A stretch of DNA of 62,431 bases from Psammoneis japonica (taxonomy: Eukaryota): contig QPGO01000148.1 in the NCBI GenBank assembly GCA_008632985.1, positions 124,001 through 186,431 on the forward strand. Direction: 5' to 3'. The notes under the pieces were generated by a model. That model was not told the origin of the DNA, made no database searches, and saw only the letters and a list, made by a program, of their open reading frames with translations. Positions 1 through 62,431 of this stretch are shown here, in pieces. The translations under genes were made by a program, and so were the position numbers. Positions within the stretch are counted from its first letter, which is position 1; the number at the start of each line of letters is the position of its first letter.

Positions 1-2643
1 GATGCAGCCGTGCAACTAGCCATACCCTGCAGGAAGAGCTGTTGGTGGCGCGCGAGCAGAAGCAACAAAGCAAAGAACACGGCGTGGGTCAAAATGTTGT
101 AAAATGACGCAACAACAAGCAGCGAGAAGAAACCCAACTTGACCCATGAATACAGCGCATACATATTGTCCAACCACTTCAATAGTATCTCGTATTCCCA
201 GCTTGTAGATGAGGGGACGGCGTTCGCGTTTCTCGCCATGGTGTTGTTGTGCGTTATCGTGTTGTTTGCGCGCGAAGACCACGGGATCTATTTATCCGAT
301 AATAACTCTGTTTTGGTAATAGTAGATGTTTTACTGTATTCAATCTGAAAATATTTTGAGAAGCGCTTCGGGGCGACCTTGTTCGCACCGTTAAATAGAA
401 ATTTTTTTTATCCAGATTCCAGAGTTCTTTCGGGGTGTTCTGTCAGACTTTTGAGTTGGTATATACATATATTAGAGGCCTTAGCAAAATCAATGATATG
501 TAATAGCCTCAGAGACCAACATAAATTTATGTTCCATGTAGACCACGTAGATTGTGTACCGGCGGAAAATCCACGGCATGTCAATCACTCAGTAGTAATT
601 CTACGTATATCCTACTTACACCTCACACACGTACACACACCTACACAGTCTAATAACCGCGCACACGTGCGCGAGATCATTTCAAATTGTTCAGAGGACG
701 AACAACCGACAACGAGAACGAGGATGAAGAAGAGAACGATTTCCGATATGGGTGACTTTGTGTGGGAGTTGCAACGCACTAACGCGACCCTCTTTTCCGT
801 CAAGAATTTTCGAATTACCGACTTTTGCTTCACACTGCGGTGGCCGTGGCCGTGTTGAGAGAATTCGGAACCATTTTGGATGAAGACTTGCAATCGGCCA
901 CGTAACTCATCTTATTGGGGGCTGCGCGGAGAAGTCAGAATCAAAGGAGCTCTTGACGGTCTGGTGAATAATGGCGAAATTACAGAAGGACTCTGTCAAG
1001 GAAGGAGTGGTTTGGTTACATAATATGATAAGGCGGCTAGAAGGACACATGATATTGTATTCACCAACTACCAGTGGTCGTAGAACCCAGTTTGGGATGA
1101 ATTCACAGACAGCAACGAGACAAGACGTCTGAACAGCTTCTTACCGACGATGGCTTATTTTGAAAGAGAAAAACCCGAGTTTGAGCCATTCAAACAAAGT
1201 TATACTGGTGGCACGGTCCATTTCCCTGTGTTGCTGCCAATCACGGCTGTCCGGAAAACCAAACTTGCCGGCGAAAGCGAAGCGCCTGAGGGAAGATCAA
1301 GCGCAGACGATTGGAATCGCTCTGGCGGTGCCGTCGTTGTGTACAAGTCAATTTTCGCGACGTTCTAGACGAACTCCCTGTCTTCGATGATACGCTGGGT
1401 GAGGTTCTATTCCTTTTTCGATGCTCGTAGAAAAAGGAGATATTCAGGGCTGCTACCACATACTTGATACGGCAGTACTGGAACTGTTGTTGGCGATTAC
1501 AAAGGCGAGTAGGATACTGCGTTTCTTGAGGATCCGTCTACAGGTAGCGACAGGAATGCGATGGATGAGTTTTCTTCAAAAGCCACAACAGAATATACGC
1601 AGTTGTACCTTAATAATGAGATGGGAACCACCGAGCGCCGAGGTCTCCGACACAGATCGTGAAGCGCCAGTTGCCGTTGCGGAAGAGTTGAGTAAACTTT
1701 ATAGGGATAAAATGGATTTCATTGGAAGCTCAATTGGTGCGATCAATACTGTATGGGGGCTGGGCGGAAATTTCCAGTTTATGCAAAATGCTCTCGGTAC
1801 AATCTTGGACGATATTGAGAAGATTCGAAACGCCTTCAAATTTTCGGTAAGTTAAGATTGAATTGATCTGAGGCATCCAGCGAGTAAAGTTGTTCTCATT
1901 AAATGTTATTGCTGAGATTGTAGGATCCGATCAAGTCTTCGATTTTGCTTCTTGCCTTGTTTGCGCTATCTTTGTTTTTGGCTCTGGTGCCCACGAGAGC
2001 GTTAGTTCTGGTTGAGGGGTTGTTAAGTGGGATGCCTCGCATGTGAGAATCTTTTCATGTCTTTTCTCTTCACATCTGACAATACGCCGTCCCAATATTC
2101 GAATGATCAATACAATGCTACATTTATTGCAGCGTACGGCCCTTCATCAAAAGCTGCCGACGCTTCAGACAGAAAATCAGACGAAGAGAAGAGTGACGGC
2201 AAGAACGATAGCGATGGCCGTCCATTTTTGACTCAGTCAGACCAGCACCAGCACCCTTCTGGTAAGCACTCTAGACTAGATTAGACTAGACTAGGCTTGT
2301 CGAAAGGTTGATGCTTCTGCTGGCCTCTTTTCACGTGAAGTGGCATTTCCCTAACTGCCACACAACTCTCATTGCTGTCACTCTCTTGTCAAGAGCTAGT
2401 TCCTAGTGCCCTTAGATAACGATCTGTTGTTTTCAAATCATCCATACAATACCGGCACCAAATTGATCCAGGAAATCACAGTTGGAATAGGATCAAAAGT
2501 AATTTCTAACATGTGTAAATAATCTGTAAAATGTGTAGTTTATAGCAATAAGAAAAGCATGCCGTATCCAGTACGCTTTTGTTCATCCTCTATACCGGTA
2601 GGACAAGTGGTGGGTTTCAATGATTGTCTCGTGAAGGCATTCA

Positions 2644-3353
2644 TTACAAACACTTTTGAAAAAAGGTCGTCGTAATGGCATATGCCTTGTCCATACCCTT
2701 CTTGAACTCGGGGTCTGCCCAATCCCCTCGATTGATACAACCGTGATGCATTTCGCTGTACCGAACAAACTCCGATTTGTGGCCGTATTTGGGGTGAGCT
2801 TTGAGAATTTCCTTATATGGGTATGATCCGCGTCTTCTCCGGCGTCCACCATGAGGAGCGGGCAGTCGATATGAGGGGCGTCGCTCTCATGCACAAAGTC
2901 ACCATGTAAAACAGCGGCAGCATCATACGCGCCCGTCTTTGAACCACATACAGCAACTTTGCCGCCATAACCAAATCCAAGCAAGCCAATTTTATCACAG
3001 TCACATCGATCTCTAAGGTACTCGCTGAGCGTTGCCATATCCGCCATCAATTGTTCTTCCGAAAACGAAATTTCCCACATCATGAACTCTGCAATATCTC
3101 GAGGAGGATAGTTCTTCACGGACCACGCATTTCCTCGAAAGTAGTCGCCGAGAATAACAGTGCATTCTGTCTCTTGCGCTAATCGATTGCAAAATTCTCT
3201 GGTGCCCTTTGCATTGAATCCGAAAATATCGTAATTCACGATAATGCCTCCCGACTTGTTGCCAGTCCCCGGGTAAACCACGTACACGTCCATGTCGCCC
3301 AGAGAAATCTCCGTCGAGGACGGAGCCGCTTTTGTACTGCTAAAGAAAGGCAT
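2644..3353 (-). CDS. Dienelactone hydrolase family protein (CMBL-like), with a 1-nt frameshift near 2811
   Basis: Motifs YDIFG, DYFRG, IGLLGFGYGGK, HG. Shifting frame at ~2811 gives the family C-terminus ...FVRYSEMHHGCINRGDWADPEFKKGMDKAYAITTTFFQKCL* (stop 2644-2646). The nucleophile-elbow Cys appears to be Gly. Confidence 0.85.
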
Positions 3354-3735
3354 GGTGAAAAGAACAGAGGGCGGTTAAGCTTCGGTCACGTTGTAACGAG
3401 TTGTATCGTTCTCTTCTTTGTTGTTGTTCCTGCTCGTTTTGTTCTGTGTTCTCTCCGCTCTCCGCTTCGTTGCCATTTTCGTGTTCCACACATTCAATCA
3501 ATCTGGCGATGTGGGTGACGTAAGTCGGATAGTGTGACGTCGATATATATTTATTTTAAGAGGCATATTATTTTCAATGATACGTGGTGAATTATGATTG
3601 GATGAATGATGTGGTCGCGTTTCATGACTACAATTCCCTCCGACATACTGTATCCGCGACCATCGCTGTTTTTGTTTTGTGCGTTGCATGTTCAATAATG
3701 TTTGACCTCCAACATTAATACCGGTAGCATCAATC

Positions 3736-5041
3736 ATGTTTGTGATGACCAAAGGAACCTTGCAGGTCGTCGCGTGTCGGAATGGAGGTCAACGGGTGAT
3801 GGATCGGACGACAGGGCAAGGATTCTACCTCTCTCCTGCCGGCGAAATGAAAAGCATTTCGGATGGACTCGATTGTTGCTGTGGGGAGGAGTTCACCTCG
3901 TATGTGAGAGAACATTTGGAACCCGTTCCCTACAGTCACGATGGACCGGCTTCTAAGGATATTGATAACCTTTGGCCTAATCGGTACCTCAAGATGAAAA
4001 TTGACAATGACTGGAAAGTCGCTCGCGTGAAAGGTTGGAGAGAGTACACCTCTGGGCCCTTTTGTCCTGAAACGTTTTGGGTTCTTACGTTCAAAGTTAA
4101 TAAGAGAGACGACGGCAAACTTGTACACGGAGATCAAGTCAAGATTGATGGTTTAAGTTCTGCAATAGAGCACAATGGCAAAGTCGGTGCTGTCAAGAAG
4201 TTTGATGAGGCATCAGGGCGCTACCAGGTATGCTACCGTACATACAATCACGAAAAAGGAGAGGCAGAGAATGTTCAGATTTTATGCAAGCCCGAGAATC
4301 TAATGTTGGACAGGAAATGGGAATTGGAGGTCACAAAGTGTGATGTTGATGAAAGTGGCGTGCTTTCGGGAAACCCTTTTAAAGGAATGCAGGATGAGAT
4401 TCCCTTTGTGTGGCTCGATCCACCTACGGTCCCGGTTGCTACCCCATGCGATCATGGTGGTATCGCTGAGAACTTCGAGTTTGGAAGTGCCTATGAGAAA
4501 GCCATTGGGTCATATGTTGGTCCTTTTACTTTTGGCGGTCAAAATCCGCAGAACTTCAATTATGAACTCGTGGAAGCGTTTGCCAATGAGAATCCCACTC
4601 TCGCCAGTGACGAAGGTTTTTGTAATCATTTGTTTGTATGGTGTGTGAAGGAGTATCTGAAGGGCCATCTTAGGCATTCCACAACACACAACAATGCTCG
4701 CTCTCTCCTCTTTCTTGCGTATAATCTGCGTTATCGCTACATTCCGGAATCCAACGGAATTCGATGCACCGATAACGGAGCGTGCTATGATGAAAGTGCT
4801 AGCACGCGAAGTCTCCTGGGACTGTATCGAAACACTAAAGAAAGATTACAAAAAGATGTGCAAAATGTCCATGTGCTTTGGGTGTAGAAAGGACTTCCCA
4901 AAACTAGAAGTGAAGAGCTGTAGCAAGTGCATGTTTGCTCAGTACTGTAGCCGAGAATGCCAAGAACTTGACTGGTACGTTCATCGATACGTTGCCTTTT
5001 GCTTCAAAGATATACATAAGATGAATCGAAGCTTTTTTTAA
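3736..5041 (+). CDS. Diatom-type MYND zinc-finger protein split over two frames (3736-4887, 4694-5041); TpA-intact reference copy of a local duplication
   Basis: C-terminal CFGC...CSKCMFAQYCSRECQELDWYVHRYVA MYND pattern. SH3-like VKIDGLSSAIEHNGKVGAVKKFDEASGRYQV segment. Normal TpA content. Confidence 0.7.
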
Positions 5042-7619
5042 AAAAGAATCGTTCATTTTCGGAAAACTGACTTGTTTTTCGTTTCTTGAAATGTTCTAGG
5101 ACGTGCCACAAAGCAACATGCAGGTCAGTCAGAAGGGTGAACAGAGAGAATCAGATGCGCTGATTACCTACAACACTCATGGTTATCCATTGCATGAGTC
5201 AGCTCGACACTGTTGTAACAATTTCCCGAGTCAAGATAGATATTTTCCCGCATGGAAAAAGTGAACAAAGCCACTGGCTCTCCAAAGACCTCCGCGGACA
5301 GAAAAAATGCATGTTGCGCGAAAGGAAGAATAATAACGGCACACACGATGGTGCCGGAAATTATCCCGCACATGGATCCATGACGACCTGCATCACCCCT
5401 GCGACGCACCGTGCCTTGCTACTCACTTTCATCCGTCTACTACACTCTCAGTTGTCTCTCGAGGAAGGCGTTTGCGTACAACTGGGAAAGGTCGTGACGT
5501 CATCCCTACGATTTCCAGATTCACATTGTCATTTCGGGAACTGTTTCGAGATCCACGAATTTAGGCGGAATAACGACCAAGATTCTCTAACCAAACACCA
5601 TGTTTGGACACGAAGAACCAGCAACAGCGACATATACTGTTGCTGCGGCACAAGACGTTACCACTTGTGTGTTGACATTGGAGGATATCGAAAGGGAAAT
5701 TGTGGGTCAATCAAGACTCTGGGTAAAATGATTGAAGAGGCACCCATAACACTGGGACGTTCCATTCAATTCGAATTGCTCAAACCAATTTGAGCTGGTG
5801 CCGGTGGACAAATGTGGCTAGTTTGTGAAAGTGACAACCCGAATGTTGGTGGATAAAAAGAACTATGCAGCTCAACGCCAGGTAATAAGGGCCAACGAGC
5901 AGGCAAAATGACATGTATGCGCTGAAGGTCCAGTACATTCGTGATATACTGCAATGCAAACAAGTAAAGAGAATGCTCGACGAAAAAGAAATGATGCAAA
6001 AGAAGGATCATCCGTTTGTCATGCGTCATCTCAATTCGTACAAGGACGAGCAGTGTCTTTCCATGCTGGTCGATCATATTTTAAGGTAGAGAGCTGTCTA
6101 GTTTTATTCATATTCTTTGCAGGAAGAAATTCTACGCTGCTAACGTCGTGTGTCTAAGTACTGCTCGGAAGATCCGGCTGTGACAAGAACCAATGTCCAC
6201 CTCGATCGGCGTGGAAGGTCTCGACGAGGCCACATTTCATATTCTTGACATGAAGAGTCGGAAGGATGTACTGGTTGTTTATGGCCACCAGAGAGTCGTA
6301 GAGCCGCTAGGACGCACCGTTGTCAGTGGTCGTCATGTCAAAGTTTCCGAGATCGTCCTTGACAAGCAGGCCTGACAAGAGTCGAACTCTCCAGAGAAGT
6401 CATGAGCGTCCGAACGGAACTTTTCTCCAAAGCGCATGGGTGCTACGGGAATGCCTACTCCGGCAACTTGATGGGGATTCTTCGCTCCACATAGGTGATT
6501 GGAAGCATCAATGTCGCTGACCACTGGGATACTACCGCTCATGAACTCGACTTGCGCCACACTCATAATATCCGCGACAGAGCTGAACAAAGATAGGGTG
6601 AGTTTTGAACCATACAGAGCCACACTATTTTAATATAATACATTTCCAAATCCGTAACCAAAAGTACTCACCGATCCTCCGTACGGGCGCATACCGACAT
6701 GACTTCAGCGACTGACATTGAGACAGACTCCAATGGGTCATAAGGAACGCTTGGATCCTTTGGGTGGTTGTGGCAAAGACCTATCAAAAATGGAGATTCG
6801 TAGAGAGTATCAAGTATCAGATACAATGGATCATTGTATTACAACAAGACTTGTGTATTCGCAACGTCATTGGAATATAAGCTGGAGTTGTTGTCGCCTT
6901 TTTTTTGATGCACGCCGTGGGGCGAGGAGGATCGGTCTTAGTGCTCTTATACGATGGAGATTTCGGTGGAGATCGTGGTGCTTGTTGTGATCCTTTTCGC
7001 AATGGTCGCTACAGACTGTATACGATCTATGTTGATTGCTACCTCTGCTGCTTTTCATTGGTTTGACTGTCGTTGTTGCCGTATCCTCCAGATCCCAGCT
7101 ACTACTACTCGTCAAAAAACTCTTGCATGACCTCCAGAGCGAAACTCACGAATTCCGATTGGAAACGTGTTGTTCAGTTGAAGAAGGTATTCAACATTAT
7201 CTAGCCAGGTGATTCTTCATCTCAGGCGGAGGATTTACCGTACCATGCTTGGTACCGTGAGACAAATAAACCAACGTATTTCGAATCGTTTGTTTCTCTC
7301 TACTAGCTAGAGAGTGTCTTAGCAAGGTACTTTAGAATTGACATTCTTCTGTTGCTCCGTCGCAGTAGGGCAGATCCTAGGTACCTACAAGTGAACACGA
7401 CGAGGCCTTGGGGTACACCGCGAAGACACAGCGACATCAAAGTACGCAACAACAACGCAAGCGCTACGACCGTCATCGCAGTCCATTGACGTACGTACGG
7501 AATAACTTACACGCACATAAAGATTGCTATGTTGCACTTTTAGTCTTTCTACTTCTCCATTGTAAAAGTTCAAGGGGTGTTTCAAACAACTGAAACACAC
7601 CAAAAGATGCGGTCGAAAT

Positions 7620-9190
7620 CGGTTGAGCACGGCATTGTTGCAGAGACAACAAGAAAACAGAAAACTTTCAAGTCAACCACTTGCCAAGCCATTTTACTCC
7701 CCACGAGTGAATGCTTGCCGTGCGGCCATGTCACCGGCACAGCAAAACCCCGATTCAGCATTCCATCAATGGCGTGATCTGCTCAGTGAGCTCTTGCTGC
7801 TTTGCAAACTGGCACTTGCTGTCTGTTTCAACAGCCGTGGTCTTGAGCGACCCGTGAACGGGCAACTTCCTGTGCTCAAAGACACAAGAGTGACATGGAC
7901 TCAAGGCCAGAGAGATGCACTCAATTTGCCCAAACAACCTCTGGAGTTAACTGGTGACACCTGCAATGCCACCTTCAACCATGCAAGAGAGCTGAAGCAA
8001 CTTAAACAAAAAAAAAAAGAGAGACAAGCCACCTGTGCTGGAGTCAAGCTCATGGCATGTCAGGGAAGAAGAAGGAGAGAATCACACCACATGGGCCAAA
8101 TGCTCTGAGGTCATTGTTTGTCATGCTTCTCAAATGATGAAGCAAAGAAAGTGCTTGATCCTTCTCTGCACTGGAAAGGACTGTGCCTTGCTTCAACAGA
8201 CAGGTTTTGATGCTCCACCAGCTGGGGTTGCTGTGCTTCTGCTTTGCCTGTGGCAACAGCAACATTCCGGCACCCAGCAACTGAGACTTTGTTGCAGCAA
8301 TTTGTGCACAGTCAACAGGAGGTTTTGTTGTGAATCTGAGTGGAGCACCAGGTGTTGGTCTAAAATCCAAGCCAGGGTTGCTTGGCAGAACACCCCCTGC
8401 AAAGCTCAATGACATGTGGGTGTGCTGAGCAAGGACAGCAGTTGGCACTCAGTTTGTGCTGGAGAGCCCCACAGCACACCTTGGAGCAAAAAGCTTGTAG
8501 CCAAAGGGGGGGGGGGGGGGGTGTTGCCAAGGAGGCAGGGGACTTTTTTGTCTCTTTGGGTTGCAAACCATGGCAGAAGAATGGTGGGCTGGTGTCAAGA
8601 TGCACTGCAAAAATGACTCATTTGCTTGCATGAAGACAAGATGCCATTGCTGGAAATCCATTGCACACTTGACATGATGCTGCCATTTGATGTCTTGTGC
8701 AAAGGCAGAGAGAGAAGCACAAAGCAAGCAGCGCAAGCAGGTTTCCTGACATTTCAGCCACACCAATGACAGAAAGATCATTTGTGCTGGCAGGCTTGAA
8801 GCAGGCAGTCATGGCATCTTGCTTGAGCTGGTGACGTGCAGACCAAAATGTGCAGAGCTCTGTGCAGAGGACCAATTTTGGCAATGACATTGGCCCCTCT
8901 GTTGAACTTCTGAATTGCCAGGTCTCACAGTCTGTTTGCTTGCTGCAACACATGCTTTTTAACATGGCGGCAACAAGTCCTCTGCTGCAAAGGCATTTTG
9001 TTCAGAGGCGATGACCACAGCAATTTCTTTGTTTCAGAAAAATGGCTTTGGTGTTTTGTGCCATGTCAATTTTTTTCTCTTTGGAGGGACAAAAATTCAG
9101 CGCCACAGTGGTGTCACAACAAACATTGTTTTGCATGATTTTGTTGCAATGAATTTGTGCAGAGCACATGCAGAGATGTGCCGCCAGCCT
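7620..9190. other. TpA- and CpG-depleted degenerate tract; contains a possible SF2 helicase C-terminal relic (~8100-8330, + strand)
   Basis: Only ~6 TA dinucleotides in 1.6 kb. Translated fragments LQQTGFDAPPAGVAVL and LLQQFV.RVNR resemble helicase motifs V/VI. Confidence 0.4.
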
Positions 9191-10740
9191 CAAGGGACAG
9201 GCTCATCCTCAAAATGACAAAAAGATGGGTGAAATGTGTCAATGTGCTTTGGGTGCAGAAAAGGCACTCCAAAACTGGATGTGAGGAGCTGCAGCAAGTG
9301 CATGTTTGCTCAGTGCTGCAGCCAAGAATGCCAGGCTGGTGTTTTCATTGATGTGCTGCCTTTTGCTTCAAAGATGAGCACAAAACAAATTAGAGTCTTG
9401 ACTTTAAAAAAAAAAAAAGGTTGTTTTGGGAGAACTGACTTTTTTTTGTTTCTCATTGACATGCTCTGAAACTTGCCACAAAGCAACATGCAAGTCAGTT
9501 GAAAGAGTCAGATGATGAGCCAGTGCCACAAAGTTGCAACAATTGTCCTTGTCAAGACAGGCTGTTTCTTGCATGATAAAAAGAGCTTGCAGCTCAAGGT
9601 TGCAAAGTGCAGCAGCTCACTGAACAAAGTCTTCTTTGCAAGATCTTTGTTGTTGTGTTGCATGTTTGGTCCCTGGCTCTGTTGATGTCTCTGCATTTTT
9701 GCAGAATTGACAGCTTGTGATCATGATGCAAGACCAGCTAAGTGCAACATTGTCAAGTCACCCCACCTCTTGTCACTTCTCATCCTGCACATCCCACTTG
9801 TCAATGTTTCCACCAGACTGCTGGAAAAGCAAAAATTTTTGAAAGAGCTTCATGTCAAGCAAACTGGTGTTTGAAAGCATGCATTGCTTGCTTGATTCTT
9901 GTCCTGCCACTTTTCTTGCAGTCAACATTGTGGCTCAATTCCACAAACTCAAAACAAGACACATGTGTTGCTTTGAACAAATTGTGCTCTCATCATCAAC
10001 CAGGTTTTGTCTCATTTCTGTTCTGCTCAAGCTTTTGTCACTTTCAATCCTTCAGCTTCATGTGCAAAAACAAGAGCAGCAACTCATTGCAGTGGTGCAT
10101 TGAACAAAGCTGCTGGCTCTCTAAAGAGCCCAGCTCTGCATGAACAAAAAATGAGTGTTGCGTGGAAGGAGGAGGAAGTGGCAACACACAGCACACATGA
10201 TGTGGTTTCAGAAATCACCCCACACATGTGAATCCAAGATGACAACCTCCTGTGTCACCCCTGGGCCACACCATTCCATCTGCACTTGCCACTTGCTTTC
10301 ATCTGTCTGCTGGGCTCTCAGTTGTCTCTCAAGGGAGGCATCTGTGCAGAGCTGGGAAAGGTCACAACTGCATCCCCTGTGACTCACATTGCCGCCATTT
10401 CAGGAACATTTTTGGGGTTCACAAATTCAGGCAGAAAGGCCAAGATTCTCAAACCGAATGCCGTGCATGTTTGGACACAAAGAACCAACAAAAGCGGTGC
10501 ATGCTGTTGCTGCAGCTCAGATGTTGCCACTTTTGTGTCTTGATTTTGAAGAATTCTGAACACCAAAAGGGACATTTTGGGTTGATTGAGATTGGGCAAA
10601 ATGATTGAAGAGGTGCCCACCAAATCAAGATTCTCCCCTCAACTTGCAATGCTCAAACCACTTGGAGCAGATGCTCAGGACAAATGTGGCCAGTTTGTGA
10701 AAATGTTGGCAAAAGAAAAAAACACTGCACAGCTTGGCAC
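9190..10740 (+). repeat. Hypermutated partial duplicate (copy B) of 4850-5900 (MYND C-terminus and downstream DNA)
   Basis: 9240-9500 aligns with 4870-5130 and 10140-10740 with 5300-5880. Many differences are TA->CA/TG and CG->CA/TG. Confidence 0.85.
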
Positions 10741-11339
10741 CAGGGAGTTGTGAACTTTTGCCATTGGAAATTGTTGCAGGTGGTCATCAGGGTGATTTTG
10801 AGTGTGCCCTTGACAACAAGCTGGTCAAGTCCATGAGTCTGGGGCTCCCCGCGGCATTTCTCTTGGGCAGCAAATTAAAACAAGATCCTGTTGTTCCAAT
10901 CTTGGCACATCCTGGGGATGTCATGACGTTGGGAGGGAAGAGCTGATTGTGTTTTCATGGAATGGCAAGGGTGACACCAGCAGATGCAGTGATCTCCAAT
11001 GTTTGCAAAAAGAGTTGCAGGCTCTTTTGAGAAATGAATGCATGAGCTCAGTGGCAAGCGATGGGTGTCAGGGTGCAAGTCCAGCAAATGGTGCGACAAA
11101 GTCGACGTGTCTGATTTCAGATTGTGACAAATGGGCTCTGTGGTGGTCTGTCTGTCCCAGCATCAAATGATGTCAACGTTCGACAGGTGTTTCCCAAATG
11201 GAGCACCTGAAAATCCACAAGACGAAAATTCTCAATTGGTTGTCATGCATCTCTCTGTGATGCTCTTCAAATGAAGAGCACACGATTTTTCCCATTCTTC
11301 ACGCTCCTTAAATCTAGCCACGCTGGTGTGCTCTTTTCT

Positions 11340-12760
11340 TCATCGAATGCGACGGCAGTCTGGACACGTCATTTCTTCATCTCTGTTCAATTTTGCTTTG
11401 CATTTCCCTTTTCCGTACATCCATGATCCACAATTAAGGTCGCAAAATGCAAAGCGTTTTGTTTCTTTGCTTTCACATTCGCAACAGTGCCACATCTTTC
11501 CGCACCAACATTTCCAATTGTCCTTAAAACACGCCAAACACATTCGCCCATTGCACGCCGAACATTTCTGCCAATGCCCAGTGTCTTCCATTGCACAAAC
11601 GTGGCAAACATACGAACTGCAGTTTCCAATGCATTTGTCGAGATTGCCTGAATCAAGGCACATTTCGCACAAGGCCCAGCCATCAGAGCACGGGCACTCA
11701 AACAGTGAGTTCACTGATGCGTCGCAATCACGGCAGAAAAAGCTTCCGCATTCCGCAGAACAATGGCAACCACAATCACGACAAGTTGCATTCTCGCACT
11801 CAAGACAGTGGTCTGTTGAGCAAGGGTCCGATGGGTCGTAACCGGGCGATGCGTGGAATTTTGAACTGCAATGCTCGCACTCCACCTCCATGCTGTCGTT
11901 GCTGGCCTTTCTGACAATTTCACCCAATTCTTTGTTTGCTTCCATTTTTTGTGCCTGTCCTTCTTTGGTGCATGATTAGCTTTCCCTGCCTGCATCTGTG
12001 GTTGTGGATGCTTCGACAGGAGCATCCTCAACGGCGTGACTCTTTTCCGCTGCTAGATTCTGTTCCTTGTTTTCTTCCACTTGCACCTGTCCTTCTTCGG
12101 CACCTGATTGGCTTTCGCTGCCTGCATCTGTAGTTTTTGATGCTTCAACAGGAACGTCCTCAACGGCGCGACTCTTTTCCGCCGCTACGATCTGTTCATC
12201 ATCACTGCTGTCATCCAGCACGATGGGATTCTCGCGTGCAGTCCTGTTTTTCCTTTCCAAAACTTGAGCGCGAGTCTCCCGGGTGTTTCACTTGGGACAA
12301 TTGCAGGTTGTGCACTCGGAATTGTTGTTGGAGATTTCCTTGCAGTGCACACAAAAATGGAGAAAGTGAGGAGCATGGTTTCGACAAGCAATGACGTTGC
12401 AGCCCATTTCCGACATGCAAATCATTGTCTTGCATTCCGGACACTGAACGCTTCCCTCCATCATGTTTTCCTGCTTTACAAAGGACCGGATGGACATCTG
12501 GGCGTGCGTCATCCTTCGTGATGTGGTTGCAGCATCTGCAGTCGGTGACGGGGAATCTCTTGCCACCGCATTGGATGGCACAGGAAACGGCGCAGTCATT
12601 GAGGCAGAATGATTGTGGGGAGTGGAGTCATTGTGGTCCACAGATCGCGATGGGGACTTTCATTTTCCTGCAATGGAAGTCACAGAATCCGGCACAGGCT
12701 CTGAGGTGTCAGCGCTGGGCAGTGCCACTGCTTGACGACTCATTTCTCTGCAGACTGCAA
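11340..12760 (-). pseudogene. Disrupted Cys-rich protein with an IBR/RING2-like module, a tandem acidic repeat and a C-terminal CxxC-rich region
   Basis: CPECKTMICMSEMGCNVIAC...HFCVHC pattern. A TGA at 12288 (probably from CGA) interrupts a frame that continues into ERKNRTARENPIVLDD. AAEKS.AVED.PVEAS.TTDAG occurs twice. CxxC-rich ORF 11340-11945. Confidence 0.55.
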
Positions 12761-13039
12761 GCAGCGCAGCAAGAAAAGAGAAGAGCCAGCAGAGCAGGTG
12801 TCACTCAGGAGAGATGGAAGATGGGCACAACAACGTAGAAGTGCAAGCATGTTCATTCTCAATTCATCGCTCCAACAAAAAATGGCAATCGTGTGTCTGT
12901 CTTGTGTCCGTCGGTGTCACAGGGTTGTTCTTCGTGTCACCACTTTGCGGTCAAAATTCAGAATTTGCAATCGTGATGACAACAGTTGACTTTCTACTGG
13001 GCTCATTTCGTCCACTGAAAGGTGAGTCCAGCTGAATTC

Positions 13040-14380
13040 ATTCACTTTGTCAGAGCCAGGACATGCGTTGAGTGCACGTGTGTGAGAAAGTGGTCCGTTT
13101 TAAGTGGCCGAACGATGTCGAAAGAACGCGAGAGCGAGGGCATGAGCAGCAGGTGGCAGAAATGCAAGCACTGAATTTTTCGATGCAACATGGACTTGAA
13201 TGGCCTCTGGTGCATGTGTTTGCATCAGTGTTTGTTCTCTGCATGCAAGCAGGTGCAGTGCCGGTTGGTTTTGCAACCCCGTTCTTGCAGCATTCTCTCT
13301 GTGTGGAAACACAGCATGCAGAGTGCACACCAACCACTGCTTTGTGTGAGTTGTTCTGCAAAAATGTTTTCTCTCACATCTTTGATCAACGAGTTTCCAC
13401 TCGCTTGGGTCTGCATGGAACCCATGCTTGTCACACAACAGATGGCAGTTGTGCCAGTAAATTGAGAAGTCCAGCCTTCTTGTGTTGTCATGAATGAAGG
13501 TTTTCAGAGACTCAAGGATGTTGGAATTGTGGAGCCCAATGCTGACATGATGGAGATGGCCATGTTTTCTTTGGCAGCTTGCGCCAATGTCAAAAGTCAT
13601 GCAAATCTTGGAGCTGTTCAAATCAAACATTTTCAGGTGCTTGTTTGGTGGATTCAAGATGGGCAGCATCATGGTCAACAGTTGACAGCTGGTGATGCAA
13701 CTGCAAATGTTTTGGCAACAGCTGGTGAGCCAAAGCTTCTTGTTAAAAGGAAAGGGAGAGTGCTGCTGTTTTGGTTGGCAACCTGGCAAAGTTCAAGCCT
13801 GAAAATTGCAATTTGCACAAGGGTGCATTCTTGAACTTGTTGTTGCAAAAGTTGAGCACTTTGAAGGCACCGTTGTGACATGTTGTCCATGCATGCTTGC
13901 ATTGCACCAAATGACTTTGTGAGTGAGGAAAAGCACATCATGTGGTGCCAGTTGCCACTTGTTGGTCTGCTTTTGAGGAAGACAATCTCACAGGTGCACT
14001 GCATGGTCAAAGAGCATCTGTTCAATGCCCCTGCCTGGCTGGGCTCAGATTTCCCCCAGTTTCTTGATGCTGCAGAGAAAATGGCTGTGCTGCTGTTTGG
14101 TCTTGGGTCAATCATTGCAATGGTGAAGGAGAGTTGAGCAAGCACACCGCTTTCTCCAAAAGTGCCATCAAAATGGTTCGTCACAAGCACAAAAGGGTGT
14201 GTCAATTCAAGAGACTTGCCAACAGGCTCACAAAGGCATTCATTGCCCTTGACAAGGATCCTGACTTGAGACACTTGGAACATCAGAAGGCCAACATGCT
14301 TTTGCACTGCAGCACTCAAACAACTGCTGATTCTGAGTTGGTGGAGTCCAGTTGTTTTCGACAACACATGCTGAGTTTTG
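13040..14380 (+). mobile_element. Degenerate CoDi-type copia relic (LTR end, PBS-like site, gag N-terminus), related to the 16.3-23.2 kb element
   Basis: attcattcac-tttgtcagagcc at ~13036-13057 mirrors the LTR-end/PBS junction at 16477-16498. ORF 13490-13834 (EGF..LKDV...LGAVQIKHFQVLVWWIQD) aligns with gag EGFTTLENI...LGTVQIKNLQAPVWWCQD. Confidence 0.75.
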
Positions 14381-15085
14381 ATTGGATGTGAACAATGTGG
14401 TTGCACTTCATGACTGAAGCTCCGTTCAACACATCCATGACCCATCTTGCTGCTTTTGTTTTGCATTGTGCATGTTCAACAATGTTTGGCAGTTCTGTTC
14501 AATGCATCCACGACCAATCGCTGCTTTTGTTTTGCATTGCACACTCAACAATGTTTGACTTCCATCACCATGGCTGACACCAACAGCAGCAACCATGTTT
14601 GTGACAAACAGATGGAGGTCAAGGGGTGATGGATCCAATGACAGGGCAAGGACACTGCTTCTCTCTTGCCCGCAGCAAAGCATTTCAGAAAGACTTGATT
14701 GTTGCTGTGGGGAGGAGATCACCTCACATGTGAGAGAACATTTGGAGCCCTTTTCCTGAAGTCACCAAGGACTGGCTTTCATGGAGATTGATGACCTTTG
14801 GCCTGATTGACACCTCAAGATGAAAATTGGCCATGGCTGGAAAGTTGCTTGCATGAAAAGTTGGACAGAGCACACCTCTGGGCCCTTTTGCCCTGAAACG
14901 TTTTGCTGTCTTACAGTCAAAGTTGACAAGAGAGACAACGGCAAACTTGTGCATGGAGATCAAGCCAAGATTGATGTTTTGTTGCATTCTGCAACAGAGC
15001 ACAATGGCAATTTTGGTGCTGTCAAGAAGTTTGATGAGGCATCAGGGCACCACAAGGCATGCCACCGGGTGTGCAATCATGAAAA

Positions 15086-15140
<55 letters not shown>

Positions 15141-16300
15141 TTCAGATTTCATGCAAACCCAAGAATCCAGTGTTGGTGGCCAGGAAACAAGAGCTGGAGG
15201 TCACAAAGTGTGACATTGATGAAAGTGGCATGCACCAGGGAAACCCTTTTGAAGGAATGCAGGACAACATTCCCTTTGTGTGGCTGGATCCACCTGTGGC
15301 CCCAGCTGCCACCCCATGCGATCATGGCGGTGTCGCTGAGAACTTTGAACTTGGAAGTGCCCACGAGAAAGCCATGGGTCACATGTTGGTCCTTTTACTT
15401 TTGGCAGTCAAAATCTGCAGAAGTTCAATTCATGGTGGAAGCGTTTGCCAATGAGAGTCTCACACTCGCCACGACAAAGGTTTTTTGCAATCATTTGTTT
15501 GCATGGTGTGTGAAGGAGCACCTGAAGGGCCAACTGGGCATTTTGCAACACACAACAATGCTTTCTTTCTCTTCTTTCTTGTGCACAATCTGCATTGTTG
15601 CTGTGTTCTGGAATCCAACAGAATTTGATGCACAGACAATGACTTGGAGGAGAAGATCTCCAAAGGTGTGGACACAGAGAACTCTGGTGAACAGAGCATG
15701 GTGTGATGAAAGTGCCGGTGCACGAAGTCTCCTGTGATTGCATTGAATCACCAAAGAAAAATTGCAAAAAGATGGGAATGCCCATGTGCTTTGGGTGCAG
15801 AAAGAACTTTCCAAAACTGGAGGTGAAGGCTGTGGCAAGTGCATGTTTGCTCAGTGCTGCGGCCGAGCATGCCAACAACGTGATTGGTGCGTTCATCGAT
15901 GTGTTGCCTTTTGCTTCAAAGACACACACAAAGCAACATGCAAGTCAGTCAGAAGTGTGAACAGAGAGAATCAGATGTGCTGATCATCTGCAATGCCAGC
16001 GATCATCCATCACATGAGCCAGCTCCACACAGATGTGACCATGTTGTGTCGTCCCGAGCCAAGACAGACAATTTCAGTCCCGAATGGAAAAAGAGAGCTT
16101 GCAGCTCAAGGTTGTAAAGTGCAGTGGCTAGTTTGAGCAAAGCCTTGTTCACAAGATCTGTGTTTTCGTGTTGCATGTTTGGTCCTTGGTGCCAACACTC
16201 TAGAGAGATGTCTCTCCGCGTTTTTGGGTTTGATGGTGCTGTTGAATTGCCGCATGTCAGCAGTGAACAAACCAAAACCATGACCCATGCCATGAAGTCA
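14380..16300 (+). pseudogene. Hypermutated duplicate (copy C) of the MYND gene and flanks (3600-5170)
   Basis: Colinear alignment, e.g. cctaatcggtacctc (3976) vs cctgattgacacctc (14802), gttaataag vs gttgacaag, ttgtacacgg vs ttgtgcatgg. Confidence 0.92.
15089..15136 (+). repeat. (AG)24 microsatellite
   Basis: Directly visible; corresponds to ggagaggcagag in the paralog at ~4258. Confidence 0.95.
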
Positions 16301-16303
16301 CAC

Positions 16304-16485
16304 CGAGTAAATCTGGATGGAGGGCTGTGTCACAATTGGTGATTGGTTAAGACATGTGGATTGAGTGGTGCTGCAGCGACACGCTCACAATCCAACCAGG
16401 TTTAGGTTCGCATTGACAGTGTTGCTGCTTTCTATTTAGACTTAAGGCACCGTGCTTGTTCTTTCATTGCATTGAGATTTGTTTG
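16304..16485 (+). repeat. 5' LTR
   Basis: Direct repeat of 22973-23156; starts CGAGTAAATC. Confidence 0.9.
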
Positions 16486-16944
16486 CTTTGTCAGAGCCAA
16501 GACGAAAAAGACAGAGCAAAATGGTCTCGAATGCAATCGTCATGGACGATTGTTTGTTGTGTTGTTTGCATGGAACGTGCAGCTGTAGAAACGGCACTGA
16601 ACTGCACGCAATGAGTCAGAATTCGGATTGATGCGCACGATGATGCGTCTTGTGTCGCTTGTTGTGACATCCACAAAAACAGCTTGCAATGGCAATGCTC
16701 GCAAAGATGGTCACTGTCCTCACACGTGCAATGGGTGTGAAGGGACTGCGGCATTGGGCGACATGCCCGAGCGTGTGCCCAATGATGTCGGTTGACATGA
16801 ACGACACAGGACTGATCACCCTGATGTCGGGTGGCTGTGTGAACCCGTTGTCACAACACAGAGAAAGTGCAGCCATCATGACCATGCAGACTCACAGCCA
16901 CATGCTCCCGGTGCAGGACCTTTGCACCCTTTCTCTGTTGTGGG

Positions 16945-18474
16945 ATGGCAGCAGTGGCAGCACCAGCAGCAGCACTTGCGGCGTCAGCCGCGGCAGCTGA
17001 CGTTGATGCAGTTTCACAAGTTTGTGGTGTTGCTGACCAGAACGCAAGGGCGAGGTTGGTCTTCTGTGAAGGGTTCACGACTTTGGAAAACATCGCAGTG
17101 ATGGAGAGTGATCACGATGTGGAAGACATGGCGCAAAGGGCGTCTCGTCACACGGTGGCCGACGGACGTGTGACTCTTGGGACTGTTCAGATCAAGAACT
17201 TGCAGGCACCAGTGTGGTGGTGCCAGGATTTGCTCAAACGGAATCAGCCATTGGTTGCGGCAGACTTCAATGTGGCAGCTGTGGCTGCGGCCCGGAATGG
17301 CAGGCGCATCGAAAAGGAGCGCACGGATTCAGACGCGTCGGCAAGCGGTCTCGTAAAGTTCAAGCCCGATGACTTCGATGTGTGCGAAGATGCTTTCCTG
17401 AATCTCTTGGCACAGAAATTTGGCATGTTGAAAGAACCCCTTCGCCATGTCGTGAGGACAATGCCAGCTCCGGCTGCATTCACGGATGCTCAACAACAGT
17501 GCATGTGCCAGATGCCATTGAATGGCACTGCACATGACGAGGACAACCGCAGTGTTTGCCGCATGTTGAAGGAATGCTTGGTCGACACGGCAGGATGGGC
17601 ATGGATCGAACCGTTCAATGCGACAGAAGACGGACGTGGAGCATTCAACGCATGGGTTGACCATTGCAATGGACAGGGCGAGTTGAGCAAGTGCATCCAT
17701 CTGGCTGCGGCAACTGTTGAAACCTTGTTTTGCAAAAAGGAAGGATCGCTCCCGTTCGAAAAGTTCAATGAGAAACTCACCAGTGCTTTCACCACTTTGA
17801 ACAAATCACCGGACGACCACAAATCTGAACGACAGAAAGTTGACATTCTTCTAAAAGGGATCCGAACGGATGACACTCGTCTTGTTGCAGCAACGGCTGT
17901 CATTGGCAGTCAGCACCCTCGTGACTTCGCGGGGGCATGTGCTTGTTTCTCATCCGAAGTCTCTCGTTTGCATGCAGGTGCTCAGTTGGAAGCCCGGCGT
18001 CACTCGAAGTGCAAGATTTCTGAAATGAGCCGTGGTGGCGGCGGTGGCCGCGGTTTTTATCGAGGTCGTGGTCGCGGAGGAAGATTTGGATGTGGGGGTG
18101 GATGCGGACGTGGTGGTGGCCGTCAAGGCAGAGGTGGCGACCACACTGCAATGATCAATGGAGTCAATGCATCCAACCCTGCAAGGAGCTTTAGCGCTCA
18201 AGAGTGGGAAAAGTTGCAGCACAATGGGGGCATGAGCCACGTGTTCCAAGCTCGCGAACGAATGGGTCATGGACGTGGTGGTGGCCGTGGGTCTCCCGCA
18301 GGTCGACAAGGACGTGATGCAGCTGAAGCCCAAGTCCATCAAGATGGCCAAGGCCAAACCCAACAACAGGATCAGGAGCAAAGGAGTGGCGGGCGTGGTC
18401 GCGGCGCTGACCGGGATCGCGGTGGACGCAATGGATGCGCCTTCGGTCGGGGAGCCTACAATGGTTCCACCTGA
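16945..18474 (+). CDS. Copia Gag (Tyr-depleted, RGG-rich C-terminus)
   Basis: 509-aa ORF with CoDi gag features (EPLR.VVR, DGRGAFNAW..H.NG.GE, RGRG tail). Only 2 Tyr. Confidence 0.85.
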   Translation: MAAVAAPAAALAASAAAADVDAVSQVCGVADQNARARLVFCEGFTTLENIAVMESDHDVEDMAQRASRHTVADGRVTLGTVQIKNLQAPVWWCQDLLKRNQPLVAADFNVAAVAAARNGRRIEKERTDSDASASGLVKFKPDDFDVCEDAFLNLLAQKFGMLKEPLRHVVRTMPAPAAFTDAQQQCMCQMPLNGTAHDEDNRSVCRMLKECLVDTAGWAWIEPFNATEDGRGAFNAWVDHCNGQGELSKCIHLAAATVETLFCKKEGSLPFEKFNEKLTSAFTTLNKSPDDHKSERQKVDILLKGIRTDDTRLVAATAVIGSQHPRDFAGACACFSSEVSRLHAGAQLEARRHSKCKISEMSRGGGGGRGFYRGRGRGGRFGCGGGCGRGGGRQGRGGDHTAMINGVNASNPARSFSAQEWEKLQHNGGMSHVFQARERMGHGRGGGRGSPAGRQGRDAAEAQVHQDGQGQTQQQDQEQRSGGRGRGADRDRGGRNGCAFGRGAYNGST

Positions 18475-18483
18475 CTCCTTGGG

Positions 18484-21400
18484 GTGGCAACAGCTGCTGG
18501 AGCATTGGCGCATTTGGCACACTTGTCGTTTTTGCTTGTGTTGCTCTTCTTGCTGTTGACCAAACCCCACCCAACATCTCATTTCAAAGGAAAGGCGACA
18601 AAGAGGCACATTGCCGTGACATCAAAACGTGTGATCCGATCGACGAGTTCTGCACAGATGACAAATTTGATGACACCTGGGTTTGTCGCTCGAAATGAAT
18701 GTGATGCTCACGTGGACACTTGTTGTGCTGGGGCGAACTGGAAGCTCATGGAGATGACAAATGAAGTGTGCAAGGTGCGCCCATTTCTGGACTCTTATGA
18801 GCCGATCAAACAGATTCCTGTGGCACGTTGTTGCACCGCATGGACAGATCCGGAAACGACTCGTGAACATTTGCTGGTTGGTGATCAAATGCTCTGGTTT
18901 GGGACCGACATGGAACACTCACTTTTGAATCCTAACCAACTCCGTGCGTGCAACACACCCGTACACGACAACCCTTACGATGCCCGAAACGGATTTGGCA
19001 TTGAAGCTGACGAAGCTTTCATCCCTTTCAATGCCACGGGGACAATTGTGTCTTTCAAGTCTCGTGTTCCAACGGATTGGGAAGTGCAGAACTTGCCGGT
19101 CATGCTGTTGACAGGTGACGTGTGGGATCCAGCACAGACAGACATGGGCTTGCTGGAGCGCACTAGAGAGCAGGCGGAGATGCGCACTGTTCGATCATCA
19201 ACCTCTGGCATGCGACAAGAACAGGTCTTGGAATTAAGGAGCGAGAAGGCAAAGTCCCAAGCAGCACGCTGGGGCAAGGTCAAAATGCAACTGTCGTCTG
19301 CATCTCCTGTCTGTCAACTTCAATCGTTTTGCGACAGGCTTGTCAGCTCAGTGAACGTGGCTTGCACACATCGCGATGACGTGGACAAGAGGCAGAGGGC
19401 AGTCAAAGATTTGTGCAGCAAGGATCGGCACTCGAAGGTTGACGCTGAAGAGCTGGCCCGAAAATGGAGTGTCGGTTTAGAAACGGCAAAAGATGCTCTC
19501 AATGTAACAACTCAGCGTGGTGTGCAAACGGCGACCCAGCCGATGTCACGAAGAGTGAGGGTGGATCATCTTGACTTGCATCGGAAGCGTCTGAAAGGAA
19601 CATGGTTTGTGGACACTTTGATGTCCAAGGTGAAGTCTTTGCTCGGTGACACGTGTGCCAATGTTTGTGCTCAGGGCAAATTCGTGAAGGTTGTGCCGAT
19701 GACCGCCAGGTCGGAGGCAGGTTTTTCTCTTGTTGAATTCACAGACGACGTGGGAGCACCAGAATGTCTCATGTCGGATGGGGCAGGAGAGTTCACAGGA
19801 AGGAGCACCGAATTTGTGAGACACGCACGACGTATGAGAATGCAATTGAGAACATCAGAGCAGGGTCGGAAGAACCAGAACCAGGCAGCGGAGCGCGAAA
19901 TTGGTTTCTCAGCCAAACGTTGGCGGCTGCGGATGACAAAGAAGAAGGCACCAAAGCGATCATGGGATTTTGGTCTTGTTTGCGAGTCAGAATTAGTGTC
20001 GCGCATGGCAAGAGGCAGGGATGAGAGGACTGGGTGTGAAGAGGTCACTGGGCAGACACCAGAGACAGGCGAGCATTTGGATTTTGGTTTCTACGATGTG
20101 GCACGGTGGTGGGACAGGCCCAACAAGCCGAGTGCAACTGACGATCCTCGAAGGCTTGGACGGTGGCTTGGCATCTCACACAAAGTTGGCTCGGACATGT
20201 GCCATTGGATTGTTGCAGAAAGTGGGAAGATTGTCTCCAAAACATCGGTCGAGCACGTGACACAGGCTGATGTGGTGCAACCGGATGTTCGCGTTAAGGT
20301 CGACAACTTTAATGAGCAGCTGGAGAAGCGATTGGACGACACCAACTTTGTCTTAAAAGGCGATGAAGCTGTGCCCGCATTCGTGTTGGACGATCTTGCA
20401 ATCGACGGCAACCTCGGTGTGGAATGTGAGGGTGGCATCACGCCAGAGGACGAGGAACATGGCAACATGCCATCACCCGACGAGTGACCAGACGACGACG
20501 ATGAGCAGGCAATCAATCAACACCTGGGAATGGAACTTGTGTTTGACATCGGAGCCGACGGCGAGTGACGTGGTGTTGCAACGAAACGTGCAAGAGGACA
20601 GGATGGGCGTCCAATTGGGACTCGGCATCAAAACCCATTGTTTGACACTCGCGAATGCAAAGTGGAATGTGCCGACGGAACCACAGATGAGCACACAGCC
20701 AATGTCATTGCCGAGAACATGTTTGCTCAGGTCGACAGTGGGGGCAACCAGCACTCTGTCTTACACGAGACACAGGACCACAAGAGGAGTGACGATGCGG
20801 TGTTGATTGCTGACGGCACTGCACGAACCACTGACGGGAAGGAGAAGAAGAAGATCACAACAAAAGGATGGAATTTGTTGGTCGGATGGAAGGATGGCAG
20901 CTCATCTTGGGTCAAACTCAAAGATCTAAAGGACTCCAACCCCATTGAAGTTGCTGAGCATGCTGTTGCGAACAGGTTGACGGAGGAACCTGCTTTTGCT
21001 TGGTGGGTCACACATGTCCTGCGCAAACGGAACCGCATTGCATCCAAGGTCAAGAAGAAGCACTGGCGCACGACTCACAAGTTTGGGGTCCGATTGCCCA
21101 AGTCCATGGAGGACGCTTTGCGGATTGATCAGGAAACGGGGACAGATTGTTGGGCTTGTGCAATCAACAAGGAGATGGCAAAGGCAAAGGTGGCATGGCG
21201 CGAGCACGAAGCTGAAACCCCTCAAGTCGTCCGGGAAGGCAAGAGCGCAACTTTGCGTGGTCATCAGGAGATCAGGTGCCACATGGTGTTCGACATTAAA
21301 ATGGATTTCACCAGAAAGGCAAGGTTTGTAGCTGGCGGACACACGACAGAGGCCCCGGCATCGATCACTTGCTCTGGCGTGGTTTCCAGAGACAGTGTGC

Positions 21401-22800
21401 GACTTGGATTCTTGTTGGCAGCCTTGAATGGCATCGACATTACGGCGATTGATCTGGAGAATGCTTGTCTCAATGCACCATGCGCAGAAAAGACATGGTT
21501 TGAAGGTGGAAAGGAATGCGGCGAGTACGAAGGAAAGGCACTTGTTGTCACTCGGGTGTCACATGGCTCAAAGAGCTTGGGATGCTCTTGGAGGTCTGCA
21601 CTGTCATCAGTCTTTTGCATGACTTGGGCTTCGAATCGACGAGAGCGGACCCAGATGTCTGCTTGCGTGCGGCGACTCGTGAGGATGGGCATGAGTGTCA
21701 TGAAATGCTTTTGGTTTGTGTCGATGACACACTGATCATTTCCCATCAAGGGAAGTCCATTGTTGCTGCAACAGGTGAACACTGTGCCGTGAAGCCCGGC
21801 AGCAAAGGAGAACCAGAAGTTTGTCTTGGAGCCAACGTTGAGAAGGTTCAGACTCAGGATGGGTGCACAATCTGGGCGAGTTCGCCGAGGTCACATGTCA
21901 AATCGGCGATTGAGACTGTGGAAGGCCTGTTGGATGAAGACGGCAACGGAGAGGTTCTGAAGAACAGTGCAAAGGATCCACTGCCCCTGAAATGCAAACC
22001 GGAGCTGGACATGACGGACGAGCCAGGCCCCGACTTGGTGGACAGGTGTTTGCAGCTGACAGGGATTTGTCGTTGGGCCATCGAGTTGGGTCGCATCGAC
22101 ATCTTGCATGAGGTTTCAATCCCATCTCAACATCAAGCTAATCCGAGGAAAGGACATCTTGAGGCATTGCATCATGTGTTTGCGCATGTGAAGAAACACC
22201 AGAACGTCGGACGCATCAGATTTGATCCAAAGGAACCGGTGATTGATGAATCTATTTTCAATTCGAACGCAGACTGGACCGAGTTTTACGGGGACATCGA
22301 GGAGGAACCACCACCACGGGCACCGAAGCCTCGTGGTGATCCGGCAAACGTCCGCACATTTGTTGATGCTAACCATGCAGGGAATGTTGTCACTCGCAGG
22401 TCGCACAGCGGGATTCTGACATTCGTCAATGACGCGCCAGTGGTGTGGTTCAGCAAGCGGCAGAACATGGTGGAATCGGCAACGTTTGGAAGTGAATTGG
22501 TTGCGATGCGGATTTGCAAGGAATTGATTGTTGCTTTGCGTTGCAAGCTTCGCATGTTTGGGGTTCCCCCTGAAGGACCGGCAAGTGTCTTTTGTGACAA
22601 TCGCGGTGTTGCAAAGAGTGCAAGTGCACCCGAGTCGGTTTTGCACAAGAAGCACAATGCCATCAACTGCCATGTTGTGTGAGAAGCGGTCGCAGCGGGA
22701 ATTGTTCGTGTTGGCAAGGAGGACATGGAAACGAACTTGGCCGATCTACTTGCGAAGGTGGTTGCAGGAGAGCGGCGATGGAAGCTTTGCTCGTGTGTTT
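18484..22800 (+). pseudogene. Copia Pol (protease, integrase, RT, RNase H) with TGA stops and a frameshift at ~21610
   Basis: ECDAHVDTCCAG protease, integrase core (DT...SDG...AEREIG), RT KARFVAGGH and CVDD, RNase H FVDANHAG...RRSHSG, NLADLLAK. Confidence 0.92.
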
Positions 22801-22972
22801 TTTGGCAATGTCCCGACACCAAGGCCAGGCACCTGTGGCTCGCGCCCACGTATCGTGGCCTCCCAAGCCAGCACATCTGGTGGTTTAATTTGGGTTCTTG
22901 TGGTTCACCTCTCTGTGAGAGGATGTTGCATGTTCAGACGAATCGGCATTGTCATTGCCGTTTCGCGGGGAC

Positions 22973-23156
22973 CGAGTAAATCTGGATGGAGGGCTATGTT
23001 ATAATTGGTGATTGGTTTTAAGATGTGTGGATCGAGTGGTGCTGCAGCGACACGCTCACAATCTAATCAGGTTTAGGTTCGCATTGACAGTGTCACTACT
23101 TTCTATTTAGACTTAGGGTATCGTGCTTGTTCTTTCGTTGCATCGAGATTTATTCG
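22973..23156 (+). repeat. 3' LTR
   Basis: Direct repeat of the 5' LTR; ends TTTATTCG; retains more TpA than the 5' LTR. Confidence 0.9.
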
Positions 23157-23221
23157 ACACCACACCGCGCGCATGCCGACACCGCGGTGCGTCGCACATC
23201 ACCGATGCTCACCATGTCACC

Positions 23222-24334
23222 ATGAGGGACGTGTTTGCCGTTTTCATTTTAGTTCCTACTGTGCTTTCTCTCACACCAACAAGCAACACACCAGTGTCTC
23301 GACGTGATGCTTCAATGCCCATACTGACTGGATGCCTTACAGGTGCTTTCATGTCTGCTGATCAGGCGCGAGCCGACAGCATGGATTCCGCTCTGCCTTT
23401 GGGTAGACCACAACTGATCCCAGAAATCGAATCTACTCCCTCTTGGTCACTCCCGTCGCTCGTTACCAATCTTGGTAAATCGAGAATACTTGAAATGGAG
23501 CTGTCGCCTCTCAAGAGCTCCTTGTCGCCTTTTGCAGAACAAGAATTGTATTATGCACCCTTTCTCTTTGGGTCTTGGAATGTGACTGCAACTCTTCAAT
23601 GCAAGGTTTATCCGTATGGAACCAACTATGTGCCGTCGGTATCTCTCATTGAAGGTTCACCACGCAATCGAATAGAAAAAGTGGGTGACTCGACAAGCTA
23701 TCAGTTGCACTATTTTTCGACACTGGCCAACACGGCTTCCAATCAAATCACAGTTCAACTTGGATTGGGAGTTCCGTCTTCCAAAGTTATCGCCGATCGA
23801 AAATTCAATATTATCGCAACAAGCAAAGCATACAAGCAATTAAACCCCGTCCAAGATGTCGAATGGAATCCCACAAAGGATCCGACTCGTCTAGTCTTAT
23901 CCTTTGATCCGGGAGCTGTGGCTCCAGATATGAGACCCTTGGGACAACAAAAGGCGCAAGTTTACATTACCGCTCGACAGTCGGAAGACGCGTTTGATGA
24001 AGAGACTGGACAACCAATTTATTGCGCATCAGAAACGAGTCGCTCCGTCACACAGGGCCCGGGTACTGTAATTGTATCGGATACCGAATCCATTACAGAG
24101 TTTCGCAAAATTTCTGATTCTCACGTGGTGTCTACATCACGAATTGCGGTTTACTTGACACCCAACCCCAACTCTCGAGAAGGTGTCCTTTGGCAGCAGG
24201 TTGGTGGCAAAGCTGTTGCCTTTTATGACTATGAAATTGAAATGAGAAGAAACGAAGAGACCTTTTTGGTGGATGGGAAGGAGCAAAAGAGGGCGTGCGT
24301 CAAGACACCCAAGGATATAATACAGTGCTTCTAG
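23222..24334 (+). CDS. DUF6816-like protein with signal peptide and possible plastid/Tat-type presequence
   Basis: N-terminal hydrophobic signal then SRRDA...A.A. ELYYAPFLFGSWNVTATL and IADRKFN resemble DUF6816 (recalled, not searched). Intact ORF. Confidence 0.6.
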   Translation: MRDVFAVFILVPTVLSLTPTSNTPVSRRDASMPILTGCLTGAFMSADQARADSMDSALPLGRPQLIPEIESTPSWSLPSLVTNLGKSRILEMELSPLKSSLSPFAEQELYYAPFLFGSWNVTATLQCKVYPYGTNYVPSVSLIEGSPRNRIEKVGDSTSYQLHYFSTLANTASNQITVQLGLGVPSSKVIADRKFNIIATSKAYKQLNPVQDVEWNPTKDPTRLVLSFDPGAVAPDMRPLGQQKAQVYITARQSEDAFDEETGQPIYCASETSRSVTQGPGTVIVSDTESITEFRKISDSHVVSTSRIAVYLTPNPNSREGVLWQQVGGKAVAFYDYEIEMRRNEETFLVDGKEQKRACVKTPKDIIQCF

Positions 24335-24378
24335 TAGCGACAAAAAGACAAATCCTACCATATGTATTCATATTATAG

Positions 24379-27300
24379 CTAGCTTTTGGCATCATAATGC
24401 CGAGGAGCAGTCACGCCAGTACGAGGTTTGTTTTTCCCGTCAGACGATGCTCTTGAAAGCGAGCAACAAGCGAGCTCCTCCAGACACATGTGCAGGAGCG
24501 TTGTTGCCGCTTCTGAACTGTTTGATTCTTCGGCAGCAATAGTAATGGTTTCACGAATGTGTGCTGCATACGGTTCGCTTTCCAAGACGGCTGGAAACTC
24601 TCTCAACATTACTTGCATTGCCGCCTCTTTCACGGACTCAAAAGATTTTGCCTCGCTCCATTCAGTATCAGGCAACAATGGAAGCTGGACGTCCGAAGGC
24701 ACTTTGTTAAGAGGAATGTACCGAATGGAATAACTCTTTCGGAGGAATGATGTACAAAGCTGTTGAGCAACCGCCACAACGTCCAAGACCACCTTTGGAC
24801 TAATCAAACGCGATGGTCCCTTTACTTGGTATATTGAATTTGCTACCATCCGTGGCGTACCCATAGCGCCGGTGTCGCAAGCAGTGACAGACTTGCAGCA
24901 AGACCAACAAAAGCACGCGAATGGTTTGGAGGCAAGAAGCCTCATTTCGCATTCACGAACAAGGGACGGACAGAGAAATTCCTCGGCCAATACCGCAATT
25001 TCGAGCAACTGGAGACAGGACGTTGGGCCGTCCCCATCCCATCCGCTTACAATAGATCCATGGTAGATATGTTGAAGCAAAATCTTGCACATTTTGGGAG
25101 AGAGACCGGTTTCGACCTTTACTGGTTCGTCGTTGTCTTTATCCATGTTTTTCATGGATGCAAAGCGAAAGGCGGCAGCAAGTTTCTCGCTTTGAAGAGA
25201 TAGGAGGTCACGATGAACATGGAATTCTTCTCCATCAGCAACAAGAACAGCGTCAGGTGCTACAGAACCTGCGGTTCGGTTTCTTTGTTGGCGTAATTGT
25301 GATCGGATCCGACGACACTCTATGTCAGATTCGCGGCTCATCCAAGGCATTTCGCAAAGAGCATCGCTCCAAAATCCTACAGCCGAGCGATCGTACTTGG
25401 ATATATTCACTTTTTGTCCAACATTCGAGTTGCAGTAGCGAGGCACGAAGCTTCGTAAAGAAATACATCAGGTGGGGAACCTTCATGTGTCGGCAGCAGA
25501 CGATTTGCCACAAGGCTTGATTTCAGTCTTGGATAATCTGCCTGGCTCAGGTGCGCCCCGCGCTTCATTAATATAATGCTGGACTGCAGACAACGCGTTT
25601 TCGCATCGTTATCCATTAGTGCCCAACCATGAAAAAGAGATTTGACCAGAGCTTCAGAGAGTCCAGCTTTCACCACACGTGCCTCCTTTTGTTCTATCCC
25701 TCGAAAGTACGATTCGGGTTGGCGTCGTAGGATGGGATCTTGACGCCGCCTCGTGGATGATGCGGCATGGACCCTTGCAAAAGTATCGAGCATTGTGACC
25801 AACACACTGTTTGCATCCCCTTCATTTTGACAAGCAATCACACTTACTGCAGATTCTTGGCCAGCCGTAATTTCCCGTGTATTTTCATCCTTGCCAAGAA
25901 ATGGATTTGCGCCGGCCTCAATTAAAACGCGTACCATTTCTGTCCTGTTGTTGCAGTGAGCTGTACGAACTGCTGCATGGATAGCCCTAGTCAAGTCGTA
26001 TTGGTACATCCCGCCAGACGCCGTCGTCGGATCATTAAATTCCAACAAGAGACTAACCATGTACAGTGATCCTCGTGACGCTGCCCATGTGAGGGGGCAA
26101 TGCATTGCAGTTGCTTTCGATTGTTGGGCAATTACTTGTTCTGCGTGATGATAGTGGTTGCCTCTCCACATCAAAAGGCTCATGACAACATTTGAGTGTT
26201 CGGCACCAATGGCTGCCAAGAGAGGCGTTCGCCCCAGATCATCCTGGATCCGAAATACCTTGGACATGAGTGAACTAGAGCAGCCATGAAGCAAAGCTTG
26301 TACCAAGTGTTCGTGACCACCCTGACAGGCTAAATGAAGAGGAGTCTGTCCTTTGTAATTCTTCGCGGTAACGAGCTTCTGTTGTTGTACTCGGCTGGAA
26401 CTCTTTGAACGCATGCCGTTCCCCAAGAGCAATGCTAGCGTAGAAGTAGGGGCGCCGACAGAGCAAATATAATGCAGAGCCGTGTTTCCTGAAGTCCTGT
26501 CCCTGGCAGCCAAACTATTTATTTGATTCTTGCTTCCGCCATGACTCAGTAGGATCTTGATACAGCCGTCCCGTCCAAGCTGACACGCCAGCATTAGCGG
26601 TGTAGTCGAAGTCTCGTCATGGCTTTGCTCTCGACTTGTCTTGGTATATCTGTTCTTCCTCTCGAAATTGTCATTCAGCCACAACATTCTAAGCAAGTGC
26701 GGCCTATCCAAGCAAATGGCAAGTCCCACAGGCGAAAGCTTTTTCATTGCGCAAAAGCCGTGGACCTCACTTAAACCCAACTCCTTCAACTTAACCGGTT
26801 GGTTCTGCCCAATGTTGTCGCCATGTTCATTTCTGTAGACGTCCAAGAGTTGGGATAGCGCAACGGAATCATCGTTTATGACGGCAAGGTGAAGTGGATA
26901 CGGATGTTGGAGATAGTCATTGTCCATGACGACGTCAGCTTTCGCCGTAACTGAAATGCCTCGATGAGCTTTGTCTGATTCATCCGTGTCAGTGTCTATT
27001 GATGCGTCAGAGGAAGCAGTCGAGCCACTGCTACTGTCATCGCTGCTTTCCCAAGGAGAGTCCTCTTCGTGCAGCCGTTGTTCTCGTTGTTGCTGTTTCT
27101 TTTCTCTGATAATTTGCCACCATCGGTTGCGCAGTTTTGCCATGTCCCAAGACGCCGATTGGGTATAGCATGATGATACCGATAACTGCTGAATATCTCC
27201 CACGGAGGAACAAGTTTCGTTTTTCGTTTCTAGTGGCTCGGCTACTATCGGAGGTCTGTCTTGGGCTGCAGCTCTTGCTGAGAGAGTCGTAAGTACTACA

Positions 27301-27878
27301 TTCCCACGCTCTTTCTGCTCTATCTGCTCTAGTCGTTCGTTTTCTTGCTGCTCTTTCTCTTTTTCATGTGCCTGCCACGCCACACTCGACCACTTTCCCT
27401 CATCGCTCGTTTCTGTTGTCCTATTATGGCTTGATTTTGTGAAGGATTCACGCACGTCCAACGGAGGAAACAACGACCGAAATTCTGCAAAGGACAAGGC
27501 TGTATCCTTTTTATCTTTAACGTGGCAACCATCAACGGATTGGGTTGTTGATGTACTTTGCTTGTCAATTTTGTCGCGTCGTTTTCGGTTATTTCTGTGA
27601 TGTTGTTTTCTATTGTTTTTCTTATTCTCTGTTGCGTTTGTTCCCGCACGGCCGGTATCGCTGTCGTTTGTATTATTTTTTGACGTATCCTTTTCTTTGT
27701 CTGCTTTTGTCTTTTCCTTTCTATTCCTGCGTTTCCTTTGTTGTTTGTTTCTTTTTCTGGTTACTTGTAACGTTGAGCTGCCGCCGCTGTCAAACGATTC
27801 GCGTGTGCCTACAGACGAATGTGCCAAAGGAGGTATGTTTGACGGCAGGAAAACGGGAGCATCAGCTCTCAACGACAT
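24379..27878 (-). CDS. PAM2-like motif + ankyrin repeats + BTB/POZ protein, frameshift at ~25410
   Basis: N-terminal SLRADAPVFLP. Several TPLHLAC/TALHY ankyrin repeats. BTB DAVLVADGEEFHVHRDLLSLQSEKL...LLQHIYHG. One extra A in gacaaaaagtg fuses the two ORFs (LDKKVNISK). Confidence 0.8.
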
Positions 27879-28139
27879 GCTACTACGAAGAAGAAAGAAG
27901 GATGTCACTGTGTTGCATGGAGGGATGACAGGTATGAGGAGGCGTTGCAACGTTGCAATGTTAATGACTCTATTACCGGCACCACGTTGCGACTCTTATT
28001 TTTTTCTTTGTGTGTCTCACCCATTCATTTTGAGTCGCGAATCGATCACTTCAAAGCGAGTCCCGAATCGGACGAAAGCCTCGAAAATTAATGGGTTCTC
28101 CTCCATCGCCAGGCTGGAAGGAAACATTGCGTGGGTCAC

Positions 28140-30480
28140 GACCCGCAAATCTCAAGGAGGTTTGTGTCCACTGAGACATGCACCAGCAATCACAAGCAGA
28201 AAGGATCAATGTTGCTTGGTTGCACCAGAGAAAGGCTGAGACAAGTGCCTTGTTTTGTGACCCGCCAGATTTTCAGCCGGAAATGAAGCAGCTCAAGGCT
28301 CACAGCGTCAATTGTGGAAACACCAACTGGCAAGGACTCAATGCAATCTTGTTGAGATGAGAAGTGATTGTGTGGAGAATGGCACAACTCAATGATGATC
28401 AAGAGACGGACAGTGTTCGAAAGCATTGTGCAGCCACCAAAGGAGATGTCGTCTGCTGTGATGTGTGCTTTCTTGTGTGGCTCTGTTTCTCCAGGAGATC
28501 TTTTGCAACTTTTCTGACCTTGTCACAAGGCATCTCAACAGAAAAAAAATCCACACAGAGGTTTTTGTCTTTGAGACCAGATTTCCGTTTTTTTCCACAT
28601 TCCCGCATTTCCAGATTTCCGAGTTTCCGTTTTTCTGGATGTCCGGGTTTCCGTTTTTGTGGATTTCTGGGTTTCTGTTTTTCCACTTTTCAACGTCAGC
28701 CACACGCCCACAGCTTCTACGTGGGTTTCTATGCACCTTCTTGCACTGATGTTGCCCTTCTCAGATGGTGTTGATTTGGCTCCAACAAGCCCATTCTGCC
28801 CACGTTTGCGCCAATGGTGCATCCTCACCACAGCATGATGAGCAAAGTTCATCAGTGGAAAACGATGAGTGTCCCGGCCTTTTGGTTCGTAAGCTGGTTG
28901 TTTTTTCTTGTAATTTTCTGTTGTCTCAGAAAATTTTCTACAAAGGTTCTGGTGCAAATTCTGCGCGGATCTGCAGATGCTGCTGACGATCTGCATGTCA
29001 CTTCCCCAGCCTGCTTTTGTCCTTGCGAATTGGTTCTCAATGCTGCTTCTTTTCCTTGCCATGCAATCAAGTCCTTCACTCTTTGTGGTGCAAGCCCACT
29101 TCTGTTGCGGCCCTTTTCAGCAAGAACATTGGTTGTCCTTTGGAGTCATTTGATTGTCATTGATTTGCTGCTCCCATCGGTCTTTCTGCGCAAGATCTGG
29201 CATTGTTTCTGTGTGCTGCCTCTGACTGTCTACGTGTCACTTCTCTGGACCACTTTTGTCCTTGACAATTGGTCTTCAACCTCTCCACTTTTCTCTGCCA
29301 TGCAATCAAGTGCTTCACTCTTTGTGGTGAATCTGCTGCTTCTTTTGCGGCCCTTTTCAGCAAGAACACAAGTTGTCCTGTGGTGCCATTTGATGGTCTT
29401 TGGTTTGCTGCTCTCAGTGGCTTTTCTGTGCAAGACTCAGCATTGTTTCTACGTGTCAAGAACATTTTCTCCAACGACCTGCTTGTCTTGCCTTCAAGGC
29501 TGCCTTTGTGGACTGTTTTAAAAACCCATCTGAGTGCAATTGTCCGTTGCAGTTGTGGTGTGCCTTCTGTGGCTGTCATCAACAAGCACGCAACAAATCC
29601 CTCATGTGAATCATTCCTCCCAAGTCATCTTGGTGGGGTGTCATCTTCTGGTGACGCCCATTCCGGCTGATCCCGTGCAAGCTCCTGCCGCACTTGACTG
29701 TGTGCTGGGAGTGTGGGTCAGCCGGCGCCGGCCCAGCTGGCAAAGGAGTGACAGCACTCAAAAAACAGATCTGTTTTTTTTGGGGGCTTTCTGTTTTTTC
29801 GGATGTCTGTTTTTCAGTTTTTCTGATTTCTGTCTTTCTGTTTTTCCAGATTTCTGGGTTTCCAATTTTCCAGATTTCTGGGTTTCCACGTTTCCGGATT
29901 TGGTTTCCATTTTTCCGGATTTCCGGGTTTCCGTTTTTCTGGATTTTCTGGGTTTTCATTTTTCCGGATTTCCGGGTTTCCATTTTTCCAGATTTCCAGG
30001 TTTCTGTTTTTCCAGATTTCCAGGTTTCTGTTTTTCCGGATTTCTGGGTTTCCACATTTTTGAATTTCCGGGTTTCCGTTTTTCTGGATTTCTGGGTTTC
30101 CATTTTTCTGGATTTCCTGGTTTCCAGCCAAAGGGAGCATGGTGTTTGTCGATGCCTGGCATCAGTGCATGCACAAGCAGCAAGGAGACAAGCAAGGCCA
30201 GCCCATGCTTCATGTGGCTGCATGTTTTCATCAATGCAAAAGGAAACATCATCTGTGATGTGTGCTTTCTTGTGCAACTCTGTTTCTCCAGGAGAACTTT
30301 TGCAACTGCTCTGACCTTGTCACAAGGCATCTCAACAGAAAAAAATTCCACACAGAGGTTTTTGTCTTTGCAAGAGATGAAAGTTTGTGAGGAACAAGAT
30401 GAGGAGTTGGCAGCTTGGCTTGACAATGAAGAGGGGCAAAAGCTTTAAGATGGAAGAGAGCAAGTTCAGCAGAGTGACAC
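28140..30480. repeat. TpA-depleted composite repeat with 24-bp minisatellite arrays (~28575-28690, ~29790-30125) and internal direct repeats
   Basis: Unit consensus TTTTCCGGA-TTTCCGGG-TTTCCGT. ~130-bp direct repeat 28440-28572 / 30240-30370. ~240-bp-period duplication 29030-29460. Confidence 0.85.
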
Positions 30481-30489
30481 TTTGCAAGG

Positions 30490-32620
30490 TTGCTGACAGG
30501 ATTTGAACAGGATTTGGATGCGCGCGAAGTATCGCGCGCTGTTTAGTTTACCGCGCACAGTTTTGTGTGCTTTAGTTCCGCGCGTTCGCGCGCGATGTAG
30601 TTTGCTTTCGAGCCACAAGGCTCACAAGAATAATAACAGTAGCCCGATTATACCGACTTACACGTCTTTCGGCTCCTGTAACGGTCTCTGAGCGGAGACT
30701 CATCTGCTATTTAGACAGCAGTAAGGAGTTATTGTTTGAATTCTTGCCATTTGCCTTCGATTTCTGTCAGATTAACAGTCTTGCTCATTGTCAACCCATT
30801 GAGCAACCGCCATCGTCGTCGTTGATTTACCAACGACGCTATTTCAATTCTACGTGGACCTCCGTATATATTCTACATACATCGGCAAGTCTACGCGCAT
30901 TCAATACCAGGGCATCGGCAGGAAGTTAACGTCACCGTCAAGTCTCCTTACCGCTGGATATCTGGATTGATTATACTACCTTTGATCGCTGAATACTTAT
31001 ATTCAACGGTCATATCCAAGACTGTCAGCTTGATCAACATCCCTTGATAAACCTATTCTTCGGTTAACGGTCAAGAACCCTACATATTCAAGGATCTTCG
31101 TCGCTGAAGACATATATATATATACATATCTTCACGGCCAAGAACCTGTACCCACTCTTCGGACCACGGTTTTGCTGCCACTCTACAAGCACACCGAGTC
31201 CATTGTACCTGATCTACCCCGGACTGCTGGTGCTCTACAGTTCTACTAGGTCCACGAGGACGACTGTGAGAGCAAGCAGCCGTGATTACAGCCTACGTTG
31301 GGGCGAGGGTGCTTTCCCGCGTTTGTTCGTTCGTCCACAGCGCCCAACGCCTGCGTCAACTGGCCAGCCTGATCGGGAAATCCAACCGACATAAAATGAG
31401 AACGGTTCGGGGGTCTTGTCCACCTCTGGTCAGCTCACCTGCAGGGGTTTACAACCCGCTGCTCCGCTCGTAAGCAACCCAAAGCGCCACCAGCTGCGGG
31501 TTCGGACGTGCCGGCACAACTCTACGGACCGGATGGGAAGTTTAGCACTCAACAACGAACGGGATGGCAAAGCCCGGCGACTTCTGATTTTAAGATAGTT
31601 CAAGATTTCAAGTCAAGTCCATTTCAAGTCAAGTCCATTCTCACCCAAGTTTCAAGTCTACCTTCGTTTTTCGAGTCTACCTTCGAGTCCACCTTCGCTT
31701 CCCAATCAGAATTGATTGTCCTGACACCACTTTTGTCCACCATGGTTCTCACTCGTCAGCAACAAATCGATGGTTTTGAGCACGTTGTTGGAACCGTGCT
31801 TGCCCAAGGTGCTGGGAGTCCTCTTCGTTTGGCTTTGGCCCAAGACGGCACGGACTCGCATCAGGAACTGTTCACGTTCATGCCGTCCCAAATCGACTCG
31901 CTTGAGTGCGACAACGGCACCAATGCAATCCCTTTGCCTCGTGGTTACAAGAACATGTTAGCAGCGCTAGTTGGTCTGTGCATTGTCAAAGCACACAAAG
32001 GTCTTGACGTTGCCAACGACTCCTCTTTGTTCATGCATGACGAGTTCCTTGCCTGCCGCCTCAGCCCGGACTGCATGTCCTCTGTGTCCATCGGCAGCTC
32101 ACCCCTTGCACCTCCACATGTCACCAACCCGACCAAGGCACGCGACCCGGTGCGAGACTTCAAGCGAGGCATCAAGCGTGATCCCACCGCTTTCACGGCT
32201 CTCAAATCCGACAAGCAGTGGCACACTTGGCACACCTCACTTGTGGCACAAGCCCGTGCCCAAGACGTCGAGTGCATTCTAGACTCGTCGTACAAACCGA
32301 CCAGCCCCGAAGACAAACTGCTCTTTGCTGAACAGCAAAAGTGCATGTTCGCCGTCTTCGAACGCATCCTTCTAACCGACAAGGGCAAGGCTCTCATTCG
32401 CGAAAATGTGGGGTCTTCTGACGCACAGACCGTCTGCCGCTCCTTGTCTGAGCACGCGCTTGCCTCCACCCGCGCATCTGTCGAGTCCTCCACCCTGCTC
32501 ACGCACCTCACCACCGCACGTCTTGGTGATGGCACTTGGAAAGGTCCAACCCACGGGTTCATCCTTCATTGGCAAGATCAGTTGCGCAAGTGCGAGGCAC
32601 TCATCCCCGCCAGTGACCAC
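30490..32620 (+). mobile_element. 5' fragment of a second-lineage CoDi copia: putative LTR/leader plus truncated gag (ATG 31742)
   Basis: Gag motifs DFKRGIKRDPTAF.LK.DKQW, AQARAQDV..ILD, LLTDKGKALIR, WKG..HGFILHWQDQLR typical of diatom copia. The LTR/leader assignment and left boundary are inferred. Confidence 0.75.
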
Positions 32621-33471
32621 TTCTCTGCATGTGGCGAAGCCGTCAAACGCTCCATGGCCACCGCATCTTTTCGGTGTCGATCGAAATTCAATTCGTCAAA
32701 CGTGTGCCAACAGCACAGCGTTTTTAACACACGCTTTTCCTGGTTGATGTCTCGAATCACAAAGACATCACGAAAGCATCCGTGTGCTTTGTAGCAAATC
32801 TGCCGATGATGCTTGTTCCGTTCACAGTTAAAATCAGACATGTCGATCTCATGCACATTGTTGCAAGCCGGAAAAGACTTGGACTGCCACTCGTACATTG
32901 GTTTGCACTCTGGATGTTCTTCGTAAACTGCACATTTCGCATGCCTGACGCAATGCTTGCTGTTGTTCACAATGTCATTCCGTCGTTCCAAATCGTCAGC
33001 GGAAACATTCATTTCCCTCTTGCTTGGACACACCGGGCAGTCGTCGGGAAGTCGCTGAAATGACGGTCTGTCAGGCTCAAGGATCTCATCCAGAATGTGA
33101 TTGGTGCAGATCACAAGTCTGGGGCGTACGCCACATCCAAGTTTCAAAAGATCGTCGACTCCGCCCACGGTGCAGGATGCGCCGAGCAGATGATTCAACC
33201 TGTTGCTCGCGCACATTCGTCTCAGTCCTCCACGGCTGAGCAAATCATGGGGAGGAACAGTGCTGGCCTCATTGCTGCCTCCCTGCCTCCACACAAAGAT
33301 CACAAACAACCATCCAATCAATTGAAGAAACAAAAGCACAGCAAGTGAAAGCCACACCTTTTGAACTGCAGTCATTCCCTCGCGTCGGTCATTTCGCATT
33401 CTCCCCTTTCTCAAGATTGTTCGAGACTGTTTCAGTGCTCTTCGATTTCCCATTCTAGAAATGACACTCAC
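32620..33471 (-). pseudogene. 3'-truncated diatom membrane-anchored protein kinase-like gene
   Basis: TM segment, then FPACNNVHEID, AHGCFRDVF, VLKTL, NFDRHRKDAVAMERLTASPH (kinase N-lobe of a diatom family). Breaks at the junction with gag. Confidence 0.75.
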
Positions 33472-34367
33472 GATATCAGAAGCTGTAGACTTTTCTCAGC
33501 CAGGACAAGACGGACAAAGCCACCAAAACCGTCAGTCTGTGTTGCCGATCATTGCGTGTGGAGGACGAAACGAGACGGAAGAAAGAGGCGGGTGACGTTG
33601 CGTGATCGTTGGATCGAACATCAAATTTTATAGGTATATAATGAATGGAGATCCTAATAGTCCGTTGAGAATTTTTTTCAACGATATTCATTTGATATAT
33701 GAAATTGAGGTTTATTAGAACTAGATAAGAAATCATACTGCCCTGAACGTAATAAACATACGAGCACAGAGCTTTTGTATAAAAAGATTTTTCGCCACAA
33801 AATGCAGAGGCCGAAACAACCAACCAAGGCAAGAAGAAAAATAAGGCAGCGCTCGTTCTTTGTAGTACAGTATGGTCTAGCCATTTGATAGGAGCGCCTT
33901 GCTGCCTTAGAAATCTATCGGCCATACCCACTGACCTTTTCTAACGTTTCCACGCAAGAAAAATCAGGGAAGGAACAAGTTCTCTTCGTTGTACGTCCTC
34001 AGGGTGCATTAACCAACGTTTCGGGTGTCACATGCATCCAACAACAACAACAAAATTTTGAAACATTGAACGGTGGACAAGTAGGAAGCTGGAGACGACG
34101 CTCTGAATCGTACTTTGGAAGATAAACCATACCGGTAGTAATCTAGAATACGACGAGAACGAAAGAGCGAAATCGGACGAGGCTACCAGAGTACTTCTAG
34201 AAATTAGGACAAAACCTAGAATTCTATGTCCATCGAAGAGAGCATGAATACCTTTTTCGCAATGCTGGTAACGCAATTGTTACTAGTACTTTTCTTTATC
34301 CTACACATCCACAATGTTCCCAGATCCCTTCCCATTTCCCGCTCTCCGTAACATTTATTGACAGGCA

Positions 34368-36605
34368 TTAGATACGTTTGATTTCCACTTGGATTCGATC
34401 ATGAACATTATGCTCCATCTCCACGGTACCGTCAGCGGCGTTTTCAAGTGTCTCGCGGGGAATCGGATGAATGTTCATGGTCGAGTACGTCCCGCCAGTA
34501 GGGCCCCGACTTAAATATCCGGGGTTCACAACGACCGTATGCTCCAACACGGTACGAGCAAAGCGCTGGAGCTTGGATGGAACAATCAACACGTCCGGTT
34601 GACAAGGCATATCACACTGCTGCATATGCTTCAAGTCCAAATTTGCTTCTTCGGACGGAAAGAGAGGATAGTAAGATTGCTGAAGAAGCAAGTGCTGCGC
34701 CATGCGCATAATGGTGGTGCCAGGAACAAGGTTTCCGTTGGTGGCATTCTTGTTCATATCAAAGAGAACGTCTGCAGAGCCAACGCCAATCACAATCTCG
34801 TTCACCTTGAGGGTACAAGGGTTGGATACACAATGAACCCGGCGACTCTTTTTCGTTGACGTTTCTCCAGCCGTCTCGACATGGTGCAACCCAAGGGTTC
34901 CAAACTCAAGTCCGTCCAAGCCAGGGAAAGACACAAGCTTTCCTCCATTTGGCACTCGATCGGTCAGGGGTGCTTGAGGGTACCTATGCACGAAGATAAA
35001 ATGAGAAGTTAAGTCAATGCAAAGAAAATCTGGTAGAAAACGTAACTGCAAGACTTACACCCATTCAGCGTTGGCGTCGTCCATACTAGGAACAAGGACA
35101 AATTGGGTGTGAATTTCTTCTTCTTCAAACAAACTTTCAATATATGCAGCCACCTTGTTAGCAAAGAATGCATCATAGTCAACGTTCATTTTTGTACCAT
35201 CCTCCGTGTCCAACATCAAATCGCCTTCTTTGATTTGTTCATGTCGCAAATCAACAAATGGTCCGGTCATAATGACAAGGTCAGGCTTTTCCCTCTGGAT
35301 CGCCTGCATCAAATCCAAGAGCGGTGCGTACTCGAGATTGTCGCTTGTAGTATAAGGCCCACAAACCGATACAATTTTGAGTGGCTGTCCATTCTGCACG
35401 TCATAATGATAGCGAATCAAATCCTCCACTGTACTCTTGTTGGCGGCGTGCGCAGCGCCCTCGCAAATTTTGTGCGCCACCATATCGCGACCACAATGGT
35501 TAACTCCCTCAATCGCGACGATCTGTCCGGGAAAAAGAGAGAAGGGGGCTTTGGACTCCTTGATTTTGGACAAGTCGATGCTGATGCGGCATCCGTTCGA
35601 CACGTGACGGCATCCCTCCAGCACAACCGACGTGTCATTCATCTTGCCCATGTGAGCCTGAACAAATAAAAATCGAAGAGAAATGTAAGCGCAACATCAA
35701 GAATTGTAGAACTGCAAGAGCAAAAGATCGAGTTCTTGGGAAGACTTACTTCACTACAGATCCTTCCTACACAACGAACTACTTCTTCACCCGGTACCCC
35801 AACAGTTTGTAAGGCAATCTCCTCGTCGTCGCTGTCAATACCATAACGCTCCACAATCAAGTCTCCCATCTTCACCAAGCGGTTGTCTAACGCATCCGCC
35901 CGTTCTTCCAAAGTAGTAAACATATGGCGATAAGGCTTTTTCACGTTGGTATCAAAGCCATACGATACGACACACCTTGGACCTGATGACACATCATCTT
36001 CCGAAGTAACATCCATCAGTTTGTCGTTGGGTTGGTAGGAAACCTCCACCTTGTCAGCATCCTTGCGTTCGTCGTACTTGGAAATATGACTTGGCGTCAC
36101 AACTGACTTAGTTGGACTGACGGATACTCGAGTAGCAACTGAATCCACGCCCGAGGAAGACTGGGCATTGCCGGGTGGAGTTGTGCGCTTGTTGGAGGGA
36201 GGTGTCACCATGGGTAAGTTGCGTTTGCCCAATCCCGGACGTGCAACAACGGCGCCATCGCTTTGAGATACTTTGTCGACTACATCCATTTGCTTGAATA
36301 ATTCGTTGCGAAAGCCTTGAAAGGTGTGATCGGTCAGCTCTGTAAGGTTCTTGGTGAGACTGTACGCGTCCCATACTTCTGCCATTTGCGTTGGAGTCGT
36401 GTGTAGCGAGGAAGCCAATAAAACGCCTGATCACAAAATAGTGAAACCCAAGGAGCAACTTACAGTATGAGAGATGCATACAGCGCGACACACAGCGATC
36501 ATAGGAGACGTTCAGAGGTTGACTTACACCTGCTAAGAATTTCATCATCGACCCCGTCGAGACCGACATCGGAGAAGGCACAACAATGTCTTCTTTCACA
36601 CTCAT
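34368..36605 (-). CDS. POLA2: DNA polymerase alpha subunit B, multi-exon
   Basis: YRHMF, VGRIC, SVVLEG, FSLFPGQIVAIEGVN, GPYTTSDNLEY, PDLVIMTGPFVD, YPQAP, SNPCTLKVNE, QQSYYPLFP, PDVLIVPS, VNPG. GT-AG introns between ORFs. Confidence 0.95.
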
Positions 36606-36909
36606 ACGTGATTTTCACAAGAATCAAAGACAAGTAAAAGATCTCGATGGAGGAGATGGGAGATGGCTGCGGGAGATGATAATATAAGGGCGAAACAAAC
36701 TTTGTTGAGTTGCCACTGTTGATTTGATGAGCATATCACTTCGTTGTGGCTGAGATTGAAGATGGACGCAATAATATCGCGCTCGATCTCAGAGCATTTT
36801 GCATTTTTAAAAATATTCGATGACTTATAAAATGAATGAACCGGAATGAGCAGGAAATTGGCGCGATGCAAAACTCCGGGTTCTCACCGACTCTACAATT
36901 CTGCAATCT

Positions 36910-37960
36910 CTCTATGAGAATGTGGACTGGGAGCTGAAGGATGAGAGAATTTCATCACACACACTCACGATCTCTTCAAACACCGCTGTGGGAGGTGCCA
37001 GGAGAACACGGCTTGTTGTTGAAAAAATGTGCCAGCCAGGAGCACCCACGTTTGTGCTGGACTGGCCAGCAGTGGAGCTCAGACAAAAGAAAGCTCAGCA
37101 AGCACAATCTCAACAGTCTCAAGCAGCAGCTTCTTGCCAATTTCTCAAAAAAAGGTTGCTGTGGGCCATCTCTGCTGTCAGCCCACAAGCCATCATGCAT
37201 TGCTCAGGATGTCAGCAGAGGGTGACTTGCTTGACACTGAACAACATGACATGCTGCAACCATCAGTGAGGGCAACAACAGCACCAGGATGAAAATGACC
37301 TCTGTGCCTTCCATGCTTCAAACTCTCATGTCATCACACATTGCTCCAAGTCAACAGGACGCGCCCATGAGGACTGCAAACATTTGCCATTTGAACAACT
37401 CTGGTGATTGTTGGACTCGCCATTCCACGGCACAGGAACAAGTTTCTGACAGAGGAGCTCCTTCCTTGCGGCATGCTGTGAGAGCCTCCAACCGAGCAAA
37501 TTTGTCATCTTCATCCAACAGATCAGGGGAGCATGCTGCACATGGGAAAAGCTGTGATGAAGAAAAGGCTTTTTTAGAAGCGCAGTTGGCCCCCACTCAT
37601 GGATTTACAATGTGTCATTCTGTGTGCTGTTGTGGGAAGCATTGCTTGACATTGCTGTTGCACGAGAGTGCATCAAGGGTGACAAACAGCAGCGCTTTGG
37701 AAACGGTGAGCAACGAAGCATGGCAGAGGCTGAGTGCAACAGGAGGAAGCATGAGTGAAAGATCGCTGAATGAAACACCCTGTGAAGGTGAGAGCTGGGG
37801 AACAGACTAAAAGAAAAGGTGTGAGTCGACATCATGCTGCTGTTTTCAAGAAGTGAGCTCATCTTGGCACACAAATTGAGTCCACATTGTTGACAAAATT
37901 CTACATTGAACACACAAATTCCTGCATCACAATTCCACATGGTAAATTGTTTGGTCCCCT
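36910..37960. other. TpA/CpG-depleted unidentified relic adjoining the copia fragment
   Basis: Compositional only; no recognisable domain. Confidence 0.5.
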
Positions 37961-40820
37961 CAAGTTGATGAGGCAGACACTGAGTCACCTTGACTCAATT
38001 TACAGTCTGGTCATGTTTGGCTGCACAAAGGCAACAAGGAAACCCCAGTGACCTGCAACAAACCCAATGGGATGAGGGAAGTGGTTTCTGAACTTTGCAA
38101 ATCCCTCGTGAAGCATCATGCTCACAAGTCCATCTTGTTTCATGCCACCGCACATGATCTCAGTGGTGATGTCCACCGGATTGCATTCCAGTCGGATGTG
38201 TCCAGTGAGGGATTCACCCATTGCTGCCAACTCTCTAACAGCATGGTGTGGCAAATCGAGCTCAACTTCTTCAAAGTAGACTCAGGACTCTGCGTGTCAT
38301 GAATGACAGACATGTTGTCACCATGGATGCAGGACGGACCAGACAAGAATGGTGTGCCCATCATTCGCAGTTTGCACCTCAGACCATGCAAGGCTTCCAT
38401 GCCCTGCTTCATGGCCACAAATTTGGCACCAAAGACCAAAATCTCAATGGTGCTCTGGCACTTGGAAAACCATGTGACCAAAGCCATGTTCAAGCAAATG
38501 AAAAAGCCCATGTGTGAATGCCTTGTCAACTTGTCATTGGCATGATCAAAGTCAACAAACAGGTGCAGATCAACCTCCTTGCCTGGAGGGATTGGCGCAT
38601 TGCCGGGGACCGCCTCCTTGACGTCCCACAAAATGACTTGCAGTCACATTCCTTGAAGTCAGACATGTCTGTGTCTGGATGTGTCAGATCAAACACCAGC
38701 CTGGTGTTGTGCCTGTTCTTGCTTGAGGCACCTGCACACACATGCAGGACAGCCTCGAGGTGGCCCTCCCTTGCCATGGTGAGGAAGGAGGCAAGCTTGG
38801 AAACCTCAGCAATGAGATCCACACATCTGAGTTCAACTGTTCAGTGCAGGACACCCACCTGTGACTGGCAAAACTTGGCTTCATTGGCATCCAGCTCAGG
38901 CGTGGTGTCAACCTTGGGTTGACAGTCACATGGGAAAGGGGCCGTTGCCCGGCACGGCAACGTCTTTGCTCCCAGGCTCTTTGCATGAAGATGTGCCTCT
39001 ACATTCTTGACAGCCTGTTGGAGACGCACTTGCTGGAACTCATGTCCCAAGCATGGACACCACTCGGCAGCTCTGCTTTGCGGATCTTGGCTCCAAGATG
39101 CATCTTGGGATCACCCGTTTAACTGGGCTTCATCTTGAGGTGTTGTTCAATCTCCTTTAGAGCACATGTGGCATCGTGGTGCACCATCAAAATGTCATCA
39201 ACACACAACAGTGCGCAGGCACAGCACAGGAACCCATCATTGGGTCGGACCTCTTCCATCATCCAGACATCAGGGTCCACCAGGCACAGCAGCCATCCAA
39301 GTGTCACATGCATTGGGCCAAATGATTTCTGAAAGACATGCCAGCACTCTTCAATCCACAAAGGGCATGCTGGACAATCGCTCTCTCACCTGCATCAGGT
39401 CTGAACTCTGGTCCCAGAGTCACAGTCATCTTCTCGCTGTTGGGAGCGGTGATGCAGACACTCTTGATGTCTGCGGCTTTAACCTCAAGGTTGTTGAGGG
39501 CAGCAAGAGTGAACACAATCCTTGCACTCTCACAAGAGACAACACTGGCACATGTCATCACAGCCGGAGGTTCAGCAGTGTGTCCCCCTGCCACATGGCG
39601 GGCCTTGTGCTTGAAGTCTTGGAGTTCAACATCAAAGACCAAGTGGCATCTGACATGCTGGCATCCCACCAGATTCTCATCATTGTCAACAACCTCAAAG
39701 GCTTTTCTGACTGTGCCCATCTCCTTGTCAACAGCATCTTGCCATTGTCGGTCCTCATTTCCCTCATCAATCTTGACGGCTTCTTCACAAGTCTTGGGAA
39801 CACGTGTCCTGCACTTGTGTCCGCTTGAGTTGACGCTTGTTGACAGCGGCAACAATCTGTGTGTGCTTCTCGAAGGCATGTGGAATGCACCAAGCAAAGG
39901 TGGGCTCATCTTCAACAGATCCCGCCCTGGCATGCTCAGCCAGTTCAATCTGGTTTGATTCTTTCAAATCTGCAAGTTGCTCCCAAGAGGCAACACCGTC
40001 TCTCCAATGAACACAAAGGTGCCATCCTTTGGTTGTTTTCCAAGTGAATCGGTGCCCTCTGCCATCCTGGGAGACCGCGTCTTGTTTCTGGATGGCATGC
40101 TCATTGCTCTTGTGGTCCACGACAGCATCCAGCTGGTCGCCTTGTTGTCACACTGAGCAAACATGTTCTCAGCAATGACGTTGGCTGCCAGTTCTGCCTC
40201 CTGACCGTCGGGGAACTCCACCTCACAGACGCGCATGTCTGGGATGGGTTTGGCATTGGCTTGTCCTGCCAGTGTTCTGTCCGGCTTCAGCTTCTGCCGT
40301 TTGACCTTGCCGGTCTGGCATGTGTGCCCATGTGGCAGCAAAACTTCTGCATTCACACAGATGTTGTGAGCCACGTCAGTTGGCGTGTCAGCTTCTGGGG
40401 CACCAGATGGGTCTTGTTCTGAGTCGTCCTTGCATGGATCAAAGGTGGGAGTGATCACATTGGGGTTGTCAATGTCGCTGATGGTCATCCTGGGACAAAG
40501 CTTGGCCTCTGCCTTGGCATCAAATTTGTTCCGTAACGCCAAGTGCGTCTTGTGATGCCATTCCTCTGGGGCAAGAGCCCGGCAGGGCAGAGGATCTGTG
40601 GATGACTTGTCCATTTTCCTTGAGTGTCTTGGTGGTCATCGCCGGTCCTGCATCCCTGCTGGGGCCCATGCACCTCCCAGGACCTCCTTGTCTTCAGGGA
40701 ATGAGACAGCCGTGTCCCTGAACATGACCCAGTCACACCATCCGAGCTCGCACATGTGCAAAATGTCGGCGGTCTGTCCTGACACTGCTGTCTCCGGGAC
40801 TTCACCGTCGAGCTTGTAGG
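37960..40820 (-). mobile_element. Heavily mutated CoDi copia pol fragment (integrase end, RT, RNase H)
   Basis: ANVIAENMFAQCD, TTKGW.LCV.W.DG, KARHVAGGH, ALCGLKSAG, LLCVDDIL, FVDFDHANDKLTRHSH, GDNMSVI. Confidence 0.92.
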
Positions 40821-41190
40821 GCCTAAATGCCCTGTCCAAGAGATTTCAGAGGCTTGCGAAGATATCCTCGAGGAGGCATTGAAGGAATGGAAATCTGTGA
40901 AGGGGACACCCACCCTTACGCGAAAGAGACCCCGCTCAGATGTTGGCTCCAAACCATCACGATTTCAACGGATACTAAGAAAGAAGACGTCGAAGTAATT
41001 TCGTTTTTTGTTTTATGATAATAACTTAGAGTTGTTCTTCCTCGTCGTGTTTTGGATGACATTTGATCATCGTGTGAACGGCATTGCAAAAGACGCAGAG
41101 CATCCCCTCCTGCAATACTCAGCCGCGAGCCAAGCCAAGCTTCATCAGTTAGATTGCCAGGGCTTCAAATAAAAAACGAAACACTGATCG

Positions 41191-41655
41191 CCGCTGCGAG
41201 GATTGATTCAAGACCACGTTGACAGTGGTGTCAAGCTCACTTGCAAAGAGACCTTTTTGGAAAAGTGGGAGTATATGCAGCTCTTGTTTGCCACCTTGAC
41301 GGGTCTTTCCGGGATCGAAATGATTCGGTCCGACATCGACATTACACTCGTGCCTCCTGCCATTTGGAAGCCAAGAGAGTTGTGGACGGGAAAGAAGAAG
41401 AACTTCCCGGCATTTCCTTAGAGTGAAAGGCAAAGACTCCCGAGACCGCATTTGGTGGGAATCAACAAGAACACATTGTCCTGGTTCGAGGCGGCGAATT
41501 GCTACGCGGAGTGTTCGACAAGGCGGCGTTTGGGGCAACCGACTTTTCTTTAGTTCACGCCGTGTATTCGGCGTACGGTCCGAGCAAGGCGGGGCTCCTC
41601 CTTAATGCGTTTGGAAGACTCTTTACGGCGTACTTGTAATATTATTCAGCCCACT
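41191..41655 (+). pseudogene. RPA1: Internal fragment of RNA polymerase I largest subunit
   Basis: PLRGLIQDHVDSGVKLTCKETFL...PPAIWKPRELWTGK then EHIVLVRGGELLRGVFDKAAFGATDFSLVHAVYSAYGPSKAGLLLNAFGRLFTAYL. Internal deletion and in-frame stops. Confidence 0.85.
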
Positions 41656-41873
41656 GTACCTATCAACGGCTACCACAACCAACTCACTGAGGTCTATCAG
41701 GTTCTCGACACAGACAAGGTCTCGACTTACCTGCTGATAGACGACACCCGGTTCGGTTCGTAGAGGGAATTGATGATAAGAAGCAAGAGTGCTGTTCACG
41801 CCACCATGCACGATGTCGCCAGAAAAGTCGTGTAATTGAGATGGATGCAAATGCCTTAGACTCAGAAGTTGCA

Positions 41874-43732
41874 TTACACCCAGCGTCTCTTCCGTGATAT
41901 CGCGTTGAAGTTCCAGAAGAATACCAGCTTCTTATATTTTGCCATACTGTTGAGTCCACGATTCGGAATGGTTCTCAAGGCAAGACAATCCTTGTAGAAG
42001 GCACAACTGTCAACAGCATTACGCCATGTCGATTTGCCGGGCGCCGCAGTTGTAGCACAACGACAGAGTTGAAACTGAAACAACCCACCCTTCTTCCTGC
42101 TTGGTACAAAAGACTGAATAAGATAGAGACCATCATACCGGTAACTTTCTTGACTATTCTTGGGCCAAGAACTGCAGATTACACGAAAGAGCTTGGGTAC
42201 TTTTTGGATTGGAAACTTGAATAGGTAATTGCTTTTCATAGCTAAGGACCATTGCCAAGGCTTCAACACTTGTTTCCGCGGCGTACATGATTTTGATAAA
42301 ACTGATCATCTCCTTTCCGATTCCCACTGACAATTATTGTGTCACAACCCGCCTTAGAGTTGCCACTAATGCCTCGATGATGACCATAATGCCCGCGTTT
42401 CCGCACCAGCTCTGCTCTAGTGTACACATCATGCCCTTCACATATGCCATCGACTTGGCCGAATGTTGGACCTGCGTAGGGCTTTATTGGCCCCAAACCA
42501 GGGCTTGGAGTACCTGAATCCTTGTCGAATTCTACGTAGTCGCCATCCATAAAGATGATGGCAAGTCTACGATTGGCAGCCGCAACATCTTTCTCTTTCT
42601 TCTTCTGCAGAACTCGAGCTACCCCGTGTGTCCACGTTTCAAATGGCGAGGTATAATGTCAAGGAAGTAACGGAGCGCACGAAGGGTGGGTTAGTACGCA
42701 CCGTCCATCATATAGGCATCACCAGGTTGCAGGATCAATTCGATTATCTGATCCCCCATTTGGAGTGACCTGTTGGCAAGTTTCGGCTTTTGATTGTGAC
42801 TCGACGTGGCTCAGTGGTAGGAGCATCGGCTACAAGCGCCACAATTTTCGTCTCTCCTTAATCGTCGTCTGTAAATTTCGATTAGAATTCTCGTAAGGTC
42901 TCGCGTATACATCAACAACGAAGTACGCGTTAAGACATCACATTTTCTCGCTTTCTCACCTGCATGCTGCCCCATTTTATCATTTCCGCCACTGCACAAA
43001 ACAGCAGTGACACCAATATTCCACCTCGATACCCCCGCAATCTCACCAATGCGTTGGACGAGCATTTGCAATTGTGCGTTTGTTGTATCGATACCCAGGT
43101 TGTGTCTGATCAAAGTCGGGCGTTGCGCTTTCATGAAACTGGCAGTGGAATCGCGTTTCATGATTGAGTCCTTGAATGCTGTATTGACGGAAAATGTTGA
43201 CTCCGAGTGGTTGGCCCAGCAGTTCCTCGGTAACTTCTGGCGCTTCCTTCTTTCTTCGAAATAGCCTGTCGCACCCACTGGCGAGAGTCGAGTGTAATAT
43301 CGACGCGGATACCATCATCACGCGCTAGCACTCGTTCGGATCCCCATTTGTGTCCATCATAAGTTTTAACTGTGGCAAGCACTCGATCACCACCTGCCGC
43401 ATCAAGCGTTGACGGCGAGTGCTTTTCTTTGTGTCCCTGCCATTCATCTCCATGCTCCCTCGAGTTGACTCATGCCAGTTTGATGGAATCAGACACTCTC
43501 TGAGCCTGCAGAGCTCTACAGAAGGAACTTCGCAACAGAAGCTGGCTCTCTTCCGTTTCATCGCGATCTGCGGATCGCTCGCTCTTGCCTCTTGCAAAGA
43601 ACCGAAGAACGATGCGCATGATGCTGGATGCTGCAACCAGTCAGACGGACAGACAGACACGACTGACTTGTGCGCCTCATTCGTGACGCCATGACGGTGC
43701 TTTCTTCCCCGCCCGCACTTTGGCTTCACCAT
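41874..43732 (-). pseudogene. AlkB-like 2OG-Fe(II) dioxygenase fused to an SRA/YDG domain, disrupted
   Basis: Splicing intron 42869-42959 gives WNIGVTAVL..GGNDKMGQHADDD*GETKIVALV, then IELILQPGDAYMMDG and TWTHGV...RRLAIIF. This runs in frame into SRA motifs FGQVDGI.EG...RAEL...H...GISGNSKAGCDTIIVSG...DD...IMY...SYEKQLPI.V...YRYDGLY. The 5' boundary is uncertain. Confidence 0.8.
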
Positions 43733-43846
43733 AATTCGAATTCAGAGTGACTGCAGCCCCAGATAGCAAGATCATCGCATAGCTACGATTGTGCTTTTGT
43801 GTTTACACCATCTCGTAGTTGGACGCCATCATAAGATTGTGCTACT

Positions 43847-45742
43847 ATGTCGTTGCAAAATCCGGCATCAGCAGCCGTGAATTGCCCTCCTTCTCTGGTC
43901 GCGCCGGGAGAGAGCGAGAACAAGGGCCCATGGTCGTGTTCCACTTGTACCTTTATCAATTCGGATCCTCTCCATTTAAGATGCGACATGTGTGGCGAGT
44001 TGCGTGATGTGGGAGAAGAAGAATCGGGGAATCATCAACCGCAAAAAGCAACAGCAAGTCCCACATCGAGCGACAAGGTTTCGGCGTACAAGTACCGTCC
44101 AGAAAACAACAACATGCGCCGTTCGGCTCCTGCGCCTCCTCAAGTGGACGGCGGCGAAGTCACAAAATTCGCACATCGCAGTGGTAGACGACGTGCTGTT
44201 CCTCAACGGAAGCGACTCGCGGATGATACAACGCCATCAAGCAGTCTTCCTCCAACACGTATTGACACGACGAGTCGAAGTCGTCCTTGTGCTGATACAG
44301 CAACAAGGCCTCCCTCTGTTCCAGCAAGGAGGCCAACAGATCCAAGAACTAATCCTTCTCCTCCTCTTGCACCTAGGACTCCTCCTACTCATGCCACCAC
44401 CGCCGCTCTCGTTGTAGCTACACAGCCGACTCACAGCACACCTAATGATCGACAACAGAGTCACGATAACGAACAAGGCGAGGAGAATTTTTTCAGACCG
44501 GGTGCCTACTCGGTGATTGAACGAGACGAGGATGACATTATTGAACGTCAAGACACGGGTTTCCTTTCACCGAGTCCTCCTTCCGATAGTCAAAAGCCAG
44601 ACGACAAGAAAAAGGAACACATGGCTACACTGGATCAACAAACGGTGGTTGCCGAGGTGGTTTCTGACGAAGCCTTGGAACAGGAAATAAGGCAACGCAT
44701 CTTGTTGGAACAACAAGTGGAACAAACGGCCCAACAAGAGTTGCATCAAAGTGCGATGGTCCAGAACGCGGTCCGCGCTGAGGTTGTGCGTACTACAACA
44801 ACACACATCTATCCAGCGACAGAGTCGACGACCAAATCCACCGCCGCCGGCGGCGGTATCAAGGAGAAAGTGTTTGGTTCCAAGCCACGAAAGCGAATCG
44901 ATATCGCATCCACACCGGAAGCGATTAAACAACGACAGGTCTTGCCGTGGAAATTTTATCAAAACAAAACGACCAAAATGTGGATTGCCTCTATTGGCAC
45001 CACCAATCAAGAAGGTGCCGTTCAGAACATCAATTATAGCTTTGAGAGTGAGTATCAGGCCGGTCGGGTCGGATTGCAGCTGGCGGCACCACGAATGATG
45101 CCCTTTGATGAAAACCCCACCTGCTTTATCTGTCACGCCATGTTTGCCGTTTTGAAACGGCCGTGTCATTGCCGGAATTGCGGTATTTGCATTTGTTCGT
45201 CGTGTGCTACAACGTGGTCCTCGAAAATGGTGCCGGAAACCTACAATAGCAAAAACAGCTCCAGTCTCAATATATGCTTGGCGTGCGACTGGTTGTCCAC
45301 GTCGTTTCATGCCGCCTTGCTTCAAGGGGATTATTCCAAGGTGATGGACTTGTACAAGACAGGCAATCTCAACCTTAGCGCTCCCTTTTGCAATGTCAAG
45401 GGCGAGCTGTTGTATCCTGTCCATTGTGCTGTCATGGGCGGAAATCTTGACCTGCTCAAGTGGTTGGTCGATGATCATTGTTGTCCCATTGTATCGGATG
45501 GCTCCCTGTTTTTAACAACTTCCAAAAGCAAGAGCGGTCCGCTTGTGTCGTCCAAGGGGCGATCTGTGCTGGGAATTGCGCAGTCGAACCATCGACTCGA
45601 TTTTGTGCGGTACCTTGTCGTGAGCAAGGGCATGTCGCTGGCGCAAGAACGTGACTTGGATATATCAGTCACTCTGGAAAACTACACCTCTGTGTTGGAG
45701 TTGTTGCCGGAAAGTGTTGCCAATGAATCAGCCTCAACATGA
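43847..45742 (+). CDS. RanBP2-type zinc finger + FYVE domain + ankyrin-like protein
   Basis: WSCSTCTFIN...CDMC. CFICHAMFAVLKRPCHCRNCGICICSSC...CLAC. YPVHCAVMGGNLDLLKWLV. Confidence 0.88.
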   Translation: MSLQNPASAAVNCPPSLVAPGESENKGPWSCSTCTFINSDPLHLRCDMCGELRDVGEEESGNHQPQKATASPTSSDKVSAYKYRPENNNMRRSAPAPPQVDGGEVTKFAHRSGRRRAVPQRKRLADDTTPSSSLPPTRIDTTSRSRPCADTATRPPSVPARRPTDPRTNPSPPLAPRTPPTHATTAALVVATQPTHSTPNDRQQSHDNEQGEENFFRPGAYSVIERDEDDIIERQDTGFLSPSPPSDSQKPDDKKKEHMATLDQQTVVAEVVSDEALEQEIRQRILLEQQVEQTAQQELHQSAMVQNAVRAEVVRTTTTHIYPATESTTKSTAAGGGIKEKVFGSKPRKRIDIASTPEAIKQRQVLPWKFYQNKTTKMWIASIGTTNQEGAVQNINYSFESEYQAGRVGLQLAAPRMMPFDENPTCFICHAMFAVLKRPCHCRNCGICICSSCATTWSSKMVPETYNSKNSSSLNICLACDWLSTSFHAALLQGDYSKVMDLYKTGNLNLSAPFCNVKGELLYPVHCAVMGGNLDLLKWLVDDHCCPIVSDGSLFLTTSKSKSGPLVSSKGRSVLGIAQSNHRLDFVRYLVVSKGMSLAQERDLDISVTLENYTSVLELLPESVANESAST

Positions 45743-46057
45743 AACAGGTAGGGCCCTAGGATTAATACATACTTTAATTGGACAAAATGCACGTGATGAG
45801 ATAGTGCAGACGCTTGGCATGGTGATAGTCGATGGGCATTTACTCCTAGATCGATTATTATCACGGTGGCGTAGCGAGACTTGAGAAAACGGCAGCTGCC
45901 CACGCCATTGCTGACATTCCCACGCAAGACTGCCCTTCGACGGCTGACGATGAAAACACGGACAATGATTCTCAGACCATGGTTTGTGTAAGTGTTGTTG
46001 TAGTGGATTTTTGCGCTTGCTAACGTTCGAGCCTTTTCCGTGTGTTTTCTTGGCAAG

Positions 46058-46274
46058 TCTATCCATACTGACTGGGATCATCACGTCTGGGATCATGATG
46101 ACCGCTGTTGGAAGCTCTGTCGACTCCATCGTTGTACTGTATTGTGAGGCTCCGGCCGAGTTTGAAGAAAATCACCCAGATCTGCACCGGGAGATGCAAG
46201 CAACATGGAGTGAAGCTTGGTCTAGTGTTATCACAGCGGAAGCAGTAGTCGTCCCACCAGCCAACGTTGTCTAG
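46058..46274 (+). pseudogene. C-terminal exon/fragment of a choline-transporter-like (CTL/PNS1) gene
   Basis: VGSSVDSIVVLYCEAPAEFEENHPDLHREMQATW. Preceded by a gtaagt...gctaac...ag intron. No intact upstream part. Confidence 0.6.
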
Positions 46275-46637
46275 AGAGAGCAACACCTTATTGTGAGAAA
46301 ACTTTGGACGTGTTAGAATACCAACTTTATAATATTCGAATAAGATTTACAAAGGAGTATTAGTCGAGAAGCTACGCAATGCTGAGCGGTCTACAAAAGC
46401 AAATTTCATTAACTATCGCTATGCGTGAGGTAACAGGGTAGCCATTTTGAGGTTGAAGCGTCAATAGCGTTTTAGGAACTCTAGATATGATACGGTATTC
46501 TGAAAGAAAGGTCTACATTAGAGGATTACTATCTGTGTGCTCATATACGCTGCCAAAGTGCATAGAGCTAGGACTGCTCGCTGATGTACACTGCCAAAGT
46601 GCACGGGCGAGATGAAGCAAAGATGCTATGGATGAAT

Positions 46638-47971
46638 CTAAACAAAGGCACATTCGTCCTGCTTGGCAGGCGGCTTGCGGTCGTCCTCGGCAGGTGGCTG
46701 GCGGTCCTCACTCGTGTTGGCAGCGGCGCAAACGGCTAAGGCCACATGCTGGATCTCCTTGCCTTGAGGAGAACTGAAGAATGTCTGCAATGCAGTCATA
46801 CTCTTCTGGCTAATAATGGCGGGCTTCTTCTTCTGGGGTGTGGCAACGAGACCAGATGACGGTAATAGTCTCTTTCCAGATGAGGCTGCGGCGGCAGGCC
46901 ACCCGAACACCCCACGAGTTTGTACCGTGTACTCGGATGACTTCGTCGATTTGCCCACTTTCAAGGCTGAACCATAGGCATGGCCAGCAGGGCTCAACTC
47001 AAATCCATAGAGCTTAAGAGGACGTGCAATGAGCATATGCTTCCTTTGGCTTCTAGGCAACGAATTCGGGTCCAACTTGAATATTTCCCGCCCAAGTGCA
47101 TCGCGATCTGCCATTGTAGCAGTCCTGCCATAAGGCAACTGATCGTAAAGACTGGGATCAGCATAAAGGCTCTTGACATGGACTATGGCTCCGTTGAGCA
47201 AAGTTACGACCTTCAAGTCGACCTCGTGCTTGCGCTTCAACTCCTTGGTTGTCTCCGCTGCGTCCATGTATCCAGCTTGTCGAGCTTCAATAGTTTCAAC
47301 AAAGCTGCAGGCGGCGTCGTACGCAGCTTTCTTGGCATCACGATCACGGATTGCAGCTCCAAGGTCTACTTGGGCTTGTGCAGCACTCGCTGCATTTCGC
47401 TTGACGTCGTATTCGTTCTGTGCAATCGTTTTCTTCAACGATTTCATGAGATCCTCCGTGTTTGATTCGTTGTTCCAGTAGTGCGACTCGGGTGATGTCG
47501 CGAGCAAGCTGATACGTGGATTATTGGCAGACGCATTCAGCAAATCCATGACGCCGTAGTTAGGATTGGTTTCCACTTCCTCGAAGAGCTGGTCTTCCAC
47601 CGTCTTGACGCCCTTCTGGACAATCTCCTTTTGTTGTACTTCATCCAACAGCAGGAGGTTTCGATTCGCCACAGTGGGTGTCGCCTTCAAATACTCCTGG
47701 ATATCACCTTCCTCCTCCTCCTCCTGTTCTTCTTCAACAGAATCCCTTGCCTGTACCTGCAAAACCGCATATGGAGAAGAAAGCCCTTGCACTAAAGCCA
47801 AAGTAGCTTGCCCTGTTGAGATGATGCAACAGTCGAAATAGTTTAGAACGAGGGTAGAGAGAAGCGATTCTGTGACAACACCACACCTCGTCACTTACCA
47901 TTGGGAGTAGACCAAAACTCTGAGTCTGTGGGGCTGCGACCTACGCTGCTGTCGTTGTTTTCGGACGCCAT
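46638..47971 (-). CDS. Hypothetical coiled-coil protein, two exons
   Basis: Exon 1 MASENNDSS... ending at a gtaag donor (~47897), acceptor ttgcag (~47757), then a long ORF. Confidence 0.55.
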
Positions 47972-48109
47972 GTGTCGCTGGTCGCGCTGCAGGATGTTGT
48001 TTGTCTTGTGTGTCGTGCTTGTGTCGTGTGTTGTGAGCTGTGAGCAAATGGGCCGTGTTCGTGTTCGCTGTTCGTTCGTTGGGCCTTGCGATGTGATTTG
48101 AGTGGTCCT

Positions 48110-48560
48110 ACTACGCAGGATTCTACGCATGTCATACCACAGTAATTTGAAAATCCAAAATGATCATTTTGTCTTTTGTACACCGAGTTTGGTAGTTTGT
48201 TTACATACTGAAAATTACTACTGAAAAACACAGGGGCACGGGGGCATCGTAACTTTTCGAAAACATTGTCGCGGAATTCTGCCCCCGTAAACTTCTGGTA
48301 TGATTCTACATACTATGCCCCAGGTACAAATTTTTCGTGGAATTCTCGGGGCATAAAACCTATACTTTAAGTTCCAAAAAAACTAAAAATCGTGCCCCCG
48401 TGGAATCTCATATGATTTCTACGTATTTTGACAAAAAGTGATGGAATGCCCCCGTTGTCACTGGTATTGATTCTACGCATTTTTCAAAAATGACCGGTGT
48501 TTGTGGAAATTTATCAGTGCCCCCGTTATCGCTGGTATTCATTCTACGCATTTTTAGAAA
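48110..48560. repeat. Cluster of short repeated motifs TGCCCCCG and ATTCTACGCA
   Basis: TGCCCC(CG)/GGGGCA occurs ~8 times, several followed by CTGGTA(T)..ATTCTAC. Confidence 0.7.
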
Positions 48561-49123
48561 ATGATGTCATCTTCGAAAAAAACGACCTTCCTCCTGCCTT
48601 GTCGCTTTGTGACACGACGTGCGACGAAACAAGCAACCTTCCGACAATGGCGCCGTTGCCCAAATCGTTTACATGAGGCTTCAGCCTACATTCAGAAAAA
48701 TGTACAAAGAGGATTACATGTTGCATGGAGATGTTCTGACAGATGCTTGCCTCGGTAGTTTTGTGCTTGCGGGTTGATGTTGTGCGTCTTTCTATTCCAC
48801 GCACTTCGCGATTGTGCGACGTCTGGACGGCGTCAAAAATACGAAAAAGCATCGATTTGTGCGTTTTCTACAGAATTTCTCTCTTTTTCGGCAGATGAGC
48901 ATCTGTGCTGGCGTGGTGGAATCGAAGGAGTCAAAGATCGCAATGACACTTTTGGCTTTTGGCAAGATTCATTTTTGCGTATTCCCGATTTTGTGGACAT
49001 AGTAGCACAGAGTGTTGTGTGTTGCAGAGGAGGCATACCATTCGCATTGCAAAAAAGCATACCTGTGCGTTGCAAAGAGTCTGTTGTACAGAGTATCAAT
49101 CGGAAATAAGAAGGGGATTCATC

Positions 49124-49794
49124 ATGATGGTATCGCATCTGCTTGTCGCGTTGGCAGGGCTCTGGCATCTGTCTGGCTTTACCATGGCGCAGGTCGAGGT
49201 TGTTGCCGAGCCCATGACGCCCAGTGCGATTGGTTGATTCAGAAGGGCGCAGAGATTGGCTTTGAACAAACGAGCGAAATCTCGGAAGAGATTGACGTTG
49301 ACGGAGCCTTTGGCGACAAGGTGGGGCAAGGACGAACCAGTTTGGATGCATGGTGTGCGGATGGATGTGAAGATGAGCCTATCGGGGAGCAAGTCATGAA
49401 GCGAATGCTCAATACGACGGGCATGAAGATCGAAAACACGGAATTTATGGAGATTTTAATGTACAATGAGGGTGGGCACTATGAAGAGCACCACGATGTC
49501 ATTTCGACACAAGGACCAGAACGATGTGGAAATCGAATATTGACTCTTTACGTATTTCTGAGTGATGTCGACGAAGGTGGCGATCTTCGTTTCACTGAGA
49601 TTGAAAAGCGCGTCTCGCCGAAGAAGGGAAGAGCCGTCTTGTGGCAAAATGTGTTGGACAACGACTTTGAGAAAGTGCATGGCTTGACATTCCATGAAGC
49701 CATGGCAGTCACACGGGGAAAAAAGTATGGATTAAACCTTTGGTTCCATCCACGCGACATGAGAGATGCGATTGAAAACGAATGCTGCTACTAG
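49124..49794 (+). CDS. Secreted prolyl 4-hydroxylase (2OG-Fe(II)), frameshift at ~49222
   Basis: Signal-like MMVSHLLVALAGLW. YNEGGHYEEHHD, RILTLYVFLSDVDEGG, PKKGRAVLW, HEAMAV..GKKY..NLW. Confidence 0.85.
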
Positions 49795-50036
49795 TTCTTC
49801 GCAGTGCTTGACACCCCATCCGCAAGCTTCATGTGTCTGAGGACATTTTGTGAAGAATTTCTTCAAGAATAGGAGGACAGCAAAACGAAGCATTGCTAAA
49901 GCTAAGAACGATGACAACAATTGGACCAGTAAATAGAAAATGAAGAGGCATTAACCATGTATAAAAGGCGGGCTACAGTACCTGATTGGTTATTCTAGCT
50001 TGATTTTTAAGTCCAGTACGTATGGGCACTCCTCGT

Positions 50037-50432
50037 CTAGAACGCTGCATTCCAAAGGTCATTGACAAGAAGCGCAAGTCCACCATAGCGGATTATCGCC
50101 AAGGCGATCGTTGGCCATGTAGGGTATCCAAACGCCGTGCGACTCCACACATATCCAATCTGACCCACAACCGCAAGGGTGGCTCCTTTTGAGGCTTGGT
50201 CGTCTTGAAGGGAAAGAAAGAGGAGAATCGCCGTCAAGAGTCCTGCGTATTCGGATTCGTTGTTGACCGCCTTTTGAAACTGCTGAATGTTATAGTTGGA
50301 ACTGATGCGACTCTTGCGTTTCGGATCCCATTCCAAAAACTGATAGGTGCGTAGTGTGAAACTGAGCAAGACCCGTGTCATGGTGGCATGGGCGGCAATG
50401 AGAGTTGCTCCTTGGAGGGCTGTGAACGACAT
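50037..50432 (-). CDS. Small MAPEG-like membrane protein
   Basis: 131 aa, ~4 hydrophobic helices, NESEYAGL motif. Confidence 0.6.
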   Translation of the reverse strand: MSFTALQGATLIAAHATMTRVLLSFTLRTYQFLEWDPKRKSRISSNYNIQQFQKAVNNESEYAGLLTAILLFLSLQDDQASKGATLAVVGQIGYVWSRTAFGYPTWPTIALAIIRYGGLALLVNDLWNAAF

Positions 50433-50970
50433 TTTTGTTTAGTGAAGTAGGTCTTGATAGAAAAGTTTAGAATAGTGAAAGATTTTTTGTGAGAAGAACA
50501 AGCATTCCTTTTTGATTCGACCGTTGTCCATAGTGTCGTTCGAAGAAGCTTGGTCCTTCGCTGTCAGAGCAAATTTAGTGCCGACAAGAACAGGGTCGAA
50601 GGTTGGCGCGGGAAGTCATTACATCCGGGTTTCCATTCCGTTCCGTTGTTCATGTTCATTACCGCTCATGTATACATGTATTGGAATTTTGAAATTGTTG
50701 AAACTCCCTCCGACGTCTGCTTGCCTGCCCAAACAGTCGTCAAGCGTCAGCAGGCGTCAGGGGGGTTGGAAATGGAAATAAATTGCGATGTACAGGAAGT
50801 GCAAAGCCGAGGATACCGAGAATTGGGAGCTGTTCTAAAAAGCGAACACATACGGGTATGATGTCTTTTTCCCATGGTAAGTCTCGCGTTGGATATTGAT
50901 CATTGTCGGGAAAAAGGTTGCGACAGCGAGTAAGAGAAAGGAAAGCGTTTAAGAGCGACAAACAAGAATC

Positions 50971-52867
50971 ATGTCAAACGAAGCGACGCCTCTTGTGACT
51001 GACCCCGACACGGGTCGTCCTGCATTGCATTACTACAACACCTACCAAACCTCAACGAGCTCAAGAGGGCAGCGTCGAAGACGGGGGTCTTCGCGTCTTG
51101 GAGAATCCATCCGTAATCTGGTCAATCAGTCGCTTACTTTCTCGGGAAGAAGCTGCAGCGTGCGTGACTTTGGAGGTACGGCGACAGTTGGTGAACAGGT
51201 TTTCAACCTTGTCAAGAATCTAGTAGGATCCGGAGTGCTAGCTCTCCCCAGCGGCGTGTAAGTGTAAAGACTATGATATTGTAGGCGACTTGAATCGTTG
51301 CTCTGACTTGTGTTTTGCGATACACTCTTTCGGACAGGGCGGCATTTGCCGACGCACCATCAGCAATCATTCCGGCGTCAGTTCACATCATCTTGATGGG
51401 AGCAATTTTTGCATATTTCTTTCTCATCTTGGTATGTTGTTTTTCCATGCATCTTTTGAGTCTTTTCGGTGCATTCCTAACACGGCGCTTTTTGCTTAGG
51501 GGAAAACGTGCCGAATAACTTACACAGCCACTTACCGTGAAGCATGGGAAGAGACAATGGGTGAAACAGGGGCAACGATTGTTGCTACAGTCAACATGCT
51601 CAAGCCAGCCTTGGGTAATCTAGCATATGTAAGCTACTTCAAAATGGTTCTAGGTGTTCGAAAGCGGCGGCTACTCTTCACTCAACCCTATGGCTTGCCT
51701 TTTATCACACAGAGCATGATTCTCGCAGATACCTTCAAATCGCTTTTCCATACAATTGGGCTTGTCCATGTGACTCGAGCCGAGTCACTGTTTTTCGTCA
51801 CGGTTGTGGCGCTTTTGCCTCTTTGTCTACTAAAGAATCTCAAGGTGCTATCCGCCATTCAGTCTCGCAGGAATGGTAAGCATGTTTTTGACAGCAGCTG
51901 CCATGGGAGTTCGTTACTTTGACGGCAGTTATGATACTACAACAAATGGAAAGTTCGTACAGGTACAGTAAGAAGAGACTGCAATCGGTGCCTGCACAGT
52001 CATCTTTGAAACTCCTTTACAATTCGGTATCTGCTGTAAATTACATTCAAACTTCAGGGCCTTCGTGATGAAATGAAACCGAGGTTTGGTGATACCGGTG
52101 CGAGCGGCGCCTTGAGTGCACGCGTCCTTGTGTTTTTGTGCATGGTATTCGAGGCATTTGTAGCTCATTATAATGCCCCAAGGTTTTATACCGAGTAAGT
52201 CACACAGTACGAAACAAACGTCTACGCATGTACACGAAGGCCTGTCTCATCGCATGTCCACCAACGCCTTTCCAATCCTTCTGTATCTCCCGGTTTGTTG
52301 TTTTAGGCTAAAGAATGCCACCATTAGACGGTTTGGTTCGGTTGTGAGTTACGCCTTTGGCCTATCCTCGCTCAATTTCATCCTGATTACTGCATTTGGA
52401 TTTTTGACGTTTGGGTCGCACTGCGACGGATACATTCTCAACAACCTCTCCACGCACGACCACCTTGCCACCTTTTGCCGAGTAGCCGTTGCGTTTTCAC
52501 TGATATTCACGTACCCATTGACCTTTATGGGATTCCGCGACGGCATTCTCGATGTGTTGGACGTACCCATGGCAAAGCAAACGTCGACAAATATCAACAT
52601 TATCTCTGTCTTTCTTCTTTCAATCTTGACGGTGTTGGCCATGCTTTTCACAGACTTGGGGATTGTCAATGCCGTTGGAGGGGGTACACTTGTCCCGTTT
52701 GTTGTGTTTGTTTTCCCGCCTATATGTATCGGGCAGCCATCTATGGCCGTGATTCGCCACCGACAAGGTCGGAACTTGTCGAGCTAAACCTCGTGTTCGT
52801 GCTTATGATTGGTGGGTTCATATTGGGTGCAATTGGAGTTTGGTTGGCAATCTCGGGAGAAATGTAA
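50971..52867 (+). CDS. Amino-acid transporter (Aa_trans/SLC38-like), multi-exon
   Basis: FNLVKNLVGSGVLALPSG, LPLCLLKNL, AHYNAP, GFLTFG...GYILNN, TYPLTF.G.RDG. GT-AG introns. Apparent small indels. Confidence 0.88.
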
Positions 52868-53473
52868 TTGGTTGCTTCTGTTTTGTATGCAAGGGAACTC
52901 AAACATGAAGATGATAATTTTGTGGTTGGCTTTTTGGGGTCTTACAAGGACCTGATGATTGTAGAAGAATCCGGATTCTTCTCCAAATGCAAAACATCAG
53001 CTGACCGCGGAACAAAATAAACTAGGCAAGCTACTGGAACTATAAGTAAAAGAGAAGAAAGGCAGCTTGTCTTCAGTATCTACGGAAATGTGCGCCGGCC
53101 TGCATTGTCTTACGTATTCCAATATCGTTGATTGTGTCAGAACTGTGTAGATAGATCACATATGATAGTCCAAATCCACGAAAGCTTCAAGCTATAAAGT
53201 GAAACCACAGTAGTGTCTCGATGGAGTCGCACCAGACTCTAAGCTGTCAAATGACGGTTTTGACCGTAGCTTAATTTTTGTTATATATACTCGTAAATGC
53301 AAAACAGGGTAAGCATTTCAGCCTACCGGTGCATACCTAATCTGTGAATATAAATACTTCAATGATTGTCACCCGTTTGGGTGAAATCATACACTACACG
53401 TGCTGGTCACGAATGCAAAACAGAACAGCGTCACCAGTCCGACAACCTCCAAGTATCAACTCTTTGAGGTTTA

Positions 53474-54897
53474 TCAATTGTCCAAAATCCGGAGGTACGG
53501 GTCTAGCCACCGCGTGTACATGTTGCCCAGCCAATGGCCGGGAAGAGTCGATAGGCCAGCCAGGGCACGCCCATTGTCAAAGAGGGAACGGCGCTCTGCC
53601 TCAGCCCAGTCGTCGGCACCACGGAACCAAAGGTCTGGCTGCGTCCAGTGACTGCCCCAGTAAAAGATGGCACGACAACGCGTACGTCGCAGGAGCTCGT
53701 CGCGGAGGTTTGACAAGAACTCGGATTGACCCATTTCAGTCATGGGAAAGGGGAACTTTTCCGTGCAGTTCAAGTGGTACTTGTCATCGTTAAAGTAGTC
53801 CTTGTCATCCTCCGGGCAGTACCCTTCGTGGTAGTACGCCGTTTCAACGAGCCACACATCTTGTCTTGGGAAGCGTTTGCTAAGTGAATTGACATTGTCA
53901 ATTAAATGTTTTACAGTGCCATGCCACATGGGGTACCACGAGAGCCCGATAACATCACAGCTTCCCCCGAGCTTGAAGAACGTTTTCATCCACTTGGCGG
54001 TGAAAGCAGCATCGCCACCTGTATCTAGATGAATAACGATCCGTGGCTTGCGGCTGACATGCTGCACGGCCTGCGTGCCGGCTTTGAGCAGCCGAACAAG
54101 ATTCTTCCACTCAACAGGAGGGTCTGCGCTGTTCCAGCGACAACATGCCCGGCGATATCTCATTTCCAATCTGTACCGCATCTGGCAGCGCCTTCTCTTG
54201 GTCCAGAACGTCCAGAACGCGGCGGGTGTACTGGTACACCTTTGGAACGAGGTCGTCCATGGAGATGGTTTCGTTACCGTGGTAGGCCGTCCTCCATCGA
54301 TCGGGAGACCACTGATTCTTCCCATCGACCCACCAGTGAGAGTAGTGAAAGTCCAGTAAGAACTTGAGACTTGAGGCCGTATATCTTCTTCGCGTCACGT
54401 GCCATCCGCAACACATAACTCAAATCTTGGAAGAGTCCGTATTCTCCATTGGGGTCCACCATGATGCGCAATCGCACCCACTCATATCCGTTCGTTTGGA
54501 TGATTTTTAAAGGGTGGACCGGCTCTCCGGCTCCGTCGGTGAAGTTCCCACCGGCATCGAGAATCCCGTACGCTTCTGAAGGGTCCAATCCGAATTCCAT
54601 GGTTGGCGAAGCCAGCACCATCACGCACACGAAAACCACCACCACGACAAGGACGCCATAAGCGGCCCAGGACGCGACTTTTTGCCAGAAAACTGGCGGT
54701 ACTTCACGATGACGACCGAGAAATCCCCTGCGCTCCTCCCTTTCTCGATCTGGCACCACCTCCTCTTCCATTCTGTTTTCCTCCTCCTCCTCCACTGCAT
54801 CCTGACCAATCATGCGAGGGTGGGGGCGACGGATAAGTGCAAACACCATTGTGTAAAGTAGGCTAGGAGAATTTGTACTGGAATCTTCTGGCTCCAT
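53474..54897 (-). CDS. GH53 endo-beta-1,4-galactanase with N-terminal membrane anchor, frameshifted
   Basis: WVRLRIMVDP, LDFHYSHWW.D..NQ, VQIGNEI, IVIHLD, DVIGLSWYP.WHG, LVETAY. A 7-nt duplication at ~54370 and a second frame break at ~54150. Confidence 0.88.
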
Positions 54898-55744
54898 TGT
54901 GATGCCCGCCAGATGCCTGAGAAGATTGAAAATCCACACGTGAGTATGCGTATCCTTGTTGGGTTTGGATATGGGGAAGGGGGGTGCCCCATTTTTCTGG
55001 ATTGACCTTCCTGAAGCCCACTTATGATAGATTCCAGTACTTCAGCTCCGAAAGGGCATGAGTTAGTTTTTCTACGAACTTTTTGTACAAGATTTACGTA
55101 GAATTCTCGTAATGCCCCCCTCTAGGTACATATCCAAAGCCTGAAGAATCTTCATGAGGGAAACGCGAGCAATGTCCTCTACACAGTAGGGCCCTAGCTA
55201 GTAGCCGTCGTCTCTGTAGTCTCCCCCTTTACGTACTATGGCCCTATGATAGACCTAAAGAATCCGGTTCTGCTCCCAAAGCACCACATGTGAAACACTA
55301 GCGTCGGAGGAACACCAACATATTATATTTTTAAAAGTCAAGAATCAAAGGAGAATCACGTCAACTAAGACAGAAATATTATTGTATGTAGATCGAAAGT
55401 CCAAGTGCACCAATGCGAGAAAGCTTTTGACTATGAAATGAAATTGAACCACAGGTGTCTCGGTCGAATAGCACCAGGCTTCAAGCAGTCAAGTCACGGT
55501 TTCTGACCGGTGTCGAGGTTGGCGAGTCTAGAGCGGCGATAGGAGAATTCTCGTTTTCATTCGGTCTTGATGGAAACGATTGGACCAGCCAGACGAGGTC
55601 AAACGCGGACGGTGAAAGTAGCTTTCTTTTGATCTTGTTTCCACTTGTTTTACCCCTCTAGTCCGAAATGGTGCTTCAAGAGAACAGTGCTCTTTGGCTA
55701 CCGCTACTATGCGTGCTTCACGCCCACAAAACATCTGTTAGCGG

Positions 55745-56871
55745 CTACCAAAACGAAATCCAAGAGGCATAAACGAGCCATAAAAATGCGGGGTACCGTA
55801 CGCCATCCCATCTAGATGCAGCACTTGGTATGACCGGAAAAGTCGAGGGAAAGGTGGGGGTAGATGGTGCATCACTTGGACGAAGCGCAACAGACCGCGC
55901 TGCCGAAAGAGACACGTTGGTGGTTGGACTCGCCGTTGGCAAGAGAATAGTCGGGGCACTGGACGAGGCGGTGATGTTATGTGTCACATTGCTAATTGCA
56001 GTCCCCGCACACACTTGCTTCAATGGCTGTACGCAGTCACCAGTCCCATAATTTCCAAAAGGTGAATTACGCAGCGATGCTTCAAACAAGAGCTGGCCTT
56101 GGCAACCGCCGGTATTCCAAACACCCAAGACATCCCTATAGATTGTTCCAATGTTGTTGTTGTGCGTTTGACCGATGCATAGCTTATCAGGAGATTCGTA
56201 CAAGGGGGCACATCCTGAATTGTTGACAATCGCAGGATTCAGAATATCGTCAGGCGAGTCGGACCAGAACCATTCCACGCCGCAGTCGCCTTCCCAAAAG
56301 ATGCCATGACGTTTCATGGCAAGACCCGTGGCGCTACCGTTTGTAGAAGATACCGCTCGGGAAAAGGCAACTCGAGTCCGACCTTCAGCACCTCGATTGG
56401 GCGTTCGAAAGGCAAATTCGACAACAACTCGCTGGTTCAAGGGCGGGCAATCCACCAGGAGAGGTTCATAGACCTTGACCAGTCCCTCGAATTCTTCCAA
56501 ACAAATCGTCATGGTGACTCTGTGGTAGCGAGAAAAGTCTGTGTTCCTTCGAAAACTAGTGTACGGCAATCTCGCATAGTATCACAGCATCAGCAGTTAG
56601 ATCGCAACCGGGCACCGCGGCCTTCTACGATAGGATCCTTTTCCAGAATGAAATGACATGGCCATTGCTTGACGAGGAAAGTGGTGAAATTGCCAAGCTC
56701 ACAAATCAGGGATGTCATCGCAGCCAAGTATCGGAAGCACGTTCCAACGACGGACCAGTCAGCGACAATGCAACACGTCCTCTTCTTGAATAGTACTGTT
56801 GAGTAATCTCGAGCAGTGGTTGCCATCGAAGGCAATAACAGAAGACATTCACGGCAAGGAGTGATTCGCAT
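55745..56871 (-). CDS. Hypothetical secreted/surface protein with Pro/Ser/Thr-rich stalk and hydrophobic C-terminus
   Basis: ORF 55745-56569 with APT/SPT/PSDAPS repeats and terminal hydrophobic tail. The N-terminus is probably in a shifted frame upstream. Confidence 0.5.
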
Positions 56872-57491
56872 CTAATGCGTTTGCGTATCGACCCCCGCAA
56901 AAGCTTATGGTAGATATTCTTGTCCACAGCTAAGTCGGCAGGATCCAACTCATTTCGGGCAATAAAAGGTCGGCGACAGTGACGGACACATTTCGAATGC
57001 ACAGCCATGACAGGTAGTGACCACAATTGCTCTAGACGGCCCAGGATTGCAGTCTTACACCGATAGCATTGAGACATTGAACTCTTGGTTGATAAAATGG
57101 ATGAACAAAGCTGCTTTTCTCATTAGTTTGACAACCTGTTACCGCCTCATTTTTGTTTGCACAGAAGCAGCCCGCAAAGAACAAAACGACGAAACGAGAT
57201 GACTGAGTCAGCTTCAACAAACTCATTGTTAGGGACTTATTCGCATCAGGTAAGCTGTGGTTGCATCCAAATATTGAAAGATGTGCCTATATGGTCGATG
57301 GGCGAGAGGAGTTGGAGTGTGAGAGAGGTCTTGGAGAGGTCGATGGTCGGAAGTCGAAATCGCAAAAAATCAACCCAAAAACGAAAAATTAAAAATCGTG
57401 CCATGGACGGACGTATCTGCGCGGTTGCGCGAATCGAATCTTTCATGTCATCGCGAACGACGAACGACGCAAAATGCACCGTCCGTCCACC

Positions 57492-58100
57492 ATGGCAACG
57501 GAGACGACAACCACCACAACTCACGGACCGGATCCCGCCGTGATGGAAGCGATTGAGCGCGGTAATGCCGTTGTATTTCTCGATGTGGTTCTTGGGGAGG
57601 GGAAAGATTCTACAGCGGAGTTGGGTCGCATCAAACTAGAGCTCTTTGTCAAAGAGTGCCCCAAGACTTGCGAAAATTTCCGACAATTCTGCACCGGCGA
57701 ATACCTACAGAACTCTCAGCCTACCGGTTATTTGAATTCAACCTTTCACCGTGTAATCAAAGACTTCATGTTACAAGGCGGCGACTTTATCAACCACGAC
57801 GGCACAGGAAAGACAAGCATATACAATGGTGGATCATCGTTTGAAGACGAGAATTTCATTCACCATCATGATCAACCCGGTACCCTTTCCATGGCGAACA
57901 GCGGGCCAAATACAAATGGCTGCCAATTTTTTATCACAACAGCTAAAACCAGTTGGCTTGATGGCAAGCATGTTGTGTTTGGAAGGGTGTTAGACGGACC
58001 GAGCATGTTGACCGTACGCAAATGTGAAGCAGTTCCTGTATCGGGGCAAAACAATAGGCCACGAATACCTATTCGGATTGTGCAATGTGGGGAACTCTAG
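57492..58100 (+). CDS. PPIH: Cyclophilin-type peptidyl-prolyl isomerase, cyclophilin H-like
   Basis: [58 protein letters not shown]. Confidence 0.9.
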
Positions 58101-58221
58101 ATGCCACCGAGAGAGCGGAACAAACGCATTACTATAATTCAGTTGCCCGGTGACTATGCGGGCCATCTTACAAAGTATGTTTTAACGATTAGTATGGTAG
58201 ATCGCGAGGGCGTGTTATTGT

Positions 58222-58440
58222 TTATGTATGGGCCAGTATAAACATGACAACGAGGAATATGGAATAAGTGACAAAGAAAATGATGGCGGCTGCGTAGTCC
58301 ACTGTCCTCAACTTTTTCAGCTTTCTTTTCTTCTTCGAATCAGCCTCATCAAGTCCCTGAGGAAGAAGCTTATGGCTCCACCATGTCAGGCTCGTCAGTC
58401 GCTTTTTTCGTCCACTACGTTTTCGCTCCATGGGGTGAGT
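58222..58440 (-). pseudogene. Possible last TM (M4-like) fragment of a ligand-gated ion channel
   Basis: LRTVDYAAAIIFFVTYSIFLVVMF; no upstream domains seen. Confidence 0.3.
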
Positions 58441-58567
58441 GGTTGACTCCTCTAATTGCGCATCATCATCGTTCACTTCTGTGTCAAACGTAACAGTGCG
58501 TTCGCGGCCTCCCGTTTCTACTAGGAAGGATCCTCCCGAATAATCAACCAAGAGGAAGGCTGCAGTA

Positions 58568-59221
58568 TTGGTGGCGCCTGCCGGTGGGAAATCAACCAAG
58601 AGGAAGGCTGCGGTATCGGTAGCATCTGCCGGTAGGAAGGATCCTCCAAAGAAAAAGAAGGTGGCCGATACGTCTAGAAAGGAATACCGGTACCCAAAAT
58701 CGATCGCGACGATGGTTACTGTTCCTACTAGTAGGAAGGATCCGCCAGAATCAGTCTTGACGAAGCCTACCGGTGCATCTTCCGTTGATACTGTCAAACC
58801 TACAAAGAGCGAGAAACCCGAGGAAGAGGTTATTACATGGGCTCCCAGTGAGAGCAAAGCATCACGCTTGGCGAATCCTACCGGTACCAGTACTGCTTCA
58901 GTTGATACCGTCGAACCTGCAGAGAGCGACGCCGAGGAAGAGGCCGTTGAAATGGCAAGCCCTCCTACGACTGATAACAATGCATTAGGTCCTCGAAGTC
59001 GTGGGAAACCAATATTTTACGGTCAGTGGATTGATGAGGAGGCAGCCGCTGACTCCAATGAGTTGGCAGACACATACTCGGACGACGCTTCGGATGACGC
59101 TTCGTTGCACACCGTGCATTCAGATGACCACGACCTGGAAGCAGACTCAGACTCAGACGACCATGACCTGGAAGCAGACTCAGATGATGAAGACTCTGAA
59201 TTTGAAGACTTTGCCTGGTAG
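58568..59221 (+). CDS. Low-complexity hypothetical ORF with RKDPP and acidic DHDLEADSD repeats
   Basis: Internal nucleotide repeats (aggaagg.., gacc..gacctggaagcagactcaga twice). Confidence 0.35.
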   Translation: MVAPAGGKSTKRKAAVSVASAGRKDPPKKKKVADTSRKEYRYPKSIATMVTVPTSRKDPPESVLTKPTGASSVDTVKPTKSEKPEEEVITWAPSESKASRLANPTGTSTASVDTVEPAESDAEEEAVEMASPPTTDNNALGPRSRGKPIFYGQWIDEEAAADSNELADTYSDDASDDASLHTVHSDDHDLEADSDSDDHDLEADSDDEDSEFEDFAW

Positions 59222-59584
59222 AGGTAGATGATGATGTCGACCGGGAGAAACAGAGTGGTGCGGCAAGTACTTGGCGTACGGTGGACTTTTGCTTTCGCTG
59301 TTGTTTGTACCGATGTACGAGATACCAAGAATAAGTTTACTGTAGGTTGTGTAAACTCATGATTTAGGAACAGTGCAGTACGTCGTGCTGCAGGCAGAAC
59401 GAGAGAAAAGAGACGAGGAATAATTGATACAATATATGCTGAATATACAGTAGGTACTTTGAGATGATCTCATGGACTGAGATGTTTCATAGACTCACCG
59501 GAGAAGTAAATGAGAAGAAGACTGCCTCAATACTGAAGGAGTTGGTTACCAAGACCATTCACGCTCGAATCGACGATAGGTGAG

Positions 59585-60313
59585 ATGTTTGTTGGTTGGG
59601 TCCTTTCGGCTATGGACAAAGTTCATCATGAGCTTGTCAAGAAGGCGGGGGGTGCATCAACACGCAAGAGGAAGTCTACTGGCATTGATGTGTCGGTAGA
59701 TGATGCGAATTCCGAAGTCAATCGAATCTTTGGCTGGGCAATTAAAGACGTACTGCAAAAGACGATTCATCTGAACAATGACGAACTCTCGGAGGAAGTT
59801 AGCGACAAGACCCAAGCCAAAATCGATTTCCTGAAACGGATGAGAATTTTGCACCACGAGGCACTCAAAGATGAGAACTACATGGCTAACTGCTACGCTA
59901 CTTCTGACAAGATTCGAAACAGAGGCGGACTTACCTTGGTGGCACCGATAGTATTCCACTTCGGGAAGAGGTTGTTGGGTTGTATCCGATTGGGGTGCAA
60001 CGGAGGAACTATGAGAAGCAAGGGAAAAGAATGTGTCAAGGAAGCATATGAGAGTATAATGGGGAACAAGGATTTGGAGAAAGCTTTTCTCAAGTGCTTC
60101 GAGAGTGACAACTCAATTACGACGGACGACAAGCTCAAAGTATACAAGCAGCTTATTTCGAAGACAGCTCACGCAAGATTCGGGGCTGTTACAGACAAGT
60201 ACAAAGAGGACAACACAGGGCATTATGCAAAAGGCTCGTCAGACGTTGCATTCCGACAGAATCTCAGAGCTCAAGTCAAAAAGTCAAGCGTCGAGGTCAC
60301 AAGTAACTTATAA
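59585..60313 (+). CDS. Hypothetical protein, possibly transposon-associated (NRGGL motif)
   Basis: Intact 242-aa ORF with protein-like composition. Confidence 0.5.
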   Translation: MFVGWVLSAMDKVHHELVKKAGGASTRKRKSTGIDVSVDDANSEVNRIFGWAIKDVLQKTIHLNNDELSEEVSDKTQAKIDFLKRMRILHHEALKDENYMANCYATSDKIRNRGGLTLVAPIVFHFGKRLLGCIRLGCNGGTMRSKGKECVKEAYESIMGNKDLEKAFLKCFESDNSITTDDKLKVYKQLISKTAHARFGAVTDKYKEDNTGHYAKGSSDVAFRQNLRAQVKKSSVEVTSNL

Positions 60314-60482
60314 ACACGTTCTGTTTGATCACTCTCAGTTGGTTTCTCTAAAGCGCTCTCTGCTCCAGATTGCCCTATCCATTTGATGGGGTTTGGGTTA
60401 CTTACAGTAAAGACTTCCACTTGAAAAGGCACTCAAGCCTATAAGAAAGTATGCCGATCATGTGCATGGATACCGTACATGA

Positions 60483-60808
60483 TGTACCGTGTTCCGTGCT
60501 GGTGTCTTGAGGTACTGTATTTCTTGAGGCACTGTCTCAACTCATCCAGCGCACACCGCAACCTTACTGGCAGTACAGAGAGGACAGTCATGCACCACTT
60601 GACAAGAAATGAGACGAACTTGAGGTATAATGTACTGTGTTCCGTGATGGTGTCTTGAGGTACTGTATTTCTTGAGGCACTGTCTCAACTCATCCAGCGC
60701 ACACCGCAACCTTACTGCAGTACAGAGAGGACAGTCATGCACCACTTGACAAGAAATGAGACGAACTTGAGGTATAATGTACCGTGTTCCGTGATGGTGT
60801 CTTGAGGT
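60483..60808. repeat. ~148-bp tandem repeat running into an assembly gap
   Basis: Units start at 60483, 60631 and 60778 and are near-identical. Confidence 0.92.
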
Positions 60809-61269
60809 NNNNNNNNNNNNNNNNNNNNNNNNNNNNNNNNNNNNNNNNNNNNNNNNNNNNNNNNNNNNNNNNNNNNNNNNNNNNNNNNNNNNNNNNNNNN
60901 NNNNNNNNNNNNNNNNNNNNNNNNNNNNNNNNNNNNNNNNNNNNNNNNNNNNNNNNNNNNNNNNNNNNNNNNNNNNNNNNNNNNNNNNNNNNNNNNNNNN
61001 NNNNNNNNNNNNNNNNNNNNNNNNNNNNNNNNNNNNNNNNNNNNNNNNNNNNNNNNNNNNNNNNNNNNNNNNNNNNNNNNNNNNNNNNNNNNNNNNNNNN
61101 NNNNNNNNNNNNNNNNNNNNNNNNNNNNNNNNNNNNNNNNNNNNNNNNNNNNNNNNNNNNNNNNNNNNNNNNNNNNNNNNNNNNNNNNNNNNNNNNNNNN
61201 NNNNNNNNNNNNNNNNNNNNNNNNNNNNNNNNNNNNNNNNNNNNNNNNNNNNNNNNNNNNNNNNNNNNN
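60809..61269. other. Assembly gap (N run)
   Basis: 461 N. Confidence 1.
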
Positions 61270-62431
61270 ACTGTATGCATGATGCATCAATACTGCTTTA
61301 AATGTAAACATACCTTATTGTACACATCCTTCAGAAGTAAACTGCACGAGATTCCAGCCCGCTCGCTCGCATTCCAATAGCAGAGTCTCCACGCCACCAA
61401 GATTTACCCCAGTTTTCGGTCCCTGAACGAGGGAGTACTACTAACCGGCACTCGGCAAGGTCATGGACGTCAATATCCAACCCATTGCACATTATAATTG
61501 TCATTATTCGTGATAGTATCAACTGTATCTTTCTTGGCTCAGGCCAAAAGAGAGCGTAGGACACACCACAGTCCCATTCCGATATAAGGAAGAACATGAG
61601 TTGAAAAGAAAAAATGGTGTCGACACCGACAAGAAACTATGAGCCATTGTTCGTCCGTAGGGGTGATACATTGCTCAAGATCTTCTCTATATGAGTTATA
61701 AAGACGAACATGTCAAAGAAAATGAGTGAGATGCCGAAACAAAAACCGCAATATAATTCGATTGCGACAGAAAGCGATAATGAGTCTAAACGTGGTGTCA
61801 ATACAAAATCCTTTTTTCACCTTACTATTGGCTGCTTACCTTCGAAAAAGCAACATAAGCTGTTTATAGATGAAGGTAAAGACTAGTAGATAGCGTTGGT
61901 ATTGTTGAAAGGATCGTCAATAGTCTAATAAGCCGCTCCGATTATCATGGTGTGTGGTGCCTTTATGAATGATGCGCGAACCCTTGAAAAAATGAGGAGA
62001 CTGGAAGTCTCGTGTCCGGTCTCTTGCTTTAGAAATACATATTCAAAATGAATAAATTTATATACTTTAACGGCGGAGTTCGCACCGGGCGAGCGTCAGT
62101 CCGTCAACCGGATGAGGTACCGAGATAGAAGTTGAGTGCTCTGGCAGCAGGTGTGCAATGGCGAGTCCAAACTGCAATTCCAGCACACAACTATACACAA
62201 CAACGCGCACGGTGAAATATAGTTAGATTTTCTACCAATCGTTTCAACAGTGCCGTTCCTTAGTCAAGAGCTCCTCACTGGCTCGGAAAATTGCAGCCTA
62301 TAAATACTCAAAGATTCACTCGTCGAATGTCCAACCCATAGCGGGATTCCAGTATTACATAGTATGATGTTAGAGTAGTCGGCTAGCTAGTAGAAACTCA
62401 TTTGGTAAAAAAATGGGGGTTTTTGGGACCG

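Follow-up and report, generated by a model that had tools for sequence, protein, structure and literature searches.

Transposon-derived chromosomal DNA of the diatom Psammoneis japonica, together with the gene copies embedded in it, has probably been rewritten by a process specific for TpA and of the same kind as the one described in Bigelowiella natans. In the stretch analysed here (the window; 62,431 nucleotides of contig QPGO01000148.1), TA observed/expected is 0.01-0.16 in 22 of the 63 1-kb intervals (8-23 kb, 28-30 kb, 32-33 kb and 37-41 kb) and at least 0.44 in the remaining 41. The four tracts hold 125 TA (5.2 per kb) as against 1665 (43.7 per kb) outside them and 1042 expected from the outside density (Poisson P = 3e-285), and TG and CA are more frequent within them (about 100 per kb vs about 72 per kb). 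A first-pass annotation of this DNA had noted discrete tracts nearly devoid of TpA beside TpA-rich flanking genes, with about a dozen TA at 7.6-11.3 kb; the counts bear out both statements, 12 TA being present in 7600-11300.

Tracts, borders and read support

The features of the window are the following:

3649..5833, plus strand: copy A, a zf-MYND gene with normal TA that lies outside the tracts, found by self-BLAST; the unmutated reference against which copies B and C are read
7565..23154: the longest TA-depleted tract (15.6 kb), composed of old TE remnants, a pair of gene-derived pseudocopies and one full-length copia
9211..10705, plus strand: copy B, a pseudocopy of A depleted in both TA and CpG, matching A 4842-5833
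14080..14382, plus strand: weak, older copia gag remnant (blastx to gag-pol P0147 residues 222-322, E = 3e-6)
14503..16189, plus strand: copy C, a pseudocopy of A likewise depleted in TA and CpG, matching A 3649-5264
16302..16483, plus strand: copia1 5' LTR, from LTR comparison
16951..22793, plus strand: copia1 gag-pol, nearly stop-free, from blastx
22971..23154, plus strand: copia1 3' LTR, adjoining the TA-normal host gene DUF6816 (23117-24334)
28050..30500: a tract depleted in TA, with direct repeats of 118 bp close to either end and tandem repeats inside it
31650..33600: TA-depleted tract with long ORFs on both strands
36900..40850, minus strand: copia2, truncated, in a TA- and CpG-depleted tract (pol residues 519-1316 at 38147-40488)

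The process is far faster than background mutation and halts sharply beside host genes. Tract borders are sharp to about 100 bp (near 7565, 23000-23150, 28050, 30500, 31650, 33600, 36900 and 40800); at the left border of the first tract, the final normal TA lies at 7563-7564 and the next at 7695, while the final ~180 bp of that tract, within the 3' LTR, retain more TA. The neighbouring host genes that adjoin the borders (DUF6816, ankyrin and DNA polymerase alpha subunit B) are unaffected. Just outside the first tract lies a repeated segment (7456-7556) whose other copies continue with TA where the window has CA, in a noisy comparison with a consensus agreement of 0.68.

Superimposed on the TpA loss is a slower decay of CpG to TpG or CpA, as in methylated DNA. 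CpG is low in the older tracts, with observed/expected of 0.07-0.34 at 8-11, 13-16 and 37-40 kb; the first-pass annotation does not mention this depletion. In the copia at 16.3-23.1 kb, CpG is near normal (0.62-0.93) and TA is at 0.04-0.16. TpA loss is thus separable from, and faster than, CpG decay in the same tracts.

Two tracts are harder to classify. The one at 28050..30500 may represent a small non-autonomous element: its direct repeats (28456-28573 and 30253-30370) are 94% identical, and a Pfam search of it returned zero matches. For 31650..33600, Pfam at E <= 1 gave only a chance-level C8 match, and the ORF at 31400-32794 is without similarity to the window's gag or to the copia loci and proteins that were fetched. 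At the older gag remnant, antisense tblastn echoes were also seen.

The TA-poor letters are present in sequencing reads, as the first-pass annotation had proposed to confirm. A contig assembled from run X1 (6553 bases, word depth 64) spans 8506-15044 with 3 differing letters, and flanking TA-normal contigs of the same run have depths of 57-62, so that the tract contig stands at single-copy depth. Between the assembly and the run contigs there are 6 differences in 8.4 kb of tract and 0 in 4.1 kb of flank, both small counts. Since X1 may be the assembly's own sample, this agreement excludes an assembly or polishing artefact and does not amount to an independent individual. The tract part at 8.2-16.2 kb is single-copy at an identity of at least 90%, a threshold below which any older, more diverged copies would fall.

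Direction, context and strand of the change

A direction from TpA to TpG or CpA, as the first-pass annotation had it, is confirmed by three comparisons that concur: with the unmutated paralogue, with the conserved tyrosine columns of 120 copia homologues, and between the two LTRs of one element. Three paralogous copies lie within 13 kb, and A retains TA whereas B and C have lost it. Copy A has a zf-MYND match at 4661-5038 (E = 2.4e-10) in a region with TA observed/expected of 0.51-0.62; relatives of its 383-aa ORF were not found among 1076 candidates. At the 57 TA of A, copy C reads CA at 29 and TG at 22 (51/57 changed) and keeps 2, whereas TG and CA are about 90% kept; at 61 CG, 37 have become TG or CA and 13 are kept. 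At 4 of 10 shared ancestral TA sites, B and C carry differing products (TG vs CA).

The change is specific to TpA and affects both strands about equally. When four paralogue alignments are pooled, the share of A sites with A>G is 0.47 at TpA (85/180), compared with 0.07-0.09 at ApA (27/382), CpA (31/342) and GpA (27/311); the enrichment of A:T->G:C at TpA over other contexts, on which the first-pass reading hinged, is therefore borne out, and general GC-biased conversion is excluded by the same figures. C>T outside CpG (0.08-0.10) equals A>G outside TpA.

Copia1 has the LTR pair and gag-pol homology of a Ty1/copia LTR retrotransposon (diatom CoDi-like). Its blastx match runs unbroken through residues 4-1511 of a gag-pol protein of 1914 aa, and the best of its 769 relatives reach 65-67% identity; copia2 is unrelated to it at the DNA level. 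Measured against the 120 intact homologues, 25 conserved tyrosine columns of copia1 read Cys at 12 and His at 10, with 3 kept (the tally is about 21-22 replaced of 24-25 conserved columns), there is also an excess of Ile->Thr/Val, Val->Ala and Leu->Ser/Pro, and Gly, Pro, Glu, His and Cys columns are 94-100% kept. In copia2, none of 15 conserved tyrosines is kept, 10 being Cys and 2 His. The individual motifs singled out in the first-pass annotation are as it described them: YVDD reads CVDD in both elements, at 21717 (+) and 39205-39194 (-), LYGLK has its Tyr replaced by His in copia1 and by Cys in copia2, and TYxxVVS has its Tyr replaced by Cys in both. Tyrosine is equally scarce at the level of whole frames, with 2 in the 530 aa of Gag (stop to stop) and 3 in the 670 aa of the first pol ORF, compared with a median of 3.4% and a minimum of 1.7% among the 120 homologues. 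Neither copia has the makings of an autonomous element, given CVDD for YVDD in both and RVT_2 scores (21.8 bits in copia1, 28.8 in copia2) below the Pfam cut-off of 31.6. Action on both strands, also proposed at first pass, is evident from the near balance of Tyr->Cys (12) and Tyr->His (10) in copia1; sense-strand totals are 656 TG and 575 CA, and the ratio of 10 to 2 in copia2 is weak evidence for strand asymmetry.

Between the two LTRs of copia1 there are 17 differences over 182 sites, and 14 of these fall within YR-to-YR dinucleotide changes. At 7 sites the 5' LTR has TG or CA where the 3' LTR has TA, the reverse case being absent, and at 3 sites it has TG or CA opposite CG. Such divergence between the LTRs of one element argues for action on integrated DNA.

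Is there a preference beyond the dinucleotide? We regard 5'-TAY as tentative. The 125 surviving TA are enriched for TTAA (5.9x) and CTAA (2.7x) and depleted for ATAC, ATAT and ATAA (0.15-0.28x). Tyr->His occurs mostly after a purine (11/13) and Tyr->Cys mostly after a pyrimidine (13/20; Fisher P = 0.011), and an outcome test on the paralogues gave P = 0.04. In the three environmental contigs the preference fails to recur (7 His and 6 Cys after a pyrimidine, 2 His and 3 Cys after a purine); their copies are related, and the counts are hence non-independent.

A possible mechanism and its rivals

How might TpA be removed so completely? We envision the tracts as chromosomal DNA derived from transposons, together with gene copies lodged among these, in which the A of 5'-TA-3' on either strand would undergo an A:T->G:C transition to yield TpG or CpA. 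The chemistry would most likely be enzymatic deamination of adenine to hypoxanthine in DNA, by a candidate polynucleotide deaminase that may be recruited to silenced chromatin (a state read here from CpG depletion only) and may prefer 5'-TAY; a deaminase gene was not found within the window. Targeting would follow chromatin or foreignness rather than duplication as such. The process would then be of the same kind as in B. natans, namely a defence by which the host hypermutates DNA that is silenced or foreign.

The precedent is a preprint by Mettrop et al. 2026 (bioRxiv 10.64898/2026.01.13.699255), whose main text describes TpA-only A:T->G:C hypermutation of integrated viral DNA. According to that text, mutation-accumulation lines yielded 231 single-nucleotide mutations in two integrated viral regions, where the rate was about 1000-fold that of the genome; 230 of them were A->G or T->C changes, every one of these at TpA. 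The main target is present in a single copy and is mutated as integrated DNA in vegetative growth, reverse transcriptase and DDE endonuclease domains are over-represented among TpA-depleted coding sequences, and the authors propose an ADAT2-like adenosine deaminase. The likeness to our window is close: the change is exclusively A:T->G:C at TpA, giving TpG or CpA by strand; foreign or integrated DNA is affected and the remaining genome is normal, as judged here within the window; and the long-term footprint is TpA depletion with a gain of CpA plus TpG. Confinement to selfish DNA holds for the two copias in the tracts, while two host-gene pseudocopies are affected as well. The hosts differ, B. 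natans being a chlorarachniophyte, thus a rhizarian, and the present organism a diatom, of raphid pennate type by the relatives of the flanking genes, and thus a stramenopile. So do the targets, there an NCLDV and a virophage insert, with Rho(TpA) of 0.45 for the NCLDV according to the preprint, and here LTR retrotransposons, other repeats and host-gene pseudocopies, near saturation at observed/expected of 0.01-0.16. Rates were obtained directly in B. natans, whereas our data are a long-term footprint alone, and the preprint's main text is silent on CpG decay, a 3' neighbour preference and diatoms.

Several known systems share parts of this footprint. Fungal RIP makes C->T changes mainly at CpA and so creates TpA, needs duplication, is premeiotic and depends on RID and DIM-2. 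Like ascomycete RIP, the process in the window is a DNA-level transition hypermutation that inactivates transposons, with sharp limits, saturation and a dinucleotide footprint; unlike it, TpA is destroyed, GC content rises, TG and CA are enriched, and one of three paralogues is spared despite duplication. APOBEC3 and ADAR edit a single strand, either the minus strand of cDNA or RNA, producing G->A or sense-only A->G, and ADAR favours a 5' U with a 3' preference for G. They too are deaminase-type hypermutators directed against retroelements, but copia1 has no strong strand asymmetry, DNA other than retroelements is also affected, and the 3' neighbour here is, if anything, a pyrimidine. Decay of 5-methylcytosine accounts for the CpG loss in the tracts (37/61 in copy C), and diatom transposons are CpG-methylated according to PMC9998398; TpA loss is left unexplained by CpG deamination and occurs where CpG is near normal.

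The first-pass annotation had favoured a repeat-targeted 'reverse RIP', in which a mutator senses duplicated DNA and acts only within the repeated unit. That transposons, including a multi-copy copia family, and the duplicated copies B and C are hit, with sharp borders close to element ends, agrees with this idea, as does the relation of diatom DNMT4 enzymes to fungal RID reported in PMC9998398. Yet copy A of the triplicated segment is untouched, so that simple duplication is no trigger, the 8.2-16.2 kb part is single-copy at the threshold given above, the main B. natans target is single-copy too (10.64898/2026.01.13.699255, main text), and RID-type chemistry is C->T, not A->G. We therefore consider duplication sensing unlikely. 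Still less probable is editing during the retrotransposition cycle, whereby a deaminase or error-prone polymerase would act on element RNA or cDNA and copies would integrate already TA-poor. Borders that coincide with element ends fit this view, and the TA-poor state is largely common to the copia1 family: a summed depth of 1400-2100 vs about 60 translates into some 25-35 copies at an identity of at least 90%, mostly TA-poor alike. Against it stand the near-equal strands, unlike single-strand editing by APOBEC or ADAR, the equal depletion of gene-derived B and C and of non-coding sequence, the post-integration divergence of two LTRs of one insertion from TA to TG or CA, and the action on integrated DNA during vegetative growth in B. 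natans (10.64898/2026.01.13.699255, main text).

The two last alternatives are both highly improbable. Avoidance of UpA is known for RNA viruses and cytoplasmic RNAs, and elements might by analogy have been selected to avoid TA and escape a nuclease or another TA-reading factor; however, conserved residues, including the catalytic Tyr of YVDD, are destroyed in two unrelated elements, pseudogenes and non-coding DNA are affected on both strands, and known cases of avoidance stop far short of an observed/expected of 0.01-0.1. Repeats might instead undergo GC-biased gene conversion, or modified bases might give rise to a sequencing artefact; the net A:T->G:C direction would fit, and the tracts are probably modified DNA given their CpG decay. 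A>G outside TpA, however, is not raised and equals C>T outside CpG, the same letters recur in read-derived contigs at full depth, and the substitutions are inherited, common to copies, and present in unrelated metagenomes and protein records.

With TpA-specific rewriting of integrated DNA as the preferred reading, the history of the copia1 family deserves separate mention. Compared with the family majority, the copy in the window has 37 well-supported transition differences, of which 22 are CpG-related and only 4 single sites plus 3 TG/CA doublets involve TA. Because the loss is mostly common to the family, most copia1 TA loss predates the spread of its copies. The first-pass annotation had held active members equally poor in TpA to speak against its proposal; the copies, be they active or not, do prove mostly TA-poor, which goes part of the way against it. 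The family multiplied after losing 22 of 25 conserved tyrosines, an observation that counts against our main explanation.

Occurrence beyond the window and consequences

The signature recurs in 3 of 80 metagenome copia loci, which share 67-70% nucleotide identity with the window's copia. Conserved Tyr has become His or Cys at 9/11, 5/5 and 4/5 columns in L022, L061 and L069, whereas six control loci keep 100 of 102; the three contigs have observed/expected of 0.25-0.30 for TA and 0.79-0.90 for CpG. It was also seen in 3 of 137 representative database proteins, and a scan of viral_contigs with the copia alignment gave 37 pattern matches, 0 of them confirmed.

The first-pass annotation took such a process to be undescribed in diatoms, and a report of TpA loss in diatom transposons was not found in the literature; its kind is already on record for B. 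natans (10.64898/2026.01.13.699255, main text). In their consulted portions, Maumus et al. 2009 (PMC2806351) make no mention of RIP, point mutation or tyrosine, with nothing relevant on transition or substitution, and a 2025 preprint on diatom TEs (10.1101/2025.10.24.684338) none of RIP, hypermutation, dinucleotide or deamination. What is new here are LTR retrotransposons and gene-derived pseudogenes as targets mutated to saturation, the tentative 5'-TAY preference, and the signature in environmental copia contigs and database proteins.

So far, one 2026 preprint on one rhizarian alga has described a mutator that naturally targets chromosomal DNA for A:T->G:C changes. The footprint of such a mutator, saturating in a diatom and present in environmental diatom-type copia, suggests a system of wide distribution or great age among SAR algae, with ordinary retrotransposons targeted as well as integrated viruses. 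It is conceivable, though we hold it doubtful, that a SAR-wide mutator (Rhizaria and diatoms), probably an adenine deaminase acting on 5'-TA(Y)-3' in double-stranded silenced chromatin, operates beside CpG methylation; diatom transposons would then lose essentially every TpA while their LTRs diverge by about 2% at other sites, and families that still spread TA-free would imply trans-mobilisation or another way of amplifying. A natural deaminase of adenine in double-stranded or chromatin DNA would be of interest to genome defence and base editing alike, and, diatoms being genetically tractable, experiments in them could lead to the enzyme and to how it is targeted.

There are also practical consequences. 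Dating by LTR divergence would be badly inflated, because hypermutation or CpG sites make up 14 of the 17 differences between the LTRs. Stop codons are thinned out along with TA: in six frames the tracts contain 4.4 TAA and 2.9 TAG per kb, compared with 16.9 and 16.7 elsewhere. Dead elements thereby acquire long frames on both strands, which gene callers may report as genes.

TA-depleted tracts and their surroundings

The dinucleotide TA (TpA) has an observed/expected ratio of 0.01-0.16 in 22 of 63 one-kilobase intervals of the window and of at least 0.44 in the remaining 41. Four TA-poor tracts hold 125 TA (5.2 per kb) against 1665 (43.7 per kb) outside, where the outside density would predict 1042 for the tracts (Poisson P = 3e-285), and TG and CA rise from ~72 per kb outside to ~100 per kb inside. 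The borders are sharp: in 100-bp steps, TA passes from normal to near zero within one step at most of them.

Tracts, paralogous copies and elements in the window
~7565-23154, 28050-30500, 31650-33600, 36900-40850: TA-poor tracts
3649-5833: copy A, a TA-normal zf-MYND gene, from self-comparison
9211-10705: copy B, a TA-poor pseudocopy, from self-comparison with A
14503-16189: copy C, a TA-poor pseudocopy, from self-comparison with A
14080-14382: gag remnant, weak
16302-23154 (+): copia1, full-length copia element; LTRs 16302-16483 and 22971-23154, gag-pol 16951-22793
38147-40488 (-): copia2, truncated copia element, without DNA-level relation to copia1

Loss of TA also removes stop codons: per kb of six-frame sequence, TAA stands at 4.4 and TAG at 2.9 in the tracts, against 16.9 and 16.7 outside. 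Long overlapping ORFs therefore run on both tract strands. The window has 146 ORFs of at least 110 aa, 77 of them in the tracts, which make up 38% of its length; gene callers may annotate such ORFs as genes. Most of the 28-30.5 kb tract is flanked by 118-bp direct repeats (28456-28573 and 30253-30370, 94% identical) and includes ~24-bp tandem repeats (29780-30130), one frame of which gives GFPGFHFS-like peptide repeats; it is possibly a small, non-autonomous element of the LTR type. Positions 11949-12197 contain a tandem duplication of 132 bp (84% identical), and a GA-rich microsatellite at 15078-15145, encoding (ER)n in an ORF, is a point at which reads are cut.

Contigs of one public sequencing run, possibly the assembly's own sample and not an independent individual, were compared with positions 3500-23499. 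A 6553-base contig (word depth 64) spans 8506-15044 with three differing letters, and TA-normal flanking contigs have depths of 57-62. The TA-free sequence is thus present in a read-derived contig at single-copy depth, which excludes assembly and polishing artefacts. The element at 16.2-23.1 kb has a summed depth of 1400-2100, corresponding to ~25-35 copies of copia1 that are at least 90% identical. Compared with the run's single-copy contigs, the assembly has six differing letters in 8.4 kb of tract and none in 4.1 kb of its flank; of the five that were listed, at positions including 8310, 13458, 14163 and 16234, four are of the YR type (TA to CA once, TG/CA versus CG three times). These very small numbers hint that the tract is still changing or that alleles vary there. 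Just to the left of the border, ~100 TA-normal bases (7456-7556) reach ~6-10x single-copy depth; five run contigs diverge from the window after 7556, and their consensus (agreement 0.68) has TA at two CA positions of the window.

Host genes lie outside the tracts: dienelactone hydrolase, zf-MYND, BTB, ankyrin, DNA polymerase alpha subunit B, SAD/SRA, FYVE, 2OG-Fe(II) oxygenase, amino-acid transporter, GH53 and cyclophilin. The ORF at 23117-24334, flanking a tract, encodes a DUF6816 protein. Its best named relatives come from raphid pennate diatoms (Nitzschia inconspicua, at 59%, as well as Mayamaea, Fistulifera, Seminavis and a Bacillariaceae MAG), and every match is at 64% identity or less. 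Two adjacent minus-strand ORFs at 41877-42658, ~1 kb beyond the border of the copia2 tract, give sub-threshold matches to SAD/SRA (28.6 and 21 bits; cut-off 30.7) and are probably one split-exon gene. SRA domains read methylated cytosine; the nearness of these ORFs to the tract may be coincidence. The 2OG-FeII_Oxy_3 match at 49006-49791 (+; E = 2.9e-16) is to the general family, not to TET/JBP. A 461-base N gap follows a 183-bp tandem duplication (97% identical) in a low-GC stretch (30-37% GC) at 60479-61269.

Direction, timing and context of the change

The change runs from TA to TG and CA. Over 1326 aligned bases of copies A and C, the 57 TA of A appear in C as CA (29) or TG (22) and are kept twice, and the 61 CG of A as CA (19) or TG (18), with 13 kept; TG and CA themselves are retained at 106 of 116 and 69 of 77 sites. 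Copies B and C differ in outcome at four of the ten TA sites lost by both, so that they were mutated at least partly independently. The copia elements yield the same direction at the protein level. Against 120 outgroup copia polyproteins (at most 67% identical, 1.7-4.5% Tyr), at the 653 columns where at least 70% of these agree, copia1 keeps 3 of 25 Tyr (12 Cys, 10 His), 12 of 28 Ile (6 Thr, 5 Val), 38 of 48 Val (7 Ala) and 42 of 56 Leu (4 Ser, 3 Pro), and Gly, Pro, Glu, His, Cys, Phe, Lys and Trp are retained at 92-100%. These replacements are exactly those that a change of TA to TG/CA would be expected to cause in codons. In a 30-sequence alignment, Tyr is kept at 3 of 24 columns in copia1 and at none of 15 in copia2; the RT domains of both fall under Pfam's cut-off.

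The first-pass annotation had proposed this direction, and its observations were borne out: 12 TA lie within 7600-11300, YVDD reads CVDD at 21717 and, on the minus strand, at 39205-39194, the Tyr of LYGLK is His or Cys and that of TYxxVVS Cys, and gag and the first pol ORF contain two and three Tyr, respectively.

The change also acted after integration. LTRs of a retrotransposon are identical at insertion, and those of copia1 now differ at 17 of 182 sites, 14 of which belong to dinucleotide changes from one YR step to another. At seven sites TG/CA in the 5' LTR stands against TA in the 3' LTR, and at three against CG, with no reverse case of either kind; there are also two CA/TG doublets. Conversion of TA to TG/CA therefore continued in the chromosome, and went further in the tract-internal (5') LTR than in the one adjoining the host gene. 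The TA-free state is largely common to the ~25-35 copies of the copia1 family, which implies that the lineage multiplied after 22 of 25 conserved Tyr, including that of YVDD, had gone; such copies could have spread through trans-mobilisation by intact relatives or through segmental amplification.

Context rates, pooled over four paralogue alignments
TpA, A>G: 85/180 (0.47)
ApA, A>G: 27/382 (0.07)
CpA, A>G: 31/342 (0.09)
GpA, A>G: 27/311 (0.09)
CpG, C>T: 71/209 (0.34)
Other C contexts, C>T: 0.08-0.10

At 0.47 per A site, almost every TA dinucleotide was mutated once. GC-biased conversion would raise A:T to G:C changes generally; the excess is confined to TpA and absent elsewhere, which excludes it. 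Both strands are used (CA 29 versus TG 22 between A and C; Cys 12 versus His 10 at Tyr columns), and this symmetry in the alignments argues against editing of RNA or of a single cDNA strand.

TpA loss is independent of CpG loss. In copia1, TA stands at 0.04-0.16 of expectation with CpG at 0.62-0.93; at 8-16 kb and 37-40 kb, in the older tracts, both are depleted. Well-supported differences between the copia1 copy and its family majority are mostly at CpG sites: among 37 transitions, the window has TG/CA at a family CG 17 times and the reverse five times, with three TG/CA doublets and four single TA sites. Judged from these patterns, the two processes can be separated, and may be read as fast erasure of TpA followed by ordinary decay of putatively methylated CpG.

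A further preference is tentative. Compared with TA outside the tracts, the 125 survivors are enriched for TTAA (5.9x) and CTAA/TTAG (2.7x), and ATAC, ATAT and ATAA stand at 0.15-0.28x. At Tyr codons of copia1 and copia2, His follows a purine in 11 of 13 cases and Cys a pyrimidine in 13 of 20 (Fisher P = 0.011); a purine before the codon means that the opposite strand reads TAY. Paralogue outcomes sorted by this rule are 11 TG : 9 CA versus 3 TG : 14 CA (P = 0.04). The rule was not reproduced in three environmental contigs, two of which are 91% identical copies whose events are not independent. Possibly, then, the mutated A preferably precedes a pyrimidine (5'-TAY).

Proposed mechanism and published precedent

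How might such tracts arise? Probably, the process is one of host defence, targeted via silencing rather than via duplication and acting through adenine deamination. An oxidised-thymine route would leave the same sequence footprint as deamination. The first-pass annotation had suggested a repeat-targeted mutator, a reverse counterpart of RIP; the mutator is real, and its induction by repeats is unproven. Copy A was left unmutated despite having two paralogues, B and C, which counts against a duplication trigger of the RIP kind. No deaminase gene was found within the window.

No description of TpA hypermutation in diatoms turned up in the literature searched. The diatom case nevertheless belongs to a kind published in 2026 for another lineage, Bigelowiella natans (Mettrop et al., bioRxiv 10.64898/2026.01.13.699255). 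In 15 mutation-accumulation lines, as that preprint reports, an integrated NCLDV and a virophage insert together received 231 of the 302 nuclear single-nucleotide mutations, 230 of the 231 being A to G or T to C, each at TpA, at ~6e-7 per site per generation, ~1000x background, in some lines only. Among TpA-depleted CDS of B. natans, the over-represented domains were reverse transcriptase, endonuclease-RT, DDE endonuclease and one zinc finger. An ADAT2-like adenosine deaminase is what the preprint's authors proposed; diatoms and CpG are absent from its main text. Our tracts carry the long-term footprint of this kind of process, but at far greater intensity, and the targets here are LTR retrotransposons and gene copies embedded among them. 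Diatom DNMT4 is a lead limited to the CpG component: this relative of fungal RID, of unknown function, is described from many diatoms (Hoguin et al., 2023, PMC9998398).

Occurrence outside this genome

Metagenome contigs were scanned with the 30-sequence copia alignment, and of 545 confirmed loci the best 80 were considered, a selection biased to intact elements. TA stands at 0.53-0.92 of expectation in 77 of these 80. The other three (L022, L061 and L069), 67-70% identical to the window's copia, have TA at 0.25-0.30, falling to 0.06 in stretches of 600 bp, and their CpG is normal. Their conserved Tyr columns read His or Cys in 9 of 11, 5 of 5 and 4 of 5 cases, respectively; six control loci keep 100 of 102. 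Between L061 and L069 (91% identical), 87 of 1004 sites differ; changes from YR to YR account for 47 of these, with seven CA/TG doublets among them, a pattern that points to independent hits on sister copies. An exhaustive protein search gave 150 best representatives, of which 137 cover at least four conserved Tyr columns; three of the 137 have Cys or His in place of Tyr, keeping 0 of 12 (P0280), 0 of 4 (P0333) and 1 of 5 (P0362).

Follow-up and report, generated by a model that had tools for sequence, protein, structure and literature searches.

TpA hypermutation in the diatom Psammoneis japonica follows a per-strand TAY context and may reflect a domain-restricted A-to-G mutator

Analysis of a 62,431-nt window of Psammoneis japonica DNA (contig QPGO01000148.1), the whole stretch considered here, together with related copies and further genome stretches, showed that TpA is lost by a rule read on each strand separately: A to G change was about 3–6 times faster in 5'-TAY-3' than in TAR. 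The unit of the rule is a per-strand trinucleotide, TAY > TAG ≥ TAA, and not a palindromic tetramer. RTAY disappears because both of its strands are good targets, and TTAA persists because both are poor ones. The process acts at the DNA level and on both strands, it yields nearly pure transitions, and each copy acquires its changes once it has been inserted or duplicated.

Segmentation of the window with an HMM on TpA revealed four TpA-low tracts, in which 111 TpA sites survive over 23.8 kb. These tracts, and the part of the main domain singled out in the first-pass annotation, are the following:

7564..22976, no strand: main TpA-low domain, 4.7 TA/kb vs ~45 outside (HMM segmentation)
7620..11300, no strand: tract of the first-pass annotation, 12 TpA survivors, 0 RTAY and 9 YTAR
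27998..30529, no strand: TpA-low tract, 10 survivors, 0 RTAY (HMM)
31679..33628, no strand: TpA-low tract with intact CpG (64 CG/kb), 15 survivors, 4 RTAY
36914..40816, no strand: second heavily mutated tract, a retroelement relic, 13 TpA survivors, 0 RTAY

CpG was also low within the main domain, at 7860-11058 and 13136-15859, and the retroelement relic had a Pfam match to RVT_2 at 39307-39963 on the minus strand. The survivors at 7620-11300 were TTAA (five), CTAA (three), TTAC, GTAG, TTAG, and ATAA, and the tetramers in the two most mutated tracts (12 and 13 survivors) were those listed in the first-pass annotation. Its observation that RTAY is missing there was borne out: none of the 25 survivors were RTAY, versus 561 of 1669 sites in the TA-normal DNA of the window (Fisher p=5.1e-5). 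The description of RTAY as erased applies to these most mutated tracts only, since RTAY accounted for 10 of the 111 survivors over all four tracts (6 GTAC). TTA and TAA had been called refractory, which did not hold: over 39 stretches of the genome, just 10.5% of ATAA/TTAT and 52% of TTAA remained, and in alignments TTAA survived in 3 of 14 cases. Contigs from the public run X1, which may be the same sample as the assembly, matched the tract over 8506-15044, at single-copy depth, apart from 3 substitutions; the tract is not an assembly artefact. One of 34 surviving TA sites differed (TA/CA) in this run, a single site that gives only a hint of an ongoing process.

Before/after evidence came from a host gene copy and its duplicates, a 31-copy repeat, 15 copia copies, and an LTR pair. 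The corresponding features in the window are:

3560..5886, + strand: host gene region in its TA-normal source copy (the 'before' state), from alignment to the duplicates
7463..7971, + strand: partial copy of family X, a 1.1-kb dispersed repeat; it spans the left boundary of the TpA-low domain
9211..10748, + strand: second, older mutated duplicate of the host gene region (blocks 9211-9499 and 10101-10748), intron sequence retained
14344..16098, + strand: mutated duplicate of the host gene region, from alignment to the source copy
16302..23154, + strand: copia-type LTR retrotransposon, TpA o/e 0.10, CpG o/e 0.85
16302..16483, + strand: 5' LTR, lying in the domain; TG/CA replaces 7 of the 13 TpA that the 3' LTR has
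22971..23154, + strand: 3' LTR, adjoining a host gene; 13 TpA sites kept

The source gene copy has remained TA-normal while its duplicates are mutated. A GT-AG intron was inferred in it at 4975-5099; its long ORF had no match in the Pfam search, and by eye it contains what we take to be a MYND-type zinc-finger motif. In the main alignment block of the duplicate at 14344..16098, the 58 TpA sites of the source had become CA (31), TG (21), CG (2), or other dinucleotides (2), and 2 were kept. The second duplicate retains intron sequence and was therefore copied at the DNA level; its alignment includes a poorly aligned stretch, and its pooled counts were not relied on.

At least 21 copies or fragments of the copia element were found, with identities of 88–100%, and all of them were TA-poor; some copies of a sister copia family had intermediate TA o/e values of 0.20-0.25. 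The two LTRs of the window element are 10% divergent, mostly because of changes at TpA and CpG. Across the copies of the element, YpR transitions made up 2701 of the 3139 differences from the window copy. Among the alignment columns of the 15 copies, TA was retained in 242/2028, a retention biased by the choice of TA columns for being polymorphic, and CG in 3041/3775. The direction of change followed the flanks, as R..R columns went to CA by 206:111 and Y..Y columns to TG by 458:201. Two earlier counts for this element were reproduced: 4 of 32 survivors at 16600-22976 were RTAY, and the five Tyr codons left in the first two ORFs (2/531 and 3/671 codons) each followed a pyrimidine. Since 58 of the 107 Tyr codons in host ORFs also follow a pyrimidine, the Tyr-codon pattern alone is weak (about 0.05). 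The third ORF had a single Tyr codon, in GTAC, and a Pfam match to RVT_2 (E=1.6e-4); the Pfam search named neither of the first two, for one of which "gag" is the label of the first-pass annotation.

The form of the rule was resolved by a comparison of models over 10 NTAN classes with 1044 survivors in 213 kb from the 39 genome stretches. The deviance was 800 with no context, 374 for RTAY versus the rest, 272 for RTAY plus TTA/TAA, 156 for per-strand TAY/TAR, and 22 on 6 df for the four bases per strand. The tetranucleotide preference proposed earlier thus survives as a ranking, with RTAY lowest and TTAA highest in survival, and not as the unit of recognition (374 vs 22). Aligned pairs of TA-normal and mutated copies gave the same result. 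There were 16 pairs at first; one of them (L097) was dropped for mutations common to another (L096), and family X was analysed separately, which left 11 pairs, and pairs mostly below 75% identity were left out, except four short blocks. At asymmetric sites of the 11 pairs, the changed strand was TAY in 78 cases and TAR in 33 (p=2e-5). RTAY sites of the source copies were kept in 1/145 (16-pair set) and 0/70 (11-pair set). The preference for 5' T was strong, with 173/303 TAC and 116/233 TAT changed in the 16 pairs and fractions of 0.03–0.12 for the other NAN contexts. An A at position +2 slowed change further, by a factor of 0.66, in both survivor counts and pairs.

A competing-strand fit to family X (277 observations) gave relative rates of 1 for TAT, 0.84 for TAC, 0.20 for TAG, and 0.15 for TAA (LRT 70 on 3 df), so that the order is TAT ~ TAC > TAG ≥ TAA. 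Some family X copies have hits in common (L121/L130 12/13; L116/L122 12/13), and for this reason the analysis also included tests at site level and a bootstrap over sites. The rates vary by data set; the direction-only copia estimates were 0.37 for TAA and 0.61 for TAG.

Three further context effects were rejected. A simple ATA/TAT rule (10/111 vs 820/1669) was absorbed by the per-strand model. Shielding of TACG by methyl-CpG was suggested by the window, where a CpG touches each of the 6 GTAC survivors, and by a load of 0.46 in survivor counts, but the alignments showed TACG to be as fast or faster (factor 1.2-1.4), and the apparent protection reflects confounding by uneven load. Secondary 5-mer motifs (GAAT/GGAC-type words) were not used, since TA>TG and CG changes at flanking positions confound them.

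The spectrum of change at TA columns was narrow: 249 of 257 changes were to TG, CA, or CG, and 8 were of other kinds; only 2 were TA>CG double hits, so that nothing points to a symmetric attack on the two strands. At non-TA sites, a weak A>G leak was detected, at about 1/10 of the TAY level and with the same bias toward a 3' pyrimidine. It affected 24/112 VAY versus 14/167 VAR sites in the 11 pairs (p=0.002), and an independent count in pairs gave 39/573 RAY versus 23/766 RAR (p=0.001) and 51/393 CAY versus 25/456 CAR (p=2e-4). In family X, the rates were 0.063 for CAY, 0.060 for AAY, and 0.043 for GAY; a deaminase signature would place 5' C second and 5' A last. Location in a silenced domain outweighs copy number; multicopy family X is often spared (17 of the 31 copies compared were TA-normal).

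The reading that we favour, with a probability of roughly 0.55, is a nuclear, domain-restricted mutator that would turn A into G on DNA by deamination, on a single strand each time, reading 5'-TAY-3'. The domains may be CpG-methylated heterochromatin (DNMT5-type, like that of other diatoms), to which a zinc deaminase, of the TadA/ADAT fold or another, would be recruited; the resulting hypoxanthine would be fixed as G at replication. This would probably serve genome defence, since it removes Tyr codons and signals that contain TA. The pattern appears to fit a TadA/ADAT-like DNA adenine deaminase, as a candidate, better than Pol eta. In the first-pass annotation, a TA-specific deaminase had likewise been preferred to a broad WA polymerase signature on the ground that AA is not depleted, and the AA o/e of 1.26-1.44 at 8-11 kb agrees with that. 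Its suggestion that the signature could identify the mutator was too strong: read as base pairs, A>G in TAY and T>C in RTA are one and the same change, which means that sequence cannot tell the attacked base, and the genome encodes a canonical ADAT2, an ADAR-like protein, and Pol iota-like and Pol eta-like genes.

Several observations weigh against a deaminase, and others for it. Hairpin-loop targeting was rejected, as unpaired probability had no effect as a covariate (p=0.81), and so was processive strand clustering in family X, where same-strand neighbours numbered 71/157 vs 81.7 expected and clustering might be masked as hits accumulate; both are effects that could come from a single-strand deaminase. 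TadA-derived editors work best after T, gain with a 3' C, and lose with a 3' A, as reported in PMC8989541, and the variant ABE8e-YA is reported to favour YAY over YAR (PMC12528748). The diatom process resembles these editors (ABE8e, ABE8.20-m, ABE3.1, ABE8e-YA) in A>G change with a 5' T, a favoured 3' pyrimidine, and a disfavoured 3' A. The editors are, however, engineered, act on R-loop single strands, and have a much looser 5' preference, CA being a good target for them and reaching ~1/10 of TA in the diatom; the 5'-T stringency found here is far above theirs (+25 to +52% in PMC8989541). Amphioxus ADAT2/3, a natural deaminase of tRNA that also acts on A in DNA and the only natural case of this for ADAT2, prefers GAA for A, TCG for C, and hairpin loops (PMC10354150), whereas neither the GAA preference nor the loop effect was seen in the diatom. 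The diatom ADAT2 has an asparagine motif matching that of amphioxus. No expansion of TadA/ADAT genes was seen among the best candidates in the genome, and ADAR-like proteins lacking a dsRBD are widespread in diatoms. To our knowledge, the asparagine is general in eukaryotic ADAT2.

An unlikely alternative is that a Y-family polymerase (Pol iota, inserting G opposite T, or a Pol eta-like enzyme) errs, most of all on template RTA, in short repair patches of methylated domains, such as those at T:G mismatches that 5mC deamination leaves. Encoded in the genome are a Pol iota-like protein whose best solved matches are all Pol iota, at least one Pol eta-like protein, with a second recognised by inspection, and, also by inspection, kappa-like and REV1-like proteins. 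Pol iota favours G opposite T (PMC3031609), although no flank rule for it was found in that paper; in somatic hypermutation, Pol eta also changes A to G at TA in DNA, close to cytosines that were deaminated, and the VAY leak is compatible with a polymerase too. TpA hits were slightly commoner where a decayed CpG lay no more than 25 bp away (56/187 vs 26/129; permutation p=0.076), but TpA loss runs ahead of CpG decay and far exceeds it, so CpG repair cannot seed most hits. The WA signature of Pol eta, moreover, combines hot AA with many transversions, and the diatom shows neither. AA was no hotter than CA or GA (AAA 18/569, AAG 16/413, AAC 25/356, and AAT 42/399 in the 16 pairs, similar to CAN and GAN), and the 8/257 other changes contrast with a Pol eta-linked B-cell spectrum of 13% A>C, 12% A>T, and 28% A>G (10.1101/783118).

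It is somewhat more doubtful still that the attacked base is thymine, with the T of RTA oxidised or hypermodified (5-hmU or 5-formylU, pairing with G), or that the A of TpA is methylated and then deaminated. The base-pair footprint would be identical, and every context result fits. TpA is, like CpG, a YpR palindrome of the type that modification enzymes presumably read, and a lesion route would account for the pure transitions and the absent strand clustering. Against this, TA>CG double hits are rare, and the genome gave no TET/JBP match in a search without a positive control, which makes that result weak. We give very little credence to DNA physics (stacking, A-tract rigidity, or nucleosome phasing) as what sets the flank bias of a TpA-specific process, in which case context would say little on the enzyme. 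Purines 3' of A do slow change at +1 and again at +2, as stacking would, and a mild VAY > VAR bias is present even in TA-normal family X copies (24/2087 vs 22/3037), but physics covers the flank order only and neither the ~ten-fold 5'-T requirement nor the sharp domain edges; it can coexist with the deaminase explanation. That survivors mirror ancestral TA-poor elements, selection, or assembly error is already refuted by the before/after pairs: the sister copia copies suggest that some ancestors may be partly TA-poor, but TA-normal sources carry RTAY, the same TA is resolved differently among copies, and run X1 reproduces the tract.

The deaminase reading has a published counterpart. In the integrated viral DNA of Bigelowiella natans, A>G/T>C changes occur almost only at TpA, giving TpG and CpA, with ADAT2 proposed, and mutation-accumulation lines show TpA-only A>G at a rate measured to exceed the background 1000-fold (Mettrop et al., bioRxiv 10.64898/2026.01.13.699255). 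TpA hypermutation was thus already described in this 2026 preprint; its main text contains no flank analysis and none of the words "context," "flanking," "trinucleotide," or "diatom," and is therefore without the TAY rule. A literature search that largely did not cover subscription journals found no diatom precedent or flank rule for TpA hypermutation. Both systems show almost only transitions at TpA in blocks of foreign or repeat DNA, with sharp tract edges over retroelements and duplicates in the diatom, and the diatom ADAT2 carries the asparagine cited in the preprint. Single-copy targets are possible in B. natans, and most of 8-16 kb in the diatom is at single-copy depth (run X1), with diverged paralogues for parts of the tract. 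The two differ in lineage, Rhizaria and diatoms belonging to separate supergroups, and in extent: the preprint reports two viral regions and 124 clusters, whereas ~56% of the DNA sampled in the 39 diatom stretches is affected, including retrotransposons and host-gene duplicates, with CpG decay overlaid.

As in ascomycete RIP, the diatom changes are dense, context-specific transitions in repeats that suggest genome defence. RIP is triggered by homology and acts on both copies; in the diatom, by contrast, 17/31 copies of family X are TA-normal, and so is the source copy of the gene. RIP also consists of C>T at CpA and raises TpA, whereas CA>TA was found in 13/1560 cases (16 pairs) and TpA is depleted. 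ADAR prefers a 5' U with a 3' G on RNA or RNA:DNA substrates; here, unlike in ADAR-type editing, TAG was slow (0.20) and intron-bearing DNA duplicates were changed on both strands.

Hardly any natural mutator that turns A into G in genomic DNA is known, and adenine base editors had to be engineered. The fingerprint obtained here (TAT ~ TAC > TAG ≥ TAA, a weak VAY leak, no WA, no transversions, and slowing by A at +2) provides a matrix for enzyme screens, and any candidate for algal TpA hypermutation must reproduce it. With TAT set to 1, the matrix spans 0.85-1.1 for TAC, 0.2-0.6 for TAG, and 0.15-0.4 for TAA. If both lineages have one mechanism, the TAY matrix predicts the pattern of the 231 B. 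natans mutations. As a tentative wider reading, which we hold possible, diatoms may have a natural, chromatin-recruited, strict-TAY DNA adenine deaminase that has rewritten more than half of this genome; it would represent a SAR-wide "A-to-G RIP" defence shared with B. natans and a native editor of adenine in dsDNA, for which ADAT2/3 and the ADAR-like protein without a dsRBD are possible candidates. In TA-low domains of diatom genomes, repeat ages, LTR dating, and annotation are strongly biased.

TpA occurs at about 40–50 per kb in the host-like DNA of the window and at 3–8 per kb in four tracts, where the observed/expected ratios of CA and TG rise to 1.5–1.9. For a cyclophilin encoded in the window, most of the best homologues that carry a name come from diatoms. 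CpG is also depleted in these tracts, over narrower sub-tracts; at 31679–33628, TpA is gone and CpG is retained. The survivor tetramers listed in the first-pass annotation proved exact on recount (12 survivors at 7620–11300 and 13 at 37.0–40.8 kb), and none was RTAY, as claimed, versus an expected 33.6% (561/1669, p = 5e-5). The counts for the copia element also agreed: 4 of 32 survivors were RTAY, and a pyrimidine preceded each of the five Tyr codons in ORFs 1 and 2. With all window tracts pooled, RTAY made up 10 of 111 survivors. Degenerate tandem repeats occupy 28456–30370, within a TA-low tract.

The tract was recovered in contigs of the public sequencing run X1, which rules out a consensus error; X1 is not independent support, since it may be the source sample. 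Five single-copy differences from the window lay inside the tract (8310, 11790, 13458, 14163, and 16234), namely one TA/CA, three CG versus TG or CA, and one transversion, and none was found across ~3.7 kb of TA-normal DNA. The TA/CA difference falls on a GTAA survivor, on its TAC strand. These differences hint at change still under way, or at alleles. Elsewhere, at 60479–60808 and 60809–61269, a 183-bp direct repeat (97%) adjoins a gap of 461 N and is possibly an assembly overlap.

From the 91.4-Mb source assembly, 39 stretches of 10 kb were chosen arbitrarily on large contigs (390 kb in total), and 55.7% of this sample was TA-low.

Survival of TpA relative to expectation in the genome sample, by tetramer
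ATAT, 0.006
ATAC, 0.019
GTAC, 0.037
ATAG, 0.056
ATAA, 0.105
CTAC, 0.121
GTAA, 0.171
CTAG, 0.187
CTAA, 0.304
TTAA, 0.518

The flank preference of TpA loss is real, strong, and genome-wide. The tetranucleotide motif earlier proposed for it, with RTAY erased and TTA/TAA refractory, gave way to a per-strand order (TAY > TAG >= TAA), in which the base that follows an A on either strand governs how fast that A is lost, with loads of 0.32 for A, 0.80 for G, 1.49 for C, and 2.12 for T. The deviance of this model was 22 (6 df); it was 374 when RTAY was set against all other classes and 272 when TTA/TAA was modelled as well. The fit is imperfect, with uneven load and effects at +2 left over. RTAY appears special because TAY is read on both of its strands.

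Direct comparison was possible for a gene region and its duplicates, which retain intron sequence:

3560–5886, TA-normal gene region
14344–16098, mutated duplicate
9211–10748, mutated duplicate

Of the 58 TpA sites in the main alignment block, 52 were converted to CA or TG and only 2 persisted. The mutation of intron-bearing duplicates to both CA and TG indicates a DNA-level process acting on both strands, of which retroelements are not the sole targets. At asymmetric sites in 11 non-redundant pairs, the TAY strand was mutated 78 times and the TAR strand 33 times; 0 of 70 RTAY and 3 of 14 TTAA sites were kept, and an A at +2 slowed change by about one third. The idea of a protected TACG was rejected, since such sites changed no more slowly in the alignments. 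The source gene (3706–5100) appears frameshifted, its long ORF ending at 4887, its zinc-finger motif lying in a different frame, and its alignment with the copy at 14.3 kb containing a 52-bp gap; it still keeps its TpA, which argues against selection as the cause of sparing.

Comparison with the window copy among 15 copia copies gave 3139 differences, 2701 of them YpR transitions that were biased in the predicted direction. TA was kept in 12% of cells and CG in 81%; TpA was therefore lost separately in each copy, outpacing CpG loss. The direction-only fit was flatter (TAA 0.37, TAG 0.61, TAC 1.13). The 3′ LTR (22971–23154), adjoining a host gene, kept 13 TpA; in the 5′ LTR (16302–16483), 7 have gone and 6 remain, 5 of these being RTAR or YTAR. 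The LTR ends are not TG...CA; they read as an inverted repeat, short and starting with CG, the target duplication is 4–5 bp, and the ends are possibly altered. A sister copia family (73–74% identity; loci L022–L030) exists in two states, one with TA o/e of 0.20–0.25 and intact CpG, the other with TA at 0.05–0.06 and CpG at 0.28–0.75.

Family X, a dispersed 1.1-kb repeat with a partial copy on the left edge of the main tract (7463–7971), comprises 31 copies, of which 17 are TA-normal and 14 are mutated in part or throughout. Its competing-strand fit gave TAT 1, TAC 0.84 (0.51–1.65), TAG 0.20 (0.09–0.39), and TAA 0.15 (0.02–0.29). The family (L105–L133) is polarised, with a TA-low 3′ flank in 18 of 28 copies and a TA-low 5′ flank in 5 of 29; it may be the terminus of some larger element or a domain-boundary mark.

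The TA density of copies tracks that of their flanks (rho 0.68, n = 28), and half-mutated copies have lost TA on the side nearest a TA-low neighbour; several intact copies directly adjoin a TA-low domain. In contrast to RIP, repeat status alone is insufficient here, and a putative silenced domain is the likelier cue. DNMT5 is known to place CG methylation on transposons in diatoms, according to the available part of one report (PMC9998398).

Changes in TA columns were transitions in 249 of 257 cases. Adenines outside TA changed at a ~10-fold lower rate with the same 3′ bias (VAY 24/112 vs VAR 14/167 sites; in independent pairs, RAY 39/573 vs RAR 23/766 and CAY 51/393 vs CAR 25/456). This leak may partly be general background, since TA-normal copies have a milder VAY excess. 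AA was no hotter than CA or GA, so the earlier view that it is not a preferred target holds.

ADAR prefers a 3′ G, which the diatom pattern does not match. The pattern also differs from that of Pol eta, described in the accessible text as WA with many transversions (10.1101/783118), and from the GAA preference given for amphioxus ADAT2 in the part available (PMC10354150). TadA-derived editors, as far as the available text describes them (PMC8989541, PMC12528748), favour a 5′ T, with a 3′ pyrimidine raising and a 3′ A lowering activity, in qualitative agreement with the diatom order. The first-pass preference for a deaminase is supported to this extent; its expectation that the signature could identify the mutator is not, as the footprint is the same whether A or T is the attacked base. 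The chemistry would be adenine deamination with a probability of roughly 55%. Hairpin-loop and strand-clustering tests were negative.

The genome encodes one ADAT2 (two exons seen), an organelle-type TadA, Pol iota and Pol eta-like proteins, and two genes of the A_deamin family, of which one is ADAR-like and the other, by inspection, ADAT1-like. These are candidates only, and none is tied to the process. The ADAR-like protein (gene L176, G000:C79:343700-346700) has 246 homologues; among the matches listed, PF02137 is the only domain, and those with names come from centric and pennate diatoms. A TET/JBP search of the genome, run without a positive control, gave no match. A dCMP deaminase locus was found twice with identical protein sequence (L080 and L081, on contigs C41 and C317), possibly as a haplotig.

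Our literature search found no diatom paper on TpA hypermutation. For Bigelowiella natans, the available text of one preprint (Mettrop et al., 10.64898/2026.01.13.699255) describes A>G hypermutation restricted to TpA, names ADAT2 as a candidate, and contains no flank analysis. The diatom process is a variant of the hypermutation reported there, and the per-strand TAY rule provides a useful screen for the candidate mutator enzyme.

Follow-up and report, generated by a model that had tools for sequence, protein, structure and literature searches.

Loss of TpA from a copia-type retrotransposon and other transposon-derived domains in the diatom Psammoneis japonica

A Ty1/copia-type retrotransposon in the genome of the diatom Psammoneis japonica was inserted once and has since probably been altered by two context-specific processes acting on transposon DNA only, while its 3' LTR kept the state that it had at insertion. 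The dominant process would act at the DNA level and convert TpA to CpA or TpG (A:T to G:C) on either strand, with ATA/TAT preferred far above GTA/TAC, followed by CTA/TAG and then TTA/TAA, and with TTAA nearly immune. The slower second process would be the ordinary decay of CpG into TpG or CpA that methylated cytosine is expected to undergo. The affected domain appears to hold the 5' LTR and the interior, to be continuous with an older relic upstream, and to stop at the first base of the 3' LTR. The agent may be an enzyme that is targeted to silenced or repeated DNA. Sequence cannot separate two candidates for it, an adenine deaminase that would act on T-A-Y and a thymine-modifying enzyme that would act on R-T-A. 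All positions given below refer to the window, the whole stretch of 62,431 nucleotides that was analysed.

The element is bounded by a 5' LTR (16305..16485; repeat search and alignment) and a 3' LTR (22974..23156; alignment), both on the forward strand. Copies of ACACC, evident on reading the forward strand, flank the pair at 16300..16304 and 23157..23161 as a target-site duplication (TSD), which is perfect (5/5) if the start of the LTR is placed at GAG (16305) and not at 16302; the LTR homology itself extends over 16302-16485 and 22971-23156. The termini form an inverted repeat, CGAGTAAATC matching the reverse complement CGAATAAATC at 9/10 positions, and the LTRs are 89.7% identical. Direct repeats with a short TSD are the arrangement of copia-type elements. 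The perfect ACACC duplication contradicts an origin of the LTRs from two elements without a true TSD, the case named in an earlier note on this DNA as fatal to its reading, and the pair belongs to one retrotransposon inserted once at an ACACC target.

The interior contains an RGG-rich, gag-like open frame (16882..18474, forward strand, in-frame stop at 18472-18474), which is collinear with a gag-like relic at 13607-14304 and gave no match in a Pfam search. It is followed by pol (18553..22805, forward strand) in the copia order protease-integrase-RT-RNase H, as identified by tblastn, a tally of conserved columns and alignment; integrase upstream of RT is the arrangement of Ty1/copia elements. 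The nearest relatives are 1400-aa polyproteins from diatoms and environmental samples, and pol is collinear by tblastn with all of P0004 (1418 aa, PF07727) and with 71 other polyproteins, with one frameshift near 21600-21606 and with Tyr codons turned into codons for His or Cys. Pfam RVT_2 matches the element only weakly (21.8 bits, under the cut-off of 31.6), which fits its mutation load. A polypurine-tract-like CGCGGGGACC (22964..22973, forward strand) adjoins the 3' LTR, and the same junction is present in two related metagenome loci, L005 and L078. A candidate PBS-like TGTCAGAGCC, which we take to match a tRNA, stands directly after the 5' LTR; searches of related loci for it yielded nothing. 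The GC content of the element is 0.53, above that of the window overall.

The two LTRs differ by 18 transitions, no transversions and one 2-nt indel (TT), with 11 substitutions at TpA, 4 at CpG and 3 elsewhere (16396, 16445 and 16450), so that realignment reproduced exactly the counts reported in the earlier note. Seven sites with TpA in the 3' LTR read CpA or TpG in the 5' LTR, and at four sites a CpG of the 3' LTR is matched by TpG or CpA in its 5' counterpart. The two reciprocal sites that had been reported were found as CA/TG at 16353-4 and TG/CA at 16423-4, together amounting to four changes; their ancestor could have been CpG instead of TpA. If two in three changes were transitions, 18 of 18 would have p = 0.0007. 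Against the copy-to-copy spectrum of the element family (517 transitions to 82 transversions) the value is only p = 0.07, and the transition-only pattern is therefore typical of the family and not specific to this pair.

Assignment of the hits to one LTR or the other hinges on polarity, which an outgroup has shown for the interior and which is extended to the LTRs by inference. On this basis, 9/15 TpA sites were hit in the 5' LTR versus 2/15 in the 3' LTR (Fisher p = 0.021), CpG was lost at 4/9 and 0/9 sites, respectively, and polarised hits of all classes number 13 versus 2 (binomial p = 0.007). The same LTR was thus spared by both kinds of loss, and the claimed bias towards the 5' LTR held. 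The 5' LTR now has 6 TpA (1 in ATA/TAT context) and 5 CpG, and the 3' LTR has 13 TpA (6 in ATA/TAT context) and 9 CpG; if the reciprocal ATAT site is added to the ancestral sites as the seventh, the ATA/TAT asymmetry has Fisher p = 0.029. Observed/expected ratios (o/e) are 0.45 for TA and 0.55 for CG in the 5' LTR (in a slice 5 nt longer than the LTR), 0.88 and 1.14 in the 3' LTR, and 0.09 for TA in the interior. The 5' LTR is nearly as depleted of sensitive sites as the interior, whose last 500 bp have a TA o/e of 0.11, so that the ratio rises in an abrupt step at the 3' LTR. TpA in the 5' LTR was lost at about 40 times the rate of other sites, with no transversions, in keeping with the earlier claim of mutation far faster than background. 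That it followed insertion is likewise borne out by the TSD of a single insertion, by hits on both strands and by the difference between the LTRs. Because TpA loss far outpaces background, the raw LTR divergence of about 10% greatly overstates the age of the insertion, as had been proposed. In a comparison with contigs of a public sequencing run, no LTR site except the indel is among the 40 of 615 variable places listed.

The direction of change was determined in pol with an outgroup of 72 copia polyproteins of at least 1250 aa, giving 674 conserved columns, 26 of them Tyr. At these 26 columns the element has kept Tyr at 3 and carries Cys (TGY) at 12 and His (CAY) at 11. Further changes at conserved columns are Ile to Thr (ACA; 6), Val to Ala (GCA; 7), Leu to Ser (TCA; 4) and Leu to Pro (CCA; 2). 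Other conserved residues have been retained, namely Gly at 58/62 columns, Pro at 35/36, Lys at 30/31 and Cys at 8/8. The minimal nucleotide changes at the 112 changed columns comprise 62 of TpA type, 19 of CpG type, 22 other transitions and 34 transversions. Since Tyr columns became Cys or His, TpA gave rise to TpG or CpA on both strands, and the change thus runs counter to repeat-induced point mutation (RIP) in fungi. The outgroup thereby supports the polarity of the earlier note and indicates that TpA is the target, and not the product, of mutation, as measured for the interior and, by extension, presumably at the LTR sites.

The loss is sequence-specific and uses both strands. Survival of trinucleotides is 0.01 for ATA/TAT, 0.09 for GTA/TAC, 0.13 for CTA/TAG and 0.21 for TTA/TAA; among tetranucleotides, TTAA survives at 0.62 and is nearly immune, and ATAT at 0. 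Tyr codons after a 5' purine changed by T>C in 9/13 cases and those after a 5' pyrimidine by A>G in 8/10 (Fisher p = 0.036). The events in the element, 30 T>C and 22 A>G, are not clustered by strand (runs z = -0.4).

Within the window, TpA loss acts on transposon domains only, and all TpA-depleted domains look transposon-derived. Five such domains, sharply bounded, contain 101 TpA in 23,167 bp, compared with about 1008 expected from the density of the rest of the window; their TA o/e is 0.08 versus 0.63 elsewhere, with CA at 1.71 and TG at 1.55. Besides the element, they comprise an older transposon relic at 7750..16299 (TpA o/e 0.06; CpG o/e 0.33 versus 0.99 in the rest of the window), with an old LTR-like pair at 9237-9676 and 15779-16189, and three TpA-free domains. 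The first of these (28000..30500; o/e 0.06) has tandem repeats with an 8-bp period and a 118-nt direct repeat, and the second (31680..33456; o/e 0.15) has normal CpG. The third (36914..40810, reverse strand) contains a 5'-truncated copia pol relic at 38108-40809; it is older and TpA-free right to its edges, with no edge sparing. The earlier note had dealt with the LTRs, and it can be added that TpA has been stripped from the whole interior of the element and from every transposon-derived domain in the window.

Among 80 related metagenome loci, the TpA signature was found in two, L005 and L078, and additionally in two database proteins, P0139 and P0023. The other 78 loci have a TA o/e of 0.53-0.92, and TpA loss is therefore not intrinsic to the lineage. 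Conserved Tyr columns changed to His or Cys at 11/13 positions in L005 and 5/5 in L078, compared with Tyr retained at 167/170 conserved columns in 11 control loci. Both mutated loci have the same trinucleotide hierarchy as the element in the window.

An intact DUF6816 gene (23222..24334, forward strand; Pfam PF20670, E 1.9e-14) begins 65 bp downstream of the end of the 3' LTR, in agreement with the distance of about 65 bp to the next ATG reported before. It has 236 homologues, with identities of 47-66% among the 120 matches listed, and the named homologues among the matches listed are from raphid pennate diatoms. To judge from this one LTR, the 3' LTR may escape as part of the promoter region of the adjacent gene. 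The earlier interpretation thus stands in so far as mutation was post-insertional and fast and inflates dates, but damping by an active gene is not established by one case, and the unspared edges of the relic at 36914-40810 weigh against it. More broadly, and tentatively, since we place it somewhat short of probable, the loss could reflect a genome defence of some pennate diatoms that is the chemical mirror of RIP. Its enzyme, which might be a naturally occurring adenine deaminase of DNA or one that modifies thymine, would be directed at silenced or repeated DNA, convert A:T to G:C at 5'-TA-3', preferably in TAT/ATA, and stop at active promoters, erasing the Tyr codons and the TAA and TAG stops of transposons in short evolutionary time.

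A less likely but credible reading is that the same hypermutation is triggered by repetition and not by chromatin state, being homology-dependent, RIP-like and perhaps meiotic. The 5' LTR would then have been hit because it is embedded between two repeated blocks, and recognition would taper at the 3' LTR, where the repeat ends. The transposon-like nature of every TpA-free domain agrees with this, as does the return of TpA at most 10 bp from the homology end of the relic at 36914-40810 (40809-40817). The element is moreover multi-copy in the public run, where contig depth sums to 1600-2500, compared with about 55 in the flanks. L078 is mutated in its coding part but keeps TpA, including ATA/TAT sites, in the family-specific 3' UTR and LTR, and in P0139 the changes form strand-coherent tracts (3 runs versus 7.7 expected, permutation p = 0.005), as from single rounds of RIP. 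However, the element in the window lacks such tracts, and its LTR lies within the repeated unit, with at least as many copies as the interior; therefore, repetition by itself would not lead one to expect a step exactly at the start of the LTR. The 8.5-kb old relic (7750..16299) also has single-copy depth now, though it may have been repeated at the time of mutation.

Part of the hypermutation of the interior may predate the present insertion. At four or more double sites the window has one of the products CA and TG and every other compared contig has the opposite one; L005 and L078 have identical mutated codons across about 330 nt, and P0023, an open frame of full length, is already hypermutated to about one third. 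These observations favour an interior that was TpA-free before insertion, with a dead hypermutated master with intact LTRs mobilised in trans and only the LTR differences arising later. As a full account this is rather doubtful, for it moves the puzzle of a mutated interior with clean LTRs to the master. The sensitive sites of the 5' LTR are almost as depleted as those of the interior, so that a strong post-insertional process exists here, and the family's copy-to-copy spectrum fits widespread independent decay. L005 and L078 are about 99% identical over about 330 nt and then about 80%, a mosaic that suggests conversion between copies. Going by the double sites and the shared codons, mutated copies may go on multiplying or converting each other.

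Such mosaicism would also suit the view that the 3' LTR was not spared but regained its state from a solo LTR or an unmutated copy, through gene conversion or recombination, or that mutated lineages were purged because the LTR serves the DUF6816 gene as promoter or 5' UTR. The same picture would be expected from purifying selection on a co-opted promoter and from gene conversion of the 3' LTR, and the closeness of an intact, conserved gene and the very abrupt TA step speak for them. Nevertheless, we regard this view as unlikely. The intact TSD means that the flank was not replaced by inter-element exchange, no donor copy was seen, and selection on a promoter is not expected to keep all 9 CpG and 13/15 TpA.

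Editing before integration, either of RNA (ADAR-like, A-to-I) or of minus-strand cDNA (APOBEC-like or by an adenine deaminase), is very improbable. In animals, editing enzymes are well known to hypermutate retroelements, and editing of retroviral cDNA shows a step near the polypurine tract. Yet the strands are about equally hit in the element (12 TGY versus 11 CAY, besides the balance of T>C and A>G), the 5' LTR alone has both TA-to-TG and TA-to-CA changes, and relics other than retroelement interiors are TpA-free too. Reverse transcription makes LTRs identical, yet 18 sites differ here despite the TSD. This reading is contradicted by the absence of strand bias and the difference between the LTRs. 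An artefact, in which modified bases of transposon chromatin were systematically miscalled in sequencing or assembly, is just as improbable: the platform of assembly and runs is unrecorded, and the best-matching run may be the sample behind the assembly of the window, but Logan contigs as long as 315 kb, with a word depth of about 55-fold, presuppose accurate reads. One contig of the run, 6553 nt long and spanning 8506-15044 of the old relic, differs by 3 letters. Moreover, the signature recurs in separate metagenome contigs and ENA-derived proteins, and the same site has different products (CA or TG) in different copies. Least credible of all is a fungal-type polarity, in which the 3' LTR gained TpA from CpA/TpG by classical RIP and the 5' LTR is unmutated: the LTR alignment alone gives no direction, but 4 CpG gains in the 3' LTR would be needed, the LTR differences concentrate in ATA/TAT, the class most depleted elsewhere, the window has no TpA-rich transposon domain, and for the interior this polarity is contradicted by the TpA loss against the outgroup. 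At 23152, L005 and L078 carry G as does the 5' LTR, while the 3' LTR carries A; parsimony would make this A derived, and we read the site instead as a probable parallel loss at a hypersensitive TAT site.

The diatom process resembles RIP of ascomycete fungi in the dense, transition-only hypermutation, restricted to transposon or repeat DNA and found on both strands with a dinucleotide preference, in the destruction of coding capacity and in the inflated apparent age of elements. However, RIP makes TpA from CpA (C:G to T:A) and so raises its frequency, while in the diatom element TpA is lost (A:T to G:C), and the chemistry of RIP (cytosine deamination or methylation, RID-type enzymes) cannot yield such changes. 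Fungal RIP leaves repeats TpA-rich and GC-poor; here TpA is depleted, CpA and TpG are in excess and GC is higher in the element. Decay of 5-methylcytosine at CpG in silenced transposons would account for the minor component, as judged from the 4 CpG sites that the 5' LTR has lost and from a CpG o/e of 0.3 for the older relics, and this decay, read from sequence, has the same domain boundaries as TpA loss. It cannot account for TpA loss, since the young element has lost about 90% of its TpA at a CpG o/e still of 0.85. APOBEC3 and ADAR of animals likewise kill retroelements by enzyme-driven, context-specific transitions, and ADAR makes A-to-G changes with a preferred 5' U; retroelement hypermutation by editing enzymes in animals was reportedly described by Knisbacher and Levanon. 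These enzymes differ in acting on RNA or cDNA before integration, with strand bias and on both LTRs alike, whereas the diatom shows hits on both strands, LTRs that differ from each other and an effect on relics that are not retroelements.

Candidate chemistries for the conversion of TA are TadA/ADAT2 deaminases and TET/JBP thymine hydroxylases. ADAT-type enzymes deaminate A34, always after U33, in a U-A-N context; base J and dinoflagellate 5hmU favour T before A, and oxidised thymines can pair with G. Neither group is known to hypermutate transposon DNA. The CoDi copia-like elements of diatoms are also copia-type LTR retrotransposons, and a term search of Maumus et al. 2009 (PMC2806351) turned up no text on RIP, mutational bias or the divergence of LTRs. 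Excerpts of Hoguin et al. 2023 (PMC9998398) mention RID-like DNMT4 genes of unknown function in diatoms and describe no hypermutation. No description of transposon hypermutation from TpA to CpA/TpG was found in the literature searched.

Developers of base editors would take an interest in a natural activity that changes A:T to G:C specifically at TA in double-stranded DNA. If the proposed process is true, dating by LTR divergence or by identity to consensus would be invalid; excerpts of a 2025 diatom transposon preprint (10.1101/2025.10.24.684338) date elements by a single constant rate. A deficit of TpA, above all in ATA/TAT, would serve as a sequence-only marker of silenced DNA. The process would also explain why transposon relics in such genomes go undetected in Pfam and homology searches and, through the loss of TAA and TAG, contain long spurious open frames. 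The process would be a transposon defence of diatoms in addition to methylation and histone marks. If it is real genome-wide, transposon-directed hypermutation with this polarity and target (TpA to CpA/TpG) is known from no other organism and implies a DNA-modifying activity undescribed in such a role.

TpA counts per 500-bp bin drop from 15–35 to 0–5 in five sharply bounded stretches of the window, namely ~7750–16300, the Ty1/copia-type element (16305–23156), 28000–30500, 31680–33456 and 36914–40810. These stretches hold 101 TpA in 23,167 bp, as against 1008 predicted from the rest of the window. CpA and TpG are correspondingly enriched (observed/expected ratios, o/e, of 1.71 and 1.55), while other dinucleotides are little shifted, except CpG in the older stretches. 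Besides the element, they contain relics of a 5'-truncated copia pol and of a gag-like frame, together with tandem repeats and an old LTR-like pair. The earlier note had placed TpA loss in the LTR pair of the element; it is indeed seen there, but its extent is wider, as a property of the whole window beyond the LTRs.

The element itself was delimited by a repeat search and then by alignment, which gave a direct repeat pair ~6.67 kb apart with homology over 16302–16485 and 22971–23156. A gag-like frame and pol lie between the LTRs, and pol is collinear with full-length copia polyproteins (~1400 aa, PF07727), with one frameshift near 21600. With the LTR start at GAG (16305 and 22974), the element's termini form an inverted repeat (9/10), and ACACC at 16300–16304 and 23157–23161 is a perfect 5-bp target duplication. 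Owing to this duplication, the element represents a single insertion, and the earlier note's concern that the LTRs might lack a true target duplication is removed. The ACC preceding each LTR belongs on the left to the target duplication and on the right to the CGCGGGGACC junction, which is also kept in two related elements. When a primer-binding site was sought in the related loci, one irrelevant match only was returned, and the terminal repeats of related contigs resemble assembly overlaps. The host is a raphid pennate diatom. The DUF6816 gene downstream of the 3' LTR (23222–24334, forward strand) has 236 homologues; among the 120 matches listed, identity is 47–66% and the named organisms are Nitzschia, Mayamaea, Seminavis, Fistulifera and Cylindrotheca. 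In protein searches with the query P0002, identity did not exceed 71% in the best 120 matches of each search. A scan of viral contigs gave no relative, and one of genome contigs gave four loci.

The direction of change was read from 72 polyproteins of at least 1250 aa aligned to the element, using 674 codon columns in which at least 30 homologues were aligned and at least 70% of them agreed. The 26 conserved tyrosine columns are represented in the element by 3 Tyr, 12 Cys (TGY) and 11 His (CAY), whereas Gly, Pro, Lys, Glu, Trp, His and Cys columns are 92–100% kept. The remaining losses fit TpA within or across codons (ATA to ACA, GTA to GCA, TTA to TCA, CTA to CCA and T|ATC to T|GTC), and the RT motif is CVDD in place of the YVDD of relatives. 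An element that was once functional has thus lost TpA to TpG or CpA. Both strands were about equally used. When the 52 single-step events are taken in order along the element, the 30 T>C and 22 A>G do not cluster by strand. By comparison with related metagenome loci, 78 of 80 of which have a TA o/e of 0.53–0.92, the deficit is not a lineage trait. UV photoproducts at TpA and WA mutagenesis of the Pol-eta type were rejected as sources, because the changes do not extend genome-wide and because AA shows no depletion (AA o/e 1.22). Selection against TpA is out as the cause, as conserved tyrosines of the catalytic region were destroyed.

Divergence of the two LTRs consists entirely of transitions, and the alignment reproduces the earlier count of 18 transitions, no transversion and one 2-nt indel. 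TpA in the 3' LTR corresponds to CpA or TpG in the 5' LTR at seven sites, and CpG in the 3' LTR to TpG or CpA at four; two sites are reciprocal (CA versus TG), and three differences are of other kinds. For the 3' LTR, the 5' LTR and the interior, the TA o/e is 0.88, 0.45 and 0.09, respectively, and the CG o/e is 1.14, 0.55 and 0.85. Of six TpA common to both LTRs (GTAA, TTAA, TTAG, CTAT, TTAG and TTAA), five lie in resistant contexts. Sites of the ATA/TAT type number six in the 3' LTR versus one in the 5' LTR, five of those present in the former being gone from the latter. With context allowed for, the 3' LTR, which ends 65 bp before the ATG (23222) of the next gene, is essentially untouched, in keeping with the sparing described earlier, and depletion in the 5' LTR comes close to that in the interior. 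The final 500 bp of the interior have a TA o/e of 0.11, and the step therefore falls exactly where the 3' LTR begins. The polarity of the LTR changes is inferred from the interior, the context and the CpG argument rather than from sister copies, as the other copies in the contigs of public sequencing runs, with 40 of 615 variable places seen, give no LTR polarity. TpA loss in the 5' LTR ran at ~40 times the rate of other sites, in line with the suggestion of a rate far above background. Given the absence of any transversion, the element is young and the raw divergence of 10% is misleading for dating, as was also foreseen.

A boundary of silenced chromatin at the 3' LTR would give joint sparing from TpA and CpG loss. 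Such a domain model is preferred, mainly because these two losses are chemically unrelated and both spare the 3' LTR. The escape of this LTR may reflect protection associated with a promoter, selection on a promoter that was co-opted, or conversion. L078, a metagenome locus with a related copia element, retains sensitive ATA/TAT sites in its 3' UTR and LTR and has none in its coding part. In the relic at 36914–40810, the edges are not spared. Targeting may be by repetition or by chromatin, and part of the interior's mutation load may be older than the present insertion.

The process is specific for sequence. Taking the rest of the window as the reference, survival in the transposon domains is 0.01 for ATA/TAT, 0.09 for GTA/TAC, 0.13 for CTA/TAG and 0.21 for TTA/TAA, and at the tetranucleotide level it is 0 for ATAT and 0.62 for TTAA. 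At tyrosine codons, a 5' purine is associated with T>C in 9 of 13 cases and a 5' pyrimidine with A>G in 8 of 10 (p = 0.036). The flank thus sets which base pair changes, and the recognition unit is R-T-A, equivalent to T-A-Y on the other strand. Judged from sequence, the attacked base may be either the T or the paired A. A weaker second class consists of A>G at N-A-T with a 5' base other than T (20299, 21088, 22350 and 22618), changing Ile ATC to Val GTC three times and Asn AAT to Ser AGT once. The class also takes in T>C at A-T-C, twice in the 5' LTR (16396 and 16450), and AAT/ATT (0.82) and ATC/GAT (0.89) are slightly depleted in the transposon domains.

The four domains other than the element have a TA o/e of 0.06–0.15, and in two of them CpG has been removed as well. 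Owing to the loss of TAA and TAG, spurious long open frames are numerous on either strand; a Pfam scan of 71 open frames from these domains gave sub-threshold chance matches only. The first domain contains the old LTR-like direct pair (9237–9676 and 15779–16189), a patchy pair ~6.5 kb apart with blocks 83–89% identical. Its 252 aligned bases contain 32 transitions, 11 transversions and 4 CA/TG doubles, and the pair stops a little way upstream of the point where the young element inserted. Within the domain at 28000–30500, arrays with an 8-bp period (TTTCCGGR / TTTCTGGG type) occupy 28568–28707 and 29803–30156. On either side of them lies one copy of a direct repeat of 118 nt (28456 and 30253), 94% identical, with differences too few to classify. 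Just outside the first domain, 7001–8200, where TpA is normal, is an element that is either repeated or conserved, reaching a summed contig depth of 680–845 in run X1 versus ~55 for unique DNA and having contigs ~88% alike also in run X2. It has no tRNA or Rfam match, and scans of the whole window for both likewise gave none. At the right end of the window, 60809–61269 is a scaffold gap of 461 N, and G+C falls to 0.30–0.37 (60–62 kb).

Independent copies were sought in three public runs, all from one study and with no RNA run among those listed, and in other databases. The element is multi-copy in the run contigs, with roughly 30–40 copies judging by depth, and its copies differ from one another by 517 transitions and 82 transversions. 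A run contig of 6553 nt spans 8506–15044 of the upstream relic with 3 differences. Among the variable places listed, five run-versus-window differences fall in the relic outside the repeat family: at three of them the run has CpG where the window has TpG or CpA, at one (13458) it has CpA where the window has TpA, a difference between strains, and the fifth is a transversion. Four of the differences listed fall in the adjacent gene region, three of them transversions. Small as these numbers are, they fit a process that is still running.

Furthermore, L078 and a second metagenome locus, L005, belong to a different family, 67–69% identical to the element, with TA o/e of 0.30 and 0.26, respectively. 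Conserved tyrosines became His or Cys in 5 of 5 columns of L078 and 11 of 13 of L005, whereas eleven control loci keep Tyr in 167 of 170; both loci share the element's trinucleotide hierarchy. L005:435–1463 and L078:6–1035 are ~99% identical, including the same mutated codons, for the first ~330 nt and then only ~80%, a mosaic suggestive of either chimeric assembly or gene conversion between copies. Two database proteins bear the same signature: P0139 (from ENA) keeps Tyr in 2 of 18 conserved columns, with 15 His or Cys, and P0023 in 17 of 28, with 7 His or Cys. The lost tyrosines of P0139 (684 aa) are ordered HHHHHH CCCCC H .. HHH, in 3 runs versus 7.7 expected (p = 0.005). These strand-coherent tracts, unlike anything in the saturated window copy, suggest a process acting on one strand at a time. 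A 13,616-bp contig filed under a Chlamydiaceae MAG (G001:C2, L088) carries a diatom-type copia pol 73–82% identical to the polyproteins, and the bin was apparently contaminated with eukaryotic DNA. Each end of the contig is a TA-free array of tandem satellite, which is uninformative for TpA loss.

No account of TpA loss to CpA or TpG in transposons appears in the openly searchable full texts covered, PMC4504042, PMC2806351, PMC9998398 and 10.1101/2025.10.24.684338 among them. Repeat-induced point mutation (RIP) of fungi is the closest known system; it shares the logic but not the chemistry, and its direction is reversed. There is a substantial chance that a new enzymatic activity lies behind this transposon-directed hypermutation.

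Follow-up and report, generated by a model that had tools for sequence, protein, structure and literature searches.

The window analysed here, a stretch of 62,431 nucleotides from Psammoneis japonica (the 24 silicon-transporter matches in the assembly are consistent with a diatom), contains host genes, copia-type elements and older decayed repeats:

3568..5833, + strand: TpA-normal host gene region, the source of two decayed local copies (self-alignment)
9211..10705, + strand: oldest of the decayed host-gene-region copies, in two aligned pieces (TpA retained 0/13 and 0/14, CpG 0/9 and 2/31)
11300..13000, no strand: TpA-poor, CpG-rich block within older DNA (o/e 0.13/0.79), absent from the earlier note's list
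14352..16189, + strand: older decayed host-gene copy (TpA retained 2/56, CpG 13/60, over 14503-15931)
16304..23156, + strand: full-length Ty1/copia-type element, family 1 (LTR pair, 4-bp target duplication, RT homologues)
16304..16486, + strand: family 1 5' LTR, inside the TpA-poor block (TpA retained 6/16, CpG 4/8)
22973..23156, + strand: family 1 3' LTR, adjoining a host gene and mostly spared both losses (TpA retained 13/16, CpG 8/8)
27900..30450, no strand: intermediate-state repeat block (8-bp-unit arrays, 118-bp direct repeats)
30494..32627, + strand: truncated member of a second copia family, its 5' side remaining (the 276-bp LTR, the leader and the beginning of a long ORF); sibling copies carry RVT_2
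32628..33400, - strand: host ORF, single-copy, joined to the truncated element, with cis conversion of TpA over ~770 bp
36900..40800, - strand: old copia relic depleted in both TpA and CpG (RVT_2 remnant; o/e 0.06/0.34)

In three host blocks of the window the TpA o/e is 0.55-0.65 and the CpG o/e 0.93-1.03. The copia block at 16945-22900 holds 350 CpG (o/e 0.85) and 32 TpA (o/e 0.099), against the roughly 190 TpA that a host-level o/e of about 0.6 would give. The description of the full-length copia in an earlier note on this DNA, as TpA-poor and still CpG-rich, is thus confirmed, with LTRs and target duplication present. The same description fits the 31.7-32.6 kb block (6 TpA, o/e 0.136; 60 CpG, o/e 0.88), but what was called a gag belongs to the 5' 2.1 kb of the second copia family, which is cut off at 32627 and in which the LTR and leader are TpA-normal (1.02) and the ORF TpA-poor and CpG-rich. 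The fragmented relics are depleted in both dinucleotides, as that note held (TpA/CpG o/e 0.046/0.183 at 7.6-11.3 kb, 0.024/0.25 at 13-16 kb, 0.058/0.335 at 37-40.8 kb). The assignment to transposons, however, fails for much of two of them, the first being in part (9.2-10.7 kb) and the second largely (14.35-16.2 kb) copies of the host gene. Transversions agree that the more fragmented, CpG-poor blocks are older: they reach 3.9% in the 14503-15931 copy and 6.8-6.9% in the 9211..10705 copy, and the nearest non-identical relatives of the 36900..40800 relic are 2.5-3.4% away. The host gene region (query 3650-5250) has no copy outside the window, and 11300..13000 found no match among the loci compared. 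The repeat block at 27900..30450 (o/e 0.07/0.55 over 28-30 kb) has a second copy at locus L091.

The LTRs, target duplication and RVT_2 of Ty1/copia LTR retrotransposons are found in the families of both elements, and the window's own RT scores below the Pfam cut-off. The window's family 1 copy, with LTRs of ~183 bp, retains 29/270 TpA-type and 341/416 CpG-type sites; over 4602 columns, 2 transversions are private to it. Its coding frame is interrupted by four TGA stops and changes near 21.5-21.7 kb; since three of the four TGA are at CpG-type sites and one is common to all 14 copies, the claim that CGA-to-TGA stops are few holds. Tyrosine makes up 1/392 residues, against a median of 4.0% in 120 homologues; the RT motif tyrosine is retained in 2/30 copies, and in each of the 30 RT segments examined that are related to family 1, TpA loss comes close to saturation. 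An unmutated master copy was found neither among the 40 best-scored of 117 candidates for family 1 nor among the 40 best-scored of 440 for family 2. As TpA is normal in 86/89 relatives outside this genome, its loss is not inherent to the element family. The same depleted state occurs in three environmental contigs, and the viral contigs searched contain no relative.

Order and rates of the two losses

Among 31 copies of the two families, survival ranges over 7-59% for TpA and 75-98% for CpG. The earlier proposal that TpA is lost first is borne out by both families, by the host-gene copy and by the single-copy flank, and the loss proves to be genuine substitution, TA becoming CA or TG. Of 67 TA in the host gene, its copy has 34 as CA, 26 as TG and 2 as TA. 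In the flank at 32628..33400, compared with a junction-free version on another contig (C207), 22/28 TpA are converted and 1/47 CpG lost, whereas between 33400 and 37080 the same comparison gives 0/154 and 0/192. This host ORF has only two matches in the assembly; its converted and unconverted forms are both present in independent contigs, and at four TA sites in the flank the contigs of a public run disagree with the assembly. Over 37080-47068 the window and C207 are free of substitutions relative to each other; this was set aside as a clock, since recent homogenisation could account for it.

The sister copies L011 and L017 have the same TA change at 68 sites and opposite changes at 3, while their CG changes are one-sided at 30 and the same at 6; in five independent copy pairs, TA changes are the same at 33-62 sites and opposite at 26-41. 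A tandem duplicate in L132 shows 24 CG-type differences versus 6 of TA type. Between the LTRs of single copies we counted 84 TA-type differences (29 CA/TG included), 32 CG-type and 1 transversion in family 1 (n=11), and 140, 22 and 5 in family 2 (n=17). In three LTR pairs (123-179 columns), transversions of 0, 1.1 and 4.9% go with CpG o/e of 0.80, 0.38 and 0.21. The per-copy comparison of TpA loss, CpG loss and transversions that the earlier note proposed was less informative. Among 14 star-like family 1 copies, CpG loss correlates with transversions at 0.59 and TpA loss at 0.64; the corresponding values in family 2 are 0.36 and 0.22, not significant. The order therefore rests on the duplicate and flank tests. 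A correlation of CpG retention with transversions over 20 copies (rho -0.88) was rejected, five of the copies belonging to other sub-lineages.

By arithmetic, CpG changes to TpG/CpA at ~20-40 times the non-CpG C-to-T rate, and a TpA hazard of 1.0-2.4 at 0.066% transversions corresponds to at least 1500-fold the transversion rate (not a rate per generation). Transitions exceed transversions between young copies ~30-60 fold, the young-copy transversion counts being small and possibly including reverse-transcription and assembly errors. Change of A to G in CpA is infrequent (106/13061 site-copies), as is CA/TG to TA (11/13061). In silenced-transposon DNA or DNA adjoining it, most TA is rewritten to TG or CA long before CG decays, which points to a fast and still active A-to-G mutator. 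We hold with high confidence that TpA loss precedes CpG decay and is independent of it.

The earlier description of the two losses as separable clocks stands only in part. The chemistry differs, and a dose shared per copy is rejected in both families (p=2e-5, 2e-4; the patchiness described below, which is confined to family 2, can inflate the likelihood-ratio test there); the correlation of TpA and CpG dose per copy is ~0.45 and not significant. With site-rate variation modelled, however, the hazard of TpA loss is 66 times that of CpG loss in family 1, whose mean rate is poorly bounded (184/272 sites without a survivor), and 77 times in family 2, a nearly constant ratio of ~70:1. Projected to 5.1 times its dose, family 2 would retain 0.155 of TpA versus 0.122 seen in family 1. 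Gene-adjacent LTRs are spared by both losses (CpG retained 32/32 vs 149/187, p=0.002), three others elsewhere resembling 22973..23156. The joint scaling of TpA and CpG loss, which the earlier note had named as evidence against itself, is thus found between families and not as a shared dose per copy. Given this scaling and the common spared LTRs, the order follows from rate: the clocks are chemically different but not independent.

Targeting and persistence of the TpA loss

A pyrimidine next after the A speeds TpA conversion three- to fourfold. In self-complementary contexts the CA:TG outcomes are 336:323 and 159:169, nearly strand-symmetric, and residual strand effects are small and opposite (0.87 and 1.16). 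The target duplication of one copy (L046) reads TCAT on one side and TTGT on the other. The loss looks patchy: in family 2, TpA residuals are autocorrelated over 0.05-1 kb (0.057 to 0.014) and those of CpG are at or below 0.007. In family 1, TpA conversion is not associated with CpG loss inside 30 bp (p=0.66); in family 2 it is borderline higher near a lost CpG (p=0.052). The fraction of TpA retained does not vary systematically with the distance to CpG.

In the relics, new TpA is found at 0 of 576 one-step sites (14503-15931) and at 3 of 370 (9211..10705). A simulated one-off burst lets TpA rebound to 0.10-0.36, and the relics stand at 0.02-0.07, more than the 0.003-0.008 predicted for a continuous process. 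TpA loss occurs after insertion, spreads ~770 bp in cis and is ongoing. The pattern suggests that it is targeted by chromatin domain rather than by homology, which we consider very probable.

Comparison with known systems

In the literature covered, from which most subscription journals are absent, one earlier report describes a TpA process, in Bigelowiella natans, and none does so in diatoms. According to that preprint, integrated viral DNA undergoes TpA-specific hypermutation, the signature arises de novo in mutation-accumulation lines at ~1000-fold above background and in some lines only, reverse-transcriptase and transposase sequences are TpA-depleted, and an ADAT2-type deaminase is proposed (Mettrop et al., bioRxiv 10.64898/2026.01.13.699255). 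As far as its main text allows comparison, in both organisms TpA turns into TpG or CpA on either strand, nearly all changes being A:T to G:C, in silent foreign or repeat-like regions only; a second copy is unneeded, and in Psammoneis genes are spared and a single-copy flank is hit. Bigelowiella, however, is a rhizarian with mainly two viral insertions and mild depletion (Rho 0.45 over a large region), whereas Psammoneis is near saturation and adds the order and rate relative to CpG decay, the spread in cis into a single-copy gene and the spared LTRs. The T-A-pyrimidine preference is seen in Psammoneis; the preprint places mutation contexts in its supplements, and its main text mentions neither CpG, diatoms, LTRs nor trinucleotides.

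Repeat-induced point mutation (RIP) of ascomycetes is likewise described as repeat-confined, dinucleotide-specific transition hypermutation with a very high transition/transversion ratio (PMC2621366, PMC7882544), all of which resembles our case. The chemistry is opposite: as described, RIP changes C:G to T:A, mostly at CpA, and gains TpA, whereas the Psammoneis process changes A:T to G:C and removes it. RIP also hits both copies by homology, whereas the Psammoneis process passes over the source gene and gene-adjacent LTRs and reaches single-copy DNA, although the sparing of the source gene may reflect selection on it. RIP acts in the sexual cycle and needs a RID-type methyltransferase; its leak into neighbouring unique DNA is similar to the flank conversion. 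The slow process resembles the CpG decay of methylated transposons, in being CpG to TpG/CpA, gradual, unclustered and age-tracking, with methylation here presumed by analogy with the DNMT5-dependent CG methylation of copia elements in the diatom Phaeodactylum (PMC9998398). Such decay cannot yield the TpA loss, since under a null of complete CpG decay TpA o/e falls only to 0.45-0.53. Both Psammoneis families share RVT_2 with the CoDi Ty1/copia elements of diatoms, some families of which likewise lack TG/CA ends (PMC2806351).

Mechanism, alternatives and implications

On the sequence data, our full preferred reading, in which a DNA A-to-G editor guided by chromatin works alongside ordinary 5mC decay, is probable. 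Entry into a silenced repeat domain would start two chemically different mutation processes, whose rates would set the order. The faster turns A:T of TpA into G:C on either strand, yielding TG or CA; it acts on chromosomal DNA after insertion, including non-transposon and single-copy DNA of the domain, spreads in cis over hundreds of bases with gene-adjacent LTRs and many 5' LTR/leader regions spared, and still removes new TpA from old relics. It outpaces the second by a factor of ~25-35 for pooled sites and up to ~70 for the mean site rate, and is saturated by ~0.1% transversions. The second, an unclustered conversion of CpG to TpG/CpA, continues to 1-2% transversions and may be due to spontaneous deamination of 5-methylcytosine. 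The fast chemistry could be that of a TadA/ADAT-type enzyme recruited to heterochromatin, which would deaminate adenine to inosine, copied as G; its role may be genome defence, elements being disabled via missense rather than stops. That an adenine deaminase is the agent is plausible, if just short of probable.

The main competitor is a modified base at TpA of silenced DNA (N6-methyladenine, or oxidised thymines including 5-hydroxymethyluracil and 5-formyluracil) that miscodes or deaminates in parallel to 5mC. As TpA is self-complementary, sequence cannot show whether A or T is attacked, and co-targeting with a constant TpA:CpG ratio would be expected of two marks laid down together. For spontaneous decay, nevertheless, 25-70 times the rate of CpG decay and at least 1500 times that of transversions is high, and both the patchy loss in family 2 and the on/off behaviour reported between Bigelowiella lines make such a mark unlikely. 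A single mutator with two self-complementary YpR contexts (TA fast, CG slow, both to CA/TG), amounting to one clock with two rates, would explain why the ratio is alike in two families differing in age, why family 2 projects so near to family 1 and why spared zones are common to both losses; it is rather less likely again, as the chemistries are opposite (A to G, C to T), a shared dose is rejected, clustering differs, 5/89 environmental relatives combine CpG of 0.42-0.60 with TpA of 0.69-0.76, and the Bigelowiella preprint gives 6.85e-7 for AT to GC and 3.9e-9 for GC to AT in hypermutable regions. TpA loss as a by-product of CpG events, which the earlier note had denied, is very improbable in view of the CpG-only null (TpA o/e ~0.5), by which its compositional version is largely refuted. 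Co-localisation of the losses and the borderline local association in family 2 would suit its other version, error-prone patch repair around deaminated or excised 5mC, for which polymerases of the eta/iota kind are candidates, T-A being a known error context of Y-family polymerases; the flat TpA trend with CpG distance and the ~30-60 fold transition excess, unexpected of such enzymes, oppose it.

Base-calling or assembly artefacts from modified bases in long reads come to mind because the assembly contains single-base indels typical of long reads and the library of the public runs is unrecorded. Yet the direction at one site differs between copies but agrees between sister copies, as if inherited; converted states also occur in contigs of public run X1, where some run counter to the assembly, and the environmental contigs share the state, so that an artefact is extremely improbable. 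Hardly conceivable is RNA or cDNA editing during retrotransposition, even though the clearest cases are LTR elements and ADAR-type enzymes are described as favouring a 5' U: differences between the two LTRs of a copy run both ways, the loss is nearly strand-symmetric, and it extends to a target duplication, to local copies of a gene and to a single-copy flank, these host-DNA cases refuting such editing as the main cause.

TadA/ADAT-type genes are present in the assembly, as is, to our knowledge, expected in any eukaryote. Our search gave five MafB19-deaminase matches, two A_deamin loci and 27 DNA_methylase matches, none of which singles out a mutator. In the frames scanned, the deaminase genes resemble the ordinary tRNA/nucleotide set without expansion or chromatin-reader fusion, and DNMT5 was not identified among the 27 matches, two weak DNMT loci lacking an SNF2 domain; two of six weak DNMT/deaminase regions of interest were covered. 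A Tet_JBP search was empty, as was its control. TadA-derived editors prefer YA, unlike the low A to G in CpA here.

TpA hypermutation, so far described for two viral insertions of a single rhizarian, is extended by these results to a diatom, as a process that acts against transposons genome-wide and to saturation, and is placed in time against CpG decay. We suggest, tentatively, that diatoms, and perhaps SAR more widely, may possess a chromatin-guided A-to-G DNA editing defence that strips TpA from newly silenced DNA before the decay of methylated CpG sets in, spreads in cis into single-copy genes, disables elements by loss of tyrosine, is fast enough to be visible in subculture and uses a natural T-A-pyrimidine adenine deaminase. 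Knockouts are feasible in diatoms (PMC9998398), and the editor, if real, would be a natural A-to-G enzyme for genomic DNA. Spread into adjacent genes is a source of host mutation. Two dating ranges result, TpA for insertions below ~0.1% transversions and CpG for ~0.1-1.5%; with 129 transitions against 1 transversion in the 11 family 1 LTR pairs, LTR identity overstates ages here.

Dinucleotide loss in the window and in copies of its elements

The host blocks of the window have observed/expected ratios (o/e) of 0.55–0.65 for TpA and 0.93–1.03 for CpG, and in the repeat blocks TpA o/e is 0.02–0.14 and CpG o/e ranges from 0.18 to 0.88. As the earlier note had stated, the copia and gag elements are TpA-poor yet CpG-rich: the copia at 16945–22900 contains 32 TpA (o/e 0.099) and 350 CpG (0.85), the gag stretch 6 TpA (0.136) and 60 CpG (0.88). 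The copia element is as follows:

16304–23156: family 1 copia; its LTRs are 183 bp long and its target duplication 4 bp

Its LTRs start and end with CG, not TG...CA (16304–16312, 23148–23156); in family 2 the ends are TG...CA and the duplications 5 bp long. Of the four in-frame TGA stops in the copia, three fall on CpG-type sites. The gag (30494–32627) is the truncated 5′ end of family 2, full copies of which are about 7.1 kb long and carry RVT_2. The fragmented relics are poor in both dinucleotides, as claimed (TpA/CpG o/e 0.046/0.183, 0.024/0.25 and 0.058/0.335); however, two of them are not purely transposon relics, part of each having been copied locally from the host gene at 3.6–5.8 kb. 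A cysteine-rich, presumably MYND-like motif stands at the end of this gene (4860–5020). The window also contains 8-bp-unit arrays with 118-bp direct repeats at the block ends (28456–30370; part recurs in locus L091 at 96.6%) and a TpA-normal 147-bp tandem repeat adjoining a 461-base N gap (60479–61269). The 91.4-Mb assembly yields 24 silicon-transporter matches, which identifies its source as a diatom.

TpA loss is a substitution process. Between the host gene and its 14–16 kb copy, 67 TA became 34 CA, 26 TG, 2 CG, 2 TA and 3 others, and 69 CG became 22 CA, 20 TG, 15 CG and 12 others. Sixteen young family 1 RT segments differ pairwise by 3.4–8.8% transitions and 0.0–0.4% transversions. Duret and Galtier are said to have described, in 2000, a compositional covariation of TpA with CpG; since host DNA stripped in silico of all its CpG still has a TpA o/e of 0.45–0.53, such covariation is excluded as the cause, and TpA loss is no by-product of CpG decay.

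For family 1, 20 regions were fetched and 15 mapped full length, 13 of which were used with the window copy (L044 and L048 belong to another sub-lineage; five partial or rearranged regions were unused). These copies keep 20–50 of 262–272 TpA-type sites each (7–19%) and 307–372 of 403–418 CpG-type sites (75–90%), with 1–13 private transversions in about 4600 columns. The 17 family 2 copies used, of 20 fetched (three rearranged ones were dropped), keep 36–84 of 139–142 (25–59%) and 383–401 of 405–409 (94–98%), with 0–10 transversions in about 4200 columns. Site classes come from column tallies, and a few of the CA/TG-only columns taken as TpA-type may be former CpG. No copy among the 14 and 17 analysed has lost CpG ahead of TpA, as the earlier note's order predicts.

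Direct tests of the order

Copies L011 and L017 share a late common ancestor. At TpA-type sites they show 68 same, 3 opposite and 5 one-sided changes, and at CpG-type sites 6 same, 1 opposite and 30 one-sided; five independent pairs show 33–62 same and 26–41 opposite TpA-type changes. L016/L020 resembles L011/L017 less cleanly (TpA 62:8; CpG 34 one-sided, 15 same). The 1.7-kb tandem duplicate at locus L132 differs at 24 CG-type versus 6 TA-type steps.

In contig C207 the host DNA found right of 32627 is present and the transposon junction absent. Compared with this contig, the window has 22 of 28 TpA at 32628–33400 converted and one of 47 CpG lost (the direction of that change is uncertain), one more site differs in the reverse direction, and at 33400–37080 none of 154 TpA or 192 CpG is changed. 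No further match to 32628–33400 exists in the assembly, and the TpA polarity is the same for C207 as the other allele and for C207 as a duplicate. Because the DNA left of the junction 32627/32628 between truncated element and host gene is absent from C207:14.5–50 kb, this junction is a rearrangement or misjoin; no piece of the public sequencing runs X1 and X2 among those listed spans it. At 34050–34314 the window and C207 differ by 15 clustered substitutions, many of them transversions, and small indels, in nearly identical surroundings.

The blocks poor in both dinucleotides are older. Host-gene copies at 3.9–6.9% transversions keep 13/60, 2/31 and 0/9 CpG, the 37–40.8 kb relic lies 2.5–3.4% transversions from its nearest non-identical relatives, and CpG o/e is 0.80, 0.38 and 0.21 between the LTRs of three pairs that differ by 0, 1.1 and 4.9% transversions (short alignments). 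With the sister pair, the L132 duplicate and the flank, they support the order of TpA before CpG well, and what the earlier note observed is real.

Properties of the fast process and its relation to CpG decay

The fast process acts after insertion on chromosomal DNA, because LTR pairs show 84 TA-type differences and 1 transversion in family 1, 140 and 5 in family 2, and one target duplication is changed oppositely at its two sides. It is nearly strand-symmetric and, since the 32628–33400 flank was hit and the source gene spared, not homology-bound. TpA removal continues in old DNA, which agrees with the claim of an active process: new TpA appear at 0 of 576 one-step sites in the 14–16 kb copy and 3 of 370 in an older one. 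Run with family 1 rates, a simulation follows the observed CpG path (0.74, 0.40, 0.26 and 0.14–0.17 at 0.12, 0.6, 1.2 and 2.4–4.8% transversions) and gives TpA of 0.10–0.36 if removal stops and 0.003–0.008 if ongoing; the relics show 0.02–0.07.

Run X1 contains two 127-base variants at 32681–32807, one nearly unconverted and one converted; the latter shares the window's state at some sites, with the opposite change at 32728 and 32748 and no conversion at 32795. X1 also has a conversion at 32924 absent from the window, and in X2 the form is unconverted and joined as in C207. All these pieces are contigs of one sample, possibly mosaic and possibly the material from which the assembly was made; even so, they speak against an artefact and suggest that conversion took place once the lineages had split.

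As TA→CA/TG makes no stops and removes TAA/TAG, the window elements have long frames on both strands; it also strips tyrosine from the encoded protein (1 of 392 residues; the median of 120 homologues is 4.0%), and of 30 copies, 2 have Tyr as the first residue of the RT catalytic motif. The adjacent host ORF (32628–33400) carries the same type of changes. P0017, the sole one of the 120 RT homologues near-devoid of tyrosine (0.3%), possibly lost it through the same process. The family 2 5′ LTR and leader (30494–31300) keep TpA (o/e 1.02), as in most copies, even within TpA- and CpG-stripped flanks; such a copy has often been hit in its 3′ LTR, and in a few copies this is reversed or both are lost. 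This suggests a protected promoter.

Pooled TpA and CpG hazards (about 1.0 and 0.038 in family 2, 2.1 and 0.19 in family 1) look non-proportional between families. Site rates vary widely, T-A-pyrimidine being hit 3–4 times as fast as T-A-purine in both families; once this variation is modelled, the mean TpA:CpG hazard ratio is 77 in family 2 and 66 in family 1, and scaling the dose of family 2 up by a factor of 5.1 predicts a TpA retention of 0.155, against 0.122 seen in family 1. The clocks are thus proportional between families and the order follows from rate. The losses also share territory: four gene-adjacent LTRs, chosen by position and TpA state, keep 58/64 TpA and 32/32 CpG, the other 24 keep 99/374 and 149/187 (CpG p = 0.002). 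Against a single process, however, a model in which both losses of a copy share one dose is rejected (p = 2 × 10−5 and 2 × 10−4), and per-copy doses correlate only at about 0.45 (p = 0.11, 0.07). TpA loss in family 2 appears autocorrelated over 0.05–1 kb and CpG loss does not. Proximity to a lost CpG has no bearing on TpA conversion in family 1 (p = 0.66; family 2 borderline, p = 0.052). The two clocks of the earlier note are therefore separable in chemistry and copy-level dose, but not in territory or long-run scaling.

Known systems and possible mechanism

According to the main text of the preprint of Mettrop et al. (2026), two viral insertions in Bigelowiella natans undergo TpA-only A:T→G:C change at ~6 × 10−7 per site per generation; TpA-depleted retroelement-like sequences and an ADAT2 hypothesis are also described. 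The TpA loss in the present genome has the same signature as this process, known from one preprint, the main text of which does not mention CpG, diatoms or LTRs. No report of a TpA process in diatoms was found in the literature searched. RIP does not fit, either in polarity or in its dependence on homology.

Outside this genome, 89 related RT loci (the best 80 of 430 metagenome matches and 9 from binned genomes) include three with TpA of 0.12–0.20, CpG of 0.77–1.0 and hardly any Tyr, about 70% identical to the own-genome copies compared, and five with CpG of 0.42–0.60 and TpA of 0.69–0.76. The search favours intact frames, so that the true share is at least 3/89. Having lost TpA first is thus neither unique to the assembly nor a property of the element family.

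What the data establish directly is the pattern, order, context, cis spread and persistence of the fast process. The slow clock would be 5mC deamination: CpG decays at about 20–40 times the non-CpG C-to-T rate by our own arithmetic, and CG methylation is described for Phaeodactylum (PMC9998398). The fast clock may be enzymatic adenine deamination, probably targeted by chromatin domain. ADAT2 is reported to deaminate DNA in amphioxus (PMC10354150) and TadA/ADAT-type genes are present in the genome; none of those found bears a mark of being the mutator. The leading alternative to enzymatic deamination is that TpA carries a modified base.

Loci L147, L148 and L149 (contigs C301 and C297 of the assembly G000) have cytosine methyltransferase domains, some with stops, within TpA-stripped, CpG-retaining DNA, and appear to be methyltransferase genes, duplicated or mobile, that undergo the same TpA loss. 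Several intact cytosine methyltransferases lie in TpA-normal DNA (L143, L144 and L150, on C10, C59 and C34 of G000), one with a weak chromodomain match in an upstream frame. One open frame at locus L140:319–1791 (minus strand) encodes a MafB19/dCMP-type deaminase domain together with a 2OG-Fe(II) dioxygenase domain.
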